64,000 bases of DNA. It comes from Nitrospiraceae bacterium (GTDB taxonomy: Bacteria; Nitrospirota; Nitrospiria; Nitrospirales; UBA2166). A model generated the notes under the pieces. It searched no databases. It saw only the letters and a program-made list of their open reading frames with translations, and was not told the origin of the DNA. Of this stretch, positions 1-64,000 are shown in pieces (the first letter of the stretch is position 1; each line of letters starts with the position of its first letter). Both the position numbers and the translations under genes were made by a program. The stretch covers positions 83,010 through 147,009 of the forward strand of contig PBSN01000002.1 in the NCBI GenBank assembly GCA_002726235.1, given 5' to 3'.

Positions 1-1246
1 ACTGACTCGGGCTCAAAACGGCAATCCCAACCTTCAGCATTTGACGCAGTGGTACTGGAACATTGAGAATCTTCCGCGTCCATGTATAGCGGTTGTATCC
101 CCCAAAAAGCTCATCCCCCCCATCACCGGACAGGCTAACCGTTACACTGCGCCGCGCCATCTGGCTGACAAGAAAGGTCGGGATCTGGGACGAGTCCGCA
201 AAAGGTTCGTCGTAGAGCACTGGGAGGCGAGGAATGACCGCACGTGCCTCTTCCGGGCTTACATAAAGTTCTGTATGATCGGTTCCAAGATGCCTAGCCA
301 CAGCACTGGCGTGGACGGCCTCATTATACTGATAATCGCTAAACCCAATCGTGAAGGTCTGAATTGGGCGGCTTGCCTGTGCCTGCATCAGCGCAACAAT
401 CATAGACGAATCAATTCCACCAGACAAAACCACCCCAAGCGGCACATCAGCGATCTGTTGGAGTGACACCGCGTCAGACAGCCTAGCTTCAAGACATTCA
501 ATCGCCTCAGAATCAGAACCTAAGAATGGCCTCTGCAAACCCTTCGATGCCACATCCAGCAACGACCAATACAAAGATGGCTTGCATTCGCTATGCTCAC
601 CAGCCGTCACTGTGAGTAGCGCACTTGGAAGTAGCTTATGGATATCATGATAGATCGATAACGGTTCCGGAATATAGCTGTACCGCATTAACGCCGCCAA
701 AGCGTTGCGATCAATTTCTGCTTTAAAAGCCGGGTGTGCTTTGAGCGCTTTCAACTCAGAGCCAAACAGGAAAATCCCATCCTGCCACCCATAATAGAGC
801 GGCTTCTCTCCCAGACGATCACGCCCAAGAGTAAGAGTGCGTGCGTCCTTGTCCCACACTCCAAAAGCAAACATACCGACAGATTTCTGAACCGTGCCTT
901 CAATCCCCCAGACATCAAATCCCATTAGTAAGGTTTCGGTGTCAGAATGACCGCGCCAATTTGGCACATGACCACCCTGTTCAAGTTCCACGCGAAGCGC
1001 TAGGTGGTTATATATTTCTCCATTAAATGCAATCACATACCGGCCACTTGACGATACCATCGGCTGGTACCCCGCATGTGAAAGGTCAAGGATAGAAAGA
1101 CGAGAATGGGCAAATCCCATTCCAGAACTTTGGCAATACCAAACGCCATGATCATCGGGACCACGATGATGAAGCGTAGCAGCCATTCGATGCAACGTAT
1201 TTTCGTTGCATTTACCAACACCAAGAAATCCTGCAAATCCACACAT
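1..1246 (-). CDS. asnB: Asparagine synthase (glutamine-hydrolysing)-type amidotransferase, 3' end runs off the window
   Basis: Not in the ORF track. Manual translation from ATG at 1246 gives MCGFAGF...HRGPDD...HSRLSILDLS...QPM...FNGEIYNH...SDTE...RDRLGEKPLYY, the Ntn-glutaminase signature of AsnB. In glycan loci such enzymes amidate uronic acids. Confidence 0.93.
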   Translation of the reverse strand, partial: MCGFAGFLGVGKCNENTLHRMAATLHHRGPDDHGVWYCQSSGMGFAHSRLSILDLSHAGYQPMVSSSGRYVIAFNGEIYNHLALRVELEQGGHVPNWRGHSDTETLLMGFDVWGIEGTVQKSVGMFAFGVWDKDARTLTLGRDRLGEKPLYYGWQDGIFLFGSELKALKAHPAFKAEIDRNALAALMRYSYIPEPLSIYHDIHKLLPSALLTVTAGEHSECKPSLYWSLLDVASKGLQRPFLGSDSEAIECLEARLSDAVSLQQIADVPLGVVLSGGIDSSMIVALMQAQASRPIQTFTIGFSDYQYNEAVHASAVARHLGTDHTELYVSPEEARAVIPRLPVLYDEPFADSSQIPTFLVSQMARRSVTVSLSGDGGDELFGGYNRYTWTRKILNVPVPLRQMLKVGIAVLSPSQ

Positions 1247-1326
1247 CTTTTATTTTTTATATCTCACTGCACATCAGAACGGGAAACCATGCCATTCCAT
1301 GAGTGAGCTGCGGTGCAGACAAAAGT

Positions 1327-2604
1327 CTACGATCTCTCCATGGTGCTCAGAGGTGGTCGTGTCTGCTGCGGAATGAACATGAGGAGGAAGGCACGCATAC
1401 GTCGCACAAGCTCTGGGAACCCCAGAATAACAATAATCCAATAGCCAACCACGTGATGTCGCAAAGCCGAACCGTAATTCACCGTGCCGACAGCCCACAT
1501 CACGGACATGGCCATATACAGAAGCAACAACATCCCCATTATTTGCCGCATGGGACCCTGTGCTCTTCGGATCGCCAACAAAGTACATAGGAGTAGCGAA
1601 ATCCGCCAATATCCTTCACACGCTGCATATAAATCTAAAACGTTTTTCACCCTCCACGGAAACGGCTCTAACATGTAATGAATAAAAATCACTCCAATTG
1701 ATCCACCGAAACCATGCACAGTTCCAGACTCCAAGTCCGCTTCGACATTTGTTCTGGCATCGGTGTCCATTCGATTATCCCTGTTTCCCATCGCTTCATT
1801 GACAAGCTCCCCTTGGAGAAGCACCGTGACATACCCTAAATTAGTCCCTCCCGCCATGCCCGCACCAACAGCCCCAATAAGCATGATGCCTGCAATAATT
1901 GCTCGCGGTCTTGTCGAAAAAGCCCTAACCCAACTGCGATGACCGATAGGCCAAAACAAAACAATAGGCAATGCAAATAAAACCACAACAGCTAATCCTG
2001 CATGTAGCATGCCCAACAAGGCACCCGCGCAAGTGGAATAAAAAATGTATCTCCACTTCCGATGAATGTGGTAACGCAACCCGAAATAGATTAGCGCCAT
2101 AAAAAACAGGATTTCCCATGCCTCCCGCATGGTATTTGACGTATGTATAAGCAGAGTAGGAAGTAATCCCCACGCAAGAAATGTACTTAGTCGATATTCA
2201 GTTCCCAATGTCTCCATCAATTTGATAAATAATATGCAGGAAAGCATAAACGCAACAATAGAAACTTCCGCTCCTAGAAATCGAGATTCGCCGAAAACTG
2301 TATACACAAGCCCAAGAAAATGATCGTATCCTTCTGATCCTGTCTTGAGTTCAAGATCTCTTACTCCGCGTGCGATTTTCAGTGCCCTTCCATGAAATCG
2401 CTCTGCATCTCCCCCAGCATCAGGAAGCGTCGTGATGAATGTGTTCGTTATCGCAACAAAATGATGCGCCCCGACCACAAGAAAAAAACCGAGAGCTAAA
2501 TGCGTCCCCCGCAGAAAACGCACAGACCAAAGCAAAGGGAGAAAACTATAGAACAAGAATATCCATCCAAATCCATGGACAGGCTGCATCATGGCAGAAA
2601 TCAT
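1327..2604 (-). CDS. Polytopic membrane protein, Wzy-like polysaccharide polymerase/ligase candidate
   Basis: 425 aa with about 10-11 hydrophobic segments and a periplasmic-type loop, next to GT2 genes. Function inferred from context only. Confidence 0.55.
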   Translation of the reverse strand: MISAMMQPVHGFGWIFLFYSFLPLLWSVRFLRGTHLALGFFLVVGAHHFVAITNTFITTLPDAGGDAERFHGRALKIARGVRDLELKTGSEGYDHFLGLVYTVFGESRFLGAEVSIVAFMLSCILFIKLMETLGTEYRLSTFLAWGLLPTLLIHTSNTMREAWEILFFMALIYFGLRYHIHRKWRYIFYSTCAGALLGMLHAGLAVVVLFALPIVLFWPIGHRSWVRAFSTRPRAIIAGIMLIGAVGAGMAGGTNLGYVTVLLQGELVNEAMGNRDNRMDTDARTNVEADLESGTVHGFGGSIGVIFIHYMLEPFPWRVKNVLDLYAACEGYWRISLLLCTLLAIRRAQGPMRQIMGMLLLLYMAMSVMWAVGTVNYGSALRHHVVGYWIIVILGFPELVRRMRAFLLMFIPQQTRPPLSTMERS

Positions 2605-2632
2605 GGCAAAATCTCAGTGAGAAATGACGTAT

Positions 2633-3652
2633 TCAAACCGACGACCGGGATACTCTGCTGTAATACAGTCGCTTATACCCTCCCCCGACAACCTCGGCCA
2701 ATACTGAACCAAAAACCATACAAAGCACAGCGCCAAAAAAGTATCTATTCAACACAAGATTCTCGATAATCATCCGTCTGAATTTTATAACAAAACTAAT
2801 CCGTTGCCGCATCCCAACAAGCTGCATGAGAGAGCTAAAAAACCATTTCATGCAGACGACTTTCCTAAACCTGCTGTCATCTATGTCTCGACAACCTGAC
2901 AGGCGCATGACTAGGGCGGGAGGAGCCATTTCGGAAGCATTAACGATTTTTCGCCGAGAAAGACTCTCACGCACTTCAGAAACATACAAGAGCGAATCCA
3001 CAATGGTGTATACGTTTAAGGCAACTCTCTGCGTGCTACTTCGCAACACACGGTCCCAGAAATCGACGTCCTCATAGGCACGTGTTGTATCATCATACCT
3101 AACGTCTGCGATCACCTGTTTGCGGCAAATCACGTTACCCCCTCCTGGCACTACATCTCCTTTGACAAACGCCTGGGAAGGATGTGCTATTTCATACACG
3201 CCCTTTTCCTTTTCTTTCGCAAGTGCGCCAACTCTTTTTGCATGCGGCCACACGACACCGCTGTCCTCATAATGCAACCCCACAAATAACACATCCACGT
3301 TCCATTTCTTTATCACCTCGTCCGCACGCTGAAGATAGGAGAGATCGTATCGATCATCGGCATCTAGACACGAGACATACTCTCCTTGAACCTCATCAAG
3401 CCCACGATTACGGGCTCCTCCTGGTCCTTGATTAGTTTCCATCCTGATAAGGCGAATCGTGATATCCCGGCAAAGGTGTCGATTATTATGAAGCGTCGCT
3501 GTCACTTCCAATAGGCTATTGTCCGTACTGCAATCATCCACAATGATGATTTCATATGGTTTTTTTGTCTGCAACAGAAGAGATTCAATGGCTCGCTTAA
3601 CGTATCTCGCTTTGTTGTACAGAGGAATAATGACTGAATGTTTCATTCTCAC
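2633..3652 (-). CDS. Glycosyltransferase family 2
   Basis: SVIIPLYN, IIVDDCSTD, GPGGARNRG, LDADD and ED motifs. Confidence 0.92.
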   Translation of the reverse strand: MRMKHSVIIPLYNKARYVKRAIESLLLQTKKPYEIIIVDDCSTDNSLLEVTATLHNNRHLCRDITIRLIRMETNQGPGGARNRGLDEVQGEYVSCLDADDRYDLSYLQRADEVIKKWNVDVLFVGLHYEDSGVVWPHAKRVGALAKEKEKGVYEIAHPSQAFVKGDVVPGGGNVICRKQVIADVRYDDTTRAYEDVDFWDRVLRSSTQRVALNVYTIVDSLLYVSEVRESLSRRKIVNASEMAPPALVMRLSGCRDIDDSRFRKVVCMKWFFSSLMQLVGMRQRISFVIKFRRMIIENLVLNRYFFGAVLCMVFGSVLAEVVGGGYKRLYYSRVSRSSV

Positions 3653-3776
3653 GCACCAAAGGTGCTACCAGGAAGGAACCTAAACCTTCGACCGCCAGCT
3701 CCTCAAGGTGTTACTGGGGGAAAGCATGCAAGGCAGACAGATGAACGCAAAGCGATATGATTAATGGCAGACCGTG

Positions 3777-4892
3777 TCACTCGGTCAATACATTGGTGGT
3801 GGAATGGACTCGCCTCGTACTTCTCGTCATGGATATTAGACGAATGAGGTCGAATGCCTTGTTCCTGATAAAACGGTCTCGGGCAAATAAAAATACACTG
3901 GAAACCATCCCGGGAGAACACATCAAGTACAAGCCCTTGGCTACGATCACAGTACGCGTAAAAAAAGGAATTCCAGCACGAAGCAGTCCAATTCGAATGA
4001 GCATTCGAATATACATGACTGAATGGAGCTTTGTTCGAATGCGAAACGCGTGTGCAACCGCGTAAAGCACACGTAGAGCATCAAGCAGCTGATGGCGCGA
4101 CAAGTCCTTGTCACTGCGCGATGCCCCTTCAAAATGTTGCAGTAACCAATACATGTCTTCCCCAACTTTCGGACTCATATCAATGCCGCACCTAGCCTTA
4201 ACATTGTTCCTTGTTACTGCTGATGATTCAGTAACAAGGACACCTTCCATATCTCCTTTTGTCCAGCACTTTCGGCCCTCATGCGCTCTGATAGACACAA
4301 GTGTCTCAGAAAGATTTGTAACGAGATATCCACTATTGATGAGCTTCGACCACAACGCATGATCTTGTCTTCGGGAGAAATTCTCGTCGTAACCGCCGAC
4401 CTCCCGCACAACGTCACGCCTCATCACAACTGCAGAATGAGCCACTGGAGTAGTAAAAAGACTCGTCCACACCACATCATGAGGCATTACAGGAAACAGT
4501 TGGGTATACAAGTATTGACCTTCAGAGTCGATCAGTCGCACATGGCTTCCAATAACAGCAACCTCCGGATGAACTTCGAGAAACCTGACCTGCATCTCAA
4601 GGCGCTGTTGAAGCGCGAGATCATCCGCGTCAATGCGAGCAATGTACTCGCCACGACTTTGGTGAAGTCCGATGTTAAGAGCCTTCGTTTGCCCAAGGTT
4701 CATCATATTCCGTACAAGCCGTATACGTGAATCATGAAACGATTCTACAATCTCCAGCGAAGTATCAGTGCTGGCATTATCGACGATAACGAACTCGAAA
4801 TCCTCGAACGTTTGGTTCAGAATACTACCGATCGCCTGAGCTAAAAACTCCTCCCCATTGTATACAGTCATAAGGACGCTTACGGCAGGCAT
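3777..4892 (-). CDS. Glycosyltransferase family 2
   Basis: VSVLMTVYNGE, VDNASTD, ARIDADD, HSAV, QD motifs. Start moved to ATG 4892, which overlaps the upstream stop. Confidence 0.92.
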   Translation of the reverse strand: MPAVSVLMTVYNGEEFLAQAIGSILNQTFEDFEFVIVDNASTDTSLEIVESFHDSRIRLVRNMMNLGQTKALNIGLHQSRGEYIARIDADDLALQQRLEMQVRFLEVHPEVAVIGSHVRLIDSEGQYLYTQLFPVMPHDVVWTSLFTTPVAHSAVVMRRDVVREVGGYDENFSRRQDHALWSKLINSGYLVTNLSETLVSIRAHEGRKCWTKGDMEGVLVTESSAVTRNNVKARCGIDMSPKVGEDMYWLLQHFEGASRSDKDLSRHQLLDALRVLYAVAHAFRIRTKLHSVMYIRMLIRIGLLRAGIPFFTRTVIVAKGLYLMCSPGMVSSVFLFARDRFIRNKAFDLIRLISMTRSTRRVHSTTNVLTE

Positions 4893-5758
4893 CAGACGCA
4901 CACATCCTTCTTGAGAGAGGCAACGTATCGCTCAATCGCCTCTTGCCAAGACCCCAGCACACCGATATTAGAAAACTGCAGTTTTAGATTGGTAAGCATT
5001 TCGGAATCGGGCGTCGAAGCGGGGCGAGGGAATGCGGAGGAATCGACTTTTTCGACGTGAGTCTTCAGGCCAACAGAGTGAAGAATATAGGTTGTATACT
5101 CGTAACGGGAACACCCTTCCGCATTGGAGATATGGTATGTCCCATATAAATCAGTAGAGAGCAAGGCAAGAATTTTTTCGGATAGGTCACTGGTCAATGT
5201 AGGACTGCCGTATTTGTCACCCGCACTGTTGATCACCGTGTTTTGCTTCGCTTCCTTGATGCGTTGAAATACAAAATTTCGTCGATGGCTGGGCGTTCCA
5301 CCAAATAGCCAGCCACACCGAACCACAAAAACTCGCTGGCAATGTTGTTGCGCCTCTAACTCCCCTAGATACTTTGACCGCGCGTATTTGGTCTTGAGAA
5401 CGACTGGATCATACTCAGAATAAAATGTGAGGTCGTCCCCAAAGAGCCCGCAGGAACTCATATAGACGAGTGTAGCACTGATACGCTCACAGGCTTGTGC
5501 AAGCACAGTTGCGGCCCACGTATGGACTCGATATCCATCACTCGGATTGATTTCGCAGGCATCAACATCTATACCTGAAGCGTTAACGACGTAATTGGGC
5601 TTAAATCCTTTGATCGCCGCCCAAACAGACGACGGATCGGCAATGTCCATCTCCCCATGCGTAACGGACAGCACATCATATCCATGTTCCACCGCAATAC
5701 GCCCGAAGTCCCACGCCAACATTCCACCACCACCCGCAATCAGTATCTTGTTCTTCAC
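4892..5758 (-). CDS. NDP-4-keto-6-deoxyhexose reductase (RmlD/RfbD family)
   Basis: GGGGMLA Rossmann motif, YARSK, GSPT, RPA motifs. GTG start at 5758 overlaps the upstream stop (GTGA). Confidence 0.85.
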   Translation of the reverse strand: MKNKILIAGGGGMLAWDFGRIAVEHGYDVLSVTHGEMDIADPSSVWAAIKGFKPNYVVNASGIDVDACEINPSDGYRVHTWAATVLAQACERISATLVYMSSCGLFGDDLTFYSEYDPVVLKTKYARSKYLGELEAQQHCQRVFVVRCGWLFGGTPSHRRNFVFQRIKEAKQNTVINSAGDKYGSPTLTSDLSEKILALLSTDLYGTYHISNAEGCSRYEYTTYILHSVGLKTHVEKVDSSAFPRPASTPDSEMLTNLKLQFSNIGVLGSWQEAIERYVASLKKDVCV

Positions 5759-6204
5759 TGATGCTTCAACTCCCAATCATATGGGATCGCGGGATCAAAA
5801 GGATCACGACGTACGATCTCGTTCGCGTCATAAGGAAGTGTTGAACAATTTGCAACTACTGCAGGAGTCACACCTATCCCTTTGAAACCATTCCATACAC
5901 CCGGTGGAATTCTTACTAACACGTAGTTGGATTCGCCAACAAACAATTCGTTCAACTCCGCCTTCGTAGACGACATCGATCGATCATCGTACAACACGAG
6001 TTTGATCGTGCCAGAAACAACAGCATAATTCAGTGTCATCTCTTTATGAAGGTGCCACCCTTTGATGACTCCCGGATACACCGTGGAGAAATAGATCTCG
6101 CCAAAGCGTTCGAAATGAGAGTCATCACACCGCAGCATGTGCATCACCTTGCCTCGTTCGTCTGGAAACTGCGTGAGCGGATGGATCAACACCCCGTCAA
6201 TCAT
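5755..6204 (-). CDS. NDP-4-keto-6-deoxyhexose 3,5-epimerase (RmlC/RfbC-like cupin)
   Basis: DERG, KGWHLH, IPPGVWNGF motifs. ATG at 6204 overlaps the upstream stop (ATGA). Confidence 0.88.
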   Translation of the reverse strand: MIDGVLIHPLTQFPDERGKVMHMLRCDDSHFERFGEIYFSTVYPGVIKGWHLHKEMTLNYAVVSGTIKLVLYDDRSMSSTKAELNELFVGESNYVLVRIPPGVWNGFKGIGVTPAVVANCSTLPYDANEIVRRDPFDPAIPYDWELKHQ

Positions 6205-7190
6205 GACACATCCTCTGCGTAGTACTGCCGATACCACTCAATCGTCTCCCGGAGCCCCGCTTCAAGTGTAAAATCAGGCTGCCATTCTAGAATACGCTTG
6301 GCTTTTGCTGCCGAGAGATGCTGTGAGTGTATTTCTCCTTTCACATCATTCCGTATGTCCACTTCAATGTGTGTACACTGCATAAGTTTCTGAATCATGG
6401 CGACGAGCTCTCTCATATTTAGTGGCGATTCATTGCTGAAATTAAAAGCCTCCCCATTCACCTGCTCATTTCCAAGACATTCTGCCATTCTCATATACGC
6501 ACAAACCGCGTCCTTCACAAAGATCAGATCACGCACATAGGTTCCATCACTGCGAATGATGGGAGGTTCGCCACGAAGCAATGCGCAAATTGTCCCGGGA
6601 ACGATTCGGCTCCAATTGAGATCTCCTCCTCCATATACATTTCCACATCGCGCAATCGCGACAGGCAGCTGATAGGTATGATGATACGCCTGCGCAAGAT
6701 AATCGGCGCAACTCTTTGAAACTTCGTAGGGATGCCTCCCATTAAGAGGCAGAGCTTCCGTGTATGGGAGCGCAACCTGCTCACCGTAAGCTTTGTCGCT
6801 AGAAGCAATGATCACCTGCCTTACACGATCACCATGGAGACGGCAGACTTCCAAAAGATTGTATGTCCCCCGGATATTGGCCTCAAATGTCTGTAATGGC
6901 GATCGATGCGCGGCCCCCACGATGGTCTGGGCTCCAAGGTGAAATACCGTTTCAATCTCATGTTCATTGATCGCTCGCTCAAGCGTCAAATACTCTTCGA
7001 GTGCCCCATTGAGCACCGATACTTGCTGAATGTCGTGGCTGCGGTAGAGTTCAGATTGCGGGTCCGCATCACGCACCAGTACAAACACCAAGGCATTGAG
7101 ACGCAGTAAGTGTTTGACTAACCAGGAACCAACCATTCCGGTTCCACCTGTGACAAACACTCTCCGACCTTTCCAGAATTCGAGGTTCAT
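6201..7190 (-). CDS. rfbG: CDP-glucose 4,6-dehydratase-like extended SDR
   Basis: FWKGRRVFVTGGTG, SSDKAY, PYEVSK, RCGNVYGGGD. Directly downstream of rfbF. Confidence 0.75.
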   Translation of the reverse strand: MNLEFWKGRRVFVTGGTGMVGSWLVKHLLRLNALVFVLVRDADPQSELYRSHDIQQVSVLNGALEEYLTLERAINEHEIETVFHLGAQTIVGAAHRSPLQTFEANIRGTYNLLEVCRLHGDRVRQVIIASSDKAYGEQVALPYTEALPLNGRHPYEVSKSCADYLAQAYHHTYQLPVAIARCGNVYGGGDLNWSRIVPGTICALLRGEPPIIRSDGTYVRDLIFVKDAVCAYMRMAECLGNEQVNGEAFNFSNESPLNMRELVAMIQKLMQCTHIEVDIRNDVKGEIHSQHLSAAKAKRILEWQPDFTLEAGLRETIEWYRQYYAEDVS

Positions 7191-7206
7191 CTACTAATAC
7201 CAGTGA

Positions 7207-7977
7207 TCATTCCCAATTCTTCCAGACCGCCTGCCCTTGTTGCCAGAGCGTCTCAAGCAAGCGAACATCTCGAAGCGTGTCCATGCACTGCCAAAAACCT
7301 TCGTGCCGATATGCAATCAACTGCCCGTCATCGGCCAGCCGTTCAAGCGGTTCACGCTCAAAAATCGTATCATCCTTCTCGATGTATTGGACCACGCCGG
7401 GTTCGAACACAAAGAATCCTCCATTGATCCAGCCGTCGCCCATTTGGGGTTTCTCCTCAAATCGCACGACGCGATCTCCATCCAAACTGATGCCTCCAAA
7501 GCGGGCTGGTGGACGCACCGCGGTCACCGTCGCAAGGCGTCCATGGCTTCGGTGAAATTCCAGCAAGTGTTGAATATTGACGTTCGATACCCCGTCTCCA
7601 TACGTCATCATGAACGCTTCGTGTCCAACATACTGAGCAGATTGCTTTACCCGGCCACCAGTCTTGGTGTGCAAGCCGGTATCCATCAAGTGCACCGTCC
7701 AATCCTCACATTCGTTATTGGATACACTTATGTCACCGGATTTTAATCGAATCGTCATATCCCCGACTTGATGCCGGTAATTCACAAAATATTCCTTAAT
7801 GATCTCTCCCTTGTAGCCTAACGCAATGACAAAGTCTTTGAATCCATGAGTCGCATATCCTTTCATGATATGCCACAGAATAGGCTTTCGCCCTATTTCA
7901 ACCATGGGTTTCGGTCGCACGTCAGTTTCTTCCTGCAGACGAGTCCCGAACCCTCCGCACAAAATTACGACTTTCAC
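7207..7977 (-). CDS. rfbF: Glucose-1-phosphate cytidylyltransferase
   Basis: LCGGFGTRLQEET..RPKPMVEIG, LGYKG, TGGR, TYGDGV, WINGGFFV, FWQCMDTLRD. Confidence 0.95.
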   Translation of the reverse strand: MKVVILCGGFGTRLQEETDVRPKPMVEIGRKPILWHIMKGYATHGFKDFVIALGYKGEIIKEYFVNYRHQVGDMTIRLKSGDISVSNNECEDWTVHLMDTGLHTKTGGRVKQSAQYVGHEAFMMTYGDGVSNVNIQHLLEFHRSHGRLATVTAVRPPARFGGISLDGDRVVRFEEKPQMGDGWINGGFFVFEPGVVQYIEKDDTIFEREPLERLADDGQLIAYRHEGFWQCMDTLRDVRLLETLWQQGQAVWKNWE

Positions 7978-8026
7978 GATCCGCCCATTCTATTTTTTAT
8001 CTTCTGATACATAGCTATATAACAAG

Positions 8027-8965
8027 CTACACGGACTCATGACTGAAAAAGTTCACAACATTCGTTGCGCAACTCAACTCCATTGCCGCCCGAGACGCAC
8101 GAGTCAGCGTGGCAATATGCGGAGTACATAATACTTGGGGAAGCGTGGCTAGGGCCCCAGTGTACGGTTCTTCGGAAAATACATCGACTGCCGCACCGGC
8201 AAGATGGCCGGACTGCAAGGCATCATACAAAGCTTGCTCATCTATAAGATGGCCGCGAGACGTATTGATCAATCGGCTGCACCGTTTCATCACAGCAATT
8301 TCTTTGCGCCCAATAAGTGGAGTTTGATTCTGCGGTGAACACGATGCATGCAATGAAACCAGATCCGACTCGACAAGCAATTCACGAAGAGATCGCATTT
8401 CCACTCCACGCGGCAACGTTGAAACATCCACACATGGATCAGTCACTATAACACGGGGTAGAAATGGACGAAGATATTGTTCCACTGCTCGACCGATCCG
8501 CCCAAACCCAACAAGTCCAATAGTCAGTTCGGAGAGGAGATACCCATAATGCTTTCGCCACATGCTACTACGAAAGTCCGTGGTGTGGATGGGGAAATTT
8601 CGAGCCAAAGCGAATATCATTGCCAAGGTCAACTGGGCAACCGGTTCTACAACCTCGTCCGGAGTTGTCAAGACTGCAATATTCATCCGCTGCGCTACAG
8701 CAAGATCAATGGCATCAGTCCCAATCCCACACCGACTAATGCATCGTAAACGCGACAATGAGGTAAGAAGTTCTGCGTCGTACGGTTCGACGGCAGCAAG
8801 AACAGCATCAGCATCAGACAACACATCAAACATTTCTTCACGCCGCATTCGCCTCCCCCGGAGATTTTCATGCACCTCAAAGCCCGCATTAACGAGAGCT
8901 TTTCGAGGGCGATCATCATCCTGGCAGAATTGCGATAATGCGATATAGACCTTTTTAGAACTCAT
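8027..8965 (-). CDS. D-isomer-specific 2-hydroxyacid dehydrogenase (phosphoglycerate dehydrogenase-like, no ACT domain)
   Basis: GIGTDAID, GFGRIG, INTSRG, DVFSEEP, TPHIA. Confidence 0.9.
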   Translation of the reverse strand: MSSKKVYIALSQFCQDDDRPRKALVNAGFEVHENLRGRRMRREEMFDVLSDADAVLAAVEPYDAELLTSLSRLRCISRCGIGTDAIDLAVAQRMNIAVLTTPDEVVEPVAQLTLAMIFALARNFPIHTTDFRSSMWRKHYGYLLSELTIGLVGFGRIGRAVEQYLRPFLPRVIVTDPCVDVSTLPRGVEMRSLRELLVESDLVSLHASCSPQNQTPLIGRKEIAVMKRCSRLINTSRGHLIDEQALYDALQSGHLAGAAVDVFSEEPYTGALATLPQVLCTPHIATLTRASRAAMELSCATNVVNFFSHESV

Positions 8966-9040
8966 TTTTCAATCGACCGTCTGGCCTCTGCCGTACACAC
9001 GAAAAACCTCCAACGCCAATACCCCATTCAAAGGGAAACA
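8654..9040 (+). repeat. Diverged direct repeat, copy A (5' part of the dehydrogenase gene plus a decayed tail of the 616-aa gene)
   Basis: Aligns to 10351-10640. Segment 8978-9040 matches 10578-10640 without gaps at a 1600-bp offset, about 70% identity by hand count. Confidence 0.88.
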
Positions 9041-9123
9041 ACCCCACTGCGATGTCCTATCGAGTAACGTTGTCATATTTCATTATCGTTCTTATCTACC
9101 ATAGATCGTTATATATCGTCTCC

Positions 9124-10257
9124 TTAATCGCCCTTTTTGATAATCCTGCGCAATACTTTGACGACGGTCTTCGCAACACGATAGGACATCCGTTCAAGAA
9201 CCAATACAAACACCACATAATAGACGAATCTTGCAATCTCGATCGCAACTCGCTTCACCTGACTCACAACTGCCTGCCATACGACTCTCCTATGCCCATG
9301 TTTAATTTCGCGATATAGCGCCGCAACATTTATCATCTTTCCATCTAATCCTGAACTGCCTGTGCATCCCGTTGGTCTAGCAATCACGCTTATGTTCATT
9401 GCATCGGTTTGCCAAATGAAAGTTGGAAGAAGGTCAGACTTCCTCAACTCTGGAAGATAGGGGTGACCATGCACCTGCACATCAATTGGCTCAAATCCAT
9501 TCTTACGCAAGACGAAACACAGACTATCAACTGAATAGGTGAAGAAATGTGTAGGGTCACTGAGTGGCGAGGCAAAAACGTTGGGAACTTCGAGGTACAG
9601 GTAGCCATCAGTCCGAAGAATATCCTTTCTAATGTGCTGGAGAAACCTGTTTGGATCGCGGAGATGCTCAAATGCATGAACTAATATGCAAAAGCGAATC
9701 TGCTCATCAAATTGGTCCTCATATATGTTGTGCGCAACCTTTGCATCTGTAATGCCCAGAGCATCGCGGGCAAATCGGATACCTTGCTCATTATAGTCAT
9801 AGGCAATCGTTTGGCATCCCCATGTCCTAGACGCAGCGTGCAGAAACATTCCTTGGTAAGCGCCTAAGTCGATGATTGTATCCTTGTCGGTTGGAACAAT
9901 GTTCGGAAATTGCCTTGCGTTGCGCCGTATCATCTCGAAAAAAGTGTGGAAGCGCTGAAAGCTGATACCACTCCACGGAATTTGAATCGGTAGATCAATG
10001 ATCTTGTCCGGCATGGAAAGCGCGTACGGGCTAACCCGGTACGCACCGTTGTAATGTCGCACGAGTACTTCGTCGCTAATTTCAGGATATTGAAAGACGA
10101 CACCACAACCTGCGCAAATATGATTTTCATATGCATGAAGGGTTGGATTGATCGATTCGGTAGATACCAGCAATGAGCCAAAAGAGATCTTGCGAGATTC
10201 TGCCGACCCGCAGATTCTACAGCGACAACCGTCTGTAGATTTTGCAACTCCGAGCAT
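9124..10257 (-). CDS. Class I SAM-dependent methyltransferase with an N-terminal zinc-ribbon
   Basis: CRICG and CAGCG pairs, IIDLGAYQG motif I, HAFEHLRDP, YLEVPN. Confidence 0.88.
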   Translation of the reverse strand: MLGVAKSTDGCRCRICGSAESRKISFGSLLVSTESINPTLHAYENHICAGCGVVFQYPEISDEVLVRHYNGAYRVSPYALSMPDKIIDLPIQIPWSGISFQRFHTFFEMIRRNARQFPNIVPTDKDTIIDLGAYQGMFLHAASRTWGCQTIAYDYNEQGIRFARDALGITDAKVAHNIYEDQFDEQIRFCILVHAFEHLRDPNRFLQHIRKDILRTDGYLYLEVPNVFASPLSDPTHFFTYSVDSLCFVLRKNGFEPIDVQVHGHPYLPELRKSDLLPTFIWQTDAMNISVIARPTGCTGSSGLDGKMINVAALYREIKHGHRRVVWQAVVSQVKRVAIEIARFVYYVVFVLVLERMSYRVAKTVVKVLRRIIKKGD

Positions 10258-10350
10258 TTTTGTTCTCCTTATCTCGCCTGGCCAGTTTTACGCTGCACCA
10301 TTCACTCTATGTCATAAACGAAGCAAGAGGCGCATGGGCTCGGCACTAAT

Positions 10351-10565
10351 CTCGTCCGGAGTCGTCAAGACTGCAATATTCATCCGCTACGCTACAGCAA
10401 GAACAGCATCAGCATCAGACAACACACCAAACATCTCTTCACGCCGTATTCGCCGCCCAGCGGTTTTTCATGCACATCGAAACCCGCATGGACAAGAACT
10501 TTTCGAGGTTGATCGTCGCCCTGGCAGAATTGCGATAATGCGATATAGACCTTCTGTGAATTCAT
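10351..10565 (-). pseudogene. Decayed 5' fragment of the 2-hydroxyacid dehydrogenase gene (within repeat copy B, 10351-10640)
   Basis: ATG at 10565 reads MNSQKVYIALSQFCQGDDQPRKVLVHAGFDVHE versus MSSKKVYIALSQFCQDDDRPRKALVNAGFEVHE. It carries a 1-bp frameshift and a 96-bp deletion between CAGCAAGA microhomologies. Confidence 0.9.
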
Positions 10566-10592
10566 CCCCGCACTGGTCGTTTGGCTTCCGCC

Positions 10593-12443
10593 TCACGCAC
10601 GAAAGATCTCCGTCACCAAATCCCGATTAAAGGGGGCAAAGATTTGATCGGTTACTGCCTTGACATGTTCAACCGGTGGAGGATTTCTCTGGCTCCTTAC
10701 CAACCCTAATACCGTCTTACGAAAAGTTCCGTCGGTACAACTTGGAATAAGATCTCCATAGACCTCGGATTGGTCGAGGTTCAACAGTAACTCCGGCCGA
10801 TATCTCAGAGCCATACGACCCCATGCCACAGCCTCAGGCCCCACAGTGCTCCCGACAAATATCACAAGACCACAGTGTCGCAGAGCGTCCTCGAAAGAAA
10901 CCGGCGCCTCCACGGCAGGAAACCCAAGGCAATTGATATCAAGCGGACGGCGTGGGTGAGCCTTGACGTGGAAGCGAATGTTTTCCTGTCGCCCCCCCTG
11001 AGGAAATGCCGACGCAATTGCAGCCAGCAAATGACGGGTCGTATATATATCAAGTGGAAGCCCCACAAGAATCTCAGTGAGAGGTGCAGAATTCAACCGC
11101 GTCGCGTGACCGTTGGAACTCTGATCGGCCAAATGTGCATGTCGAATGCTTCCACACATCATCAGCCGCTCATGCGGGATGCCTCCATCTTCAAAAACCT
11201 TTTGCGCGTATGGCCCTGAGGTAAATAACACATCAGGAAGCGGCATGTGTGAACTTTCTCCTTCCCCTAAAAAAAATGACAAAGAGTACACTGAGAGGGG
11301 CACATGCTGAATGCCGGCAGTCCGAATCCCCAGCTCCCTTGCACACTGCACAAGGAGCTTTTCCCAGGGTTGGTTTTCGTAGGGAAATACGACCCAGCGC
11401 CATGAGCCACTCCGCAACATTGCAGTCAGGCACTGATAGAAAATCTTGTAGCGACACACAGCGGACCTTCCGCTTTCTAACCACCACTCTCGCTCTATTA
11501 ACCTCCTGATGTCCAAGTCAGCTACATGACTCAGAATTGTTTTTTTGGACCACAGCAATGAAAACAACGCCGATATGAGTGATGACAGAGTACTGTAGAG
11601 AATCAATGGACGAAAGTAGTCGACCCGTTCCCCAAGTTGCCGCTCAAGCCCCCAACATTGAGGATCTGAAAATCGGATTACATCGTATCCGATGTTTTGG
11701 AGCAAACGATCCAGATCAGGCAGAACAGGGTCGTTCCACCCACCACTCTCGCAAATATTCGGTAAGGCGGGATAACTATACAGTGCAACGGTCGGCGTCT
11801 TCGGCGGAGAGAAGCCTCTCCCCGAACAAAATTTCTGCTGTATCCCATACCAGACCATTCGCAACAACCACCAAACACGGCGCGCCACCCCTAAGATTGC
11901 GGCTTCTGCTTTGTGCTTCAAAAGTCCCTCGCCTCGGAGGAACTCAATATCCGGTTGTGCGTGACAATTTCCCTTTAACTGCTCGAACAACCAAGGGTCC
12001 TCGACGATCAGAACGAGGCTAAGGTGACGCGAAACGGCTTCTTGAATTACGTCGATGCCTACCCTGAGATAGCAGACTAGCAGAAACAAATCGCTTGCTC
12101 CCCACGATTTCCATGCGATCGCACTCGACCGCCACGCGATTGCATCCCGTTGCCCCTCACCGGCCATCGCAACGAAATCAAGAAACGGCTGGCGAAGAGT
12201 ACTCGCAACCCGATGCAGTCGATCTTCAAGCGGCCACAGCTTCTCCAAACCGAGCACTTCCCCGACTCGCTGCCTCTGATGAACGTCCTTCCCAAGATAG
12301 AGCCAATGATCACCCTTGCCGCATCGAAGACCAGACAGCTTTACGTTGCCACCAATATACTGCCCCCCCCCGGTCAAAGAAGATTGCTTTACCCGACCAC
12401 CAATCACAGAGGTAACCACAATTCGTGGCCGCTCACGCCTCAT
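10593..12443 (-). CDS. Large surface-carbohydrate biosynthesis protein (TIGR04326-like), candidate CMP-ulosonate transferase
   Basis: 616 aa from ATG 12443 with AGGAG upstream. YENQPWEK, GIQH, KAHP and GST motifs suggest a C-terminal GT-B-like fold. Confidence 0.55.
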   Translation of the reverse strand: MRRERPRIVVTSVIGGRVKQSSLTGGGQYIGGNVKLSGLRCGKGDHWLYLGKDVHQRQRVGEVLGLEKLWPLEDRLHRVASTLRQPFLDFVAMAGEGQRDAIAWRSSAIAWKSWGASDLFLLVCYLRVGIDVIQEAVSRHLSLVLIVEDPWLFEQLKGNCHAQPDIEFLRGEGLLKHKAEAAILGVARRVWWLLRMVWYGIQQKFCSGRGFSPPKTPTVALYSYPALPNICESGGWNDPVLPDLDRLLQNIGYDVIRFSDPQCWGLERQLGERVDYFRPLILYSTLSSLISALFSLLWSKKTILSHVADLDIRRLIEREWWLESGRSAVCRYKIFYQCLTAMLRSGSWRWVVFPYENQPWEKLLVQCARELGIRTAGIQHVPLSVYSLSFFLGEGESSHMPLPDVLFTSGPYAQKVFEDGGIPHERLMMCGSIRHAHLADQSSNGHATRLNSAPLTEILVGLPLDIYTTRHLLAAIASAFPQGGRQENIRFHVKAHPRRPLDINCLGFPAVEAPVSFEDALRHCGLVIFVGSTVGPEAVAWGRMALRYRPELLLNLDQSEVYGDLIPSCTDGTFRKTVLGLVRSQRNPPPVEHVKAVTDQIFAPFNRDLVTEIFRA

Positions 12444-13113
12444 GTGGGCTCCTTTGAAGCTCAAGTAACTCTCTGAAATTGCGCACACAGACAATATCGC
12501 GAGGAATGCCTTCCCTCCAGTTCTTCCACTCGGTATATCCATAGATCATGATGAACTCAATGTTGCTCGCCATCGCAACCTCATAGTCATACCGACTATC
12601 GCCACAAAACACGAAATCTGAGTCAGAGCCCGAAACCTCCTCTTGCGCAAAGAGAGAAGCAAGAATCTGAGACTTGCTTGAGGGAGAGCCAAAAACTCCA
12701 TCGAAATATCGGTCGAGGTTTCGATCCTTCAACACTCTCCTGAGTTCCTCCTGATCGGACCCTGAGACGACGAACCTCAGTGTGTCTCCACATTCATTCA
12801 GAATTTCGAGGAAATCACGAATGCCGACCGTTTCTTCGCACTGACGGAGTCCTAAGCTGACCAATTTTCCATATTCGAGGAGCGCCTGCTTTAATTGCTC
12901 TTTATAATCGAGACTCTCACAAATCTCTCGAAAGAAAAAATCAAATTTTTGATATCGTGAAATTCCACCATGCTCGACGTGGTATTGAACTAAGGCCTCA
13001 GCAGCTTCTGTACTATAGGTTTGACCGATCTGGCGAAAAGCTTCCGTCTTGACAGTATTTGAGTCAAGAATCACACCATCACAATCAAAGAACCATACCT
13101 TATATGCCTTCAT
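12433..13113 (-). CDS. HAD-superfamily phosphatase
   Basis: FDCDGVILDS motif I, VVSGS, K, GDSRYD. Confidence 0.9.
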   Translation of the reverse strand: MKAYKVWFFDCDGVILDSNTVKTEAFRQIGQTYSTEAAEALVQYHVEHGGISRYQKFDFFFREICESLDYKEQLKQALLEYGKLVSLGLRQCEETVGIRDFLEILNECGDTLRFVVSGSDQEELRRVLKDRNLDRYFDGVFGSPSSKSQILASLFAQEEVSGSDSDFVFCGDSRYDYEVAMASNIEFIMIYGYTEWKNWREGIPRDIVCVRNFRELLELQRSPHEA

Positions 13114-13868
13114 AGCCTACGTTCTAGCAACTGCTCAACCCGTGAAACATCTTCTGGAACATCGACCGCAGCAGACGCCTCGCTAACCTCTACCATCCGA
13201 ACTGGAATTCCCAAATCCAAGAAACGAAGAATTTCGATATCCTCTGGTTCTTCAAGTGTTGACTTCCTTCCGTACTCCGCGAATGTCTGCAATTGGCCTC
13301 GGGTAAACCCGTAGATGCATACCTGCCGACGATAGACTTCTACGCTATCGGTCGATTTCACATGTGGAATAGGCGCACGCGACATGTACACAAGATCATT
13401 ACGTCCATTGACAACAACCTTAGGAACATTTGGACTCTCAATGTCCTTCCGATCATGGATTGAACACATCGCGTTTACAACGTGATCAGGATGGGTTCGT
13501 CTTGCCCTCACCACAGCAAGAATGTCCTTGGCCTTCACCAACGGCTCATCGCCTTGAACGTTAATGATGGTCACCGCATCCAAGCACCTCGCGGCCTCCC
13601 ACACTCGATCCGTCCCCGTTAAGCAATCCGACGGTGTCATGGCGACGGCAATTCCAGCGTCTATACAGACACCGCGAATCCGTTCATCATCCGTTGCGAC
13701 AATAATCTTACCCGCAGGAAACACCTCTTCAACCTGCCGAAAGACCCTTATGATTAGCGGAACCCCGAGGATAGGAACAAGAGGCTTGCCCGGAAATCTT
13801 GAAGACCCGAATCGCGCAGGGATGATGGCAACGACACCATCCAGTTCTGATGAACGTTGGTTCGTCAC
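13110..13868 (-). CDS. kdsB: 3-deoxy-manno-octulosonate cytidylyltransferase family
   Basis: IPARFGSSRFPGKPL, VATDDERI, TGTDR, NVQGDEP, SRAPIP, LEEPEDIEILRFL, VDVPED. Confidence 0.92.
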   Translation of the reverse strand: MTNQRSSELDGVVAIIPARFGSSRFPGKPLVPILGVPLIIRVFRQVEEVFPAGKIIVATDDERIRGVCIDAGIAVAMTPSDCLTGTDRVWEAARCLDAVTIINVQGDEPLVKAKDILAVVRARRTHPDHVVNAMCSIHDRKDIESPNVPKVVVNGRNDLVYMSRAPIPHVKSTDSVEVYRRQVCIYGFTRGQLQTFAEYGRKSTLEEPEDIEILRFLDLGIPVRMVEVSEASAAVDVPEDVSRVEQLLERRL

Positions 13869-13971
13869 CTACAAACGCTCAAACCTTGGAAGTCGTCCAC
13901 GGAAAACAGGAATAACCTCAGACAAGCTCACCACTTGTGCCACAACTACAAAGTTCTTTTCTCGGTTTGAT

Positions 13972-14910
13972 TTATCGGTTGTACNGATGAAATTCCGTGC
14001 CGAAACGCTCTTTCACGCGGATCGCTGGCTGGCCCAGAAGCGTGAAAGCCCCATAGCAAAAGAGACGGGCAGTTGAGTGATCCCGCATACACTCGACTCC
14101 GTGATAAGAGGTACTTGAATTCAAGAAAGCCACAAATCGATTACGCTTGGGCTCCACAGAATGAACTAGTTCGCAACAATGGTCTGGTGGCTGTGGACTA
14201 TCTCTGACCTTAGTGTGATCCGCACGGTAAATGCCTAAATTGCCGCCTCTCCCCTCCGAATCCAAAGCGTTTAGATAAAAAAGGAATACTAGAAGCCGAT
14301 GATCGGAATCGCGATGAATCTCACGCCCATACCCATTTCCCGCTTCGGATATATCGAATAGCAACTGGCACTTTTTGTTCCTCGTCAAAAACTCACTAAA
14401 GAAGACTCGTATGATCAACGATAGTTTTCGCCAGTATTGATAGCATTTATAGGCGACGACTCTGGCAAGATTGCAGTCTGCAAGCTTCCGACTCCCGAGA
14501 TTACACAGCTTTTTTTGCAAGGGATGGTCAGGCGCTTTGATGAGATTATCGATCGTGATCGTAGACTGTTTGACGTTTGTTTTGACAAAGTTTGGATCAA
14601 TCCGCTTGATAGTTTCAAACAACAGTGAAAAAAACTCTTGAGATTGAAGTTGTGCATGAAACTTCTGCCAACTCGCTGAGGATTCGAGAAGAGAGGCAAA
14701 CTCGAGAGAAGTATTGGTCATATAACGACGATTACCGTGAAATACATTGGTACTGGCTTTCATTGCACTACTAGCGTGATCGGCAAGTGGCTGAACTATA
14801 TCCTCAGATAGGAAATCGTCGATCACAAAATGGGGAAAGGGTTCCTTATAGCATTGCGCCTGATCAATCCAACGATTTTGATCAAGAAGAATGTTGTTAT
14901 CGCCAACCAT
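13972..14910 (-). CDS. 2OG-Fe(II) oxygenase
   Basis: EPFPHFVIDDFL, HRD (HxD), GGNL, SYHGV and a distal Arg. Contains one N near the 3' end. Confidence 0.8.
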   Translation of the reverse strand: MVGDNNILLDQNRWIDQAQCYKEPFPHFVIDDFLSEDIVQPLADHASSAMKASTNVFHGNRRYMTNTSLEFASLLESSASWQKFHAQLQSQEFFSLLFETIKRIDPNFVKTNVKQSTITIDNLIKAPDHPLQKKLCNLGSRKLADCNLARVVAYKCYQYWRKLSLIIRVFFSEFLTRNKKCQLLFDISEAGNGYGREIHRDSDHRLLVFLFYLNALDSEGRGGNLGIYRADHTKVRDSPQPPDHCCELVHSVEPKRNRFVAFLNSSTSYHGVECMRDHSTARLFCYGAFTLLGQPAIRVKERFGTEFHXYNR

Positions 14911-15049
14911 AAGGTTAACCTCTCATCAGCAGATATTTGATCTCTTCATTGAGCCTATTGTCAACTTCAAACAGCATCTTTCAGTGTGATGCGCCGCTAC
15001 TCGCGTTGCGCACGGCATATCACACGAATGTCTCACAATGGAGCCAGAA

Positions 15050-16753
15050 TCAAATATACGCGTACAGGGAATCTTGCTCGATCCCGTATATTGTTGGGGT
15101 AAGACTTACAATCCGAACTCCATTTTGCACGGCTTCATGCTGCTTCAAGAGGTGGAAAAACCACTCCATTTCCCGCTCCATGGCCATTCGGTCGTTGGAT
15201 AGCATCGTACTGTTGTGACCATCATCCATCGCGTAGCCGTCAAACCCGCAAAGAAAAATAGACGTAGCTTCCAGGCGCAAAGCAAGAGCAAACGCAAACA
15301 TGGCAACTACATCATGCGGGATGACACATCCATCCTGCTCGATCGTAAAATTCCCGTAGCCAACCCGATACGGATAATGGTAGATATCGGTTTTCCGGAG
15401 AAGCCCTGCGACCTTCTCGCTAATTTCAGACATCCCGAGGACAGCGCAAGAGCGATTCTCAACAAGCTTGTCTATATGCGCTTCAAGACGTTTATGGTTT
15501 GTGAATAATGAAAAATGCTCTGCTCCTTTTTCAATCCCGTGCTGGACGTTACACTCTATCACTAATGGTCGATGAACATGGATGAACTCGTTGATATCAC
15601 CGACTCGCTGACGCACGCTCTCTCCGGAACCGAGCAACAACACCTTATGCCCCTTTGCTATCTTAGATACCGNTAAGCCACCACGGTAGCGGTCAAGACA
15701 CCCAATGGGAACATGGTCACTGACTTTTGCAAAGCGTTTATGCAACGCATCCGACAGATCAGTGGTGCTGAATGAAGCCCCTTTTCCAGAAGCACGGAGT
15801 GTATCAAGTACCTGAACAACTTCCATGGAGGAATAGCGATAGGTCTGAAGCAATTGCTGTGGGTACATCGGATGAACGTTATGGACAGCGGCAAGCATAT
15901 AGGGCAAATTGGTTCCCCACTGATACTGCTGATGAAGGCTAGCAAAATCTGTCGCTACTACGTCAAAGAGGGGACTCGGATCAACGTCCTGGTTCCCAGC
16001 CTTCGCTTGCAGGTAGAGCAAAAACTGTTCTGTTCGCAAATTGCCGGCTCCTCGACCCATTCCGAGAAGAGAACAATCGATCATCTTTGCCCCGCCAGCA
16101 ATCGCGGCGAGGGAATTCGCCATCGCAAGACCAAGATTGTCATGACCATGGAAGCCAACCTGGCGAGGAAAATTCAGACTAATGATCTCAAACAGCGCTC
16201 GTGTTCTCTCCGGAACAAGGCCCCCAAAAGAGTCCGCAAGATACATGACGTCAAAAGATGAGCGAGCAAGCTCCGTCGCAATCACCTCAATATCTTCATC
16301 GGACAGGATGCTCGCCTGCATAAGGTTAGCGGAAACACGATACCCAAGGTTCTTAATGAGAGATCCAAGTTTCAAAACGGCTGGCAACGTCCTTTGAGTC
16401 GTCGTAATTCGAACAAGATCAACTCGACTTTCCGACTTTTGACGAAAAAGCTGCAAAAGAGCCTCTCGCTCAACCTCACCTTCAGAATCAACAAAATCCT
16501 TACCATCAATCATAACTGCCACCCCTACGGCCTGATCTCCAATCAGACGCGAGAGAGTGTTTTCACTGCAAAACTTGTATTTCCCGGCGAACCCTTGACT
16601 GTTTCGTGTCCGGAAGCCTAACTCTATGTAGTGAACACCTCCTTTGGTAATTCCATCAAGATAACGCTCGACCAACCCATCATCGAAATCCCAGTTGCAA
16701 TAATACCCTCCATCACGAAGCGTACAGTCAAGAATTCCAATGGTCATGCGCAT
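15050..16753 (-). CDS. DRE-TIM (4-hydroxy-2-oxovalerate-aldolase-like) aldolase with a C-terminal Rossmann-like domain
   Basis: LDCTLRDGGY, ADSFG, GFHGHDNLGLA, GMGRGAGN. C-terminal LLGSGES...LCGFDGY domain. Confidence 0.85.
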   Translation of the reverse strand: MRMTIGILDCTLRDGGYYCNWDFDDGLVERYLDGITKGGVHYIELGFRTRNSQGFAGKYKFCSENTLSRLIGDQAVGVAVMIDGKDFVDSEGEVEREALLQLFRQKSESRVDLVRITTTQRTLPAVLKLGSLIKNLGYRVSANLMQASILSDEDIEVIATELARSSFDVMYLADSFGGLVPERTRALFEIISLNFPRQVGFHGHDNLGLAMANSLAAIAGGAKMIDCSLLGMGRGAGNLRTEQFLLYLQAKAGNQDVDPSPLFDVVATDFASLHQQYQWGTNLPYMLAAVHNVHPMYPQQLLQTYRYSSMEVVQVLDTLRASGKGASFSTTDLSDALHKRFAKVSDHVPIGCLDRYRGGLXVSKIAKGHKVLLLGSGESVRQRVGDINEFIHVHRPLVIECNVQHGIEKGAEHFSLFTNHKRLEAHIDKLVENRSCAVLGMSEISEKVAGLLRKTDIYHYPYRVGYGNFTIEQDGCVIPHDVVAMFAFALALRLEATSIFLCGFDGYAMDDGHNSTMLSNDRMAMEREMEWFFHLLKQHEAVQNGVRIVSLTPTIYGIEQDSLYAYI

Positions 16754-17244
16754 CTTCCTAACAGAGTCGATAATATAGCTGGCATTGTCTCGCCGATAAC
16801 AAGGGACCCAAAAGTCACGTCTGATTAAAACCTCTGCCCGATACCATCATACATATGCACTTACTTATGGCTCTATCGCCCATACATCAAGGTTTTAAAG
16901 CTGTCATGAGAATTACCGTAACAACCCCAGTTGGAGGATGCGAAGCATAGAGCACACTTTCTTCTAAAACACAACGACGCTACCTAAGTGACTTCTGTGC
17001 ATTCCACACACACACAAGAAGCTCGTTCATTATTCCAATCCACTGCTAAAGGTTGCTACACACTGTTGGCTTTTCCGCCAAACCGCGATTCATCCACGAC
17101 CTTCGGCCGACATACACCACACACAACAAACCTCACATGCTGCCAAGCTGGGCGACAAACCCGTTGTCATATCGAAAAGCAATAACAACATGATCACCAG
17201 CGCCACAGAATACAGCAGAAATAGCTGCGCCGATCATTTTTCAC

Positions 17245-18339
17245 CTAGCTAGGCCTGTTGCGATTCTTTTTTATGAATTTCCTTATCTCCATCCAACTCA
17301 CTAGCTCTGTCCAACGTGGCACACGAGGGTTGCCCAAAACCCAATCGCTATCAACCGAATCCTGCCATGACCTAGGGAACATCCTTCGCTTTACTATCAA
17401 CAGAAAAGATCTAAAAAAGCGATAGCCATAAAACCACACGTTCCGCAGTTGGCGATCATCAGCCTTTATTCTTGCCGCCAGTTGCTCCTTAAGATGTTCA
17501 GCAATATAGCCATGGCGACAAGCCAGATTGAGCAAGAAGACGGCATAATCACGCATGCCATAAACAAGACAAGCGGCAACAAACTTTATTGTTTTGTTCT
17601 GTGCGTAACGTGCATCAGAATTTTCCAACGACGCGATAAATGCCTCCGGTGTTTTAAAGTAAAGTGCATCTCCAAAAACGAGTTGCCCTCTTCCTACCCA
17701 ATTTGAATGATCGCTTCTCTTCCAAGAAAATTTTCTCAAGTCCATTAGCTGAAAGCCATTTGCCCGCATATAAGAATCCACATCCGCAAAAAGCGGTTGA
17801 TCCTTGTAAATCTCAAAAAACTCAACTTCAACATTCACGCCAAGAATGGAACCACATAAATAGTCTTGACTGCCTCTAAGAATTGACAATTCACTTCCCT
17901 GAGTATCAAGTTTCAAAAAATCAACATCCAAAACTTGATGTTGTGATAACGTAGTATCCAGCCGGCCAACTCTGCTAGCAGGGATGAGAACTTCGTTCAC
18001 TGTTTCAAAACGTTCCGCGCGTGGAAAGCTGCTCAGCGCTGAAAAATTGGGGCGATAAACAGACGTTTTTCCTGATTCACGCGATATGTAGAGTTTCAAG
18101 TCTTCGGACTTCTGTGATAGTGCCACGTTTAAAAAAGATCGATTCGGCAACGATGCTAATTTCGAAAACTCTCGTTCATCAGGCTCAAAACCAAAAATTC
18201 TTATATCGTCCCCACAATGCGCCCATTCACCGTCTCCCACTCGTTCTGCTTCGGTGATACCCATCGAACCAACATCCACGAGGGTGAACATATGGTCCCG
18301 CGGCACTTCCTTCAAGAAAGCCCCAACTAATCCTTTCAC
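17245..18339 (-). CDS. FkbM-family methyltransferase
   Basis: VDVGS, GFEPD, DFLKLDTQGSEL, VEVEF..IYKDQPLF. Confidence 0.88.
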   Translation of the reverse strand: MKGLVGAFLKEVPRDHMFTLVDVGSMGITEAERVGDGEWAHCGDDIRIFGFEPDEREFSKLASLPNRSFLNVALSQKSEDLKLYISRESGKTSVYRPNFSALSSFPRAERFETVNEVLIPASRVGRLDTTLSQHQVLDVDFLKLDTQGSELSILRGSQDYLCGSILGVNVEVEFFEIYKDQPLFADVDSYMRANGFQLMDLRKFSWKRSDHSNWVGRGQLVFGDALYFKTPEAFIASLENSDARYAQNKTIKFVAACLVYGMRDYAVFLLNLACRHGYIAEHLKEQLAARIKADDRQLRNVWFYGYRFFRSFLLIVKRRMFPRSWQDSVDSDWVLGNPRVPRWTELVSWMEIRKFIKKNRNRPS

Positions 18340-18424
18340 GTGGAAAACTACTCTCCTTCTATCCTGCGTGACATCCCCATCGCGGTGAAACCTCCAACCA
18401 CGAAAATCTCGACGTCAGTTATCT

Positions 18425-20545
18425 CTACACCACTCCCGTGACGTCTGTCACTTTGTCCTTGCCCCATATCGCACAGTATCGTTCAGCAGCATCAGCCATC
18501 ACTGTGTCACGGTTGAGGCCATGCTTAAAGCCATCGATCAGCCATTTGATATACGTCCCCATCCTCGCTGCGGCACGACCATCCCGAAACGGGTCAATGC
18601 TATCAAGTACGGAACCCCAATCGCCAAATCCTGGACTTCCACCTGAACTTGACCAATGCTCACAACACGCCTTCCACAACGTATCCCAATCCCGAAAGAC
18701 CACACGTCCAACCCCTAATTCATACAAAGGGCTAGTGGGCCACCCTTCGCGATCGACCAACAACGTGGGAACNCCCGCCAGCGCCGCCTCAACCCCTGCA
18801 GTCCCCGCACAAAGATGCGCGTGTACAGCAACATCAGCCGCAAGCGCCGCAACTGCCGGAGGAAAGGCGGAGATATAACCTCCGTCCTCATAAACATAGC
18901 ATCGTCCCGTGGAGATCGCATTATCTAAAAGACAAGCCACATCACCAAGCCTACGACGAAGGTTAGCTGGAACTTTGGGCTTGATGACCAAACCAAACCA
19001 TGGCTCTTGAAGAACCTTCTCAAGCAGAAAGAGATAGTTCACGCGCATAAATTCGTGGCCCGTTGACCACCGCGCGTCATCAAGTGAATGTTCATCAAAG
19101 AGTGCCAGTATCCTGGAGGCTCCATTTCTACGTAGCATCCCTCGTACACGATCAGCTTCAGGTTGAAGAAGAGGGAATCGATGATCTCCGATAAACCCGA
19201 CCGTCACGTGATATGGAATGTTTGACTGTGAGCGTCGTTCAAGATCGGCGTGTAGCACTGAATACGAGAAACAGACATCAACAGCCACCGTTGTCAATGG
19301 AGAAGGGTAGGATACTAATGCTCGGGGATACATAGTCATGACTCCACCACAATCCCGCAAAGCGTCAGTAATAGCGCAATGTTGTTCATCATACCTGAAC
19401 CACGTGCAGAAAACTTTGACACGATATGCAAGAAAGAGAGAAGTCCAATAGGACCGGAACGCGTTATACAATGTGATTTGCCTATTCAACCAACGAGATT
19501 CTCGCGCAGGAAGCGTCACCGCAGGACGAGCAATCGCGCTAGGATTAGCACACGACCAATGAACGTACGACGGAGTACTAGAAGTAATCAGGGCATGTCG
19601 AGAGAGCCCAAGTCGCGCAATACCAGCCGCTCCCAGACTCTGCTCCTCCTCTATAGGTCGGCGAGTCATGGTGGGGCTACTGTTGAGAAGCACCAGAAGA
19701 TCCTTACCTGAAAGCGGGGACTGTTGCCAGAAAAAAAGGTCAGACGTCTGCTCAGGATTACTCAGGTTTAGCGAGCCAGTTTGCTGTACCGCCACCTTCA
19801 CATCAAAAAGTGATGGTCGCATGCTTTCCGTTGTCTGATTCACGAGCATTTGGTTCTGTGCAACTGGTATATTTCGAGGGTCGCCAGTGAACTTCCACTT
19901 CAATCGCGTAAAAAGCAGACTCCCATAATGGAGCATGGCGCGGAGAATAATCATACTTCCTCCATGCCCCACAGCCCGCCTCACGTACTCAACGACTCGC
20001 CACGGCTTGCGTACTCCCACAACAGAGACACCGTAGCGTGAAGCATATTCACTAACTGCGGCGAGACCAATTTCATGCCCGACAAACAGAATTATCGTTC
20101 CTTGGCTTTTCACATTCTTTGCTTGCCATAGGGCAATTTGCACAAGGAGTGTTCGACGACGGGCCGCCACGGCTAATGCCTTGCCTAGATATGTTCTGAT
20201 GGAGCAGTGAGGCTCGTATTGTTCCAGCGCAGACGCAAAGAGCCCTCGCATCGCCGCTTGCACTTCAAATAAATCAGAAAAACGAAGCCGCAACTCAACC
20301 AAGGTGCCAGCATCATCATAGACATCGACAAGTTTGTAGTGGAGCCGCTCTACCCTACAACCAACAATTTCCGCCGATACTCTAGCCACCCACAACACAA
20401 AACAAAATCCATCAAATACAAAACATCGACGGACACCTGACGAGTCCTTCACACGTTCTCGTAGCAGGTATGGCCACACATTATGGAACCACACCCACAA
20501 CGAAAGCCGCTCGACGAAAATTAAAGATACGCTCTCCTGGCTCAA
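18425..20545 (-). CDS. Large hypothetical glycan-biosynthesis protein, candidate nonulosonate transferase
   Basis: 706-aa ORF translationally coupled to legC. C-terminal LVIKPK, TAGVEAALA and DPFRDG resemble GT-B C-terminal domains. Function is inferred. Confidence 0.5.
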   Translation of the reverse strand: MSQESVSLIFVERLSLWVWFHNVWPYLLRERVKDSSGVRRCFVFDGFCFVLWVARVSAEIVGCRVERLHYKLVDVYDDAGTLVELRLRFSDLFEVQAAMRGLFASALEQYEPHCSIRTYLGKALAVAARRRTLLVQIALWQAKNVKSQGTIILFVGHEIGLAAVSEYASRYGVSVVGVRKPWRVVEYVRRAVGHGGSMIILRAMLHYGSLLFTRLKWKFTGDPRNIPVAQNQMLVNQTTESMRPSLFDVKVAVQQTGSLNLSNPEQTSDLFFWQQSPLSGKDLLVLLNSSPTMTRRPIEEEQSLGAAGIARLGLSRHALITSSTPSYVHWSCANPSAIARPAVTLPARESRWLNRQITLYNAFRSYWTSLFLAYRVKVFCTWFRYDEQHCAITDALRDCGGVMTMYPRALVSYPSPLTTVAVDVCFSYSVLHADLERRSQSNIPYHVTVGFIGDHRFPLLQPEADRVRGMLRRNGASRILALFDEHSLDDARWSTGHEFMRVNYLFLLEKVLQEPWFGLVIKPKVPANLRRRLGDVACLLDNAISTGRCYVYEDGGYISAFPPAVAALAADVAVHAHLCAGTAGVEAALAXVPTLLVDREGWPTSPLYELGVGRVVFRDWDTLWKACCEHWSSSGGSPGFGDWGSVLDSIDPFRDGRAAARMGTYIKWLIDGFKHGLNRDTVMADAAERYCAIWGKDKVTDVTGVV

Positions 20546-21711
20546 GCAAGGCCCCTGACAGCGTCCTGAACAGCTTCAACACATACATTGAGATCGTTCT
20601 GACTCAGACCAACACTTGACGGAAGGCTAATCCCACGTTCGTACAACGCCATGGAGTATTCAATACGGTAGGCATAACAATCCCGGTATGGTCTGAGGTT
20701 GTGAATCGTGTGCCACAAGGGTCGAGCGCCAACCCCACGCCGACGAAGATCCTGAATCACAACTTTCCGATCACCAAGCCGCATCTTCTCCCCAAGCAAA
20801 ATCGTATACAACCAACACGTCGGCTCTGTCTCAGGGGGACAGGGCATCACACAAACCTGAGGCAGGTCGCGAAATGCCGTTTCGTAGGTTTTGGCAATAG
20901 CGCGTTTCTTCGTGATAAATGTATCGAGTTGTTCCAATTGGGCAACGCCAATGCAAGCCTGAACATTGCTGAGTCGATAGTTATACCCAATGCAATTGTG
21001 CACAGATTCGATAGGATCGTCTTTTGCCTGAGTCGAAAGATAACGTGCACATTCAGCCTTTTCCGCATCATCGGTCACAAGCATGCCTCCGCCTCCGGCA
21101 GTCATAATCTTGTTCCCGTTGAAACTGAACACCCCGACGTCCCCAAACGTACCAACATGTTGTCGGCGATAACGCACGCCCATTCCTTCAGCGGCATCCT
21201 CCACAACATACAGGTGGTGACGCCTCGCAACTTCCACGATACGGTCAATTTCGCAGGAGAGCCCAAGGATATGTACTGGAAGAATCGCACGAACACGCCG
21301 CCCGGTCGATCGATTAAAACATTGGGCACCTCGCACCTCACAGCCTTCCTCCAAAAACTTGGCCACTTTGCTGGAATCCATTTGCCAAGTCTCAGGATGA
21401 ACATCCATAAGCACAGGATGCGCCTGGCAATACCGTATCGCGTTTACCGGTGCAATAAAAGTAAGATTGGAGACGAGAACTTCATCATTTGGTTCAACAC
21501 CGATGACCTGCAACGCAATGTGCAACGCGGCTGTCCCATTGACCATCGCGACTGCATGCCGTGATCCAACGTATTGCGCCAGCTCAGTTTCAAAACGGGT
21601 AACAAAAGGTCCAACTGACGACACCCATCCCGAGTCAATCCCTTCTTTCACATACTTCCACTCATTGCCACCGAGTTCGGGAACACTCAGCGGAATGTCG
21701 CCAGTCAGCAC
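20542..21711 (-). CDS. legC: PLP-dependent sugar aminotransferase (LegC family, DegT/DnrJ)
   Basis: IPLSVP, WVSSVG, NGTAALH, TFIAPVNA, EDAAE, SFNGNKIMTAGGGG, GYNYRLSN. Confidence 0.92.
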   Translation of the reverse strand: MLTGDIPLSVPELGGNEWKYVKEGIDSGWVSSVGPFVTRFETELAQYVGSRHAVAMVNGTAALHIALQVIGVEPNDEVLVSNLTFIAPVNAIRYCQAHPVLMDVHPETWQMDSSKVAKFLEEGCEVRGAQCFNRSTGRRVRAILPVHILGLSCEIDRIVEVARRHHLYVVEDAAEGMGVRYRRQHVGTFGDVGVFSFNGNKIMTAGGGGMLVTDDAEKAECARYLSTQAKDDPIESVHNCIGYNYRLSNVQACIGVAQLEQLDTFITKKRAIAKTYETAFRDLPQVCVMPCPPETEPTCWLYTILLGEKMRLGDRKVVIQDLRRRGVGARPLWHTIHNLRPYRDCYAYRIEYSMALYERGISLPSSVGLSQNDLNVCVEAVQDAVRGLA

Positions 21712-21725
21712 TCCACCCTCAGCGC

Positions 21726-22709
21726 CTACAGCACATACGCGTCCGGACGATACGCATGGAGATGCTCACGCATCCACTCGACAGTAAGACGTAGCCCCTG
21801 TTCAAGGGAAATGGAAGGTTTCCAGCCTAACCTCGCTTTTGCCTCAGTATTGTCAGCAAGCAAGCGGTCGACCTCACTCCCTTGAGGACGAACGCGCTGT
21901 TCTTCCACTTTAATCACTCCCTTTGTGTCAACAAGTGTTGAGATCAATTTCGCAAGGTCTCCAACGCTAACTTCAATACCGGAACCAAGATTCATAGTCC
22001 GGCCGACCCCATCGTGACATAACGCCGCACGAACAAAACCATCGACAATATTTTCTACATAATTTAGATCACGTGTAGGATGTAAATTTCCAAGCCGGAT
22101 CATATCACCGGTCAAGGCCTGAGTAATGATGGTTGGGATTACCGCACGAGAAGACTGACGAGGCCCAAATGTATTAAAAGGCCGCACCGTGATCACCGGA
22201 AGTCCAAACGACAGATGAAATGATTCAACAAGCTTATCGGCCGCAATCTTACTCGCGGCATACGGAGATTGTGCCTGGAGAGGATGTGACTCATCAATCG
22301 GCACTTGCCGTGCCGTACCATAGACCTCGCTCGTTGAGGTATGGACCAAACGATGAACATTGGCCATGCGACAGGCCTGGAGGACATTCAGCGTGCCCTC
22401 GACATTCGTCTGCACAAATGATGCCGGTGATCGGTACGAATAGGGAATCGCAATAAGGGCCGCGAGATGAAAAATGATATCGGTGTTCGCAATCGCGCTT
22501 GAGACACTATCGAGATCCCGCACATCTCCAGCGATCACCTCAATATCTCCCTTATATTGAGACCGATCAAGCCATCCCCAAGACCCTTCACTCCTATAGT
22601 GTACAAAGGCCTTGGTCGTTGCACCCATCGACACAAGTCGCTCAACAAGATGACTTCCGATAAATCCCCCAGCTCCCGTTACAAGGACTGATTTCCCGAC
22701 CCAGCTCAT
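21726..22709 (-). CDS. legB: NDP-GlcNAc 4,6-dehydratase (LegB family)
   Basis: TGAGGFIGSHL, HLAALIAIPYSY, TSTSEVYGTA, QSPYAASK, RPFNTFGPRQS.RAVIP. Confidence 0.92.
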   Translation of the reverse strand: MSWVGKSVLVTGAGGFIGSHLVERLVSMGATTKAFVHYRSEGSWGWLDRSQYKGDIEVIAGDVRDLDSVSSAIANTDIIFHLAALIAIPYSYRSPASFVQTNVEGTLNVLQACRMANVHRLVHTSTSEVYGTARQVPIDESHPLQAQSPYAASKIAADKLVESFHLSFGLPVITVRPFNTFGPRQSSRAVIPTIITQALTGDMIRLGNLHPTRDLNYVENIVDGFVRAALCHDGVGRTMNLGSGIEVSVGDLAKLISTLVDTKGVIKVEEQRVRPQGSEVDRLLADNTEAKARLGWKPSISLEQGLRLTVEWMREHLHAYRPDAYVL

Positions 22710-23782
22710 GGATGCACTCCCAAACCTTTAATCAATTCCTGAGCACGTTGATAATCTGTGTGATCGCCAATATCCAGCCACTCTTCGTGAATCGGAAAGC
22801 TCACGACCACTCGTTTGGCATTGAGTAAACGTCCAATGAGTTGAGTCATATGGAAATGCTCATCATTTGGTATGAAACGATACACAGCGGGTTCCAAGAG
22901 ATAGATGCCAGCATTCACAAACACACCAAAGATCGGTTTTTCGGTTATCTTCTTGACGACAGGGCCATCACATTCGACTACTCCGTACGGTACCTTGAGA
23001 TCATAATGGCGAACCGCAACCGTCAAGTCGGCCTTATGCTCCTTGTGATAGGACAACATCGCTCTGAAATCAACATTCGTGAGGATATCGCCGTTAATGA
23101 CCAACGTGGTCTGATCGGGTGTCTTTAACAACCCCAACCCTCCCGCAGTCCCCAATGGACGCTCTTCCGACACATACGAAAGATCGACACCAAAATCCTT
23201 CCCATCTCCGAAATGGGTCGTAATTGTTTCCGGCTTATGATGCGTCGCCACCTTCACTTTCGTAATACCTGCGGCAGCGAGATTCTTGATGATGATCTCC
23301 AACAGGGGTTTATCACCAACTGGAAGCATCGGCTTCGGCGTATTTGCGGTCAACGGCATCAGACGTTGGCCTTCACCGCCTGCCATTACGATCGCTTCAA
23401 GTTCTGGTGTTCTCCCAAGCAATAATTCATCCAACTTCACAAGCCCATCGACGCGCTGCTCACTATCAAGGAGAGGAAGATGGCTAATCTTGTGACGTTT
23501 CAACAGATCGATCCAAGTACTCTCTTCTGCTCCAATGAACGCTGTCACCGGATTGATATGTCCATCGTCTCCTTTGCGAGTAAGCAAAAGATCCACAGAT
23601 TCTGAAAAGCTGATCTTCGCGAGCACCGCACGGCGAATATCCCCGTCAGTAATGGTCCCAAGAAGCCTCCGGTCACTGTCCACTACAAGAACGATCCCCA
23701 TTCGACTCTGATCCATGAGACGAATTGCCTCAATGATGCTACGATCAGATTCTATACAGAGCGTAGTGATGTCAGATTGCAT
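22706..23782 (-). CDS. CBS-domain sugar-1-phosphate nucleotidyltransferase (PtmE-like)
   Basis: N-terminal CBS pair (GTITDGDIRR), MAGGEGQRLMPLT..TPKPML, PLGTAG, NGDILT, WLDIG. Confidence 0.9.
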   Translation of the reverse strand: MQSDITTLCIESDRSIIEAIRLMDQSRMGIVLVVDSDRRLLGTITDGDIRRAVLAKISFSESVDLLLTRKGDDGHINPVTAFIGAEESTWIDLLKRHKISHLPLLDSEQRVDGLVKLDELLLGRTPELEAIVMAGGEGQRLMPLTANTPKPMLPVGDKPLLEIIIKNLAAAGITKVKVATHHKPETITTHFGDGKDFGVDLSYVSEERPLGTAGGLGLLKTPDQTTLVINGDILTNVDFRAMLSYHKEHKADLTVAVRHYDLKVPYGVVECDGPVVKKITEKPIFGVFVNAGIYLLEPAVYRFIPNDEHFHMTQLIGRLLNAKRVVVSFPIHEEWLDIGDHTDYQRAQELIKGLGVHP

Positions 23783-23818
23783 ACGACAGTGCCAAGGTTA
23801 TAGTGTTCAGAAACATCA

Positions 23819-25045
23819 TCAATTGTCCTGATACGCCGTTGATTCTCGACAGAGCCTGGCAAGCATATCGATTAGAAATACTATATCGTCTTCAGACCCA
23901 CCCGGTACGATTGGCACCGTAACCTCTCTCATGTACCAGAACTGGACGGAGACGTACGCTTGCATTGCCTCATGCCGGGGCCAGTGAACTGGCAAAAAGA
24001 TTCCATTTTCGGCCGCCATTGACCTGAAGGCATCACGGTTGGCGACAAGCAGAGGCACTCCGATGCCGCANCAATCCTCCACGTTCGCCGTGATTTTCGA
24101 GTGCTCAATAGAGCGTAATCCGTCAACGACAAGCTGAGATCGCTTCCGCACGTCGCGAACATCACACACCAGATTCCTCTCGAGTATGTAGCGAGCTGAG
24201 GCAGTTGTCCCAGGCAGGGAATCAGCATCCTTTGAATCCGCTACAATATCTAGACACGCCTCGCTTGAGACACTCTCATTCCGGCCGTTACGTAATGGGT
24301 CATCAACAAATGGCGAAACCGATAACCATGCATGCCGTTTCACTTTTGCAAGTACTTTCTGCCGAATTGCACGTTGCACGTCAACCTGCCCAACGGAATA
24401 TGCGTTCGAGCGGTCACCCATTACCTCACGCGCCCGATCAGAACAAGCGACCAACAAGGCTCCATCTGGAACAGGATAATGCTTCCGCAAACTGAGCAAT
24501 GCGAAATCACACCGCTCTGCTGCACCAATGAGGCAAGGCAAATCTGGAAAACACATGACCCTGTCTTCAATAATCCAAGGAACCGTCTGAAGATTCCGTA
24601 GATCCTCGGTATATTCTTGAAGACGATATTCAATTGTTCTTGAACCAAAATACACACAGGTGATTACAGCATGTGCAGTTCGACTAAGCTCCAACAACTC
24701 TCTCGAGTCGGGAATGAGAAACTCATTGAGACCATATGCCGTCCAATTCTGCGTATACGACGCCACTTTGTTCACAACTGCTCCACATTGATACGCGGGA
24801 AGAGCAACACGACTAGTCGGTTGAATATCACACAAACCAAGCGCAACACCAAGCGCAGAACGGCCATATCTAAGCCAACGCGCTGTACCAAGATCCCCTC
24901 CATAGAGTTCGCAAACCGCTACGACGGAAGAAGACAGGTCACCCTCTTCCCCAGCAAGCCACAACTCGGCCTCGTCTCGAGAGAGTGGAAATTCACCTCC
25001 AATGACTCGTGAAAAGGTGGGCAATGCTGCTTGAGAGGAACTCAT
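23819..25045 (-). CDS. Divergent DegT-like PLP-dependent protein
   Basis: IGGEF, GRSAL, LPAYQC, IIED, SLRKHYPVPDGA (putative PLP lysine), PVHWP. ATG at 25045 overlaps the upstream stop. Confidence 0.65.
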   Translation of the reverse strand: MSSSQAALPTFSRVIGGEFPLSRDEAELWLAGEEGDLSSSVVAVCELYGGDLGTARWLRYGRSALGVALGLCDIQPTSRVALPAYQCGAVVNKVASYTQNWTAYGLNEFLIPDSRELLELSRTAHAVITCVYFGSRTIEYRLQEYTEDLRNLQTVPWIIEDRVMCFPDLPCLIGAAERCDFALLSLRKHYPVPDGALLVACSDRAREVMGDRSNAYSVGQVDVQRAIRQKVLAKVKRHAWLSVSPFVDDPLRNGRNESVSSEACLDIVADSKDADSLPGTTASARYILERNLVCDVRDVRKRSQLVVDGLRSIEHSKITANVEDXCGIGVPLLVANRDAFRSMAAENGIFLPVHWPRHEAMQAYVSVQFWYMREVTVPIVPGGSEDDIVFLIDMLARLCRESTAYQDN

Positions 25046-25737
25046 TTTGTTGCAGTTAACAACCACTCGAATACTTCGACCGTTCTTCCATGGTCTGTCC
25101 GATGAACCCAATCAAAACTCAGCCTCGAGAAATTTGAAAATAGTTTTTGTAGCTCATCCTCAGAGAAAAAATGACTGATTCCAAAACCAGCACATGGACC
25201 AACGGATGGATCAACATAGGTATTCTCTTCAATCATCCGTCCCGTCCCATGCCCTGCCGTTTGTATCCCAAACATCTTCCCGAAAAAAACACCACCCCGT
25301 TTCAACACCCGATGAATCTCTGCAATGCATGACACAATGACACTCATCTCATTTGCATACACTGCTTCGATATCCACAACAGCATCAAAAATCCCATCCG
25401 CCCAAGGCAAGCTTGTGAAATCTCCCTGCTGAAGATCAACGGCTGGGGCATCGTGCAGAAGCATTTCAGATTGCAATCGATGTCTTGCCTGACTAATCGC
25501 CGTTTGAGATCCATCAATGCCAGCGACACGATATCCCTCGCGAGACAAATACCAAATATTTGCGCCAGGCCCACAACCAACTTCCAAAAAAGAGATCGCG
25601 TCTCGATCCGGCACCTCCCCAAAAGTGCGTGATACAAACCGAATCAATTCCTCCGGTGGATATCGTCCCCACGGCCTACTGGCAAACATTTTCTCCCAAA
25701 ACAGCATATTTTTGCGATGTTCTACTCGCTCCATCAT
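25042..25737 (-). CDS. Class I SAM-dependent methyltransferase
   Basis: WGRYPPE, LEVGCGPGAN, GIDGS, FDAVVD, HRVLKRGG. Confidence 0.9.
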   Translation of the reverse strand: MMERVEHRKNMLFWEKMFASRPWGRYPPEELIRFVSRTFGEVPDRDAISFLEVGCGPGANIWYLSREGYRVAGIDGSQTAISQARHRLQSEMLLHDAPAVDLQQGDFTSLPWADGIFDAVVDIEAVYANEMSVIVSCIAEIHRVLKRGGVFFGKMFGIQTAGHGTGRMIEENTYVDPSVGPCAGFGISHFFSEDELQKLFSNFSRLSFDWVHRTDHGRTVEVFEWLLTATK

Positions 25738-25799
25738 CTGATCCCTTTGAGTACTACATGCTCTTTATACGTCATGTATTCCCTCACGCATAATCCATA

Positions 25800-26888
25800 T
25801 CATGAGACGTGGGCATCACCCGCATACGACATTCGATCATAAAACTGAACCCGCTCCGCATCCATTGGAATTCCTTCATCCAACAATGCCTCCCGCACTG
25901 ATAGATAGGCGTCATTATCAAAAATTGTCCCTCCGATACGCGACGACATGGTCCCTTCTGGCGCGAAACCATTTTTATAGGACCAGATTCCATCATAGGG
26001 CTTTGTCCCACCTCCCAGAAGGTAATACCGATATCCAGCCTCCTGAGCAAATCTGATGATCTCTCTCTTCATCATATGGTTTGGACACACCGCGCCAAAA
26101 CCGTCAAGTGTGCCGCCCAAAAATGAATGGCAATAGATTCCATGGAATAACACCAATTCACACGAAACAATGCTCCCATCGATTTCGGTATAGAAAAAAC
26201 GATATTTCCCTTTCAGCCGAGATGGAAGCTCTCGATAAAAATCTTCTGGTATGTAGTAAAAAGCTGCGGCGTGATTGCGGTCAAGAGTAGCCGAATATAC
26301 AGTCAGAAACTCATCGAGGTGCTCCAAGGTAACTTCTGAAAAAACACTACACCTCGCTCGCGTGGCCTTCTTAATGTTCTTACGCACTGCGTGCTTAAAT
26401 GCCGACTCAATCTCACGTGCCGACCGAGAAAGATTGACAACAACAAATCCCCCTATATCGAGAACTTTTGTCTTATGGCCTACAACGTCATGATTCCCCA
26501 TTATGGGGTGATACCGATCAAATCCACAAATGATGCGGTTGTCATCACAATACGATTGCAGGGCGATATGGAATGAAGATACATTGATCACATTTCTCTC
26601 GCTACACACCAACCCACCCCGCCCATACAGCCCGGTAATATCCTGATAATCAGATGGAATGACGCTGCTAAGATTTCCAAGAGAGCTGATGTTTCGTTGC
26701 AAAAACGGATACATGGTGTATGAAGAATCATACTCAAGCACTGCACAGAGTGGGCGTCCAACTCGATGAATATAGCGGGCACAAAGCTCAGCATAATCAG
26801 GCGAATAGAATATGTCCTGTTGATTGATCGGCAAGCTAAGAAAATACGCAGCCCACCGCTCATTGCTAGGATCTAGCAACTGCAACAT
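25800..26888 (-). CDS. GNAT/FemAB-like acyltransferase
   Basis: DIFYSPDY, YGRGG, RYHP, RKNIKKA, HSFLGGT, YLLGGG, YKNGF. Confidence 0.75.
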   Translation of the reverse strand: MLQLLDPSNERWAAYFLSLPINQQDIFYSPDYAELCARYIHRVGRPLCAVLEYDSSYTMYPFLQRNISSLGNLSSVIPSDYQDITGLYGRGGLVCSERNVINVSSFHIALQSYCDDNRIICGFDRYHPIMGNHDVVGHKTKVLDIGGFVVVNLSRSAREIESAFKHAVRKNIKKATRARCSVFSEVTLEHLDEFLTVYSATLDRNHAAAFYYIPEDFYRELPSRLKGKYRFFYTEIDGSIVSCELVLFHGIYCHSFLGGTLDGFGAVCPNHMMKREIIRFAQEAGYRYYLLGGGTKPYDGIWSYKNGFAPEGTMSSRIGGTIFDNDAYLSVREALLDEGIPMDAERVQFYDRMSYAGDAHVS

Positions 26889-26890
26889 CT

Positions 26891-28096
26891 TTACGAAGCA
26901 ACTCTCTTTGGATCCCCATCCAAATCACAGACGGTATGATTGTGTCCAAATTTGGAAAACCTCTTTCGCAGAAGTCGATCCGAGATCTCCACCGTTGAAA
27001 GTTCGCGTACCAAATGATCGGCCGCATACCCATCACCATACACATTATCAAGCTCACCAAGTGTTGCTCGAAAGTTATCCGACAAAGCCTGTGTTATCGC
27101 CTCGCAAAGCTTCTCCCGGCCAACGGAGCAGTCAATGACATTCAAACCAGACGCTCGTCCACATTGACGATCGCCGACATTGACGACCGGAAGTTTAAAT
27201 GAAGCAGCCTCAACAATCCCACTCGATGAATTTCCAATCATGGCGGATGCATGTGCCATTAGGCTCAGATAGCCTCGCTGACCAGCATTCACCACCACCT
27301 TCCTATCAGCCTTTGTGGCACAAAACGCGTTGATAGCATCAATGATCACACGACTTGAGGTATCAGCATTTGGATACGTAAATACAGCAGGAAGCTCAAT
27401 CTTGTCGATTGCCGCGAGCACCTCTGTGATATCGTAAGCCGTTTGATCTGTCGCCATGGTGACGGGGTGAAACGTCACGAGTAGGAAAGGGGCGGGCGCN
27501 CCAATGCCAAAAGTTTCATTCAATTCACCGACATCCATCAGTTCAGTTTGACGAATGGTATCAAGCGCCAACGAGCCGCAACACGTCACACGCCAGGCTT
27601 CCTCACCCATTTGCAACACTCGGTTTCGACTAGATTCCGTTTCGACAAAATGCAGATGACTGAGCTTTGTCATCGCATGGCGAATCGAGTCATCCATGGC
27701 GCCTTCAGTTACATCGCCGCCAGAAATATGAGCTACCGGAATCCGATACGGTAACGCAGCCAACACAGGTGGCAAAGCGTCGAATCGGTCGCCGTGTACC
27801 ACAAGAATGTCAGGATGCCAATTGGCGAAGAGTTGCGCGAAACCCATTGTTCCAAGCCCAATAGATTTCCCAATTCCTTCTGGCGTATCTGATGAAAGCA
27901 GACTTTCAACGTGGGAGTGTACCGTAAATCCTGCGTCTTCGATGTGCCTCACTGTGAAACCAAACTCAGGAGAGAGATGCATGCCCGTTGCCACAATTTC
28001 CAATTTGAAGCCTGGATTAGCTGCAAGCGCATGCATGAGAGGAAGATAAAATCCCAGTTCTGACCGCGCACAAGTGACAAGCCCAATCCGTCTCAC
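26891..28096 (-). CDS. neuC: Hydrolysing NDP-sugar 2-epimerase (NeuC/LegG)
   Basis: TGMHLSPEFG, GDRFD, HISGGD.TEGAMDDSIRHAMTKLSHLHF, TFHPVT, GNSSSG, GDRQ.GR, YGDG. Confidence 0.93.
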   Translation of the reverse strand: MRRIGLVTCARSELGFYLPLMHALAANPGFKLEIVATGMHLSPEFGFTVRHIEDAGFTVHSHVESLLSSDTPEGIGKSIGLGTMGFAQLFANWHPDILVVHGDRFDALPPVLAALPYRIPVAHISGGDVTEGAMDDSIRHAMTKLSHLHFVETESSRNRVLQMGEEAWRVTCCGSLALDTIRQTELMDVGELNETFGIXAPAPFLLVTFHPVTMATDQTAYDITEVLAAIDKIELPAVFTYPNADTSSRVIIDAINAFCATKADRKVVVNAGQRGYLSLMAHASAMIGNSSSGIVEAASFKLPVVNVGDRQCGRASGLNVIDCSVGREKLCEAITQALSDNFRATLGELDNVYGDGYAADHLVRELSTVEISDRLLRKRFSKFGHNHTVCDLDGDPKRVAS

Positions 28097-29145
28097 TCGA
28101 GATCCTCCCACTTCAACAATTGATCTCGTTCAAGACTCCGAACCAGTGTTCGCCCCATCACACACTGAAGTTCAGATGGCGCGATCCCCGTACCTGGACG
28201 TTTAATCGCAATGTCGCCAATATTTAAAACGGTACCACTTTGAAGACTCCGCTTCGCAACGAGGCTTCTTCGCGCAACAGCCATGGTGTCGAGTTCTCCC
28301 CGTGCCGGACGCTTAATCCCATCTCCAAGTGAACTTTCCACACATCGCACACCACGAACTAGAGCTTGAAGCTCCGATGGATCGATCGACGCTCGGTGAT
28401 CCGGGCCAGGAAGAGAATGATCTAAGGTAACGTGTTTTTCAATGACACATGCGCCCAAGGCAACCGCGGCCAATGACACTTCAATTCCCGGAGTATGATC
28501 GGAGTAGCCGATTGGAAGACCGAACGCATTGCGCATGGTTTCCATTGCGCGTAGATTGCTTTCAGCAGGATCTGCCGGATAGCTTGAGGTGCAATGAAGC
28601 AAAATGACGTCTCGGTTCCCAGCTCGATCAATAACGCGTATCGCTGACTCCACTTCTTCAAGAGACGACATCCCCGTGGAGAGAATCACCAATTTGTGTT
28701 TTCTGGCAATATGGTCAAGAAAGGGAAGATTTGTAATCTCCCCCGATGGGACCTTGAATGCTTCAACTCCCATCTCATCGAGAAAATCTGTGCTCTCAAC
28801 GTCAAAGGGAGTCGACAAAAATGAAATCCCCTTCTGGAGACAACNCTCATGTAGTTCGCGAAACGCGTGATATGGCAATTCAAGGCGCTGAGCCATTTCC
28901 AATTGAGACTCAGCACCATCAGTTGTCTGCAACTGATACGCAGCTTTGGGAGCCTGAACTGAAATAACCTCCTGAGCCTTAAATGTCTGGAATTTTACCG
29001 CATCAGCCTCTGCATGAACGGCAACATCTACAAGACGATGTGCCATCTCCAAGTTACCATTATGGTTTACGCCGGCCTCGGCAATAATAAAACACGGATG
29101 GCCAAAGCCAATACGACAGTCGGCAATGTTAATAGGTTTTCCCAT
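28093..29145 (-). CDS. neuB: Nonulosonic acid synthase (NeuB/LegI)
   Basis: IIAEAGVNHNG, DAVKFQTF, STPFD, SGEITN, LSTGMS, LHCTSSYP, GYSDHT, EKH.TLD, GPDH, C-terminal SAF domain (RRS, KRPGTG). Confidence 0.95.
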   Translation of the reverse strand: MGKPINIADCRIGFGHPCFIIAEAGVNHNGNLEMAHRLVDVAVHAEADAVKFQTFKAQEVISVQAPKAAYQLQTTDGAESQLEMAQRLELPYHAFRELHEXCLQKGISFLSTPFDVESTDFLDEMGVEAFKVPSGEITNLPFLDHIARKHKLVILSTGMSSLEEVESAIRVIDRAGNRDVILLHCTSSYPADPAESNLRAMETMRNAFGLPIGYSDHTPGIEVSLAAVALGACVIEKHVTLDHSLPGPDHRASIDPSELQALVRGVRCVESSLGDGIKRPARGELDTMAVARRSLVAKRSLQSGTVLNIGDIAIKRPGTGIAPSELQCVMGRTLVRSLERDQLLKWEDLE

Positions 29146-29170
29146 ACGTTGTTCAGATTTTCTTCAACAT

Positions 29171-29325
29171 CACGAGTATCGCCGTCTTTGTTGCATACTC
29201 GACTCCAATACTTTGCAGTGGGAATTAACGGATACAAACGCAGGTCTTTCAAGAATCCATTGCAGGACATCCCTTAAATGAAATACTGTCAAAGCATACA
29301 GATCACTGAAGACCTGCTTAAGACA
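29171..29325 (-). pseudogene. Possible decayed C-terminal fragment of an SpsF-type cytidylyltransferase-like gene
   Basis: Spacer translates as LKQVFSDLYALTVFHLRDVLQWILERPAFVSVNSH, resembling SpsF-like C-termini. No start codon. Recognised by eye only. Confidence 0.35.
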
Positions 29326-29407
29326 TAGTCCTAACGGTATATCGAATCATTCAACCCCTCCATTCACTCAGCGTGGGCACCCCTGTTGCNGCAAAAATTA
29401 ACGTCAT

Positions 29408-30250
29408 TCACCATGCCGTCCACCCACCATCGACGACCAAATTATGGCCTGTCACATATGCAGAAAGGTCACTAGCAAGGTAAGCCACGGCACCTTTCAT
29501 GTCTTCTTCCCTCGCCATCCGACCGAGTGGAGTCCGAGCGACATATCGCTCTTGAAAAACATTTGGTTGGTTGCGTCTCACTCCTCCGGCAGAAATAGCA
29601 TTGACCCGAACCCGTGGCGCAAGCGTCGTAGCAAAGTATCGAGTCAGCTGTATCAGACCGCCCTTTGACGCTGCCCCTCCAACCGGATTAGCCATTTCCG
29701 TCCCGTCATACAGGCGAAGATCAGGTCCGACAAATCCATAGATCGAACTGAAAAGAATGACAGAACCAAGTCCAGATTCCGACAGTGCTTTTTTGGCCTC
29801 TTGGATCATTACGAACACCGAGGTAAGGTTTACTCTAGTCGCATCTTCCCAAGCGGCCACAGTCTGCTCCTCAAAAGGAACCGCCCATCCAGGGTCCTGA
29901 GTTGTACCAACATACGCTGCACAGTGCACCAAAATGTCCAGTCCGCCCATCTCCTCAATTACCTTATTGATAACCAGGCGCGTTCGACGCTCATCTCTCA
30001 AATCGCACGAGAACGGATAGGCACTGCCAGGTCGCCCGCGATTAAACAATTGAGCTTGTTTTTCGCACGCACGAATGTCCAGATCCAAAATTGCAACGGT
30101 GGATCCAAGGTCAATCAACGTTTCACCCACTGCGGATCCAATATGTCCAGCCCCCCCCGTGATCAACGCCCGCCGACCCCTTAGATCCATCAGTTTGGCC
30201 ACCGTTCGCATGCCCTTAGCTTCTACCATCTCGTCACGGTCGACTGTCAC
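29408..30250 (-). CDS. SDR oxidoreductase (PtmA/ElaC-like), catalytic Tyr replaced by Gly
   Basis: TGGAGHIG, SSIYG, NPVGGAASK (YxxxK position reads GxxxK), RVNAISAGG, TGHNLVVDGG. Confidence 0.88.
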   Translation of the reverse strand: MTVDRDEMVEAKGMRTVAKLMDLRGRRALITGGAGHIGSAVGETLIDLGSTVAILDLDIRACEKQAQLFNRGRPGSAYPFSCDLRDERRTRLVINKVIEEMGGLDILVHCAAYVGTTQDPGWAVPFEEQTVAAWEDATRVNLTSVFVMIQEAKKALSESGLGSVILFSSIYGFVGPDLRLYDGTEMANPVGGAASKGGLIQLTRYFATTLAPRVRVNAISAGGVRRNQPNVFQERYVARTPLGRMAREEDMKGAVAYLASDLSAYVTGHNLVVDGGWTAW

Positions 30251-31326
30251 AGGATTTCTGAGCGGGTCAACTGCGTCATTTCATATTCTTCGCAGAGTCG
30301 ATCCCATATCCCAAGAGCTTCGGGCGTTGCTTCCGACGCGACGAACGCCCTTCGCTTGGCAAGTTCATCTTTCTCGGTTGCCCCTTGCGTTGGTGGTTCC
30401 CATCCATATTGTTTATAAATGTTCAACCCAATTCCATCTGCAATCAGTTTTCTAGGAACATTTTGCTTCTTCATTGCCCATCGGGTCCCTATATCAGCTT
30501 GCGTCCCAAGAAGAGACTCAATACGACGGATAAAGGGATCAGGATCAGTCACGAAGTGTTCGAATGGGACAATGACCAACCGACACCGATCGGATTCCGA
30601 CATGTGTTGGATCCTCGTCATCCCCAATTGCCATTGATTGCGAATGCCATAGATCGCACGGTCCATCCGGCCTGATTGCAAATAGAGATCCTCCCACCCC
30701 AACGCCATCCACGGAACCGCGTGTCCCTTATGATCAAGCCACACATCAAAAACGCGTGGATCAACCCCCTGCCGGGGAATCCACGCATACCATTGCTTAA
30801 TCATATAGAGGGGGTGTCGAAGTACTTCGATAAATGTCATCCGAGCCTGCAACGCCTGAAATAACGGTCCTGATACTCCTAGCAAATGGTGAGTAACTAG
30901 ATTTAGAATTGGCCGTTCTTCCCTAAGGCGTGGTATTACCGCTGCGTCACCGGACAGAAATAGGCGTTTCAAATAACGCCATGGTTTGGCATTATTCCAC
31001 ACGGATGAAAGATCGGAAAAGCGAAAATTCGTCTCACGGGCCATCATTCCGTGATACAGATCCAAATCCGTTCGCATGCGAATCATAGCGATGGCTGCGT
31101 CTTCAGTTATTTTTTTTAGAAAATGTAGAATGCAGACCGTCTCAAGGTCATAGTTGTACCGCATAAGTTCGGTCCCCGGGAGGCTGCCGATAATCGGAGA
31201 TAGCATGGTCTTGCCACAGCCAGCAAGGCCATTGACAATCACAATTCTCTCAGCAAGATATGGTTCTCTCGCTACTCGCGTCGCTGTGGTATCCGTCGCG
31301 TCATTGATGCAAAAAACCTGCTCCAC
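30247..31326 (-). CDS. Sulfotransferase-fold/P-loop protein
   Basis: IVIVNGLAGCGKTML (5'-PSB/P-loop-like), EVLRHPL (3'-PB-like), VPFEHFVTDP. Confidence 0.6.
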   Translation of the reverse strand: MEQVFCINDATDTTATRVAREPYLAERIVIVNGLAGCGKTMLSPIIGSLPGTELMRYNYDLETVCILHFLKKITEDAAIAMIRMRTDLDLYHGMMARETNFRFSDLSSVWNNAKPWRYLKRLFLSGDAAVIPRLREERPILNLVTHHLLGVSGPLFQALQARMTFIEVLRHPLYMIKQWYAWIPRQGVDPRVFDVWLDHKGHAVPWMALGWEDLYLQSGRMDRAIYGIRNQWQLGMTRIQHMSESDRCRLVIVPFEHFVTDPDPFIRRIESLLGTQADIGTRWAMKKQNVPRKLIADGIGLNIYKQYGWEPPTQGATEKDELAKRRAFVASEATPEALGIWDRLCEEYEMTQLTRSEIL

Positions 31327-31335
31327 AAAGTCTCC

Positions 31336-32376
31336 CTAAGTGATCGGACACCGCTCCACTGTTTGTCCCATCAACTCACTGAATGCTGGCTGCAGAACAC
31401 TGAACATGAATTCATGAGCGGTGTAGCAATCATGCAAGGTAGGCAAGTCACACATGCCATTAGACAGAATATCGCGCACAAACGCTTTACTCATGTGGCT
31501 AATACGCAAGTTTCCTTCAAACACAGTCGGACGCAGCACCCATCCCGTTTCGGCATTCGACTCAAACGCCAAGCGATTGGTATGATCGAGCACAAACCGA
31601 TATCGCTTCGAAGAAACAACGTAGATGTCGGAGGCCAAGTGATCGTGTGCATACGATACCGCCATTCTGCTCCCTTTTTCAGAACGAGCTTCTAGCGCCC
31701 CACTCAAATCAAATACGTGCTTGCCCCGTTTCGATGGATGGAGTGTTGGATCAATGTAAGTGGCTGTACTCGTTAGAGAGGAACATCGATCATAGAATGT
31801 AAAAAGATCAATGCTATGTATCCCGTTGACCGCAAGACCATGATTTCCTGCGGTAACAGAAAATTGAATCGGATCTTGAGGATCAAATTTCTCAATCGCT
31901 CTCTTGTGAAACGGGTATGCCCGAGTCTTGCAATTGATCCACATATTGATGTGTCGTTCTTCAGCTAGTGCAAGTAATCGTTTGTAATCAGCGAGCGATT
32001 GTGTGACCACTTTTTCGAGAAGAAACGATTGATAGCCTAGCTTCTTCACGACATCTCTCACGATCTCGTATCGTCCCTCCGCCTGGGTCGCAACGATACA
32101 CAATCCTCCTCCAAAAGAAGCTTCGTCGATACTCGTCAACCACCGAACCTCGCAAAGGGGGTTCAGATCGGAGATTGCAGTCAGTCTCTCCTGGCCAAGT
32201 TGTAAACTCTCTGCGCGCGGATCCACCACCTCAATTGCACACACCTCCGAAAGAGAAGCCACGGCCTGCAGATGCCGTGTTCCAATTTCCCCACTTCCCA
32301 CGACAAGCACACGCCCATTCAAATGATGTTGTGTGTTCGTCTCAAGCGGGCTTAAAACGCTCTTCACTGTCATCAA
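31336..32376 (-). CDS. Gfo/Idh/MocA-family oxidoreductase
   Basis: VVGSGEIGTRHLQA, IVAT, LLEKVV, NGIHSIDL. Confidence 0.82.
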   Translation of the reverse strand: MMTVKSVLSPLETNTQHHLNGRVLVVGSGEIGTRHLQAVASLSEVCAIEVVDPRAESLQLGQERLTAISDLNPLCEVRWLTSIDEASFGGGLCIVATQAEGRYEIVRDVVKKLGYQSFLLEKVVTQSLADYKRLLALAEERHINMWINCKTRAYPFHKRAIEKFDPQDPIQFSVTAGNHGLAVNGIHSIDLFTFYDRCSSLTSTATYIDPTLHPSKRGKHVFDLSGALEARSEKGSRMAVSYAHDHLASDIYVVSSKRYRFVLDHTNRLAFESNAETGWVLRPTVFEGNLRISHMSKAFVRDILSNGMCDLPTLHDCYTAHEFMFSVLQPAFSELMGQTVERCPIT

Positions 32377-33140
32377 TTTGGATGAACCTGCCCGGGAATT
32401 TCATGTTCAGACAACCAGGGAAGCCGAACCATCCCTGCCTTGACAAAAAGTTCTGCGCGCTCAAACTCCTCCCGCGTATCAACCGAGATCGCTGAAAAAT
32501 CCGCGACCTCATACATAAGGTGTTTTCCACGTTTCCTCCACTCAAATTTTTCTCGCCTCATGAATTCTGTGCGCCAAATATACAGTGTGCCATTCACGCG
32601 ATATACCACTGGGACATCCTGACGCCGATGATAGTTGCTCCCTTCGGAAATTAAATCGGTCATCCACCCATCACGCTCAATGACAGAATGCCAAATCGGG
32701 CTAAAGTCAGGTTCAGAAATGCCAATGATGCCATCGGCCGAAGATTTTGCTCTGAGACGGTGAAATGCTTGGACGACATCAATCGGCAACCGACAGGGCG
32801 TGGTGGGATCTAAAAGAAGCACAAACTCGAATTGCCTACCATCCCGCGACTCTATCTCTTCCAATGTATGGCGAAGCACAGGCCATAAAGGAGTCTCGTC
32901 CTGTGCCAATTCTGCAGGACGCATGAATGGAACTTCGGCCCCAAACTTACGCGCCACATCAGCAATCTCAGGAGCATCAGTTGATACCACGATGCGCTCT
33001 ACTTCAGCACAGGCTTGCGCCAGGAGAATGGAATGCGCAATGAGCGGCAACCCAATGAAGGGTCGAATGTTTTTTCCTGGTAATCCTTTGGAACCACCAC
33101 GTGCTGGAATAATAGCGAGCAATCCTTCGGAAGCATTCAT
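32373..33140 (-). CDS. neuA: Acylneuraminate cytidylyltransferase (NeuA/LegF/ElaB-like)
   Basis: IPARGGSKGLPGKN, VSTD, RPAELAQD, PTTPCR, RRQD, NGTLY, VDTREEF. Confidence 0.92.
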   Translation of the reverse strand: MNASEGLLAIIPARGGSKGLPGKNIRPFIGLPLIAHSILLAQACAEVERIVVSTDAPEIADVARKFGAEVPFMRPAELAQDETPLWPVLRHTLEEIESRDGRQFEFVLLLDPTTPCRLPIDVVQAFHRLRAKSSADGIIGISEPDFSPIWHSVIERDGWMTDLISEGSNYHRRQDVPVVYRVNGTLYIWRTEFMRREKFEWRKRGKHLMYEVADFSAISVDTREEFERAELFVKAGMVRLPWLSEHEIPGQVHPN

Positions 33141-34126
33141 TTATACATAACCCGTTCTTCTCTATTACTCTGCGTCGCACGCCAAGCGGCGTCACATACC
33201 GCAAGAGCTTTTACACCATCCGCTCCTGTAGCCAAACGTGTGTCCCATGAACCCTCACATGATGCGAGAAAACTATCCATTTGTTCGACAAAGATCTCAT
33301 CGCAAACATGGCTCAACTGCTGTTGTTTCATCAATCCATCTCGCTGAATGCTCACGGTATTCGCAACACCATCCCATTCCAGAGTCCCTTGCTCACCATA
33401 TGCGGCCATTCGTCGTCGCGTCGGCTTCGACAGGTAATCAAGCCGTATCGATACCACACCACCACCATAAACTTCCCAAAACAAATCCGCGGTCTCGTCG
33501 GACATGATTGCAAGACGCCCGAGATTCTTGACACGAGCCTGCAGGGCTGTTGGCCACCCGAAAATCCAGCCTGCGTAGTCGATCTCATGGATCAAATCAC
33601 GCAGCACTCCCCCCTCTGCTGACCTTCCTGAATATGACTCCTTATATGGGCGAGACGGGCGCCAGTCAGGCAAATATGACTGACATTCGATGCGAACAGC
33701 ATGAATCATTCCGATCTCACCAAGCATTTCACGAAATCTGTTAAGCGACTTTGAGAAACGCAGAACACATCCAACAAAGACATTTCGGCCAAGTTTTGTT
33801 GCGGCCTCCATCAGACATTTGGCCTCACCGACATCCGTGGATAACGGTTTTTCAACCAGTACATCCATTCCATGCTCCATCGCGGTAACGCCATCTCTCA
33901 GATGCTCCGCAGTATCTGAAGCAATGACACACAATCGCGTCCCAAGTTTTCTCGCTTCCTCAACGCTATGAACGGCCATATATCCCGAGTCTTGTAGCAC
34001 AAAGACTCTCTCAGATCGTTTTGGAATAGCGACCGGCTGAACAGTCACAACGCCGCTCAGAACGTTCAAGTGACGCATCCCGATGCTTCCCGTTCCAACA
34101 ACAGCCACCGGAACTCTGTCTGCCAT
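33137..34126 (-). CDS. Gfo/Idh/MocA-family oxidoreductase (ElaA/PtmF-like)
   Basis: GTGSIGMRH, VEKPL, SYLPDWRP.RPYKESYS, GGVLRDLIHEIDY. Confidence 0.88.
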   Translation of the reverse strand: MADRVPVAVVGTGSIGMRHLNVLSGVVTVQPVAIPKRSERVFVLQDSGYMAVHSVEEARKLGTRLCVIASDTAEHLRDGVTAMEHGMDVLVEKPLSTDVGEAKCLMEAATKLGRNVFVGCVLRFSKSLNRFREMLGEIGMIHAVRIECQSYLPDWRPSRPYKESYSGRSAEGGVLRDLIHEIDYAGWIFGWPTALQARVKNLGRLAIMSDETADLFWEVYGGGVVSIRLDYLSKPTRRRMAAYGEQGTLEWDGVANTVSIQRDGLMKQQQLSHVCDEIFVEQMDSFLASCEGSWDTRLATGADGVKALAVCDAAWRATQSNREERVMYK

Positions 34127-34128
34127 GG

Positions 34129-34845
34129 CTAGAGTTGCCCACCATTCACATCAAGCACAGCCCCAGTGATATACGATGCCGCCTCACTCACTAAGAAACA
34201 AATGGTCTGGGCCACCTCCTTAGGCTCTGCTAATCTACGTAACGGAACCGCCGTCGAAAGTGCGTCAATCTGTTCTTGCGCGACATTCGCGAGCAACATC
34301 TCTGACTTCGTGTGTGACGGGGACACACAGTTGATCGTAATGCCATCTTGCCCAAAGCTCGAAGCGAGCTGCCGAGTCAACCCAATTACACCATATTTTG
34401 AACACGTGTATGGAAGTGATGCCGTCCTACTATATGACCGTCCTGCAATCGAAGAAATGTTCACAATCCGACCGTACTTGTGACGTTGCATGATAGGGAT
34501 CGCATATTTACAGCAGAGGTATGTACCGATCAAATTCGTTTGAAGAATCGTCTCCCACTCTTCTATCTGATGCGTCAAAGGATCCGTAGCTGGTGATGCA
34601 ATACCTGCACAGTTAACAAGAATATCTAATCTTCCAAATTGCAACGCAAGATCGCGGAACACAGCCATGACTGCGTGTTCGTCTCGGACATCACAGCATC
34701 GGGTACTGTCGGTATTCTCAAGACGTCGCGCGAGGCTTATTGTGAAGACCCCTTCGTTTTGAAGCAGAGTGGCCGTAGCACGTCCAATGCCACTTGAAGC
34801 CCCAACCACAACCGCAACACGATGGCCATTACCGATAGTAGACAT
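34129..34845 (-). CDS. Classical SDR oxidoreductase
   Basis: GASSGIG, LVNCAG, NISS, YTCSK, ITGAVLDVNGG. Start at ATG 34845. Confidence 0.9.
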   Translation of the reverse strand: MSTIGNGHRVAVVVGASSGIGRATATLLQNEGVFTISLARRLENTDSTRCCDVRDEHAVMAVFRDLALQFGRLDILVNCAGIASPATDPLTHQIEEWETILQTNLIGTYLCCKYAIPIMQRHKYGRIVNISSIAGRSYSRTASLPYTCSKYGVIGLTRQLASSFGQDGITINCVSPSHTKSEMLLANVAQEQIDALSTAVPLRRLAEPKEVAQTICFLVSEAASYITGAVLDVNGGQL

Positions 34846-36001
34846 GTTCCATGTCCCGCGCACCACAGGCGAGACGAATTCCTGCTAACTCGCTGGTACA
34901 CACAATACTATGCACAACGCCTTGTGGAAGGCACACAATGTCAGATGGTCCCGCCGTGATCACACTTCCATCATCTAGACGCCATTCGAACTCCCCTTCC
35001 AAGACCACCCACCACTCATCATGCGTCACATGACAATGCTTCCGTGCTCCCTCTCCAGGCTCCTGACAAATCAGTGCAATCTGATCAGTTCCGGTGTAGA
35101 CGAGTAGATACAACCATGGGGCTGACCCCATTTGATTCTTGATCACGTCAAGGTTTCGAAGCTTCAGGTTTGCACCTGAATCGACAAACTTAGTGACTCC
35201 ATCTCGTCCGATCAGTTCTTCAAGTTCATGTTCAATCCCCACCACCTTATCACTAAACTTGTGCGCGCCGAGTTTTACATTTTGCCGTCTCAGTTGCAGT
35301 GCTGCCTCAATCAAATACAAGTCATCCCAATCGTCGGCATCAAGAGCTTGGACTCGGTCAACAGGAAATCGGCCTATTTTCCCACAAAATGTCGGCCCTG
35401 TATCATCATGACTATCCAGACGATACGAGTGAAGAAAGGAAGAACTCTTCCATCCTGAAAGCGCCCACGTAATCAATTGTAGTGGGCGGAGGGTTTGGGT
35501 GGGAATCTTATTTGACAAAGAAAAGTTCAATGGTTTTCCGTCAAAAAATGTCTCCGCATACCGCTCTTCGATAGAAAACAAGGAATCATAGCCATCGGCC
35601 TCAAGTATGCGCACGAATTCCTTAATCGTCTCCGCACGCAAAAGAGGAGATGTAGTATGCACCAATGCGAGATAGGCTGGGTCCATCTGCTCCATGAAGT
35701 CATAGAGAAAATGATCGTGGGTCTGACATCTCTGACCGGAACATTGACGGGATTTGTTGTGCATCGTACATGCAGATCCACCACGCTCCGGAGCCCGTTG
35801 ATAGAACTTCACCCCAATCATTTTGGCCATTTTCTCCACAATGTCATGCTCTGAGTTCAAATAAATCTCATCAAATGCCCCGGCCTTTTGACAAGCACGA
35901 GCAACGTAGAATGCCATAGGATATCCATCAACAAGCAGTAGATTCTTGTCAGGAATTCTTGTACTCCCCAGCAAGACCGGGATGAGAGCAACTTTTTTCA
36001 T
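34829..36001 (-). CDS. NeuA-like cytidylyltransferase fused to a C-terminal cupin
   Basis: IPVLLGSTRIPDKN, TSPLL, TQTL, LDADDWDDL. Cupin HCHVTHDEWWVVLEG...GVVHSI. Confidence 0.8.
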   Translation of the reverse strand: MKKVALIPVLLGSTRIPDKNLLLVDGYPMAFYVARACQKAGAFDEIYLNSEHDIVEKMAKMIGVKFYQRAPERGGSACTMHNKSRQCSGQRCQTHDHFLYDFMEQMDPAYLALVHTTSPLLRAETIKEFVRILEADGYDSLFSIEERYAETFFDGKPLNFSLSNKIPTQTLRPLQLITWALSGWKSSSFLHSYRLDSHDDTGPTFCGKIGRFPVDRVQALDADDWDDLYLIEAALQLRRQNVKLGAHKFSDKVVGIEHELEELIGRDGVTKFVDSGANLKLRNLDVIKNQMGSAPWLYLLVYTGTDQIALICQEPGEGARKHCHVTHDEWWVVLEGEFEWRLDDGSVITAGPSDIVCLPQGVVHSIVCTSELAGIRLACGARDMEHVYYR

Positions 36002-36053
36002 TGGCCATTTTTCCTTTTCATTATCAATTCCTTCTCTCCGCTATAGAAGATCG

Positions 36054-36542
36054 TTATAGAGGGGAACTCTCGCCACTCAGCATCACACGATCAACAGTCG
36101 CTTTAATTACCAGTTTCCTTATTTGGCAGGCAGCACCACTCATCAACTGCGGCATATGAGCATCCTGCGGGAAGAATGCCGCAAACAATCCCGGCTTAAG
36201 CACAATTTCTGCCGCAGAATCCGCAGGAAGATTGTAAAAAACAACGTCACGATCACTGTCATAGCTAGTTCTTGGAGTCAGCGTTCTAGTTGGCCAAATC
36301 GCGATAGCCTCTTCACCATCCAATACGATCTGAATATCAACATACGTCCGATGGGACTCTAGAATTGCGTCTTCCCGACGACCAGTGAAACACGTCATGA
36401 CTCTGGCGAACATTTCCTTCCCAACAATCGAGTGTTCCCCATCAGACAATGTGGGAGCGACGTCGACAACAAATTCATTCACCCTGTCCCACCAAGGTAA
36501 AGAAAAATAACATCGGGCATTCTCTATTGTGTCAAAGATCAT
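36054..36542 (-). CDS. YhcH/YjgK/YiaL-family protein (NanQ-like sugar-acid anomerase)
   Basis: MIFD, ESHRTYVDIQ, GEE, YD..RD, FFPQDAHMP, KLVIK. Confidence 0.88.
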   Translation of the reverse strand: MIFDTIENARCYFSLPWWDRVNEFVVDVAPTLSDGEHSIVGKEMFARVMTCFTGRREDAILESHRTYVDIQIVLDGEEAIAIWPTRTLTPRTSYDSDRDVVFYNLPADSAAEIVLKPGLFAAFFPQDAHMPQLMSGAACQIRKLVIKATVDRVMLSGESSPL

Positions 36543-36621
36543 GCCTGCCTCTCCAAGTTATGAGTTGGTAGCAACTTAGGAAACGGATGACTACGGAATG
36601 CGAGAAGAAGCAAACGTAGGC

Positions 36622-37185
36622 TTATGACGCAGGGTACTCAGCTTTCCCAATAATTAGATCACACACAGCTAATAGCCATATCTGGTGGGTCATCTCGACA
36701 ATATTGTAGGCATGGCTATCGACCCAAAAATTTAGTTTGCCTCGTATTTTCAATGCATTATCAGGGGCAAAACCTGTAAATGTCACGAGCATGAGATTCT
36801 GATGGATAGCGTATTCAGCAGCCCGGATCATATTAGAAGATTTTCCGCTTGAGCTGATAAGCACTAGCAGGTCTCCAACATCTACATATGATTCCAATGC
36901 TTTTTCTATCCAATATTCATAACCGTAATCATTGGCGAGACACGTAATCAATCCTGATTCATTAAAATTCACACACCGAATGCGTGCATTCTTGGTGAAG
37001 TCAACAGTACAGTGACTTGCAATTGCCGCGCTGCCTCCATTACCCACAATTATCGTCTTGCGGTGCGCCGCATGCGTCGCTGTCATAAGTTCTTTTAGCT
37101 GGATCAGTTGCGAGGAAACATCGGTATCGAGAAGTGCTTCACGATATCGCGCAAAGTACGAACTGAGAAATTGATGATCGCTCAT
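36622..37185 (-). CDS. gmhA: SIS-domain phosphoheptose isomerase
   Basis: GNGGSAAIASH, TCLANDYGY, ISSSGKSSN, TGF, VEMTHQ. Confidence 0.82.
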   Translation of the reverse strand: MSDHQFLSSYFARYREALLDTDVSSQLIQLKELMTATHAAHRKTIIVGNGGSAAIASHCTVDFTKNARIRCVNFNESGLITCLANDYGYEYWIEKALESYVDVGDLLVLISSSGKSSNMIRAAEYAIHQNLMLVTFTGFAPDNALKIRGKLNFWVDSHAYNIVEMTHQIWLLAVCDLIIGKAEYPAS

Positions 37186-37196
37186 TAGAATCGTTG

Positions 37197-38183
37197 TTAT
37201 GCGTGGCGGTAGATTTTATCCATCACACGCATAAGTTCCAATGCAGCCTGAGAGCTCCCAACCTCCACCGGTGTTTTTTTTTCAATCGCTTGCAAAAAAT
37301 GTTCAATCTCAGACCGCCATGAGTTGTTGACCTCAAAACGAACATGTTCTTCATCACTCCACATGGCTGCTGGAGCGCGTGTTCTGTTCTTGGCAATGGT
37401 CATCGCCTCCTCCCCATACGCACCCGAAGAGGTCAGAAGCCCATTAATAACGATGTAGCCTTTTTCCAAAAACATTTCCAGTGAAAACAAGTGCCTCCAC
37501 TGAGTCATCGTCGAATGTAGGGATGCAACAACACCTTTGTCATTGCGAAGAATTGCAAATACATTGTCCTCGACGTCCAACTTCCAGTAGACATTTGAAA
37601 CATAAGCACTGACGTCACTAAACTCTCCTGCCATCATCAGAAATAGGTCAACCATGTGAATGCCCTGGTCCATCAATATTCCGCCACCCGCAAGCTCTTT
37701 CTTAGCTCGCCAGCTGTGATAGAAGCTCTGGTCGACACTCTTACCATAGCGTCCACGCATCCATAACAATCGTCCATGTGATTCCGAATCAATCAATTCC
37801 TTTGCGAGCTTGATGCTATCGTGATGCCGATGGTTGAATCCGTACATCAAGATCATCCCAGCAGACGCCTGCTCAGCGACAATGATCTCTTCGACATCTC
37901 GAGCTGAAAATGCCGGAGGCTTCTCGCAAAATACATGTTTTCCTGCAGCCAATGCGTGCAGGGTCAGTGGTTTGTTTAAATAGTTTGGGGTGCAGATAAT
38001 GACGGCATCAACATCGGGAGAAGAGATGAGCATCTGAGGATCGGAATGCCAGCGGACAGCGGGAAGATCGCCTGGTTGTTCCGGATCAGCGATTGCGACG
38101 ACTCTCGCTCGACTATTTTCGCCTATCGCGTCATAGCGAATACGGCCCATTTTCCCAAACCCTATGATGCCAACGTCGATCAT
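37197..38183 (-). CDS. Gfo/Idh/MocA-family oxidoreductase
   Basis: GFGKMG, HVFCEKPP, GFNHRHH, RGRYGK, GGGILMDQGIHMVDL. Start at ATG 38183. Confidence 0.9.
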   Translation of the reverse strand: MIDVGIIGFGKMGRIRYDAIGENSRARVVAIADPEQPGDLPAVRWHSDPQMLISSPDVDAVIICTPNYLNKPLTLHALAAGKHVFCEKPPAFSARDVEEIIVAEQASAGMILMYGFNHRHHDSIKLAKELIDSESHGRLLWMRGRYGKSVDQSFYHSWRAKKELAGGGILMDQGIHMVDLFLMMAGEFSDVSAYVSNVYWKLDVEDNVFAILRNDKGVVASLHSTMTQWRHLFSLEMFLEKGYIVINGLLTSSGAYGEEAMTIAKNRTRAPAAMWSDEEHVRFEVNNSWRSEIEHFLQAIEKKTPVEVGSSQAALELMRVMDKIYRHA

Positions 38184-38184
38184 T

Positions 38185-39279
38185 TTATGAGCTAGTCTCG
38201 GCATGATACCCAACCCGACGAGCATGCAGAAACCCAAAAAATCCGCGGCAGATCTCATGGAGATAACTGTTGTTTGGATAACGATCCTTGAACACCTGCC
38301 CGGGACTCCGCAGAAGAATCAACGCGAGATCTGATCCGACATTCTTTTTGTCTCGTGAAAGTGCGACAAAAAACCGATCCTCAGGGATTCGTATCTGTTC
38401 AAATCCCGCGTAATTCTCAGCCAAAACGACATGTAACTCTTCATACACATCCTGTCCGGCTAAACCGAATTTCCACGAAATATAGTTAGCCATATCCATG
38501 CCAATGGTCACGGCGATTCCATGAGGAATCGCATAGTCCGTCGCACTCTCGATGGCGTGCCCAAAACTATGTCCGTAGTTCATGACAAGACGCTCATCGC
38601 GGTCAAACTCATCCGCTTCAATTTTCAGTTTCTTAATTTCAAGCGAGCGACGAATATAGTGCTCAAGGGTGTGACGATCCGTAAGAAGCTTTTGATAATC
38701 AGCCGCAATAGCCCGCACATCGTCCCACCCTGAAATAGCGTGAACCTTGATCATTTCCCCGATGCCAGATCTAATATCAACAGCTTCGAGTGTATTCAAT
38801 ACATCTGTTGAAATCCGGATGTCCCGAGGTGGAGCGAAAGTCCCCATTTGATTCTTATATTGTCCAACGTTAATCGATGATTTCGACCCAATGCAACTAT
38901 CAGCCTGTGCCAGCAATGTCGTTGGATAGAAACACCACGCGAGCCCACGAAACAACGTCGCCGCAATAAATGAGGTGATATCTTGTATGATTCCACCGCC
39001 CACAGCAATCAAGAGATGATCTCGCTTGATCCCATTCGCCAACAATTGCATCACATAAGAAGGAATCTGTTCGAGCGACTTATTCGTTTCAGTCGCCTCG
39101 ATACGAATAACCGACCCACAAGTCAGTGCGAGTTTTAAATCCTCTGCATATAATTCGGCAACCCGCGCGTCAATTATGAGATGGGAGTTCTCGCTCAACC
39201 CGGATTCGAGCCCAACAAACATCTCCCCGAACTGGACTTTGTATGGCCCGGCATGCGATTGAATTACGAGATCAGGCAC
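38185..39279 (-). CDS. 3-dehydroquinate-synthase-like sugar-phosphate cyclase (AroB-related)
   Basis: GGGIIQDI, PTTLLAQADSCIGSKSSIN, KNQMGTF, GEMIK, DEFD, NYGHSFGHAIE, HGIAV, DKKN. GTG start at 39279 overlaps the SDR stop. Confidence 0.88.
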   Translation of the reverse strand: MPDLVIQSHAGPYKVQFGEMFVGLESGLSENSHLIIDARVAELYAEDLKLALTCGSVIRIEATETNKSLEQIPSYVMQLLANGIKRDHLLIAVGGGIIQDITSFIAATLFRGLAWCFYPTTLLAQADSCIGSKSSINVGQYKNQMGTFAPPRDIRISTDVLNTLEAVDIRSGIGEMIKVHAISGWDDVRAIAADYQKLLTDRHTLEHYIRRSLEIKKLKIEADEFDRDERLVMNYGHSFGHAIESATDYAIPHGIAVTIGMDMANYISWKFGLAGQDVYEELHVVLAENYAGFEQIRIPEDRFFVALSRDKKNVGSDLALILLRSPGQVFKDRYPNNSYLHEICRGFFGFLHARRVGYHAETSS

Positions 39280-39979
39280 TGGTATACCCGCCATCGACAA
39301 TAACATGCTGACCTGTCATATACGAATTATCCTCGCTCACTAAAAAACGTACGAAGCGTGCGATTTCACCGGGGAGGGCAAGTCGACCCATGGGGACACT
39401 CGCGATAATCGTCTCGATTCCTTTAGCACCCAGAATACGACGCGTCAGTTCTGTATCAACAAATCCAGGAGCTACACAATTGACCAAAACATTGTCAGCA
39501 GCCACTTCAAGTGCAAGCGCTCGACTCAACCCTAGCAGCGCAAACTTACTGGTCGAGTACGCAGCACGCTCGGCCTTACTCACAACACCAAAGACAGATG
39601 TGATATTGACAATCCGCCCGAAACGCCCTTTACGCATCCCCGACACTGCAGCCTGACATATCCTATACGGAGCCGTTACGTTAACCCGTTGAATTCGATC
39701 GAAGTCCTCCATCGTGTAGTCCTCAAACGAGCCAATCTTATTGATCCCCGCATTGTTCACCAGCACCCCAACATCAAGGCCAGCTACGGTATCGACAAAA
39801 CAAGACAACGCAGAAGAATCTTCGAAATCACAACACAGATAGCTACTACCTTTCGGTCCATGGCCATCAGGCGTGGTTCCACTGACAAAGACTTCATAGC
39901 CAGCCTCTAGGAGAGCAGAAGCTGTAGCTTCTCCTATCCCACGGGTACCACCCGTCACTAACGCTCGCGTAGGCTTCAT
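39272..39979 (-). CDS. Classical SDR oxidoreductase (FabG-like)
   Basis: TGGTRGIG, LVNNAG, YSTSK, NCVAPGFVDT, TGQHVIVDGG. Confidence 0.9.
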   Translation of the reverse strand: MKPTRALVTGGTRGIGEATASALLEAGYEVFVSGTTPDGHGPKGSSYLCCDFEDSSALSCFVDTVAGLDVGVLVNNAGINKIGSFEDYTMEDFDRIQRVNVTAPYRICQAAVSGMRKGRFGRIVNITSVFGVVSKAERAAYSTSKFALLGLSRALALEVAADNVLVNCVAPGFVDTELTRRILGAKGIETIIASVPMGRLALPGEIARFVRFLVSEDNSYMTGQHVIVDGGYTSA

Positions 39980-39997
39980 GGGGGAAGTGATCCAGGA

Positions 39998-41041
39998 CTA
40001 CTGCGTGGGATAACCAAATACCTTTTCAGCGTACGCTGTCAAGATTGCTGCGTGGGATAGAGATACAAGCGGAATATAGTGACTAATCTCGGAACTGAGC
40101 ATCGCGGCAACTTGTTCCACAATACCCATCTTCACTTCTGGAGCGTAGGTTGAAATTGGAATGTTCTCCCATTGAGCCACTGAAGACTCCTTTCGCAGGA
40201 CCGTCTCGAGAGGACACAAACGATAGGATGCAACAGGAGTGTGAGCTTCCACCGACCAGCGACTCTTCGAACCCCAGTCCGCGTGATACCCAAACACAAT
40301 ATCCTGATCGGAAACTCCTGATCCTGTGAAAACCGCACCAGATGGATGCCACTCCAGAGAACTAGAGCGATGGCCACTCCATTCCTGAGGCGCACCAATC
40401 AGTGCATGTGCCATGCTGATAACATGAAGACTGTTCGCGATGCCCCACCGCGCAAGTTCGCTTTTCTGAAAGCGTTGAGACCAATTAGATTTGATCATTT
40501 CGGTGAACGTATAGCTACAGGAAGTGATTCCGCCTTCAGAACTGGCACGCGCACGCACTTCCTGCACCCCTGGATATGCAACTCGATTATATGCACACAA
40601 AGCCCGCACCTTAGATCGAGTCATGCGTTCAGCCAACTGCGTAATCTCCGATGCATAAAGAGAGATCGGTTTTTCAATCAGTAGGTGGCGAAAGCCAAGC
40701 GCGACGAGTAGATCCGCAACATTGACCAATGATTCCATTGGGGTACAGACAATACCAAGCTCATTGGGACGCGGAGAACACCGTAGTTTCTCAACACCCC
40801 CCACTACAGTTTCTATATCCTCCGTGCCATGAAGATCAGGCAACGAACCCTTGGAACGAGAGCAAACACGAATACGCCTTACCCCAAGCGAGCGAAGAGC
40901 CTTGACATACTCTTTCCCCATGCCCCCATACCCAATGACTGTTGCCTCTCTATCAGAAAAGTCAATGGCGTTAATACTTTCCACAAGTTCACTAGATGAC
41001 AATGCCCTATCTTGCTGATGAGAAATAGTATCTTCCTCCAT
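39998..41041 (-). CDS. Gfo/Idh/MocA-like oxidoreductase
   Basis: IGYGGMG, LIEKP, AYNR, FTE, ANSLHV. Confidence 0.8.
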   Translation of the reverse strand: MEEDTISHQQDRALSSSELVESINAIDFSDREATVIGYGGMGKEYVKALRSLGVRRIRVCSRSKGSLPDLHGTEDIETVVGGVEKLRCSPRPNELGIVCTPMESLVNVADLLVALGFRHLLIEKPISLYASEITQLAERMTRSKVRALCAYNRVAYPGVQEVRARASSEGGITSCSYTFTEMIKSNWSQRFQKSELARWGIANSLHVISMAHALIGAPQEWSGHRSSSLEWHPSGAVFTGSGVSDQDIVFGYHADWGSKSRWSVEAHTPVASYRLCPLETVLRKESSVAQWENIPISTYAPEVKMGIVEQVAAMLSSEISHYIPLVSLSHAAILTAYAEKVFGYPTQ

Positions 41042-41248
41042 TGTCAGAACAACCCCAATGATGGAATATGCTCATGGGCACTCCTCATTCCAATGCCTTC
41101 TCATCACAGACTTAGGCTTTTTAAATGATCATTACACATTTAGACACAAACGCTATGATTGTTCAGTCTGTCGATTGCAACTTCCGCAATGAAAGAGCCT
41201 GTGCTTTGTCAACTTTGAAGCATCAAGCATTTCTTTCTGCGTCGCATT

Positions 41249-41340
41249 GAATTTCGTTCCCGAATATGGGAACGGCGATAGCAAAATCATCTTGCCTTAC
41301 CTCGTGCGCTGTGCTCAGCCAAACCATAGCCTTTCTTATC
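41249..41340 (+). repeat. Diverged copy of 41631-41722 (internal segment of the radical SAM gene)
   Basis: An alternative minus frame reads IRKAMVWLSTAHEVRQDDFAIAVP versus IRKTMVWLSTAREVKQANFAIAVP in the gene. Confidence 0.85.
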
Positions 41341-42810
41341 ACCGGAAGACCTGCTAGTGAACACTCCTTTCAGCCTCGGGAAAACCCTTCCGAGCACCAG
41401 ACTCACTACACGAAGGAGCATCAGAATCCCGCCAAGAAGACCATTTTTTCTTAACATGGGAATCCAACGCCAAGGAGCCGAATAAACGCTAACGAAACCT
41501 TCATTTTGCAGTTCGATCAGGTCCTCAGGTCCAAGTTCACCAACTTTCGTAACAGCCGTCCCATACCGCCGGTATTCTGAGAAATCTTCCGTCAATAAAT
41601 TAACACCATTTCCGTTTCTCGCCATCTCGTGAAATTCTGTTCCTGGATATGGAACAGCAATAGCAAAATTAGCCTGTTTTACCTCGCGCGCTGTACTCAG
41701 CCAAACCATCGTCTTTCGTATTGTTTCACGCGTTTCGCCAGGCAAACCTATCATCACGGAGTTCAAGGTCTCAACACCATGCTTGTTACAGATTCTGTTC
41801 GCCTTTTCATAATGCTCCAGAGGTATCTGTTTTTTCATTGTCTTGCGCATTTCACTGTCGACGGTTTCAAGACCAAATGATATCCGGGTGAGACCGGCAT
41901 GCACCAATCGCCTCATGAGCTGGTCATCAACCAAATTCGCACGTGTTGACCCCTCGAAGGTAATTGACAGGCCCTCTTCCACGATCAGATCACATATTTC
42001 CAAGATGTGTTCTTTCGTCATGGTCAAAACATCGTCAATAAAATAGAAGTGCTGGACACCAAACTCGGAAATTACTGCTTTCATCTCATCAACAACCGAC
42101 CGTGGAGATCTTTGGATTACCCGTGTTGTATCCAACTTATCCGAAGCACAAAATATGCATTTCCACGGACACCCTCTTGTTGTCTGAATTGAGGTCATCG
42201 ATTGCCGCCCATTTACAGTTTTGGACTTGTACAGATTCATTTTCAGCAAATGTCTAGCTGGAAGAGGAAACTGGTCGAGTGGATACCCCCTTCCTTCGTG
42301 GTCATCGATGGGATCCGGTCTACCAGTAGAACAAATCTCACCATTTTTACGAAAAATGATTCCCTTAACCCCGGAGAGATCTTTCCCCCCTTCAAAATAG
42401 TCTAGGAACGTTGGCCAGGATTTCTCAGCCTCGCCGACGAACGCATAGTCAAACATCGGCTGCAGCGCTTTTTCCTCCACGATCGTGACATGCGGACCAC
42501 CAATTGCAATCGGCGCCTTAACGCCGGCATTTTTCAAACCTTGTGCGAGACTTACATTGATGTGAAAGAATGGAGTAAATGCCGTCAAACCAATAACATC
42601 CGGACCAACTTCCTGCGTCATTGCTATCATTTTTTCGAGTGACAAATTCTCGGCCTCTCCATCGATAATGCCAACTTCGTGCCCCCTTTGTTCCGTGATC
42701 GCACCAAGAAGCGCTAAGCTTAATGGAGGCCAAATCGCTTATTTCCGTGCAAAATGCCGGAAAATCCCGTAGCCAGTGGTCCAACTCGGATACAAAAACA
42801 ACACTTTCAT
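41287..42810 (-). pseudogene. B12-binding radical SAM protein interrupted by an in-frame TAA at 42739-42741
   Basis: ATG 42810 (AGGAG upstream) reads MKVLFLYPSWTTGYGIFRHFARK*AIWPPLSLALLGA... in frame with ORF 41287..42645, which has GGPHVT, VGEAE and RGCPWKCIFC. Confidence 0.85.
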
Positions 42811-43015
42811 CTCATTCCAACTCCTCTGCATACACAGAAATTCCTATGTACAAAGATAGTTTCTCCATACAATGTGCGTCGCGTCATCGAGATTGATGCG
42901 TATTGCGTCGCCCTGACGAACATGCCTTACTCAAAAACTTTCAAATGAAATCTAGCTCACAGGCCAAACGTCGTCTACTGCGACACACGTATTTTCCGCT
43001 GCAAAACGTCAACCC

Positions 43016-43882
43016 CTACTCCAGCTCACTCGCGCTCACCTGAAAAAAGACGTCTCCACGGACAAATTTTCGTTTGCTTTTTCCTTGACTCCGATAGTGT
43101 TTCGCATGCTCGTATCGATGCAACGGAATAATCCTAAAATCCAGACTCACACGAGTCCTTCCCTCCGTGTTCTCTGCAGGCCCGTGAAGGCATCGTGGAT
43201 CAAACGCGATGAATTCTCCAACCTTCATGTCAACCGGTTTCGTGCTGCGAACAACGAGGGACTGAAAATCATCATCCGAGAAAAGGCGCTTATGAAAATG
43301 TTCACGCCCCGCCGTATGATACACGTCTGAGTCCCAACCAATGTCGTCAAAAACACGGCCGATAACTTGGATTCCGCTCGCAAGATCAGACATGTGCAAC
43401 GCGTTTGATGCCCTGCATTCCGTTAGGGGCAACCAAAAATTGACTTCCTCAAATGAGTGGCCGAGCATCGTATCGGAATGTTGCCCCAGAAACACACCGT
43501 CCTTGTTGCGCTTGTTGCGAAAAGCTTCCCCAAAATGAACCGGGAAGTGAAATCTAAAATTTGGAATCGCTTGAAAAATAAAATCATACTGGAAGTATTC
43601 CCGATGAATATACTTGATAAGACCAAAATAAAGCTCACGAAAACGGGTACTGGTTTCGTAGAATTGATCAACGACGTTGTTCATATAATGCGCATTTACC
43701 ACCTGATCTTTGGGAGGGATGTGCTTGTGCAACTCTTCAAGAGACACTGCATTCTTCACAATGCCTTTTTCAACAAGCATCCTTGTCACTTCCGCGACAA
43801 ACAGAAATTCCTGGTGCGGGTAGGTCAAACGTCGAAACCCAGTCTCGACTAAACTCGGCCTGTCCAGTTCCGTCCTGTCCAT
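43016..43882 (-). CDS. StrG-like/PhyH-like Fe(II)-2OG oxygenase
   Basis: FQAIPNFRFHFP, HSD..LGH, EVNFWLPLT, LHG, N.EG.TRVSLDFR. Confidence 0.75.
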   Translation of the reverse strand: MDRTELDRPSLVETGFRRLTYPHQEFLFVAEVTRMLVEKGIVKNAVSLEELHKHIPPKDQVVNAHYMNNVVDQFYETSTRFRELYFGLIKYIHREYFQYDFIFQAIPNFRFHFPVHFGEAFRNKRNKDGVFLGQHSDTMLGHSFEEVNFWLPLTECRASNALHMSDLASGIQVIGRVFDDIGWDSDVYHTAGREHFHKRLFSDDDFQSLVVRSTKPVDMKVGEFIAFDPRCLHGPAENTEGRTRVSLDFRIIPLHRYEHAKHYRSQGKSKRKFVRGDVFFQVSASELE

Positions 43883-43964
43883 AGCAATCTCACTTCCATG
43901 GATAGTTCATCATGTCCCAGCCCTCATCCATGCAAACAACTCATCAATAATTACCAGCGCGTCG

Positions 43965-45137
43965 TTAGCGTCTATTGAGGCGTTGCCTCTGTAAGGACTT
44001 CGCAAGCAATACCACTTGGCGCAGTCCTTTTTTTACATCATTCGTCTCGCCACAGATCGACGCTCGAACAAACCCAGCACGCCCAAAACTCGCTCCCGGA
44101 GTTACAGCAGTCGCGAATTCGTCCAACAGTCTCGAACAAAACACCCTGTCATCAATCTTCAGCTTTCTAATATCGATCAACAGATAAAACCCGGCTTCTG
44201 GTTTCACGCAGGCCAAATAATCTGACCTAGTGATAATCTTTAGACACTCATCACTCAAGGCTCTGTAATATTTTTTCCTACTATCCGTAAACGAGTCAAT
44301 GATAGGGACCCCCTCGGTGATGCCTTCCTGAACAAAAACAGGCAGGCACGAGTACAACGTCGAGGAAGAAAGTGCAATTTTTTCTACGACTCTAGGATCC
44401 GCAACTGCATACCCAATACGGTACCCCGGGACACAGAATATTTTTGAGAAAGAGGAGATAATAACGAGCTTCTCGTACTCAAAACCTAACAAGCTAAAGT
44501 AGGTTTTATTGTAACTCAGCTTACTGTACGTTTCATCACTCACGACCCAACAATCCCGTTTCACGGCCTGTTCTAGCAAGTATTTCAAAAGACCTTCATC
44601 ATAGACAGCTCCAGTTGGATTATTTCCAGAGTTTACAAATACAACTTTTGGGTTTGCAGAAAAGGCCTTATCGATGGTCTTTTTCGTAATTTGAAACCCA
44701 TTGTTCATTGATAGAGGGACTTGATGCATCGTGATTCCAACGTACCCGCATACCGCGATATAGGTCGGAAACGCCGGCGTGAAAAGTGCAACAGTTTCGG
44801 TTGCTTCACAAATAATATCCAAAATTTGGTAAATGAGCATATTGGCAGGACTGATGACAACGTTCTCCGTCTTAATATGCCGCTGACAATTCTCAGAACA
44901 GTAACCGGCTAACTTTTCACGCAGGGACAGCAAACCGCTGGGGGGGGCATAGCCAACTTCAGAATTCAGGAGAGAAATAATTGTTCTATTGATAACGCGG
45001 CCCGGAGGATATCTCTTCGGTTCACCTAGTTCGAGGTGATACACCGGCTTTCCATCACGCTCAATGTTCCGGGCTTGGTCCTGAAGGGAAAACATTTCTT
45101 GACCGATTAAAGCCTCGCCTCGCCTTGAAAACTTCAT
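43965..45137 (-). CDS. Class I/II PLP aminotransferase
   Basis: LELGEP, NNPTG, SDETY, SFSKIFCVPGYRIGY, PGASFG. Confidence 0.9.
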   Translation of the reverse strand: MKFSRRGEALIGQEMFSLQDQARNIERDGKPVYHLELGEPKRYPPGRVINRTIISLLNSEVGYAPPSGLLSLREKLAGYCSENCQRHIKTENVVISPANMLIYQILDIICEATETVALFTPAFPTYIAVCGYVGITMHQVPLSMNNGFQITKKTIDKAFSANPKVVFVNSGNNPTGAVYDEGLLKYLLEQAVKRDCWVVSDETYSKLSYNKTYFSLLGFEYEKLVIISSFSKIFCVPGYRIGYAVADPRVVEKIALSSSTLYSCLPVFVQEGITEGVPIIDSFTDSRKKYYRALSDECLKIITRSDYLACVKPEAGFYLLIDIRKLKIDDRVFCSRLLDEFATAVTPGASFGRAGFVRASICGETNDVKKGLRQVVLLAKSLQRQRLNRR

Positions 45138-45187
45138 GCCTAATGAGCCTGCTTTCGAAAAGTTAAAATAATATCCTCGGCCAGCGC

Positions 45188-46189
45188 TTAATACTCATCG
45201 TTGTAAAAGATGACTTGCGCTCCATGCGTTTCAAAGTTGAATGGTACCCAGACGCGAATATTCGAGAGTGCCTCCTTGATACGAGCATGACATTCAGGTG
45301 GCGCTAGAAACATGATAAATCCTCCACCCCCTGCGCCCATGATTTTACCCCCATACGCGCCAGCCGCCAGACCTGCCTCATACAGCTCATCGATTTCTGG
45401 GGTTGTGATGCCATGGGCCAACGACCGCTTGAGCAACCACGTGTGATGGAGCAACTTTCCAAGACAATCGACATCTGCATGATTGCGAAAAAGATGAAGC
45501 GCTTCCTTCGCGATTGAGAGAAGTTCACTCACGCGCGTTTCGCCTTTTTCCATTTTCGCAATTTGCTCCCTCGCGATATCAGAAGCAACTCGCGTCAACC
45601 CCGTGAACCCAAGGAGTACATGCTGACGCAAATTCTCAATAAACTCTGGTGGCAAGATAAGGGGGGTGACCCGATAACCCTGACCCCCAATTTCCGGCCC
45701 CATCTCAATGATGCGAAACCCGCCATTCGCCGACAAAATCTGATCTTGAATGCCAACACTTTCTTGGAGAACGGATTGTTCGATATGGATCGCCTCCTCC
45801 GCCAGTTTTTGCTTGGTAGGCATTTCATGGCGCAATCCATGGAGGGCAAGGAGTAACCCAACGGTGAAGCTTGAGCTCGACCCTATCCCCGATCGTGCTG
45901 GAATATCAGCATCGTGATGAATCTCCAGTCCACCCTCAGCTCCAAGATACTCCAAGCACCCACGCACCGCTGGATGTTCTATCTTCTTATGCTCATCAAC
46001 AGATTCTATCTTAGAGTACACAACTCTTGTTTTATAATCGAAAAATGGCTCCAGGCGGCGGCAAGAAATATAACAATACTGGGCAAACGTTGAGGCAATG
46101 ACTAAGCCTTCATTTTGTGAATACCAGGCCGGATAATCGGTTCCTCCACCGAAGAACGATATTCTAAATGGAGTCCGCGTAATAATCAT
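45188..46189 (-). CDS. hddA: D-glycero-D-manno-heptose-7-phosphate kinase (GHMP family)
   Basis: RTPFRISFFGGGTDYP, DIPARSGIGSSSSF, GIQDQ, GGKIMGAGGGGF. Confidence 0.9.
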   Translation of the reverse strand: MIITRTPFRISFFGGGTDYPAWYSQNEGLVIASTFAQYCYISCRRLEPFFDYKTRVVYSKIESVDEHKKIEHPAVRGCLEYLGAEGGLEIHHDADIPARSGIGSSSSFTVGLLLALHGLRHEMPTKQKLAEEAIHIEQSVLQESVGIQDQILSANGGFRIIEMGPEIGGQGYRVTPLILPPEFIENLRQHVLLGFTGLTRVASDIAREQIAKMEKGETRVSELLSIAKEALHLFRNHADVDCLGKLLHHTWLLKRSLAHGITTPEIDELYEAGLAAGAYGGKIMGAGGGGFIMFLAPPECHARIKEALSNIRVWVPFNFETHGAQVIFYNDEY

Positions 46190-46216
46190 ATGGACAGTCC
46201 AACACTCATATGATCT

Positions 46217-47263
46217 CTACCCAACGGAACACTCCGATTCGTGCGCGCGAGTCGCCACTTCCTTGGCAACCTTTGCTCTCCAGAACGCCATGAGATGCCG
46301 TACACTCTCTTCAATCGTGTACTTTGGCTTCCAGCCCGTTGCATTCAAAAACTTCTCCACCTTGGGTATCTGAAGCGTCACGTCAGCAGGGCGAAGAAGT
46401 TGTGGGTCCTGTCGAGTCTGGATCGGCACCCGACTCTCCGTTTTCAATAGTGCAAGAAACTCTCCAACACTCATTGATGTCGCGCCACCGATGTTATAGG
46501 CCTCCCCTGGCTGGCAATGCACTATGGCCTTCCAATACGCTTCCATGGCGTCTCGAACATCAATCAACGTTCGAATTGAGTCAAGGTTACCATGGAGAAG
46601 CTCACACTGAAGCCCGTGTTCAATCCGAGCTACCTGCCGGGCAAACGAGGTCGCAAACAGATCCGTACGCCGTGGATTAAAGTACGCAAACATACGTGTC
46701 CGAATGATTTGCATCTGATAGCTACGGAAATACGTCCATCCCAGCAAATCTTGCGCTACTTTCGACACCGCATACGGGCTGGACGGCCGAAGCGCTACCT
46801 CCTCGGCAATGGGAACATCTTTCGGGTCAACCTGGCCATAGACCTCAGACGTGCTACAGAGTTGGATAATAGGATTAATCCCCGCGATCCTAACCGCCTC
46901 AAACAAATTTGCTGTACTCATGATGTTGTTATTGAGAACTGCCAGCGGGGTGGTAAACGACGCTTTCACATTCGCATGCGAAGCGAGATGAAAAATGGCA
47001 TCAGGTCTCACGGCGGAAAGCACGGCAAACAGCGAACTAAAGTCGTTCATATCACATTCATGCATAACCACGCTTGAAGCAATTCCTGCCAGATTGCTAG
47101 AAGCGGTCGTACTATGCCAACGAGAAATTCCATGAATTTCAACCGCCGGGTGATTCTGAACAACGTACTCGGCCAAGTAGCTACCACCCGATCCGCTAAC
47201 CCCCGTGATGAGGATGCATTTGAAGTCTGTTACACGTTTCGTTTCCATCCCACTCCCAAGCAT
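46217..47263 (-). CDS. gmd: GDP-mannose/GDP-heptose 4,6-dehydratase
   Basis: TGVSGSGGSYL, HLASHANVKASF, STSEVYG, SPYAVSK, GNLDSIR..IDVRD, LLRPAD. True start may be ATG 47248. Confidence 0.82.
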   Translation of the reverse strand: MLGSGMETKRVTDFKCILITGVSGSGGSYLAEYVVQNHPAVEIHGISRWHSTTASSNLAGIASSVVMHECDMNDFSSLFAVLSAVRPDAIFHLASHANVKASFTTPLAVLNNNIMSTANLFEAVRIAGINPIIQLCSTSEVYGQVDPKDVPIAEEVALRPSSPYAVSKVAQDLLGWTYFRSYQMQIIRTRMFAYFNPRRTDLFATSFARQVARIEHGLQCELLHGNLDSIRTLIDVRDAMEAYWKAIVHCQPGEAYNIGGATSMSVGEFLALLKTESRVPIQTRQDPQLLRPADVTLQIPKVEKFLNATGWKPKYTIEESVRHLMAFWRAKVAKEVATRAHESECSVG

Positions 47264-47347
47264 TTACTCATCACAAGGGAGGCCAATGAGGCCCCAGTTC
47301 ACAAAGACCAATTCGCAGAGCAGTCAGCTCGGTTGCGGGAAACATAC

Positions 47348-48328
47348 TCACGGCTTAAGAACCCCCTTTTCTCCCGCATAAAACTGATGGGCATTATAAA
47401 CTTCCTCTATTTTCATTCGTTTCTCCTCTGCAAGTGCCCCAAGGTAGCTTGCGTCAACGTTTTCCTCGACATGTTGTTTACGCAACATTCCCGGAATAGC
47501 CGTTGAAACAGCAGGATAAGATAAACAATATCTCAATGCCAGTTGAGCGTCAGTTTGATCCTCTGTTCGCCGTATTGTGGAAAACCTCTGGTTCGCGGCG
47601 GACCAGAGGTCGAGTTGCTCAGAGGACCAGCGACTACGATGATCATACGCACCAAATTCTGTTTCAGCCGTATACCTTCCGGTCAAAAACCCAAAGCAGA
47701 GTGGTGTTCGGCATATCAATCCAACCCTCTTCGTCTCACACAAACCCATAAGTCCATTCAACAGCATTCGCTGGTCAGCCATATTAAAATTGACCTGTAG
47801 AACATTTGCGCCGAAGTGTTCTATGGCGAGCAATCCATCATCGGGACATCGCACTGAAATTCCCCACGACCGAATCTTTCCTGCTCTCTCAAGTGATTGA
47901 AGGGTGTCAACAATCTCCTCAGCATTGCCCAGAGACGCCAACGGCGGATCATGTAACTGATACACGTCAATATAGTCCGACTGGAGTCTTTTCAGGCTCC
48001 CATCAACGGACATCTCGATATGCGCGGGAGAAAAATCCTGATGGCCATTTTGGTCGAGAAGTCCGCCTTTTGATGCAATGACCACCCGGTTTCGAATCTC
48101 CTTAAATGTCTCACCGATCAATCGTTCACTGTGACCATGTCCATACAAATCAGCGGTATCATAAAACGTGATGCCCAAATCAAACGCACATTTCAAGGCC
48201 TCTCGGCTCTCCGTATCATCGGTCGGCCCATATGATATCGCTCCCTGATTCACCCCACCAATACCCCAAGCACCAAATCCAATCTCAGACACCCTGAGCC
48301 CAGTGCAACCAAGCGTTCTATAGTTCAT
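47348..48328 (-). CDS. Aldo/keto reductase
   Basis: YRTLG.TGLRVSEIGFGAWGIGG, DTADLYG, SK, SLKRLQSDYIDVYQLH, IPG. Start at ATG 48328. Confidence 0.92.
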   Translation of the reverse strand: MNYRTLGCTGLRVSEIGFGAWGIGGVNQGAISYGPTDDTESREALKCAFDLGITFYDTADLYGHGHSERLIGETFKEIRNRVVIASKGGLLDQNGHQDFSPAHIEMSVDGSLKRLQSDYIDVYQLHDPPLASLGNAEEIVDTLQSLERAGKIRSWGISVRCPDDGLLAIEHFGANVLQVNFNMADQRMLLNGLMGLCETKRVGLICRTPLCFGFLTGRYTAETEFGAYDHRSRWSSEQLDLWSAANQRFSTIRRTEDQTDAQLALRYCLSYPAVSTAIPGMLRKQHVEENVDASYLGALAEEKRMKIEEVYNAHQFYAGEKGVLKP

Positions 48329-48392
48329 GATCGTATATGCATCGGAAGAAGCGTGGTCAAAACAACGATTATGGACATTGCTACTTCCCTTT

Positions 48393-50387
48393 TCAGTAAT
48401 GCCCTGACAGCTGAGCCTCGACAGCATTATTGCCGTAAAGATAGGCTCCTTTTTTGTTTCCATACCAGATCACCTCCCGACACCAGTCATCCCAAGAAGT
48501 CCAGATCTGACTCGTGCGGTCAATGTGATAGGTCGTTGGTCGGTTCTCCAGAGAAATCTGCGTGCCACGTAGTACCGACTGATAGTATTCCCACACGTTG
48601 TGAGACAGTTCGAGAGAGAGATCATCCGTTTGGAAAGGAAATTTCATCGAACTTCTATTAAATTCGATGGTTTCATGAAGAAGCCCTGCTGGGAGAGACA
48701 GGGAATGCTCTCTAAGATACTGCTCCAACACCACTTCCGCTTCATCGTAAAATTGCTGCAGGTTGTTTTCCACACACAACTTGATCAGGATATATTCATC
48801 CGCCGGCCAATAAATATTAAGCCAATCTTCAGAGAGACAAAATTCTGCCCCCCCATCTTGTATATCTCGCGATTTATCCATGAAAAACTGCTGGACCGAG
48901 GCGAGAACAGGAAGCTCATTGAACGCTCTCCCTACGAACATTTCGATGAGATCTCGACAACTCACAGAACAGATTTTTTGTATGAGGACAAAGGGGATTT
49001 GCAATATCTTATTGAAGTAGAGAAGGGCTGCCATCCATGAAAATACTCGGATCCTCACCCAATCATTCTTTGGCATAGAGTTGGTGCCAACAACGAGAAA
49101 TTGAGTTTCACAACATTCATCCTCAGATTCCTCAAGGGTTCCATGGATATTGATCAATTGCGTTTCAACAATGATCATTCCATATGTCTTTTGATACTCA
49201 GGGTCTCCCATTTCTGCATTGGGAAGAATGGAGAGATTATTGAATTGAATGCGGTTGTGTTGCCCATTCTCAACAATCGTCGATACCGCGTTGGTAAAGG
49301 ACTCGTAGGTTTCCCCTGGAAGCCCAAGAATCAAATCTGTAAAAGTTTCAACATTATCTCTTGTAAACCGCCTCTGGAGTTCTTGATATGTTTCCGTTGA
49401 AATATTTCCTCGCTTAATGCTCTTCAGTGTATTCGAATCCATCGACTGCAGGGCAATATCAACTCCCTTATTCAATCCGCTATCGGCGAGGATTTTCTGC
49501 GTGAGATATGCACGTTCCGTCGCATTTTTCGTCGCCTGGACTGAGAGTGCTTTGGGATACCCATATTGCTTCTTTGTCTGTGCGGCATAGCTGGCAAGGT
49601 CCACATCTCTCTTCAAGATTCCAAAGTTGGCATCGCAGCAGAAGACAAATTCGATTTTATGATCAGCGAACCACTCCAACTCTTTATGGAGTCGTTCAAT
49701 ATCAAACGAGTACACCTTGCTCGCAATAGCCGATCCCCAATCACAAAAGGTGCAGGCAAAGGGACATCCCCGGTTTGTTTCCCACAATCCAATCCAATGC
49801 TCAGAAGGATTAGCTTTCATGAGCGGAGCAAATGCCCCCGCGAGATAAGGAGACGGGAACTGGTCTAACTCCTTCACTCGTCCAGCTTTTTGGTTCGTAA
49901 CAACACATCCATTTTCATCCACAAAGCTCACTGACGGGACGTCAGACCAGTCCCTGGACTCATAGCGATCTAAGATCGCGAGCGCCACTTGCTCCCCTTC
50001 ACCATGACAGGCAAGATCTATGAAAGAATGCTTCTGTAGAAATTCATGGTCCTTCTCCGGCACATGTGGCCCACCAAACACAATCAGAACATTTGGCTGG
50101 CGGCATTTCAATCGCTGCGCAATTTCAAGCGAAATCTTCGCGTTCCACACATACATACTAAAGAACACAACATCCGCTTCAAGGAGACTGTGAACCGCTT
50201 CCTCTACTGAAATTCTGCTGTAGAGAGGCAAGAGAAACTGATAATGTTCTGGATGGCTGCTGTGTTTTTGCACGTATGCTTGTAGCATTCCAACCGATAA
50301 CGGCAAATAGTTCTGGTTTGAGAAACTATTATTAATCTGAACCAAACCAACGTTTACCTGTTGTCGTTCACCGTTGCTCAACATCAC
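48393..50387 (-). CDS. B12-binding radical SAM protein (intact)
   Basis: YLPLSVG, YVWN, GGPHVP, GEGE, ETNRGCPFACTFCDWG, DANFG, ILGLPGET. Confidence 0.9.
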   Translation of the reverse strand: MMLSNGERQQVNVGLVQINNSFSNQNYLPLSVGMLQAYVQKHSSHPEHYQFLLPLYSRISVEEAVHSLLEADVVFFSMYVWNAKISLEIAQRLKCRQPNVLIVFGGPHVPEKDHEFLQKHSFIDLACHGEGEQVALAILDRYESRDWSDVPSVSFVDENGCVVTNQKAGRVKELDQFPSPYLAGAFAPLMKANPSEHWIGLWETNRGCPFACTFCDWGSAIASKVYSFDIERLHKELEWFADHKIEFVFCCDANFGILKRDVDLASYAAQTKKQYGYPKALSVQATKNATERAYLTQKILADSGLNKGVDIALQSMDSNTLKSIKRGNISTETYQELQRRFTRDNVETFTDLILGLPGETYESFTNAVSTIVENGQHNRIQFNNLSILPNAEMGDPEYQKTYGMIIVETQLINIHGTLEESEDECCETQFLVVGTNSMPKNDWVRIRVFSWMAALLYFNKILQIPFVLIQKICSVSCRDLIEMFVGRAFNELPVLASVQQFFMDKSRDIQDGGAEFCLSEDWLNIYWPADEYILIKLCVENNLQQFYDEAEVVLEQYLREHSLSLPAGLLHETIEFNRSSMKFPFQTDDLSLELSHNVWEYYQSVLRGTQISLENRPTTYHIDRTSQIWTSWDDWCREVIWYGNKKGAYLYGNNAVEAQLSGHY

Positions 50388-50568
50388 TAGATATTCCTTC
50401 TCTCAACGCTCACGAAAGTACAGCATGAGCGTTTGAACTGCATAGCAAAGCAAACATCATTCCGTTATAGAAAAGTGAAGAGTGCTCTGGAAACCGCCGG
50501 TCGCCAGCGCCCAACAGGTAACATCTCATACCCTAAATGTTACCCGTCTCCCATGTTACGCGAAGCAC

Positions 50569-51648
50569 TCACCCACTGATAGAATAACTCGTAATCGATC
50601 GATATATCGGTAAGAAATCGGCGTGGTATGGGGAGGAAGAGCGCAACAGTGCTGGTAACAACGCTTTATACTCATCGTTCCCATGGCCCGGAAAAAATGA
50701 TCGCAGGTCACGCCATGCACTACGCAGTGCTGGGATATCACGAAGCATTCTGTAGACACGGGCGGAGAGGGAAGTTTCGCAGGGCGAATAACGTTCTTCA
50801 AGGTTCTGCGCAAAACCATGCCTTAGGTGAAACCAAAATGCTTGCTTGACTATCTCTCTCGCCTCTCCGATCCCAATTTTATCAACGCGCACAACTTCTT
50901 GAGCAAGGCAATCCCTAAATCTCTCCCATTGAATAGCCCACTGCGGCCCTGACACCCAGTCAAACATATCAGAATTGAGTTTAGTCGAGGTCATATTGGC
51001 ATGAGATTGGCGCACCATATACAGGCGGTCAAGTGTCTTAACCTTCCCCAGGATAATAGGCACACTGCTTGGCAATAACTCCCCAAATGAATTATCCAAG
51101 TTGAGATCGACAATGGATTGATAGCTTTCTCGCAATAATTCTGTCCGATGCACAGCGTAAATTGTCGGTCGATAGTTTTTCAGATGAGCAATCAGACGCT
51201 GAGAAGCAGTTGCATGTTCAACAGACCCTTGAGGATATAACCACGTGCTCGTGATCGGACCATGTGCATCATCAGAACGCACCTCAAAAAGAATCGCTTT
51301 CCCACTGGCGCCAACGTAATCGGAATGACATTCGAGAAATGCCACCGCATCATTCAGGCCATTTGGAACAAAAAAATCATCGTCTGCCGCAAAAACAGCA
51401 TAGGGCGTTGTTACTTGATTCAGGAGGTCGAGGATGCAATGGAAAGTGAAAAGGCCTGGGTATGGCTGAAGCTTAACACTAAGTTGTCCAGAAACTGAGC
51501 CAAGCACCTGTTTTGCCTTGGCAGCTTGGCTCGAACCGCTAGAGTCTCCGATAAGGAGAGTATGTTCAAGCCGAAAGTCAGCAAAATATGTGAGCAACCG
51601 TTCTAGATAAGCCCAACGATTGCAAGTTGGCATGACAAGAGTGAGCAT
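50569..51648 (-). CDS. TIGR00180-type GT2-like glycosyltransferase
   Basis: TLVMPTCNR, LIGDSS, ADDDFF, YAVHR, FGELL, YMVRQ. Start at ATG 51648. Confidence 0.8.
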   Translation of the reverse strand: MLTLVMPTCNRWAYLERLLTYFADFRLEHTLLIGDSSGSSQAAKAKQVLGSVSGQLSVKLQPYPGLFTFHCILDLLNQVTTPYAVFAADDDFFVPNGLNDAVAFLECHSDYVGASGKAILFEVRSDDAHGPITSTWLYPQGSVEHATASQRLIAHLKNYRPTIYAVHRTELLRESYQSIVDLNLDNSFGELLPSSVPIILGKVKTLDRLYMVRQSHANMTSTKLNSDMFDWVSGPQWAIQWERFRDCLAQEVVRVDKIGIGEAREIVKQAFWFHLRHGFAQNLEERYSPCETSLSARVYRMLRDIPALRSAWRDLRSFFPGHGNDEYKALLPALLRSSSPYHADFLPIYRSITSYSISG

Positions 51649-51658
51649 TAGAACGCAT

Positions 51659-51700
51659 ACAAAATAAAACTCCAGTCGCGGCAAATATCGACTAGAGTTT
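51659..51700 (-). terminator. Intrinsic-terminator-like hairpin inside the operon
   Basis: Minus strand AAACTCTAGTCG-10 nt-CGACTGGAGTTT (12-bp stem with one G.U pair) followed by TATTTTG. Confidence 0.4.
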
Positions 51701-51745
51701 CTAGAGAAACAGTATCGGTAGTTGGAAGAAGCGAGCGCAAGGAAT

Positions 51746-52474
51746 TCAATCCTGCGTGAGAGAAATTTCCATGCGCTTTGCAGTATTCCCAGGAATAAAC
51801 GTGACGCCTTTGGGAATGTAGCACATCGAAAACATCGGTCGAGACCGGTCTGATGGATTGTTGTATGATCCGTGGATGACATCACCGTGCAGAAACAAAG
51901 CAGACCCCCTCTTCATCAGCAAATCTACCCGAGTGTACCGTTTAATAATCTCATCTGGAATCGTATTGCCCGGATTTTTCCCTGCCTCATAACTCGGCGT
52001 CGGAGCGAACGGGAATGTTCCCTCCTTGTGTGAACCTGGGTAGATATACATACACCCATTCTCACGATCCTGATTAACAAGAGGAATATTGATCGTAAAA
52101 TACTCGCCGTTCTCACTTTGCGGATAGGCATTATCCTGATGCGGACTCCAACCGAAGGAGTGCGGACTACCCGCTTCTTTGAACATAATTTGGGTCATGA
52201 GGCCGACAATCTCTCGCCCCCCTTTCAAGGCCCTCATAATGGACACAACCTTTGGGGCTTTCATAAGGCTACGAATTTCTTCTACCTCACGATCAAGGTT
52301 TATGAGTCCCTTGAAATCCTTGTCCGCATGAGCTCGATGAATATCATTGATGGATTGACATTCTGTTTGCGAAAACAACTCCTCTATGAGGAGGTATCCA
52401 TTTTTATTCCAAAAGTCTATCTCATCTTGCTTTGTTGGATACAGATCCAAAGTTAAGCCAGGAAGTACTCTCAT
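51746..52474 (-). CDS. Phytanoyl-CoA dioxygenase (PhyH) family Fe/2OG hydroxylase
   Basis: GYL, HQDNAY (HxD), ENGC, PGSH, IHGS..N.SDRSR. AGGAGG precedes ATG 52474. Confidence 0.9.
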   Translation of the reverse strand: MRVLPGLTLDLYPTKQDEIDFWNKNGYLLIEELFSQTECQSINDIHRAHADKDFKGLINLDREVEEIRSLMKAPKVVSIMRALKGGREIVGLMTQIMFKEAGSPHSFGWSPHQDNAYPQSENGEYFTINIPLVNQDRENGCMYIYPGSHKEGTFPFAPTPSYEAGKNPGNTIPDEIIKRYTRVDLLMKRGSALFLHGDVIHGSYNNPSDRSRPMFSMCYIPKGVTFIPGNTAKRMEISLTQD

Positions 52475-52597
52475 GGCGCCTCCTTTCCTCAATATTACCG
52501 GTCCTCCTACCTCAGACCAACCCCCGTTTGACTTTACACTAGCTTTACGAGGAGAAAATATTATCCGTCAACAATCGAGGGAATATGAGATTGTTTA

Positions 52598-53686
52598 TCA
52601 CACTGGGGAGGATAGATTGACGCCAGCAGTCACCAATCGATAGAACGGCATAAAATCGTCATGATACTTGGAAGATGGCCGTTTTAAGGCTGGCAATGAT
52701 AATTTCTCCCACCGGATTTGTCGCCGAAGTTCCCCGTGTCGCAAGGATTGCAATAGACGCCAAATGCAGCGGGAACTAGGAATACTACGAGTGGCCTGTC
52801 GGAAACGGAGGAAACGACCCTGCGTGTTCTTTTCATGCTGAAACTTGCGATCTATTGCTTGCACTAGATAGACTTGGAAGGCCTGCTTCACTATTGAGTG
52901 AGCTTCGTCTAAGTCGACGTGGTCTTGCTTTGATAATTTTTCTGCCATAAGATCCCGGAATACTTGGTATGACGGAAGCCAATTCGAATCTGTTAGCCAG
53001 TCGAGAAGGTTAGGCAAAAGAAAACGCCGTTCATGGGCTTGTCTCAGCAAATACAAACAATCAAATTCCTTGAATTTTCCTTTGATAGTAGCTAAACAAC
53101 CCGGCACCAGTTCTCCCCCAAATGTCATATCTAAATGCGTGGATTTCCACATTAACTGCCATAATTCGAGACGAAAAACCGAGAACACAGGCACAGAATA
53201 ACTGGACAAATGATCCAAGAGCCGCTGAGCGCCAGTTTCTGCCTCCGCAACTGGTAATCTGTATGGGCCTAGCCATTTAACAGGACCATGCGCCCCGCTT
53301 TGTGAAAGGGTAAACAATACCCCCAAACCGTGGGCAGCACTATAATCCGGATGTCTGTCCAGAAACTGCGCACACTGATCCAGCGCTTTTGGTACCAAAA
53401 AATCATCATCTCCAATATATGCAACGTATGGTGTGGAAACGAAATCGAGTGACCGCCAAAACCACTCTACCCCTTTTAGCACCTCGTATTCTTTATGAAT
53501 GATGTTAAGCCGATCTTGAAATAAATGGATTGCTTTCTTTGTATGCTCGAGGTGCATCGCCTCGCTTGAGTCGCCAATTAAGATACACCCCTGAAAGTTC
53601 AAATCGTAGTAATAGCGTAACAAGCGAACTAAAAAGTTGGACCTATTCATCGTAGGAATGATTAAAGTCACCATTGAGCCAGCCAT
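52598..53686 (-). CDS. TIGR00180-type GT2-like glycosyltransferase
   Basis: TLIIPTMNR, LIGDSS, GDDDFL, FSVFR, GGEL, YLLRQ. Paralogue of 50569..51648. Confidence 0.8.
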   Translation of the reverse strand: MAGSMVTLIIPTMNRSNFLVRLLRYYYDLNFQGCILIGDSSEAMHLEHTKKAIHLFQDRLNIIHKEYEVLKGVEWFWRSLDFVSTPYVAYIGDDDFLVPKALDQCAQFLDRHPDYSAAHGLGVLFTLSQSGAHGPVKWLGPYRLPVAEAETGAQRLLDHLSSYSVPVFSVFRLELWQLMWKSTHLDMTFGGELVPGCLATIKGKFKEFDCLYLLRQAHERRFLLPNLLDWLTDSNWLPSYQVFRDLMAEKLSKQDHVDLDEAHSIVKQAFQVYLVQAIDRKFQHEKNTQGRFLRFRQATRSIPSSRCIWRLLQSLRHGELRRQIRWEKLSLPALKRPSSKYHDDFMPFYRLVTAGVNLSSPV

Positions 53687-53687
53687 T

Positions 53688-55562
53688 TTACCCTACAGTC
53701 GTATCCTGCAAGTCAACAGTCCGGCGCAACCTTGGGCTTAAACGCGCCTCAAGGTCTTCGGCTAGGCGAAACAATCCAAATACATCGAATCGTATCTGCC
53801 AGTAGGCAGACTGTTGAACAAGATCTTTGGCTTGCGCCAGCCTACGCTTCGCCTCATCAAAGTTTTTTAATTTTTGTTCGATAAGAGCAAAATACAAACT
53901 CCCTAAGGCATGTCCAGTATGCGTTCGATCACACATGCTGAAAAACATCTTGCGCAGCATGCCAAGCTTCATTTCACATTCCACATCATGGAGCCTTTCG
54001 TAATTTATCTTGTAGTCCATGATGAACCAAACGTCTTTGATTTCATCGTCCGTAGGAACGTGAGTGGAGTCCCCTTCCTCCATCAAGTTGTACCATCGTG
54101 CTGCACTGCTTGTCTCTGCTGCTTCACGCAATATCTGTTTGCCGGTCGAACCTAGAAACGGACGCTGGGACCCATCAACGAGTTGCTCCTCCACTATTTT
54201 GCCAATACTGAGTGTCCAATCGGTGAGTTCCGTTGCCGGGATCAAGGTGAGCGGCTGTATCACACTTCAGTCAAATTGCATCTCCCTCCCTAAATTGATG
54301 GTATCAGTAAGCTGACTGATCGTTTCTCCCGGAAACCCACACATGAAGAGCCCACGCGTGAAAATCGAAGGATAGTTTCGCAAAATTTCCCCGGCTTGAA
54401 TGTAGTGTTTTACCGTACTTGGTTTGTATACGGCACGTAAGATTTTATCGCTTCCAGACTCAACCCCCAAACTGAGTCCAATACAGCCCGATTCAGAAGC
54501 ACTGTGCACAATTTCATTGGTTAGTGCAGAAGCAATAATCCCATTTGACGCATCCCACGTAATTCCAAGGTTGCGTTTTGTTATCTCGTTAAACAGTTGA
54601 ACGGTTCTCTTCTCCTTATAAAACAAGTCATCATCCAACCACATAATGTGCGTAATTCCATATCGATCTCTCAAGTTCTCCAACTCATCGACAACAGCAT
54701 TGACATCTCTGTCATTCACACCTTTTCCATTGAAATGCCTCACTGAGCAAAAGGTGCATTTTGCTCTACATCCTCGATTTGAGAGCACAGTGGAAGCACG
54801 AGTAGCATCATCAAAAAGCCAGTAGTATGTGCCGATTCGGCCAAGGGAGCTATATTCTTCGATTTTCAAGTCACGATAGTCAGCAGCTGCATTCAGATCA
54901 TTGGATTCAACAGGTGCCCGCTCCGTAATGGCAATATATTGCTCATTCTCGATCGTGCAAAGTTGAGTTAAGCTTGATTCTGGCTGCTTTCCGTTTATAA
55001 AATCCAGCATATCAGGAAGGCTCGTATTGCCTTCATACAAACCAGCAAAATCAATTCCAGCACAGTCTTTAAGCACCAATTCCGGAACACCTGATGTGTG
55101 AACCCCGCCGGCAAAAACGGGAAGTTGAGCGTATAGTTCCTTCACATAACCAGCAACCTGTTTCATCGCACGGTGGGTAACTGAGAACATACATGTTAAA
55201 CCTACAAAGTCTGGATTAAGGTCATCAATTTTTTTCCGTAGCCATTTCCTCCAAATATTATATTTAAAGTTCTGAGGAAAACTTTTAAGAGCCGCTTGCT
55301 GTTCAAAGTTGAGGTCCATGATATTGGCTTCATAGCCCCTTCGCTGGAGGCATTCAGACAGAACACCTAAACCATACGGCGGATATATTGGATATCTATT
55401 TTGAACTGCAACGTTAATATCATAATCCTCTTCGGGAACTCCCATTGGATTAACCAATAGCACACGTTTACATCCATTGGGGAACATCCTCTGAAGTTTT
55501 CGCCCAATCGCCGCTTTGGCAATCGCTTCACCCTGACCGACGCTTTCAATCACGAGATTCAT
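53688..55562 (-). pseudogene. B12-binding radical SAM protein interrupted by an in-frame TGA at 54267-54269
   Basis: ORFs 54267..55562 (PPYGL, GGVH, RGCRAKCTFC, DDD, GFPGET) and 53688..54263 share a frame: ...EMQFD*SVIQPLTLIPATE.... Read-through gives a single 624-codon gene. Confidence 0.85.
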
Positions 55563-55629
55563 GCGCGCGATCCTTTACGATGTTTGCAAAAGAGTCATCA
55601 GATGATAATCGCCCAAGCTTAACCCGCCC

Positions 55630-57021
55630 TCAAGCCATGCTCCTGAGATGTTTATAGCGCGGAACAAAACGATCGAAGGTTTCGCAAACGAGGTTCGCAA
55701 ATTGCTTGCCCGATTCTGTAATGACAATCGTTGTGTTAGAAAGCTCTATAATATTCTCTTGGGCGAAATCACAAAGGATCGTTTTTTCCTCGCCAAAATA
55801 CTTCTCAAAGTTAATACCATATTGTTCTTCAATGCTACGGCAATCAAGATAAAAGTAGCTTCGTAGGCGAGTTATAATGTCACGTCGCATAATATCGTCT
55901 TGGTCTAATTTATACCCGCGGTAGATTGGAAAGTGTCCCTTCGTAATCGCTTTCTCATAATCCGGTTCATCAAAACAATTCTGGAAATAATAGTTTTCGC
56001 CAACCGTGCTATAGCTGCTTATTCCGAGACCGATCACACTCGCATATTTTCCAGATGTATAGCCAAGCGCATTCCAGTGCATTTTTTGCTCTACCAAGGC
56101 CTTCGCAACAGCGTCTGTCGGCTTAGCAAAATGGTCATATCCAATTCGCACATACCCACTTCGCTCAAGAACATCAAGCGCTTCATAAAACAGCATCTTT
56201 TTCTCATGCATACTTGGAAGTTCAGATCGATTCATCAGTTTCTGATGCTTGGCGAATTTCGACAAATGCAAATAATTGAGACAAATTCGATCCGGGGACA
56301 TGTCTACCACCTTATTGATTGTTTCCCGAATCGAGGTTGGAGTTTGTCGAGGCAATCCGCAGATGATGTCGAAATTAATGCCGTTCACAAAACACTTCTT
56401 AATCTCGGGCGCAAGCAAGTTTTCAATTAACTCTGGAGGCTGCACTCTATTAATAGCTTTCTGAACATCAAGATCAAAATCTTGCACGCCGAGCGATATC
56501 CGATTAACTCCCTTTTCATGGTAGAATTTCAGTCTCTCCTTATCGACTCTTCGTGGATCTATTTCGATTGAGAATTCGCTTAACCTGTCTATATCAACAA
56601 TGGTTCGTACACGCTCCATAAGCTGCTCAAACTCGTCTTCACAAATATACGTCGGCGACCCTCCACCAAAGTGGACTTCCTGAAAATTTGGCGTCAGCGA
56701 GTGTTGATCCAAAAAATCCCGAAATAGCTCGACCTCGCGATGCAGAACACTGAGATATTTTTTCACTTTTTCATAACTGTGGGTTACCGTCATGTGACAC
56801 GTACAAAACCAACACAATTCCTCACAATGTGGGATGTGAAGATAGAGCATTAGTGGAGAGCTTTTATCACATGAGAATAGATTCTTGAGAGCCGTTCTGA
56901 ACTCTTTATCGCCAAATTCCTTTGACCAATGACTGTGATGAGGATACGCCGTATACATAACGACATCACAGTCGTATTTGTCGATCAAACGAGCGTACGT
57001 TTCACTAACTATGGCAGCCAT
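55630..57021 (-). CDS. HemN-like (class C) radical SAM enzyme
   Basis: YTAYP, LYLHIPHCEELCWFCTC, GGGSP, EIDPR, RISLGVQDF, GLPRQT, GYDHFAKP. HemN RNFQGYT is replaced by WNALGYT. GGGAGA precedes ATG 57021. Confidence 0.88.
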   Translation of the reverse strand: MAAIVSETYARLIDKYDCDVVMYTAYPHHSHWSKEFGDKEFRTALKNLFSCDKSSPLMLYLHIPHCEELCWFCTCHMTVTHSYEKVKKYLSVLHREVELFRDFLDQHSLTPNFQEVHFGGGSPTYICEDEFEQLMERVRTIVDIDRLSEFSIEIDPRRVDKERLKFYHEKGVNRISLGVQDFDLDVQKAINRVQPPELIENLLAPEIKKCFVNGINFDIICGLPRQTPTSIRETINKVVDMSPDRICLNYLHLSKFAKHQKLMNRSELPSMHEKKMLFYEALDVLERSGYVRIGYDHFAKPTDAVAKALVEQKMHWNALGYTSGKYASVIGLGISSYSTVGENYYFQNCFDEPDYEKAITKGHFPIYRGYKLDQDDIMRRDIITRLRSYFYLDCRSIEEQYGINFEKYFGEEKTILCDFAQENIIELSNTTIVITESGKQFANLVCETFDRFVPRYKHLRSMA

Positions 57022-57225
57022 TCGGTTTTCTCCCGTCTTTTTAAAGTGAAGCATATTCCCGCTAAGCTGTATTGTCGCCTGAGAGAAGAATCACTCCCTG
57101 TGTCACCTCCATAGCCGCCTTGCACATGTATCGCCCGCCACAATATCACACCGAATACACCCTATCAGCATCCCAGGAGAACGAACCAAGACATACTATC
57201 ACCAGCAGCAATAGTTGTTGCGAAG

Positions 57226-58134
57226 CTACACATCTCGAAGCATCATCTCAACAGTATCGACGATGCGCATGGTGGTTGGCGTCCCGTTTTCCAAACGCTT
57301 CGCTACGCCTGGGGAACGATCCGCTTGCCCCACCGCCTTAACCGGACACCCAGTGGCATACATTAATTCATATGCCACAGATTGTGATGCCCCGGCAATC
57401 TCATAGGCAGAATCAACAACGATGCCGTGACCACTCGCCTTCAACGGCTCCATCACTCTCTGAGTTAGATCAAACGGCTTTAACCATAGGAGGTGTACAA
57501 GGTTGCATCTTACCCCCCTGTGACCAAGCACCTCGACGGCTTCGACCGCATTGAAACGCGCCGCCGACATGGCATAGATCGTAATGTGTGCATCATGGTG
57601 TACCTGATCCGGCATTTCTTGTCTGCTGGTGTAACTACGCCGGTGTTCACTCACAAGCAACGGGTCATCGTGCGTCATATACCAATTCCAAATCTGCACA
57701 TACTCGTTTGGCGTCATCGGCGCACACACTGGAAGACCCGGCATATGCATGAACAGACTGTGGAAGCAATTGGTGTGTATTGGTCCTGTACTGTCACCCT
57801 CACTACCAATCGCACGCACAAACACCGGCGCCGGATAACCAAAGACGCTTTTCGCTTTCGCGGCGTGGTTGACGATAGGACTTGCATTGAGCCACAGCAA
57901 ACTTTGAAACCGAATGATAAATATCGGTCTCCGCCCCATAATGGCAGCGCCAACTGCAATGCCAGCTCCAGACACGTCTGTCATCGGCAACTCCACAATA
58001 CCCTCTGCCTGTGCCGGCACAGTATTCTGGACCCATCCCACCGCAGTAAGACACTGACCAAGAAGAATGCCGTTGTGTTTCGCAATGTGCTCGCGGCTTA
58101 TATCGCGGATCGTCTCTGCAACCGTTCGTTCCAT
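57226..58134 (-). CDS. TPP-dependent dehydrogenase E1 beta-like subunit (divergent)
   Basis: ELPMTD, GAAIMGRRP, NHAAK, GPIH, SEHR, transketolase C-terminal fold. Confidence 0.82.
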   Translation of the reverse strand: MERTVAETIRDISREHIAKHNGILLGQCLTAVGWVQNTVPAQAEGIVELPMTDVSGAGIAVGAAIMGRRPIFIIRFQSLLWLNASPIVNHAAKAKSVFGYPAPVFVRAIGSEGDSTGPIHTNCFHSLFMHMPGLPVCAPMTPNEYVQIWNWYMTHDDPLLVSEHRRSYTSRQEMPDQVHHDAHITIYAMSAARFNAVEAVEVLGHRGVRCNLVHLLWLKPFDLTQRVMEPLKASGHGIVVDSAYEIAGASQSVAYELMYATGCPVKAVGQADRSPGVAKRLENGTPTTMRIVDTVEMMLRDV

Positions 58135-59045
58135 AAATCCTCGACAAACGTCTTGATTTCCAGTTCGATCGCACGCGCCTTATCACGAAGTCCAATTTCT
58201 GTGAGTTTGGCCTTGGTCAGATCAAAGCGGCTCCACTCTGCATTGTTGTCGCTTCCTGTCCCGTTATGCCAAAACTCGCGACACGTTCGAATGTTAATGA
58301 TTGCAGGAAGCTGATCGGCTAACGTGGTTGTCCAATACTCGATCAACCACGGATCGTCGGTGATGTCCACGGCGTTTAACCCGAAGCCTTGCGCGACATC
58401 TACCACACTCCAGTTTCGCCGCTCAACCGTCGGAGTAAGGACTGAAAGATCGTTATCTTCACAAACGAAAAGAAGTGGAAGTTTCTTGGTAGCCACAAAC
58501 CCAAGCGTGGCAAGGACGTAATCCTCTTCGGCGGCCCCGTCACCGAAAAAACATATCACCCGCTCACCTGGCGCCGCGAGGGCAATACCCGCAGCTACCG
58601 GCACTTGATCGCCAATCAGCCCGTTATGAGCGACGATTTTGCGTTCAAAGTCGTGTGACGGCGGTGAACCACCCATACCACCACAACAACCCGTGGACAT
58701 GCCTAAAAGTTCGTCCGCAAGTCGTTCAGGTCGCCCACCGAATGAGAGGTAGACGGAATGGCCTCGATGCTGTCCGAGGACGTAGCATCCTTCCATCACA
58801 ACCGCGACTGCTGCAGCAACCGCCTCCTGCCCAACAGAAAGGTAAATCAGACATTCAATATCGTTATCAAGCTGGGCTTGCCGAACACGCAAATCGAAAT
58901 ATCTTGTCAGGCACATTTTGCGAAACATCGCCAACGATCGTTCAGGTGAGCACGCCTCTGCAAGGCCTTCCATCATCCCCCAATCAGGCGAACGTACCAT
59001 CCTTGGCTGTTGAGGCCCCTGCGCAATACCGCGTTCAATACTCAT
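58098..59045 (-). CDS. TPP-dependent dehydrogenase E1 alpha-like subunit
   Basis: YLSVGQEA, HRGH, GMGGS, GDGAAEE...LPLLFVCEDN (TPP motif). Start at ATG 59045. Confidence 0.9.
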   Translation of the reverse strand: MSIERGIAQGPQQPRMVRSPDWGMMEGLAEACSPERSLAMFRKMCLTRYFDLRVRQAQLDNDIECLIYLSVGQEAVAAAVAVVMEGCYVLGQHRGHSVYLSFGGRPERLADELLGMSTGCCGGMGGSPPSHDFERKIVAHNGLIGDQVPVAAGIALAAPGERVICFFGDGAAEEDYVLATLGFVATKKLPLLFVCEDNDLSVLTPTVERRNWSVVDVAQGFGLNAVDITDDPWLIEYWTTTLADQLPAIINIRTCREFWHNGTGSDNNAEWSRFDLTKAKLTEIGLRDKARAIELEIKTFVEDLWNERLQRRSAI

Positions 59046-59096
59046 ATGCTTGATCCAAGCTTTAAAATCATACGGAAAAATGTCATGGGCCCACAA

Positions 59097-60257
59097 TCAG
59101 CCAACAATTCGATTCACAAGATTCACAATATCGTCATCTACGATCATTTTCTTTTTGGCCGATAAATCCTTGAAGGACAAATAGACCTTATCGAAATCTT
59201 GCGGCCCGATGTCCAAACTCAATTCCATTATTTTTGTCCGCAACGCATGCTTGCCGGATAGCTTTCCCAGCATAAGATCAAACTTTCGAGCCCCGACTGT
59301 TTCCGGCTCGATAATTTGATAGGTTTCACTGTTGCACAGCATGCCGTGCTGATGAATTCCAGACTCATGCTTAAACGCGTTCTCCCCGACAATCGCCTTG
59401 TTGGGTGCGACCCTCATTCTTGAGAGCGCCTCGACCAACTTGCTCGTTTCCAGGATTGCTTTGGTATTAATATCAGCCTGAACTCCAAATTGGGTCGGCC
59501 TAGTCTTTAGCGCCATGACAACTTCTTCCATCGACGCGTTTCCTGCACGTTCCCCGATCCCGTTGATCGTGCATTCTGCCTGGCCTGCACCCGCGGCCAA
59601 GCCAGCCAACGTATTCGCAGTAGCCAACCCCAAATCGTCGTGGCAATGTGTAGATACCACCATATCTTTCACGCCTGCTACCTTGGCAAGTACGGTTTTG
59701 ACGATCGAAGCATACTCTGTAGGGATGGAGTACCCTACGGTGTCTGGAATTTCTAATGTTCGCGCTCCAGACTCCCCCGCAACGGTAAAAACACTGCACA
59801 AGAAGTCCAGATCGCTACGTGTCGCATCCTCAGCTGCAAATTCAACATCCTCGACCAACGATCGTGCGAACGCAACGGTTTCTCTCGTAAGATCAATTAC
59901 CTGCTCCCTAGTAAGGTTGAGTTTGTATTCTAGGTGCAAATCTGATGTCGCGAGGACAACCTGAATTCTTGGCTTAGCCGCTGGTCTGAGAGCTTCGTAC
60001 GCGCACTCGATATCGCGCTTATGGGCCCTGGCCATGGAACAGATCGTAGGGCCATCTGGAGAACCAAGTTCCATGGCAATACGGTTGACTCCTTGAAAGT
60101 CAGACTCTGACGCTACGGCAAACCCTGCTTCGATAATTGGAACATTCATGTTCACAAGCTGACGGGCAATCTCCAGCTTTTCCTCGGGAAAAAAATTGAC
60201 GCCAGGCGACTGTTCACCATCACGAAGCGTGATGTCATTTAACAGGATTCTTCTCAC
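59097..60257 (-). CDS. 2-isopropylmalate-synthase-like DRE-TIM acyltransferase lacking the regulatory domain
   Basis: DITLRDGEQSPG, EAGF, ATSDLH, EDATR, PDTVG, HCHDD.G, GERAGNA, HESGIH, GKLSG. About 386 aa from GTG 60257. Confidence 0.88.
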   Translation of the reverse strand: MRRILLNDITLRDGEQSPGVNFFPEEKLEIARQLVNMNVPIIEAGFAVASESDFQGVNRIAMELGSPDGPTICSMARAHKRDIECAYEALRPAAKPRIQVVLATSDLHLEYKLNLTREQVIDLTRETVAFARSLVEDVEFAAEDATRSDLDFLCSVFTVAGESGARTLEIPDTVGYSIPTEYASIVKTVLAKVAGVKDMVVSTHCHDDLGLATANTLAGLAAGAGQAECTINGIGERAGNASMEEVVMALKTRPTQFGVQADINTKAILETSKLVEALSRMRVAPNKAIVGENAFKHESGIHQHGMLCNSETYQIIEPETVGARKFDLMLGKLSGKHALRTKIMELSLDIGPQDFDKVYLSFKDLSAKKKMIVDDDIVNLVNRIVG

Positions 60258-60276
60258 GTTTTCACCATGAAAACCC

Positions 60277-61251
60277 TTATGTTGGGATTGATTCTCCGAG
60301 CAGGTTCTCACGATACCAACGTAACGTTTTTTGAATCCCCCCGTCGAGCGAGGTATTTGGCGTCCAGCCATACCGCGATTTCGCTTTATCGATATTCAAA
60401 TCAAGCTTGAAACCTATGCTAGGCTTTGTTAAATCGAATTCGGCTTTTAAATCCATTCCTGAAAACTGGATCATCTTGTGGACGAGGTCTCGAACCGAGA
60501 CTGATTTGCCTAACCCCAGATTGAGAAGTTCAAATGCCACGTTTTGCTTTTCTAAGGCCAGATGAATGAAGTCGATGAGGTCATCAACATAGAGAAAATC
60601 ACGCTCATCAGTCCCGTCACCCCAAACCATAATTTTTCCGTCCGTTGCAGTCAGTACCTTGGTCATCGTGGCACCAAATACATGTGATCGTTCCAGATCA
60701 AATTTATCGTGTGGGCCATAAATGTTTGAATGGCGAAGCACGGTGTATTTCGTTGAGCCTATTTGAGAATAAAACTCACACATTTTTTCGTGATACACCT
60801 TGGTCCATCCGCTGGCAAAATATTTCTCGTGTAGCTCTCCATTAAAATCTTCTTCTTTCACCGGTTCTTGCTGCTCTTGATACATCACTGTGCAACTCAG
60901 AAAAACCACATGCCCAACTCCTGCCTCATGGCTGGCGCGAAACAGAAGCGCATTCATGATTACGTTATCGGTGACATGGATATATGGACTGTTAACAATA
61001 TCTTTGGCGCCTGAGGTTGTTGCTGCGCTCTGAACAACAACATCCATACCCTGGACCACACGATATACATCATCTCGATTCGTCAGTTCGGCTTGAAGAT
61101 ATTCAACCGACGGAGTCTTATGAGGCACATCTGCTAGGTTCTGCCTACAAGTAGCGTAGACGTCATAGGCCGCATCTTTAGCAAAATACTCACATAGATT
61201 TCGACCAATAAATCCTGTTCCGCCGCAGACTAAGAGCTTCCGCCGCTTCAT
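60277..61251 (-). CDS. GDP-L-fucose-synthase-like extended SDR (non-canonical active site)
   Basis: GGTGFIG, NIYGPHDKF, SHV, VWGDG..ERDFLYVDD. YxxxK position reads SGWTK. ATG 61251 overlaps the upstream stop. Confidence 0.85.
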   Translation of the reverse strand: MKRRKLLVCGGTGFIGRNLCEYFAKDAAYDVYATCRQNLADVPHKTPSVEYLQAELTNRDDVYRVVQGMDVVVQSAATTSGAKDIVNSPYIHVTDNVIMNALLFRASHEAGVGHVVFLSCTVMYQEQQEPVKEEDFNGELHEKYFASGWTKVYHEKMCEFYSQIGSTKYTVLRHSNIYGPHDKFDLERSHVFGATMTKVLTATDGKIMVWGDGTDERDFLYVDDLIDFIHLALEKQNVAFELLNLGLGKSVSVRDLVHKMIQFSGMDLKAEFDLTKPSIGFKLDLNIDKAKSRYGWTPNTSLDGGIQKTLRWYRENLLGESIPT

Positions 61252-62216
61252 GTCTGACATCGTCCAATGTGTTTCTGATACCAATCAATCGTCCGCATCA
61301 GACCATCTCGAAGACTCACACGTGCTTCCCAACCCAACAGTTCTTTGGCTTTTGCTGGATCGGATACTCGATAAGGGATTGTCGCCGGTTTCTCAGGATC
61401 ATACGTCACCGACACGTCAAGATGCAGGATGTCCAAGATCACGGACACGAGATCCTTAATCGTGTATGCCTCCTTGGCGCTGATGTTTACCGGAGAGCAT
61501 GTCGCGTTCGTGTCAAGATTGATCATCAGGCCATCGACCAAATCATCAACGTATGTAAATGATCGAATTTGCTTTCCGTCTCCCCATACCTCGAACGGAT
61601 TCATCCCCTGTGTCGCCTTGACAATCAATGCCGGGATGACGTGACATTGATCGAGATTAAAGTTATCGTGCGGCCCGTAATACGCATTAGGGCGAACGAT
61701 TGCATATCTTGTCTTGCTGGTCATGTGACTGTATCGACACAGCGTTTCCAGATAACGCGTTGTCCAGCCTATACCATAATTTGTGGGAATCCATGGATCA
61801 CCTTGGAAGCCTTCACTTTCTACATTCGGTTTTCCCGTATCAGGATAGATATAACAGCTACTGATGAAACTACATCGATCCACCTTCATCTCTGCGGCCA
61901 GTACGATTAGTTTCGAATGTATATATAAATAATCTAAGATGAGGCTCGCTGGATTAGCTTGGATCTCCTTGGCACCGCGTACTCTGGCGGCTGCAAGAAA
62001 AACAATATCCATATCCGCAAACGCTGCGCGAGCCTTATTCTCGTCCATCAAATCACAAGACATAACCTCCAGGTTCGCGTGCTGCAGCAGCACCTTTCGA
62101 GTCGTATACTGCGTCGCTCTGACGAACGCGCCTTGTTCGAGAAGTTTTCGCACGAGGCTTTGCCCAACCAAGCCTGCGCCGCCAGCGACAAGAACGTTTT
62201 TCCCTCGGTAAAACAT
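61248..62216 (-). CDS. GDP-L-fucose-synthase-like extended SDR (non-canonical active site)
   Basis: GGAGLVG, FLAAA, YGPHDNF, HVIPALI, VWGDG..IRSFTYVDD. YxxxK position reads IGWTT. Confidence 0.85.
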   Translation of the reverse strand: MFYRGKNVLVAGGAGLVGQSLVRKLLEQGAFVRATQYTTRKVLLQHANLEVMSCDLMDENKARAAFADMDIVFLAAARVRGAKEIQANPASLILDYLYIHSKLIVLAAEMKVDRCSFISSCYIYPDTGKPNVESEGFQGDPWIPTNYGIGWTTRYLETLCRYSHMTSKTRYAIVRPNAYYGPHDNFNLDQCHVIPALIVKATQGMNPFEVWGDGKQIRSFTYVDDLVDGLMINLDTNATCSPVNISAKEAYTIKDLVSVILDILHLDVSVTYDPEKPATIPYRVSDPAKAKELLGWEARVSLRDGLMRTIDWYQKHIGRCQT

Positions 62217-62309
62217 GGTTGCTCAATTAGTAGGATAAGGGTGTGGATCTAGTACAGAATAGACGTGCTTTTCTTGTTCTTTAGAAATCCGTGCCGCTGC
62301 ATTTATCGC

Positions 62310-63350
62310 CTAGAAAGGTCCTTTGAAGTTTTTTTCGTAACTGTAGAACGATTCCCCACTCAGATCGGAATGTTCAAGGCCTAACATGCGTTCGACCGCC
62401 TGAATGATCGTCACTGCTGAAGGATAAAAGAGGTTTTCCAAGGGGCGAGTCGTTGGACATGGCACAGACGCGAAACCAAACCGTTCTACCGGCTTCTCCA
62501 GGACCTCAAAACACCTGTGACTAATGAGCGCAGCCAATTCAGCCCCGAACCCACAAAACACCCAGTCATAGTCGACAACAAGGCAATGCCTGGTTTTCAT
62601 GACGGATGAGGTGATCAGTCCCTCATCCAAAGGGGTAGCGGTTCGCACATCCACCACCTCCAACTCAACTCCTCGTTTAGCCAAAACGTCTGCCGCTTTC
62701 AATGCCTCAATGTTCATCCACGATGTCGCCACCACGGTCAAAGCATCACCTGTCCGACGTATGACGGACGACCCGAGGGGAATTTCCTCTTCCTCATCCA
62801 ACTCCCCTTCAACATCGTACAGCCACCGATGCTCCATGAAAATCACAGGATTGTCATCGCGAATCGAAGACCTCAATAGGCTATAGGCATCTTGAGGCGT
62901 CGTCGGAAGAACAACTTTCAGACCGGGAAAATGTGCAAATATCGAATGGAGTGATTTGCTATGTTGGGCCGACTGGCCCCACCCACGTCCGATGATAGCT
63001 CGAATCACTAATGGGATCTTCAGTCTGCCCGCACTCATATACCGCAGATTCGACACCATATTCGCAATCTGATTTATACCCAAAAGCATAAAATCCGCGC
63101 GGATATGTACGTGGACTGGCCTTAAACCTGAAGCGGCTGCTCCTAATGCAACACCGGTCATTGCATCCTCTGAGAGAGGGGTCCCAAAGCAACGATCCGT
63201 ACCGAACCGCTCGACCAAACCACGCGTACTTCCAAATATTCGCTTGTGATCCGGCACATCGAGGCCAAACACAAAAACCGTCGGATCTCTTTCCATCTCC
63301 CGCGTGAGAGCGAGGTTTAATGCCTTGCGAAATGTCGTCAGCGATGTCAT
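62310..63350 (-). CDS. TPP-dependent dehydrogenase E1 beta-like subunit
   Basis: TPLSE, GAAASGLRP, GRGWGQSAQHS, PGLKVV.P, DNPVIFMEHR, PCPT. Confidence 0.92.
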   Translation of the reverse strand: MTSLTTFRKALNLALTREMERDPTVFVFGLDVPDHKRIFGSTRGLVERFGTDRCFGTPLSEDAMTGVALGAAASGLRPVHVHIRADFMLLGINQIANMVSNLRYMSAGRLKIPLVIRAIIGRGWGQSAQHSKSLHSIFAHFPGLKVVLPTTPQDAYSLLRSSIRDDNPVIFMEHRWLYDVEGELDEEEEIPLGSSVIRRTGDALTVVATSWMNIEALKAADVLAKRGVELEVVDVRTATPLDEGLITSSVMKTRHCLVVDYDWVFCGFGAELAALISHRCFEVLEKPVERFGFASVPCPTTRPLENLFYPSAVTIIQAVERMLGLEHSDLSGESFYSYEKNFKGPF

Positions 63351-64000
63351 ACGAAAACATCGGTGTACAGCTCCGATGGAGCAGGGAATGGCGCCTGTTT
63401 TGCGGCTTGAATGCTTCGAGCAATCTTTTCATCCACCTCCGTTCGTATCGCGCGCAAGTCATCAAGCGAGCACTCGTTCCTGAGGAGATTTTTCTCAAAT
63501 CGAAGAACAGGATCGAGACGTGCCATTTCCGTCGACGCCGGCCGAAGCCTATACCCCACATCGAAGTCTTCTGCTATGCCAACATGCTCGAGAAACCGCA
63601 GATACGTAAGATGAAGAAACCCAGGTTTTGGTTGCTCAGACATTTGCTCCACCATCTGACGTGTCATCATGATGACCTCTTGGACATCGCTCCCATCCCC
63701 ACTCATGCAATAACACTCAAATCCCCCAACAATTTCTGATATGGATCGAAAGCCTTGTCGCGCAGCTGAAGGGGTATGGATCGCTAGATTATTGTCTTCA
63801 CACACAAACAGGATGCGAAGGCGATGCAAACAAGCAAAATTCATGCTCTCCCAGAAGCTACCTTCTTCCACCGCACCATCACCAAAAAAGGCAACCGCCA
63901 CGTCATCTGACTTCTTGTACTTGGCAGCAAATGCTGCACCTACCGCTAACGGAATTGTTGTTCCAACGACGGCCGATGTTGCGACCAAACCGCTCTCCGG
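63347..64000 (-). CDS. TPP-dependent dehydrogenase E1 alpha-like subunit, 5' end outside the window
   Basis: FFGDGAVEEG.FWES.NFA...FVCEDN, DGSD, YLRFLEHVG, YR, DP. Confidence 0.9.
   Translation of the reverse strand, partial: PESGLVATSAVVGTTIPLAVGAAFAAKYKKSDDVAVAFFGDGAVEEGSFWESMNFACLHRLRILFVCEDNNLAIHTPSAARQGFRSISEIVGGFECYCMSGDGSDVQEVIMMTRQMVEQMSEQPKPGFLHLTYLRFLEHVGIAEDFDVGYRLRPASTEMARLDPVLRFEKNLLRNECSLDDLRAIRTEVDEKIARSIQAAKQAPFPAPSELYTDVFV

Follow-up and report, generated by a model that had tools for sequence, protein, structure and literature searches.

Gene content of the run

We analysed a window of 64,000 nucleotides (the whole stretch of DNA studied) from a marine Nitrospira-like bacterium. 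It contains a run of 19 genes, all co-directional on the minus strand and tightly packed, within a surface-glycan island that exceeds 81 kb. The run extends upstream past the window by a further 11.5 kb, up to the contig end. Pfam and NCBIfam profiles matched every gene class named in a first-pass annotation of this DNA. The genes in the window are the following:

41287..42810, minus: B12-binding radical SAM gene, HpnJ-like, with an in-frame TAA at 42739-42741
43016..43882, minus: probable 2OG-Fe(II) oxygenase (TIGR04324 64.5 bits, below the cut-off of 150; PhyH 17.9 bits)
43965..45137, minus: class I/II (aspartate-type) aminotransferase (PF00155 155.8 bits)
45188..46189, minus: GHMP sugar kinase, HddA-like (HddA 114.7 bits, cut-off 600)
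46217..47263, minus: GDP-sugar 4,6-dehydratase-like SDR (PF16363 218.8 bits)
47348..48463, minus: aldo/keto reductase, AKR (PF00248 195 bits)
48393..50387, minus: B12-binding radical SAM gene, KedN5-like, 664 aa, intact (NF033712 280 bits, below the cut-off of 700)
50569..51885, minus: glycosyltransferase of TIGR04440 type, GT_a (161.2 bits)
51746..52492, minus: PhyH-family Fe/2OG dioxygenase (PF05721 91.2 bits)
52598..53686, minus: glycosyltransferase of TIGR04440 type, GT_b (141.9 bits, cut-off 70)
53688..55562, minus: B12-binding radical SAM, one gene with an in-frame TGA at 54267-54269
55630..57054, minus: HemN-type radical SAM gene (TIGR00538 405.8 bits, cut-off 324.95)
57226..58134, minus: E1beta of pair 2, distinct family (LPMTD, Asp at the place of the cofactor-activating Glu)
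58098..59096, minus: E1alpha of pair 2, divergent family (PF00676 72.9 bits)
59097..60371, minus: LeuA-like Claisen condensing enzyme (HMGL-like and HCS_D2, no C-terminal regulatory domain)
60277..61284, minus: Fcl/GFS-like SDR, SDR_B (Pfam and NCBIfam; best PDB match GFS, 94 bits)
61248..62216, minus: Fcl/GFS-like SDR, SDR_A (Pfam and NCBIfam; best PDB match GDP-L-fucose synthase, 116 bits)
62310..63350, minus: E1beta of pair 1 (Transket_pyr and Transketolase_C in Pfam; PDH E1 beta, 302 bits, in NCBIfam)
63347..64000, minus: E1alpha of pair 1, cut by the window end (full gene to 64318, L001:357-1328, 323 aa)

The best PDB match of the dehydratase-like gene is 7us5, a GDP-D-glycero-D-manno-heptose 4,6-dehydratase (183 bits), and an SDR encoded upstream (L001:3311-4303) matches 6vo6, which we take to be Cj1427, at 350 bits. 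The HddA, HddC and GmhA scores all fall under their curated cut-offs, so that the term heptose rests mainly on these two matches; the proposed heptose kinase holds as a GHMP kinase, but its HddA score is far below the cut-off. An FAD enzyme encoded upstream scores 401.8 bits, above the L-2-hydroxyglutarate oxidase cut-off of 299. The DegT protein scores 173 bits against ColD, and its catalytic motif contains His but not Lys. GT_a and GT_b are 35% identical over 361 aa; the GT_a open reading frame overlaps the PhyH gene and its true start probably lies further downstream.

The four radical SAM genes noted earlier, three of them B12-binding, are all present, but two are interrupted by stops in the assembly and their gene models had to be corrected. 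The open reading frames 54267-55562 and 53688-54263 form a single gene split by the TGA. A 597-aa Brocadia homolog, 45% identical to it across 576 aa, has Trp where the stop lies, and a contig from another metagenome (run X6) carries TGG (Trp) at the same place. The HpnJ-like gene starts at 42810, and a homolog 53% identical over 458 aa has Gly at the position of its stop. Class B (B12-dependent) radical SAM C-methyltransferases act on sugars and side chains, as GenK, GenD1, Fom3 and KedN5 do. The genes found here share their common architecture of B12-binding and radical SAM domains, but all scores are far under the curated cut-offs and stops break two of the three in the assembly. The KedN5-like gene is usually followed by the AKR in other loci. 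The HemN-type gene is the sole such gene in the genome and is island-specific, with no ortholog found among 20 relatives. The oxygenase at 43016..43882 is 71% identical to its ortholog in a same-genus genome, G001. The run does combine O2-sensitive and O2-requiring enzymes, as had been remarked, but this is not unusual.

Two families of E1 pairs

The full E1alpha gene of pair 1 scores 158 bits against PF00676 and 250.7 bits against PDH_E1_alph_y, and keeps the GDG...EDN and R..H.G..D motifs; alignment shows the canonical cofactor Glu (TPLSE) in its E1beta. Pair-1-type E1s with 45-50% identity lie inside nucleotide-sugar cassettes in 8/8 sampled Nitrospirota loci, and contig C21 of the genome contains a third E1 pair, of the pair-1 kind.

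Pair 2 is a distinct, highly conserved family. More than 120 relatives of its E1beta (E1beta2) share at least 57% identity with it, and E1beta2 forms a single clade of 81 tips in the tree. Pair 2 retains the ThDP motif as well as the catalytic His residues, and the motif is found as GDG-X24-C(E/D)DN in 55 of 78 members of the E1alpha2 family. Asp replaces Glu in 65 of 66 parsable cellular E1beta2 members and in all aligned viral members, whereas all canonical E1beta have Glu. Owing to this replacement, the chemistry of pair 2 may differ from that of known carboligases.

A contig scan for E1beta2 gave 257 stretches, of which 164 were confirmed and 80 loci kept. The pair-2 family was recovered in these 80 loci, spread over many bacterial phyla, CPR bacteria, archaea and anammox bacteria, and on 80 viral contigs. 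Geomonas limicola, Paramagnetospirillum kuznetsovii and Magnetospirillum sp. UT-4 are carriers available in culture. Neighbours were counted in the 79 loci outside the source genus. E1alpha2 adjoins E1beta2 in 77 of them, and the pair is usually accompanied by a Cj1427-like GDP-heptose C4-dehydrogenase (at least 40% identity, 40/79), a ColD-type 3-dehydratase (DegT in 49/79, 48 of them His-type), a GHMP kinase (44/79), a guanylyltransferase (38/79) and B12 radical SAM enzymes (56/79). In 23 loci there is an SDR_B relative at 40% identity or more. An activation gene and a C4 enzyme are found together in 45/79 loci, and in 31 of the 41 with full flanks. Conservation of the module, which the first-pass annotation had put forward as a check, extends to the sugar context of pair 2, but the LeuA-like (8/79), aminotransferase (4/79), HemN-like (8/79) and PhyH (6/79) genes are rare and are accessory.

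Proposed route

We propose, with somewhat better than even confidence, that the run comprises two related GDP-heptose-modifying cassettes in which each stand-alone E1 pair would be a ThDP carboligase branching a keto sugar. The best reading of the gene content is a thiamine-dependent C-acylation of GDP-3-deoxy-4-keto-heptose, which would be followed by methylation, reduction and hydroxylation. For the entry steps, strong homology lies behind the predicted activities. A heptose would be activated by the GHMP kinase and an HddC-like guanylyltransferase; the 4-keto sugar would come from the Cj1427-like dehydrogenase, with the LhgO-type recycler encoded upstream, or from the DmhA-like 4,6-dehydratase; and the ColD-type PMP dehydratase would remove the 3-hydroxyl. 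In the key step, which we infer, each E1 alpha/beta pair would decarboxylate a 2-oxo acid (pyruvate being the likeliest) and the resulting acyl anion would attack the C4 ketone, giving a C-acyl-branched tertiary alcohol. This step is modelled on YerE of yersiniose synthesis and on the AviB1/B2-type (alphaKADH2) enzymes of antibiotic synthesis.

Family membership suggests the remaining activities: C-methylation by the B12 radical SAM enzymes, reduction or epimerisation by the AKR and the Fcl-like SDRs, hydroxylation by PhyH and the second oxygenase, and transfer of the product or products by the two TIGR04440 glycosyltransferases. The LeuA-like enzyme and the class-I aminotransferase, accessory to pair 2, would probably supply or extend a branch derived from a 2-oxo acid, the role of the former in the island being a guess. 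The two pairs probably differ in product, each making its own sugar or its own branch. Several points speak against the route: the Asp of pair 2, the HddA, HddC and GmhA scores under their cut-offs and, once C4 is branched, the lack of an obvious substrate for the two Fcl-like 4-reductases. Antibiotic-style ThDP branching on a surface sugar, as first suggested for this locus, is nevertheless the best reading because the pairs lack E2 and E3, genes that should make a 4-keto, 3-deoxy acceptor are present and the association recurs in 80 cellular and 80 viral loci.

Alternative readings

Pair 2, the LeuA-like enzyme and the class-I aminotransferase could instead make a free building block, either derived from a 2-oxo acid or itself an acyloin, that is attached to the sugar later, so that the ring is not branched directly; in one form of this reading, the product is a longer functionalised keto-acid donor or acyl substituent. 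The LeuA-like enzyme matches NF002086 at 536.8 bits (profile positions 4-382 of 516) and aligns with residues 4-381 of the genome's own 514-aa LeuA at 48% identity. Of the 8 loci with its gene, 7 have it immediately upstream of E1alpha2, as does G001, and the enzyme is missing the feedback domain, all of which fits a free building block, as does the activity of class-I aminotransferases on free amino or 2-oxo acids. YerE-like enzymes also take C4-C8 functionalised keto acids, according to PMC9306805. However, pair 2 occurs without a LeuA-like gene in 71/79 loci, no LeuCD- or LeuB-like gene, that is, no chain-elongation isomerase or dehydrogenase, was seen in six LeuA-bearing loci examined, and the genes constantly found beside pair 2 encode enzymes that form keto sugars. 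We consider this reading unlikely.

The first-pass annotation had read all the genes as one linear pathway to a single, multiply branched higher-carbon sugar, involving two ThDP additions, one Claisen extension and four steps by radical SAM enzymes. The direction and packing of the genes agree with this, as does the co-occurrence of both E1 types in 3/79 other loci (L033, L057 and L110). However, the contiguous 12-gene module of G001, 71-84% identical, includes pair 2, and that genome has neither pair 1 nor the HemN-like gene and is also missing two of the B12 radical SAM genes. The 8/8 sampled Nitrospirota loci with a pair-1-type E1 have no pair-2-type E1 labelled in the stretch examined, and the two E1 types are found in similar nucleotide-sugar cassettes of different genomes. 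The rarity of the four accessory genes and the stops in two radical SAM genes argue in the same direction. A single pathway is thus quite improbable, and the run is a mosaic of two related cassettes.

The E1 pairs could also be ordinary 2-oxo-acid or acetoin dehydrogenase E1s using a distant E2 and E3. Pair 1 scores as a PDH E1, and sources annotate relatives as PDH or acetoin E1. No E2 adjoins either pair, however: the genome's only PF00198 (E2) match is on contig C3, in its own operon with its own E1 alpha and beta alongside. This E2 used as a blastp query gave no match in the 80 E1beta2 loci or in 9 further loci, and the pairs are surrounded by nucleotide-sugar genes throughout. The description of both pairs as free of E2 and E3 is borne out, and a dehydrogenase role is very hard to sustain. 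Equally far-fetched is phosphonate tailoring, in which the LeuA-like, B12 radical SAM and PhyH enzymes would act after a PEP mutase-nucleotidyltransferase fusion encoded 9 kb upstream (L001:10094-11710): the NCBIfam matches (P-methyltransferases, 127 and 113 bits; methylphosphonate hydroxylase, 38 bits) are far under cut-offs of 500-600 bits, a PEP-mutase relative passes the counting filter in 0/80 E1beta2 loci (a looser filter gives one weak match, 24% identity, in L097) and is present in 1/9 further loci (L134), and we know of no E1-family phosphonopyruvate decarboxylase.

Relation to known systems

Besides the B12-dependent radical SAM C-methyltransferases, the proposed ThDP branching of a GDP-heptose has its closest counterparts in three systems. 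To our knowledge, the Campylobacter jejuni heptose pathways have no ThDP, B12 radical SAM, LeuA-like or HemN-like steps. Its capsular GDP-heptose modification (HddA/HddC, Cj1427, DmhA and the HS:5 C3-dehydratase) shares with the island the Cj1427 homolog, the heptose 4,6-dehydratase homolog, the ColD-type dehydratase, the GHMP-kinase and guanylyltransferase genes, and an LhgO-type gene adjoining the dehydrogenase. The yersiniose LPS pathway (E1/RfbH 3-dehydrase, YerE carboligase, YerF reductase) follows the logic proposed here: a 4-keto sugar, 3-deoxygenation by a His-type PMP dehydratase, ThDP acylation at C4 and ketone reduction, with a product likewise destined for surface polysaccharide. 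However, YerE is a member of the decarboxylase (acetolactate-synthase-like) ThDP superfamily rather than an E1 alpha/beta pair; it acts on a CDP-activated hexose, and a YerE-like gene is absent here.

The alphaKADH2 enzymes (AviB1/B2, Pau11/12, the aldgamycin pair and KbDH-alpha/beta) are E1-type enzymes that branch keto sugars, and are likewise stand-alone pairs without E2/E3 among NDP-keto-sugar genes; they are proposed to transfer a C2 unit from pyruvate onto a ketone, which KbDH does in vitro (PMC12247030). The likeness is one of gene organisation. Among the differences, pair 2 forms its own family in which Asp takes the place of the cofactor Glu, the scaffold here is of GDP-heptose type with B12 radical SAM enzymes as regular partners, and the setting is a surface-glycan island and phage genomes instead of an antibiotic cluster.

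We found no published account of the cassette in the literature. The gene set, present in two copies in the island, most likely puts carbon branches on an activated seven-carbon sugar; it is widespread yet unstudied, and is also carried by large phages.

Gene content of the glycan island

The window corresponds to C2:83010-147009 of a 1.87 Mb assembly (27 contigs, 49% G+C, 90.65% completeness), and all of its long ORFs lie on the minus strand. Pfam searches revealed one unbroken glycan region of more than 81 kb, which begins at C2:~77029 with a PglF-like gene, an initiating GT4 and a GT1-SDR fusion, runs through the whole window and reaches the contig end at C2:158539. The gene classes named by the first-pass annotation, among them two E1alpha/E1beta pairs (pair 1 and pair 2) and two Fcl/GFS-like SDRs (SDR_A and SDR_B), were all found inside 41287-64000 by profile searches. 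E1alpha1 is truncated by the window end; the full gene reaches 64318. Genes in the rest of the window include the following:

34829-41041, minus strand: sub-cluster with two GFO/IDH/MocA oxidoreductases, an SDR, a SIS isomerase, a YhcH-family protein, a CMP-transferase/cupin fusion and the cyclase of the next line
38185-39306, minus strand: AroB-related sugar-phosphate cyclase (TIGR04425, 455 bits for a cut-off of 400)
26891-29145 and 32373-36001: NeuB, UDP-GlcNAc 2-epimerase and several CTP_transf_3 genes
15050-16753, minus strand: second, far more divergent HMGL-like protein of 567 aa
13972-14910: 2OG-Fe(II) oxygenase adjoining the HMGL-like gene
13110-13868: CMP-type cytidylyltransferase, also adjoining it

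The sub-cluster, which is kept at 70-80% identity in the same-genus genome G001, may constitute a cyclitol or carbasugar branch of the island. With NeuB, UDP-GlcNAc 2-epimerase and CTP_transf_3 genes, the island therefore includes a nonulosonic-acid pathway.

Two E1 pairs stand alone and one has exchanged its activating Glu

The genome encodes a single E2 (PF00198); the E2 gene lies on contig C3 and immediately follows E1 alpha and beta genes of its own. Five genes match PF00676: the C3 gene, the two island genes, a stand-alone gene on contig C21 and a weak match on C8. No E2 hit was obtained in the 89 loci checked, where the neighbours of the pairs are sugar genes. The first-pass description of pairs lacking E2 and E3 thus holds, and the alternative that pairs 1 and 2 serve as E1 of a 2-oxo acid dehydrogenase complex was rejected, since the sole E2 sits in the C3 operon and none is encoded with the pairs in these loci.

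Both island alpha subunits carry the motif GDG-X-C(E)DN, which could be parsed in 55 of 78 pair-2 alpha homologs. ThDP is normally activated by a Glu of the beta subunit. In a profile alignment to solved PDH E1beta chains, the LPMTD of pair 2 falls on the canonical TPISE, so that the ThDP-activating Glu position is an Asp in pair 2. This Asp is found in 21/21 sequences of alignment A1, in 65 of the 66 parsable cellular members (14 of 80 were not parsed) and in all aligned viral members. The Glu is kept in pair 1 (TPLSE). Other motifs are retained in pair 2: the HS motif with its His in the beta subunit, and GDG...DN and R..H.G..D in the alpha subunit. A FastTree phylogeny was built from 95 E1beta sequences, with the C3 complex subunit as root; it unites the 81 pair-2 sequences in one clade with a stem of 2.78 substitutions per site and a support of 0.87. 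A separate subclade of LeuA-linked E1beta2 was rejected: the smallest clade containing these sequences is the whole family.

Pair 2 is widespread and neighbours keto-sugar genes

Among 40 relatives, E1beta2 has one close ortholog, in G001 (83% identity), the other hits being at ~30%. Beyond the order, E1beta2 belongs to a large family with strong conservation, in which more than 120 proteins are at least 57% identical to it. G001 holds a contiguous 12-gene module, 71-84% identical to the island, in the order KedN5-like B12 enzyme, AKR, dehydratase-like, GHMP kinase, aminotransferase, 2OG oxygenase, SDR_A, SDR_B, LeuA-like, E1alpha2, E1beta2 and PhyH, preceded by LhgO-like, Cj1427-like, guanylyltransferase and His-type DegT genes. 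Pair 1, the HemN-like gene and the two B12 genes that are interrupted in our genome are all absent from G001.

A scan of genome contigs confirmed 164 of 257 candidate stretches, from which 80 loci were kept. According to their record titles they belong to Verrucomicrobia, Alphaproteobacteria (Magnetospirillum, Magnetovibrio, Thalassobaculum, Pelagibacteraceae), Bdellovibrionota, Chloroflexi, Geobacter relatives including Geomonas limicola, Nitrospirae, Elusimicrobia, Candidatus Brocadia, Ignavibacteria, Planctomycetes, Campylobacteraceae, several CPR lineages, Nanoarchaeota, Pacearchaeota, Woesearchaeota and a Methanosarcinales MAG. In 79 loci, the same-genus locus being excluded, each stop-to-stop ORF was labelled with the island query that it matched best in blastp, at E<1e-15 and a coverage of 0.5 or more; 41 of the 79 loci have full 10-kb flanks.

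Table. Genes neighbouring pair 2, as number of loci out of 79 (minimum identity in brackets where one was applied)
E1alpha2: 77
Any B12 radical SAM gene: 56 (33 of the 41 loci with full flanks)
DegT: 49
GHMP kinase: 44
Cj1427-like (40%): 40
Guanylyltransferase: 38
SDR_B (40%): 23
Dehydratase-like (40%): 20
KedN5-like (40%): 17
AKR (35%): 14
LeuA-like (50%): 8
HemN-like: 8
PhyH: 6
Class-I aminotransferase (40%): 4
Pair-1-type E1: 3

An activation gene and a C4 enzyme occur together in 45/79 loci, and in 31/41 of those with full flanks. The association of pair 2 with keto-sugar genes thus recurs in other genomes. The LeuA-like, HemN-like, PhyH and aminotransferase genes, none of which exceeds 8/79, are accessory.

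In Candidatus Brocadia pituitae (L071:157-20891), flgI, flgK, a flagellin-like gene and fliW stand immediately upstream of the cassette, a location that points to flagellin glycosylation in this organism. Two protein types that have no counterpart in the window were also observed in cassettes: DJ-1/PfpI proteins, which recur as members in loci L071, L099, L181 and L162, and altronate/galactarate-dehydratase-like (GD_AH) proteins, in L071, L099 and L036.

Large uncultured phages carry the same cassette

The look-alike clusters listed for pair 2 in a protein atlas are mostly viral. Scanning viral contigs (IMG/VR) confirmed 91 of 103 stretches, and 80 loci (L146-L225) with 34-47% identity were kept. 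E1alpha2 is present in 79 of these, DegT in 69, a Cj1427-like gene in 43, a B12 radical SAM gene in 39, SDR_A in 32, dehydratase-like and GHMP genes in 29 each, SDR_B in 23, PhyH in 15 and a HemN-like gene in 2. Five viral records were tested; three of them (G317, G318 and G320) were rated at least 93% complete by CheckV, each with a large terminase. The sizes of the three range from 173 kb, for a genome with terminal repeats, through 186 kb to 318 kb. Large uncultured phages carry a cassette of E1alpha2/E1beta2, ColD-like, SDR and dehydratase genes, some of them with PhyH, HemN-like or B12 radical SAM genes as well. In one of the complete phage genomes the cassette adjoins a ClpP-like protease. 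No viral E1beta2 match was detected at E 1e-20 in 50,697 GenBank phage records.

Pair 1 and a third pair lie in similar cassettes

No relative of E1beta1 above 50% identity was found in 300 sampled Nitrospirota genomes. Its relatives at 45-50% identity lie in nucleotide-sugar cassettes in 8/8 sampled loci, so that both E1 types occur in similar cassettes in different genomes. All eight have a dehydratase-like SDR, which in most of them is joined by a DegT, by a kinase or guanylyltransferase, or by a B12 radical SAM gene; the KedN5-like enzyme is found in two (L129 and L134), accompanied in L129 by the AKR. A third stand-alone E1 alpha/beta pair is located on contig C21 (L137:350-18629, plus strand), in another sugar cassette of the same genome, which thus presents a mosaic of two or three pairs. 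The C21 cassette comprises a fusion of HldE-like PfkB kinase and cytidylyltransferase-like domains, two DegT, four SDRs, a further B12 radical SAM gene, a methyltransferase, a Zn-ADH, a GT2 and a FAD_binding_4 protein.

Entry enzymes suggest an activated, deoxygenated heptose

The SDR encoded upstream of the E1-bearing run matches 6vo6, which we take to be Cj1427, with 350 bits (E 1e-103); it is a predicted homolog of the Cj1427-type C4 dehydrogenase of the C. jejuni GDP-heptose pathway. The best match of the dehydratase-like gene is 7us5, a GDP-heptose 4,6-dehydratase (183 bits). Scores for HddA (114.7 vs 600 bits), HddC (142.2 vs 300) and GmhA (62-67 vs 209-276) are under the family cut-offs, and the upstream FAD enzyme exceeds the L-2-hydroxyglutarate oxidase cut-off. 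ColD is the best PDB match of the island DegT (173 bits), whose catalytic motif, FYFGHQMSTIEGG, has a His in place of the Lys. A His at the position of the catalytic Lys is a mark of ColD-/E1-type 3-dehydratases. DegT proteins of this His type account for 48 of the 49 that neighbour pair 2, for those of G001 and for 66 of 71 viral ORFs of good coverage.

B12 radical SAM genes and strain variation

The first-pass annotation had counted three B12 radical SAM genes. B12-binding and radical SAM domains are present in all three; the reading frame is intact in one, and the two others are interrupted:

53688-54263 and 54267-55562, minus strand: a single gene split by an in-frame TGA at 54267-54269
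42810 (ATG start), minus strand: gene first listed from 42645, with an in-frame TAA at 42739-42741

When its stop is read through as X, the TGA-interrupted gene aligns with a Brocadia homolog of 597 aa (45% identity over 576 aa) in which a Trp occupies the stop site. The TAA position is occupied by Gly in a homolog 53% identical over 458 aa. We compared contigs of four public sequencing runs with window positions 41200-58200. A contig of run X6 has a C at 54267 (plus strand), which gives TGG (Trp), and an intact allele of the TGA-interrupted gene therefore exists; runs X2 and X4 have no coverage of this site. At the TAA, no variant was found in any run, the site being spanned by an X6 contig that covers 42792 with at least 75 bases on each side. 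Contigs of RNA run X19 with at least 99% identity fall on 16 of the 30 bins, which is no proof of transcription. The island also shows strain variation in the form of many single-base differences, and an in-frame absence of 9 bases at 43502, within a 2OG oxygenase gene, was seen in the X4 and X6 contigs.

Nine B12-binding-domain matches of the genome are above cut-off, five of them in or adjoining glycan cassettes. A search of the genome, which is 90.65% complete, did not detect CobS (PF02654). Glycan tailoring by the island may depend on scavenged cobamide.

Accessory enzymes and the phosphonate alternative

The LeuA-like protein scores just above the NF002086 cut-off (536.8 vs 532 bits) and has the HMGL catalytic domain and subdomain. 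The match stops at profile position 382 of 516 and leaves out the C-terminal regulatory domain (LeuA_dimer). A separate LeuA of 514 aa, 48% identical to the island protein, is encoded on contig C8. The missing domain and this separate LeuA speak against a housekeeping role. Its gene lies directly upstream of E1alpha2 in 7 of the 8 loci that have one, and in G001; no LeuCD- or LeuB-like chain-elongation gene was found beside it in 6 loci examined.

The HemN-like gene exceeds the hemN equivalog cut-off (405.8 vs 324.95 bits) and is the sole one in the genome. No ortholog was found in 20 relatives, the best other hit being at most 29% identical. The gene is therefore cargo of the island, and a role as the housekeeping haem enzyme of the lineage was rejected.

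A phosphonate pathway, with a PEP mutase upstream and FrbC-, PhpK- or Fom3-like roles for cassette enzymes, was rejected as well, because the family scores are far under their cut-offs and a PEP mutase almost never adjoins the cassette.

Proposed route and its relation to known branching enzymes

Judging by homology, a heptose would be activated, oxidized at C4 or 4,6-dehydrated, and 3-deoxygenated. Each E1 pair would form a ThDP-bound acyl anion and add it to the ketone of the resulting 3-deoxy-4-keto sugar, and B12-dependent C-methylation, ketoreduction, hydroxylation and transfer would probably follow. The 3-deoxygenation fits this ThDP model because it takes away the alpha-hydroxyl that is otherwise open to ketol cleavage; deoxygenation before acylation is the same substrate logic as for yersiniose. 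Of the original interpretation, the context gives good support to ThDP branching on a surface sugar but not to a single hyper-branched product.

ThDP-dependent branching has been described for a few LPS sugars, where the enzymes are of YerE type, and for actinomycete antibiotics, where they are of E1 type. A 2025 review (PMC12247030) describes E1-type 'alphaKADH2' enzymes that branch the sugars of such antibiotics, naming aldgamycin, kosinostatin, kibdelomycin, paulomycin and avilamycin, with KbDH tested in vitro and ~120 BGCs holding an alphaKADH2 gene; YerE-like enzymes are said there to serve LPS, and the word 'heptose' is absent from it. According to two other papers, YerE-like enzymes use C4-C8 functionalised keto acids (PMC9306805) and C4 acetyl branches are reduced to hydroxyethyl (PMC4753412). 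Compared by description rather than by sequence clustering, the island pairs share with the alphaKADH2 enzymes the E1 alpha/beta form, the ThDP motif, the lack of E2/E3 and the keto-sugar setting. The cofactor-activating Glu is kept in pair 1, whereas pair 2 has the invariant Asp. The literature covered describes no E1 pair in a GDP-heptose or surface-glycan cassette; the in-silico survey of ~120 alphaKADH2 BGCs, which may include some surface-glycan clusters, lies outside that scope.

A bolder reading, which we consider improbable, is that pair 2 represents a new ThDP enzyme class with Asp for the universal Glu, spread by large phages and cells. In its LeuA-linked subgroup, including the present genome, the branch that it uses or creates would be carboxylated and extended by a Claisen reaction. 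The product would be a C-methylated higher-carbon sugar, derived from heptose and bearing an acid branch, of a type so far unseen in any glycan, and the cassette would serve phages to re-dress the host surface or their own particles.

Our analysis points to an unstudied and very widespread E1-type system acting on activated heptose, carried by SAR11, anammox and magnetotactic bacteria, Geobacter relatives, CPR, DPANN archaea and large uncultured phages. Cultured carriers permit an experimental test of the cassette model. If true, biocatalysis would gain new carboligases and B12 radical SAM enzymes, there would be a natural test of whether Asp can stand in for the 'universal' cofactor Glu of ThDP enzymes, and abundant environmental microbes would be expected to make a family of branched, C-methylated surface sugars that are so far undescribed.
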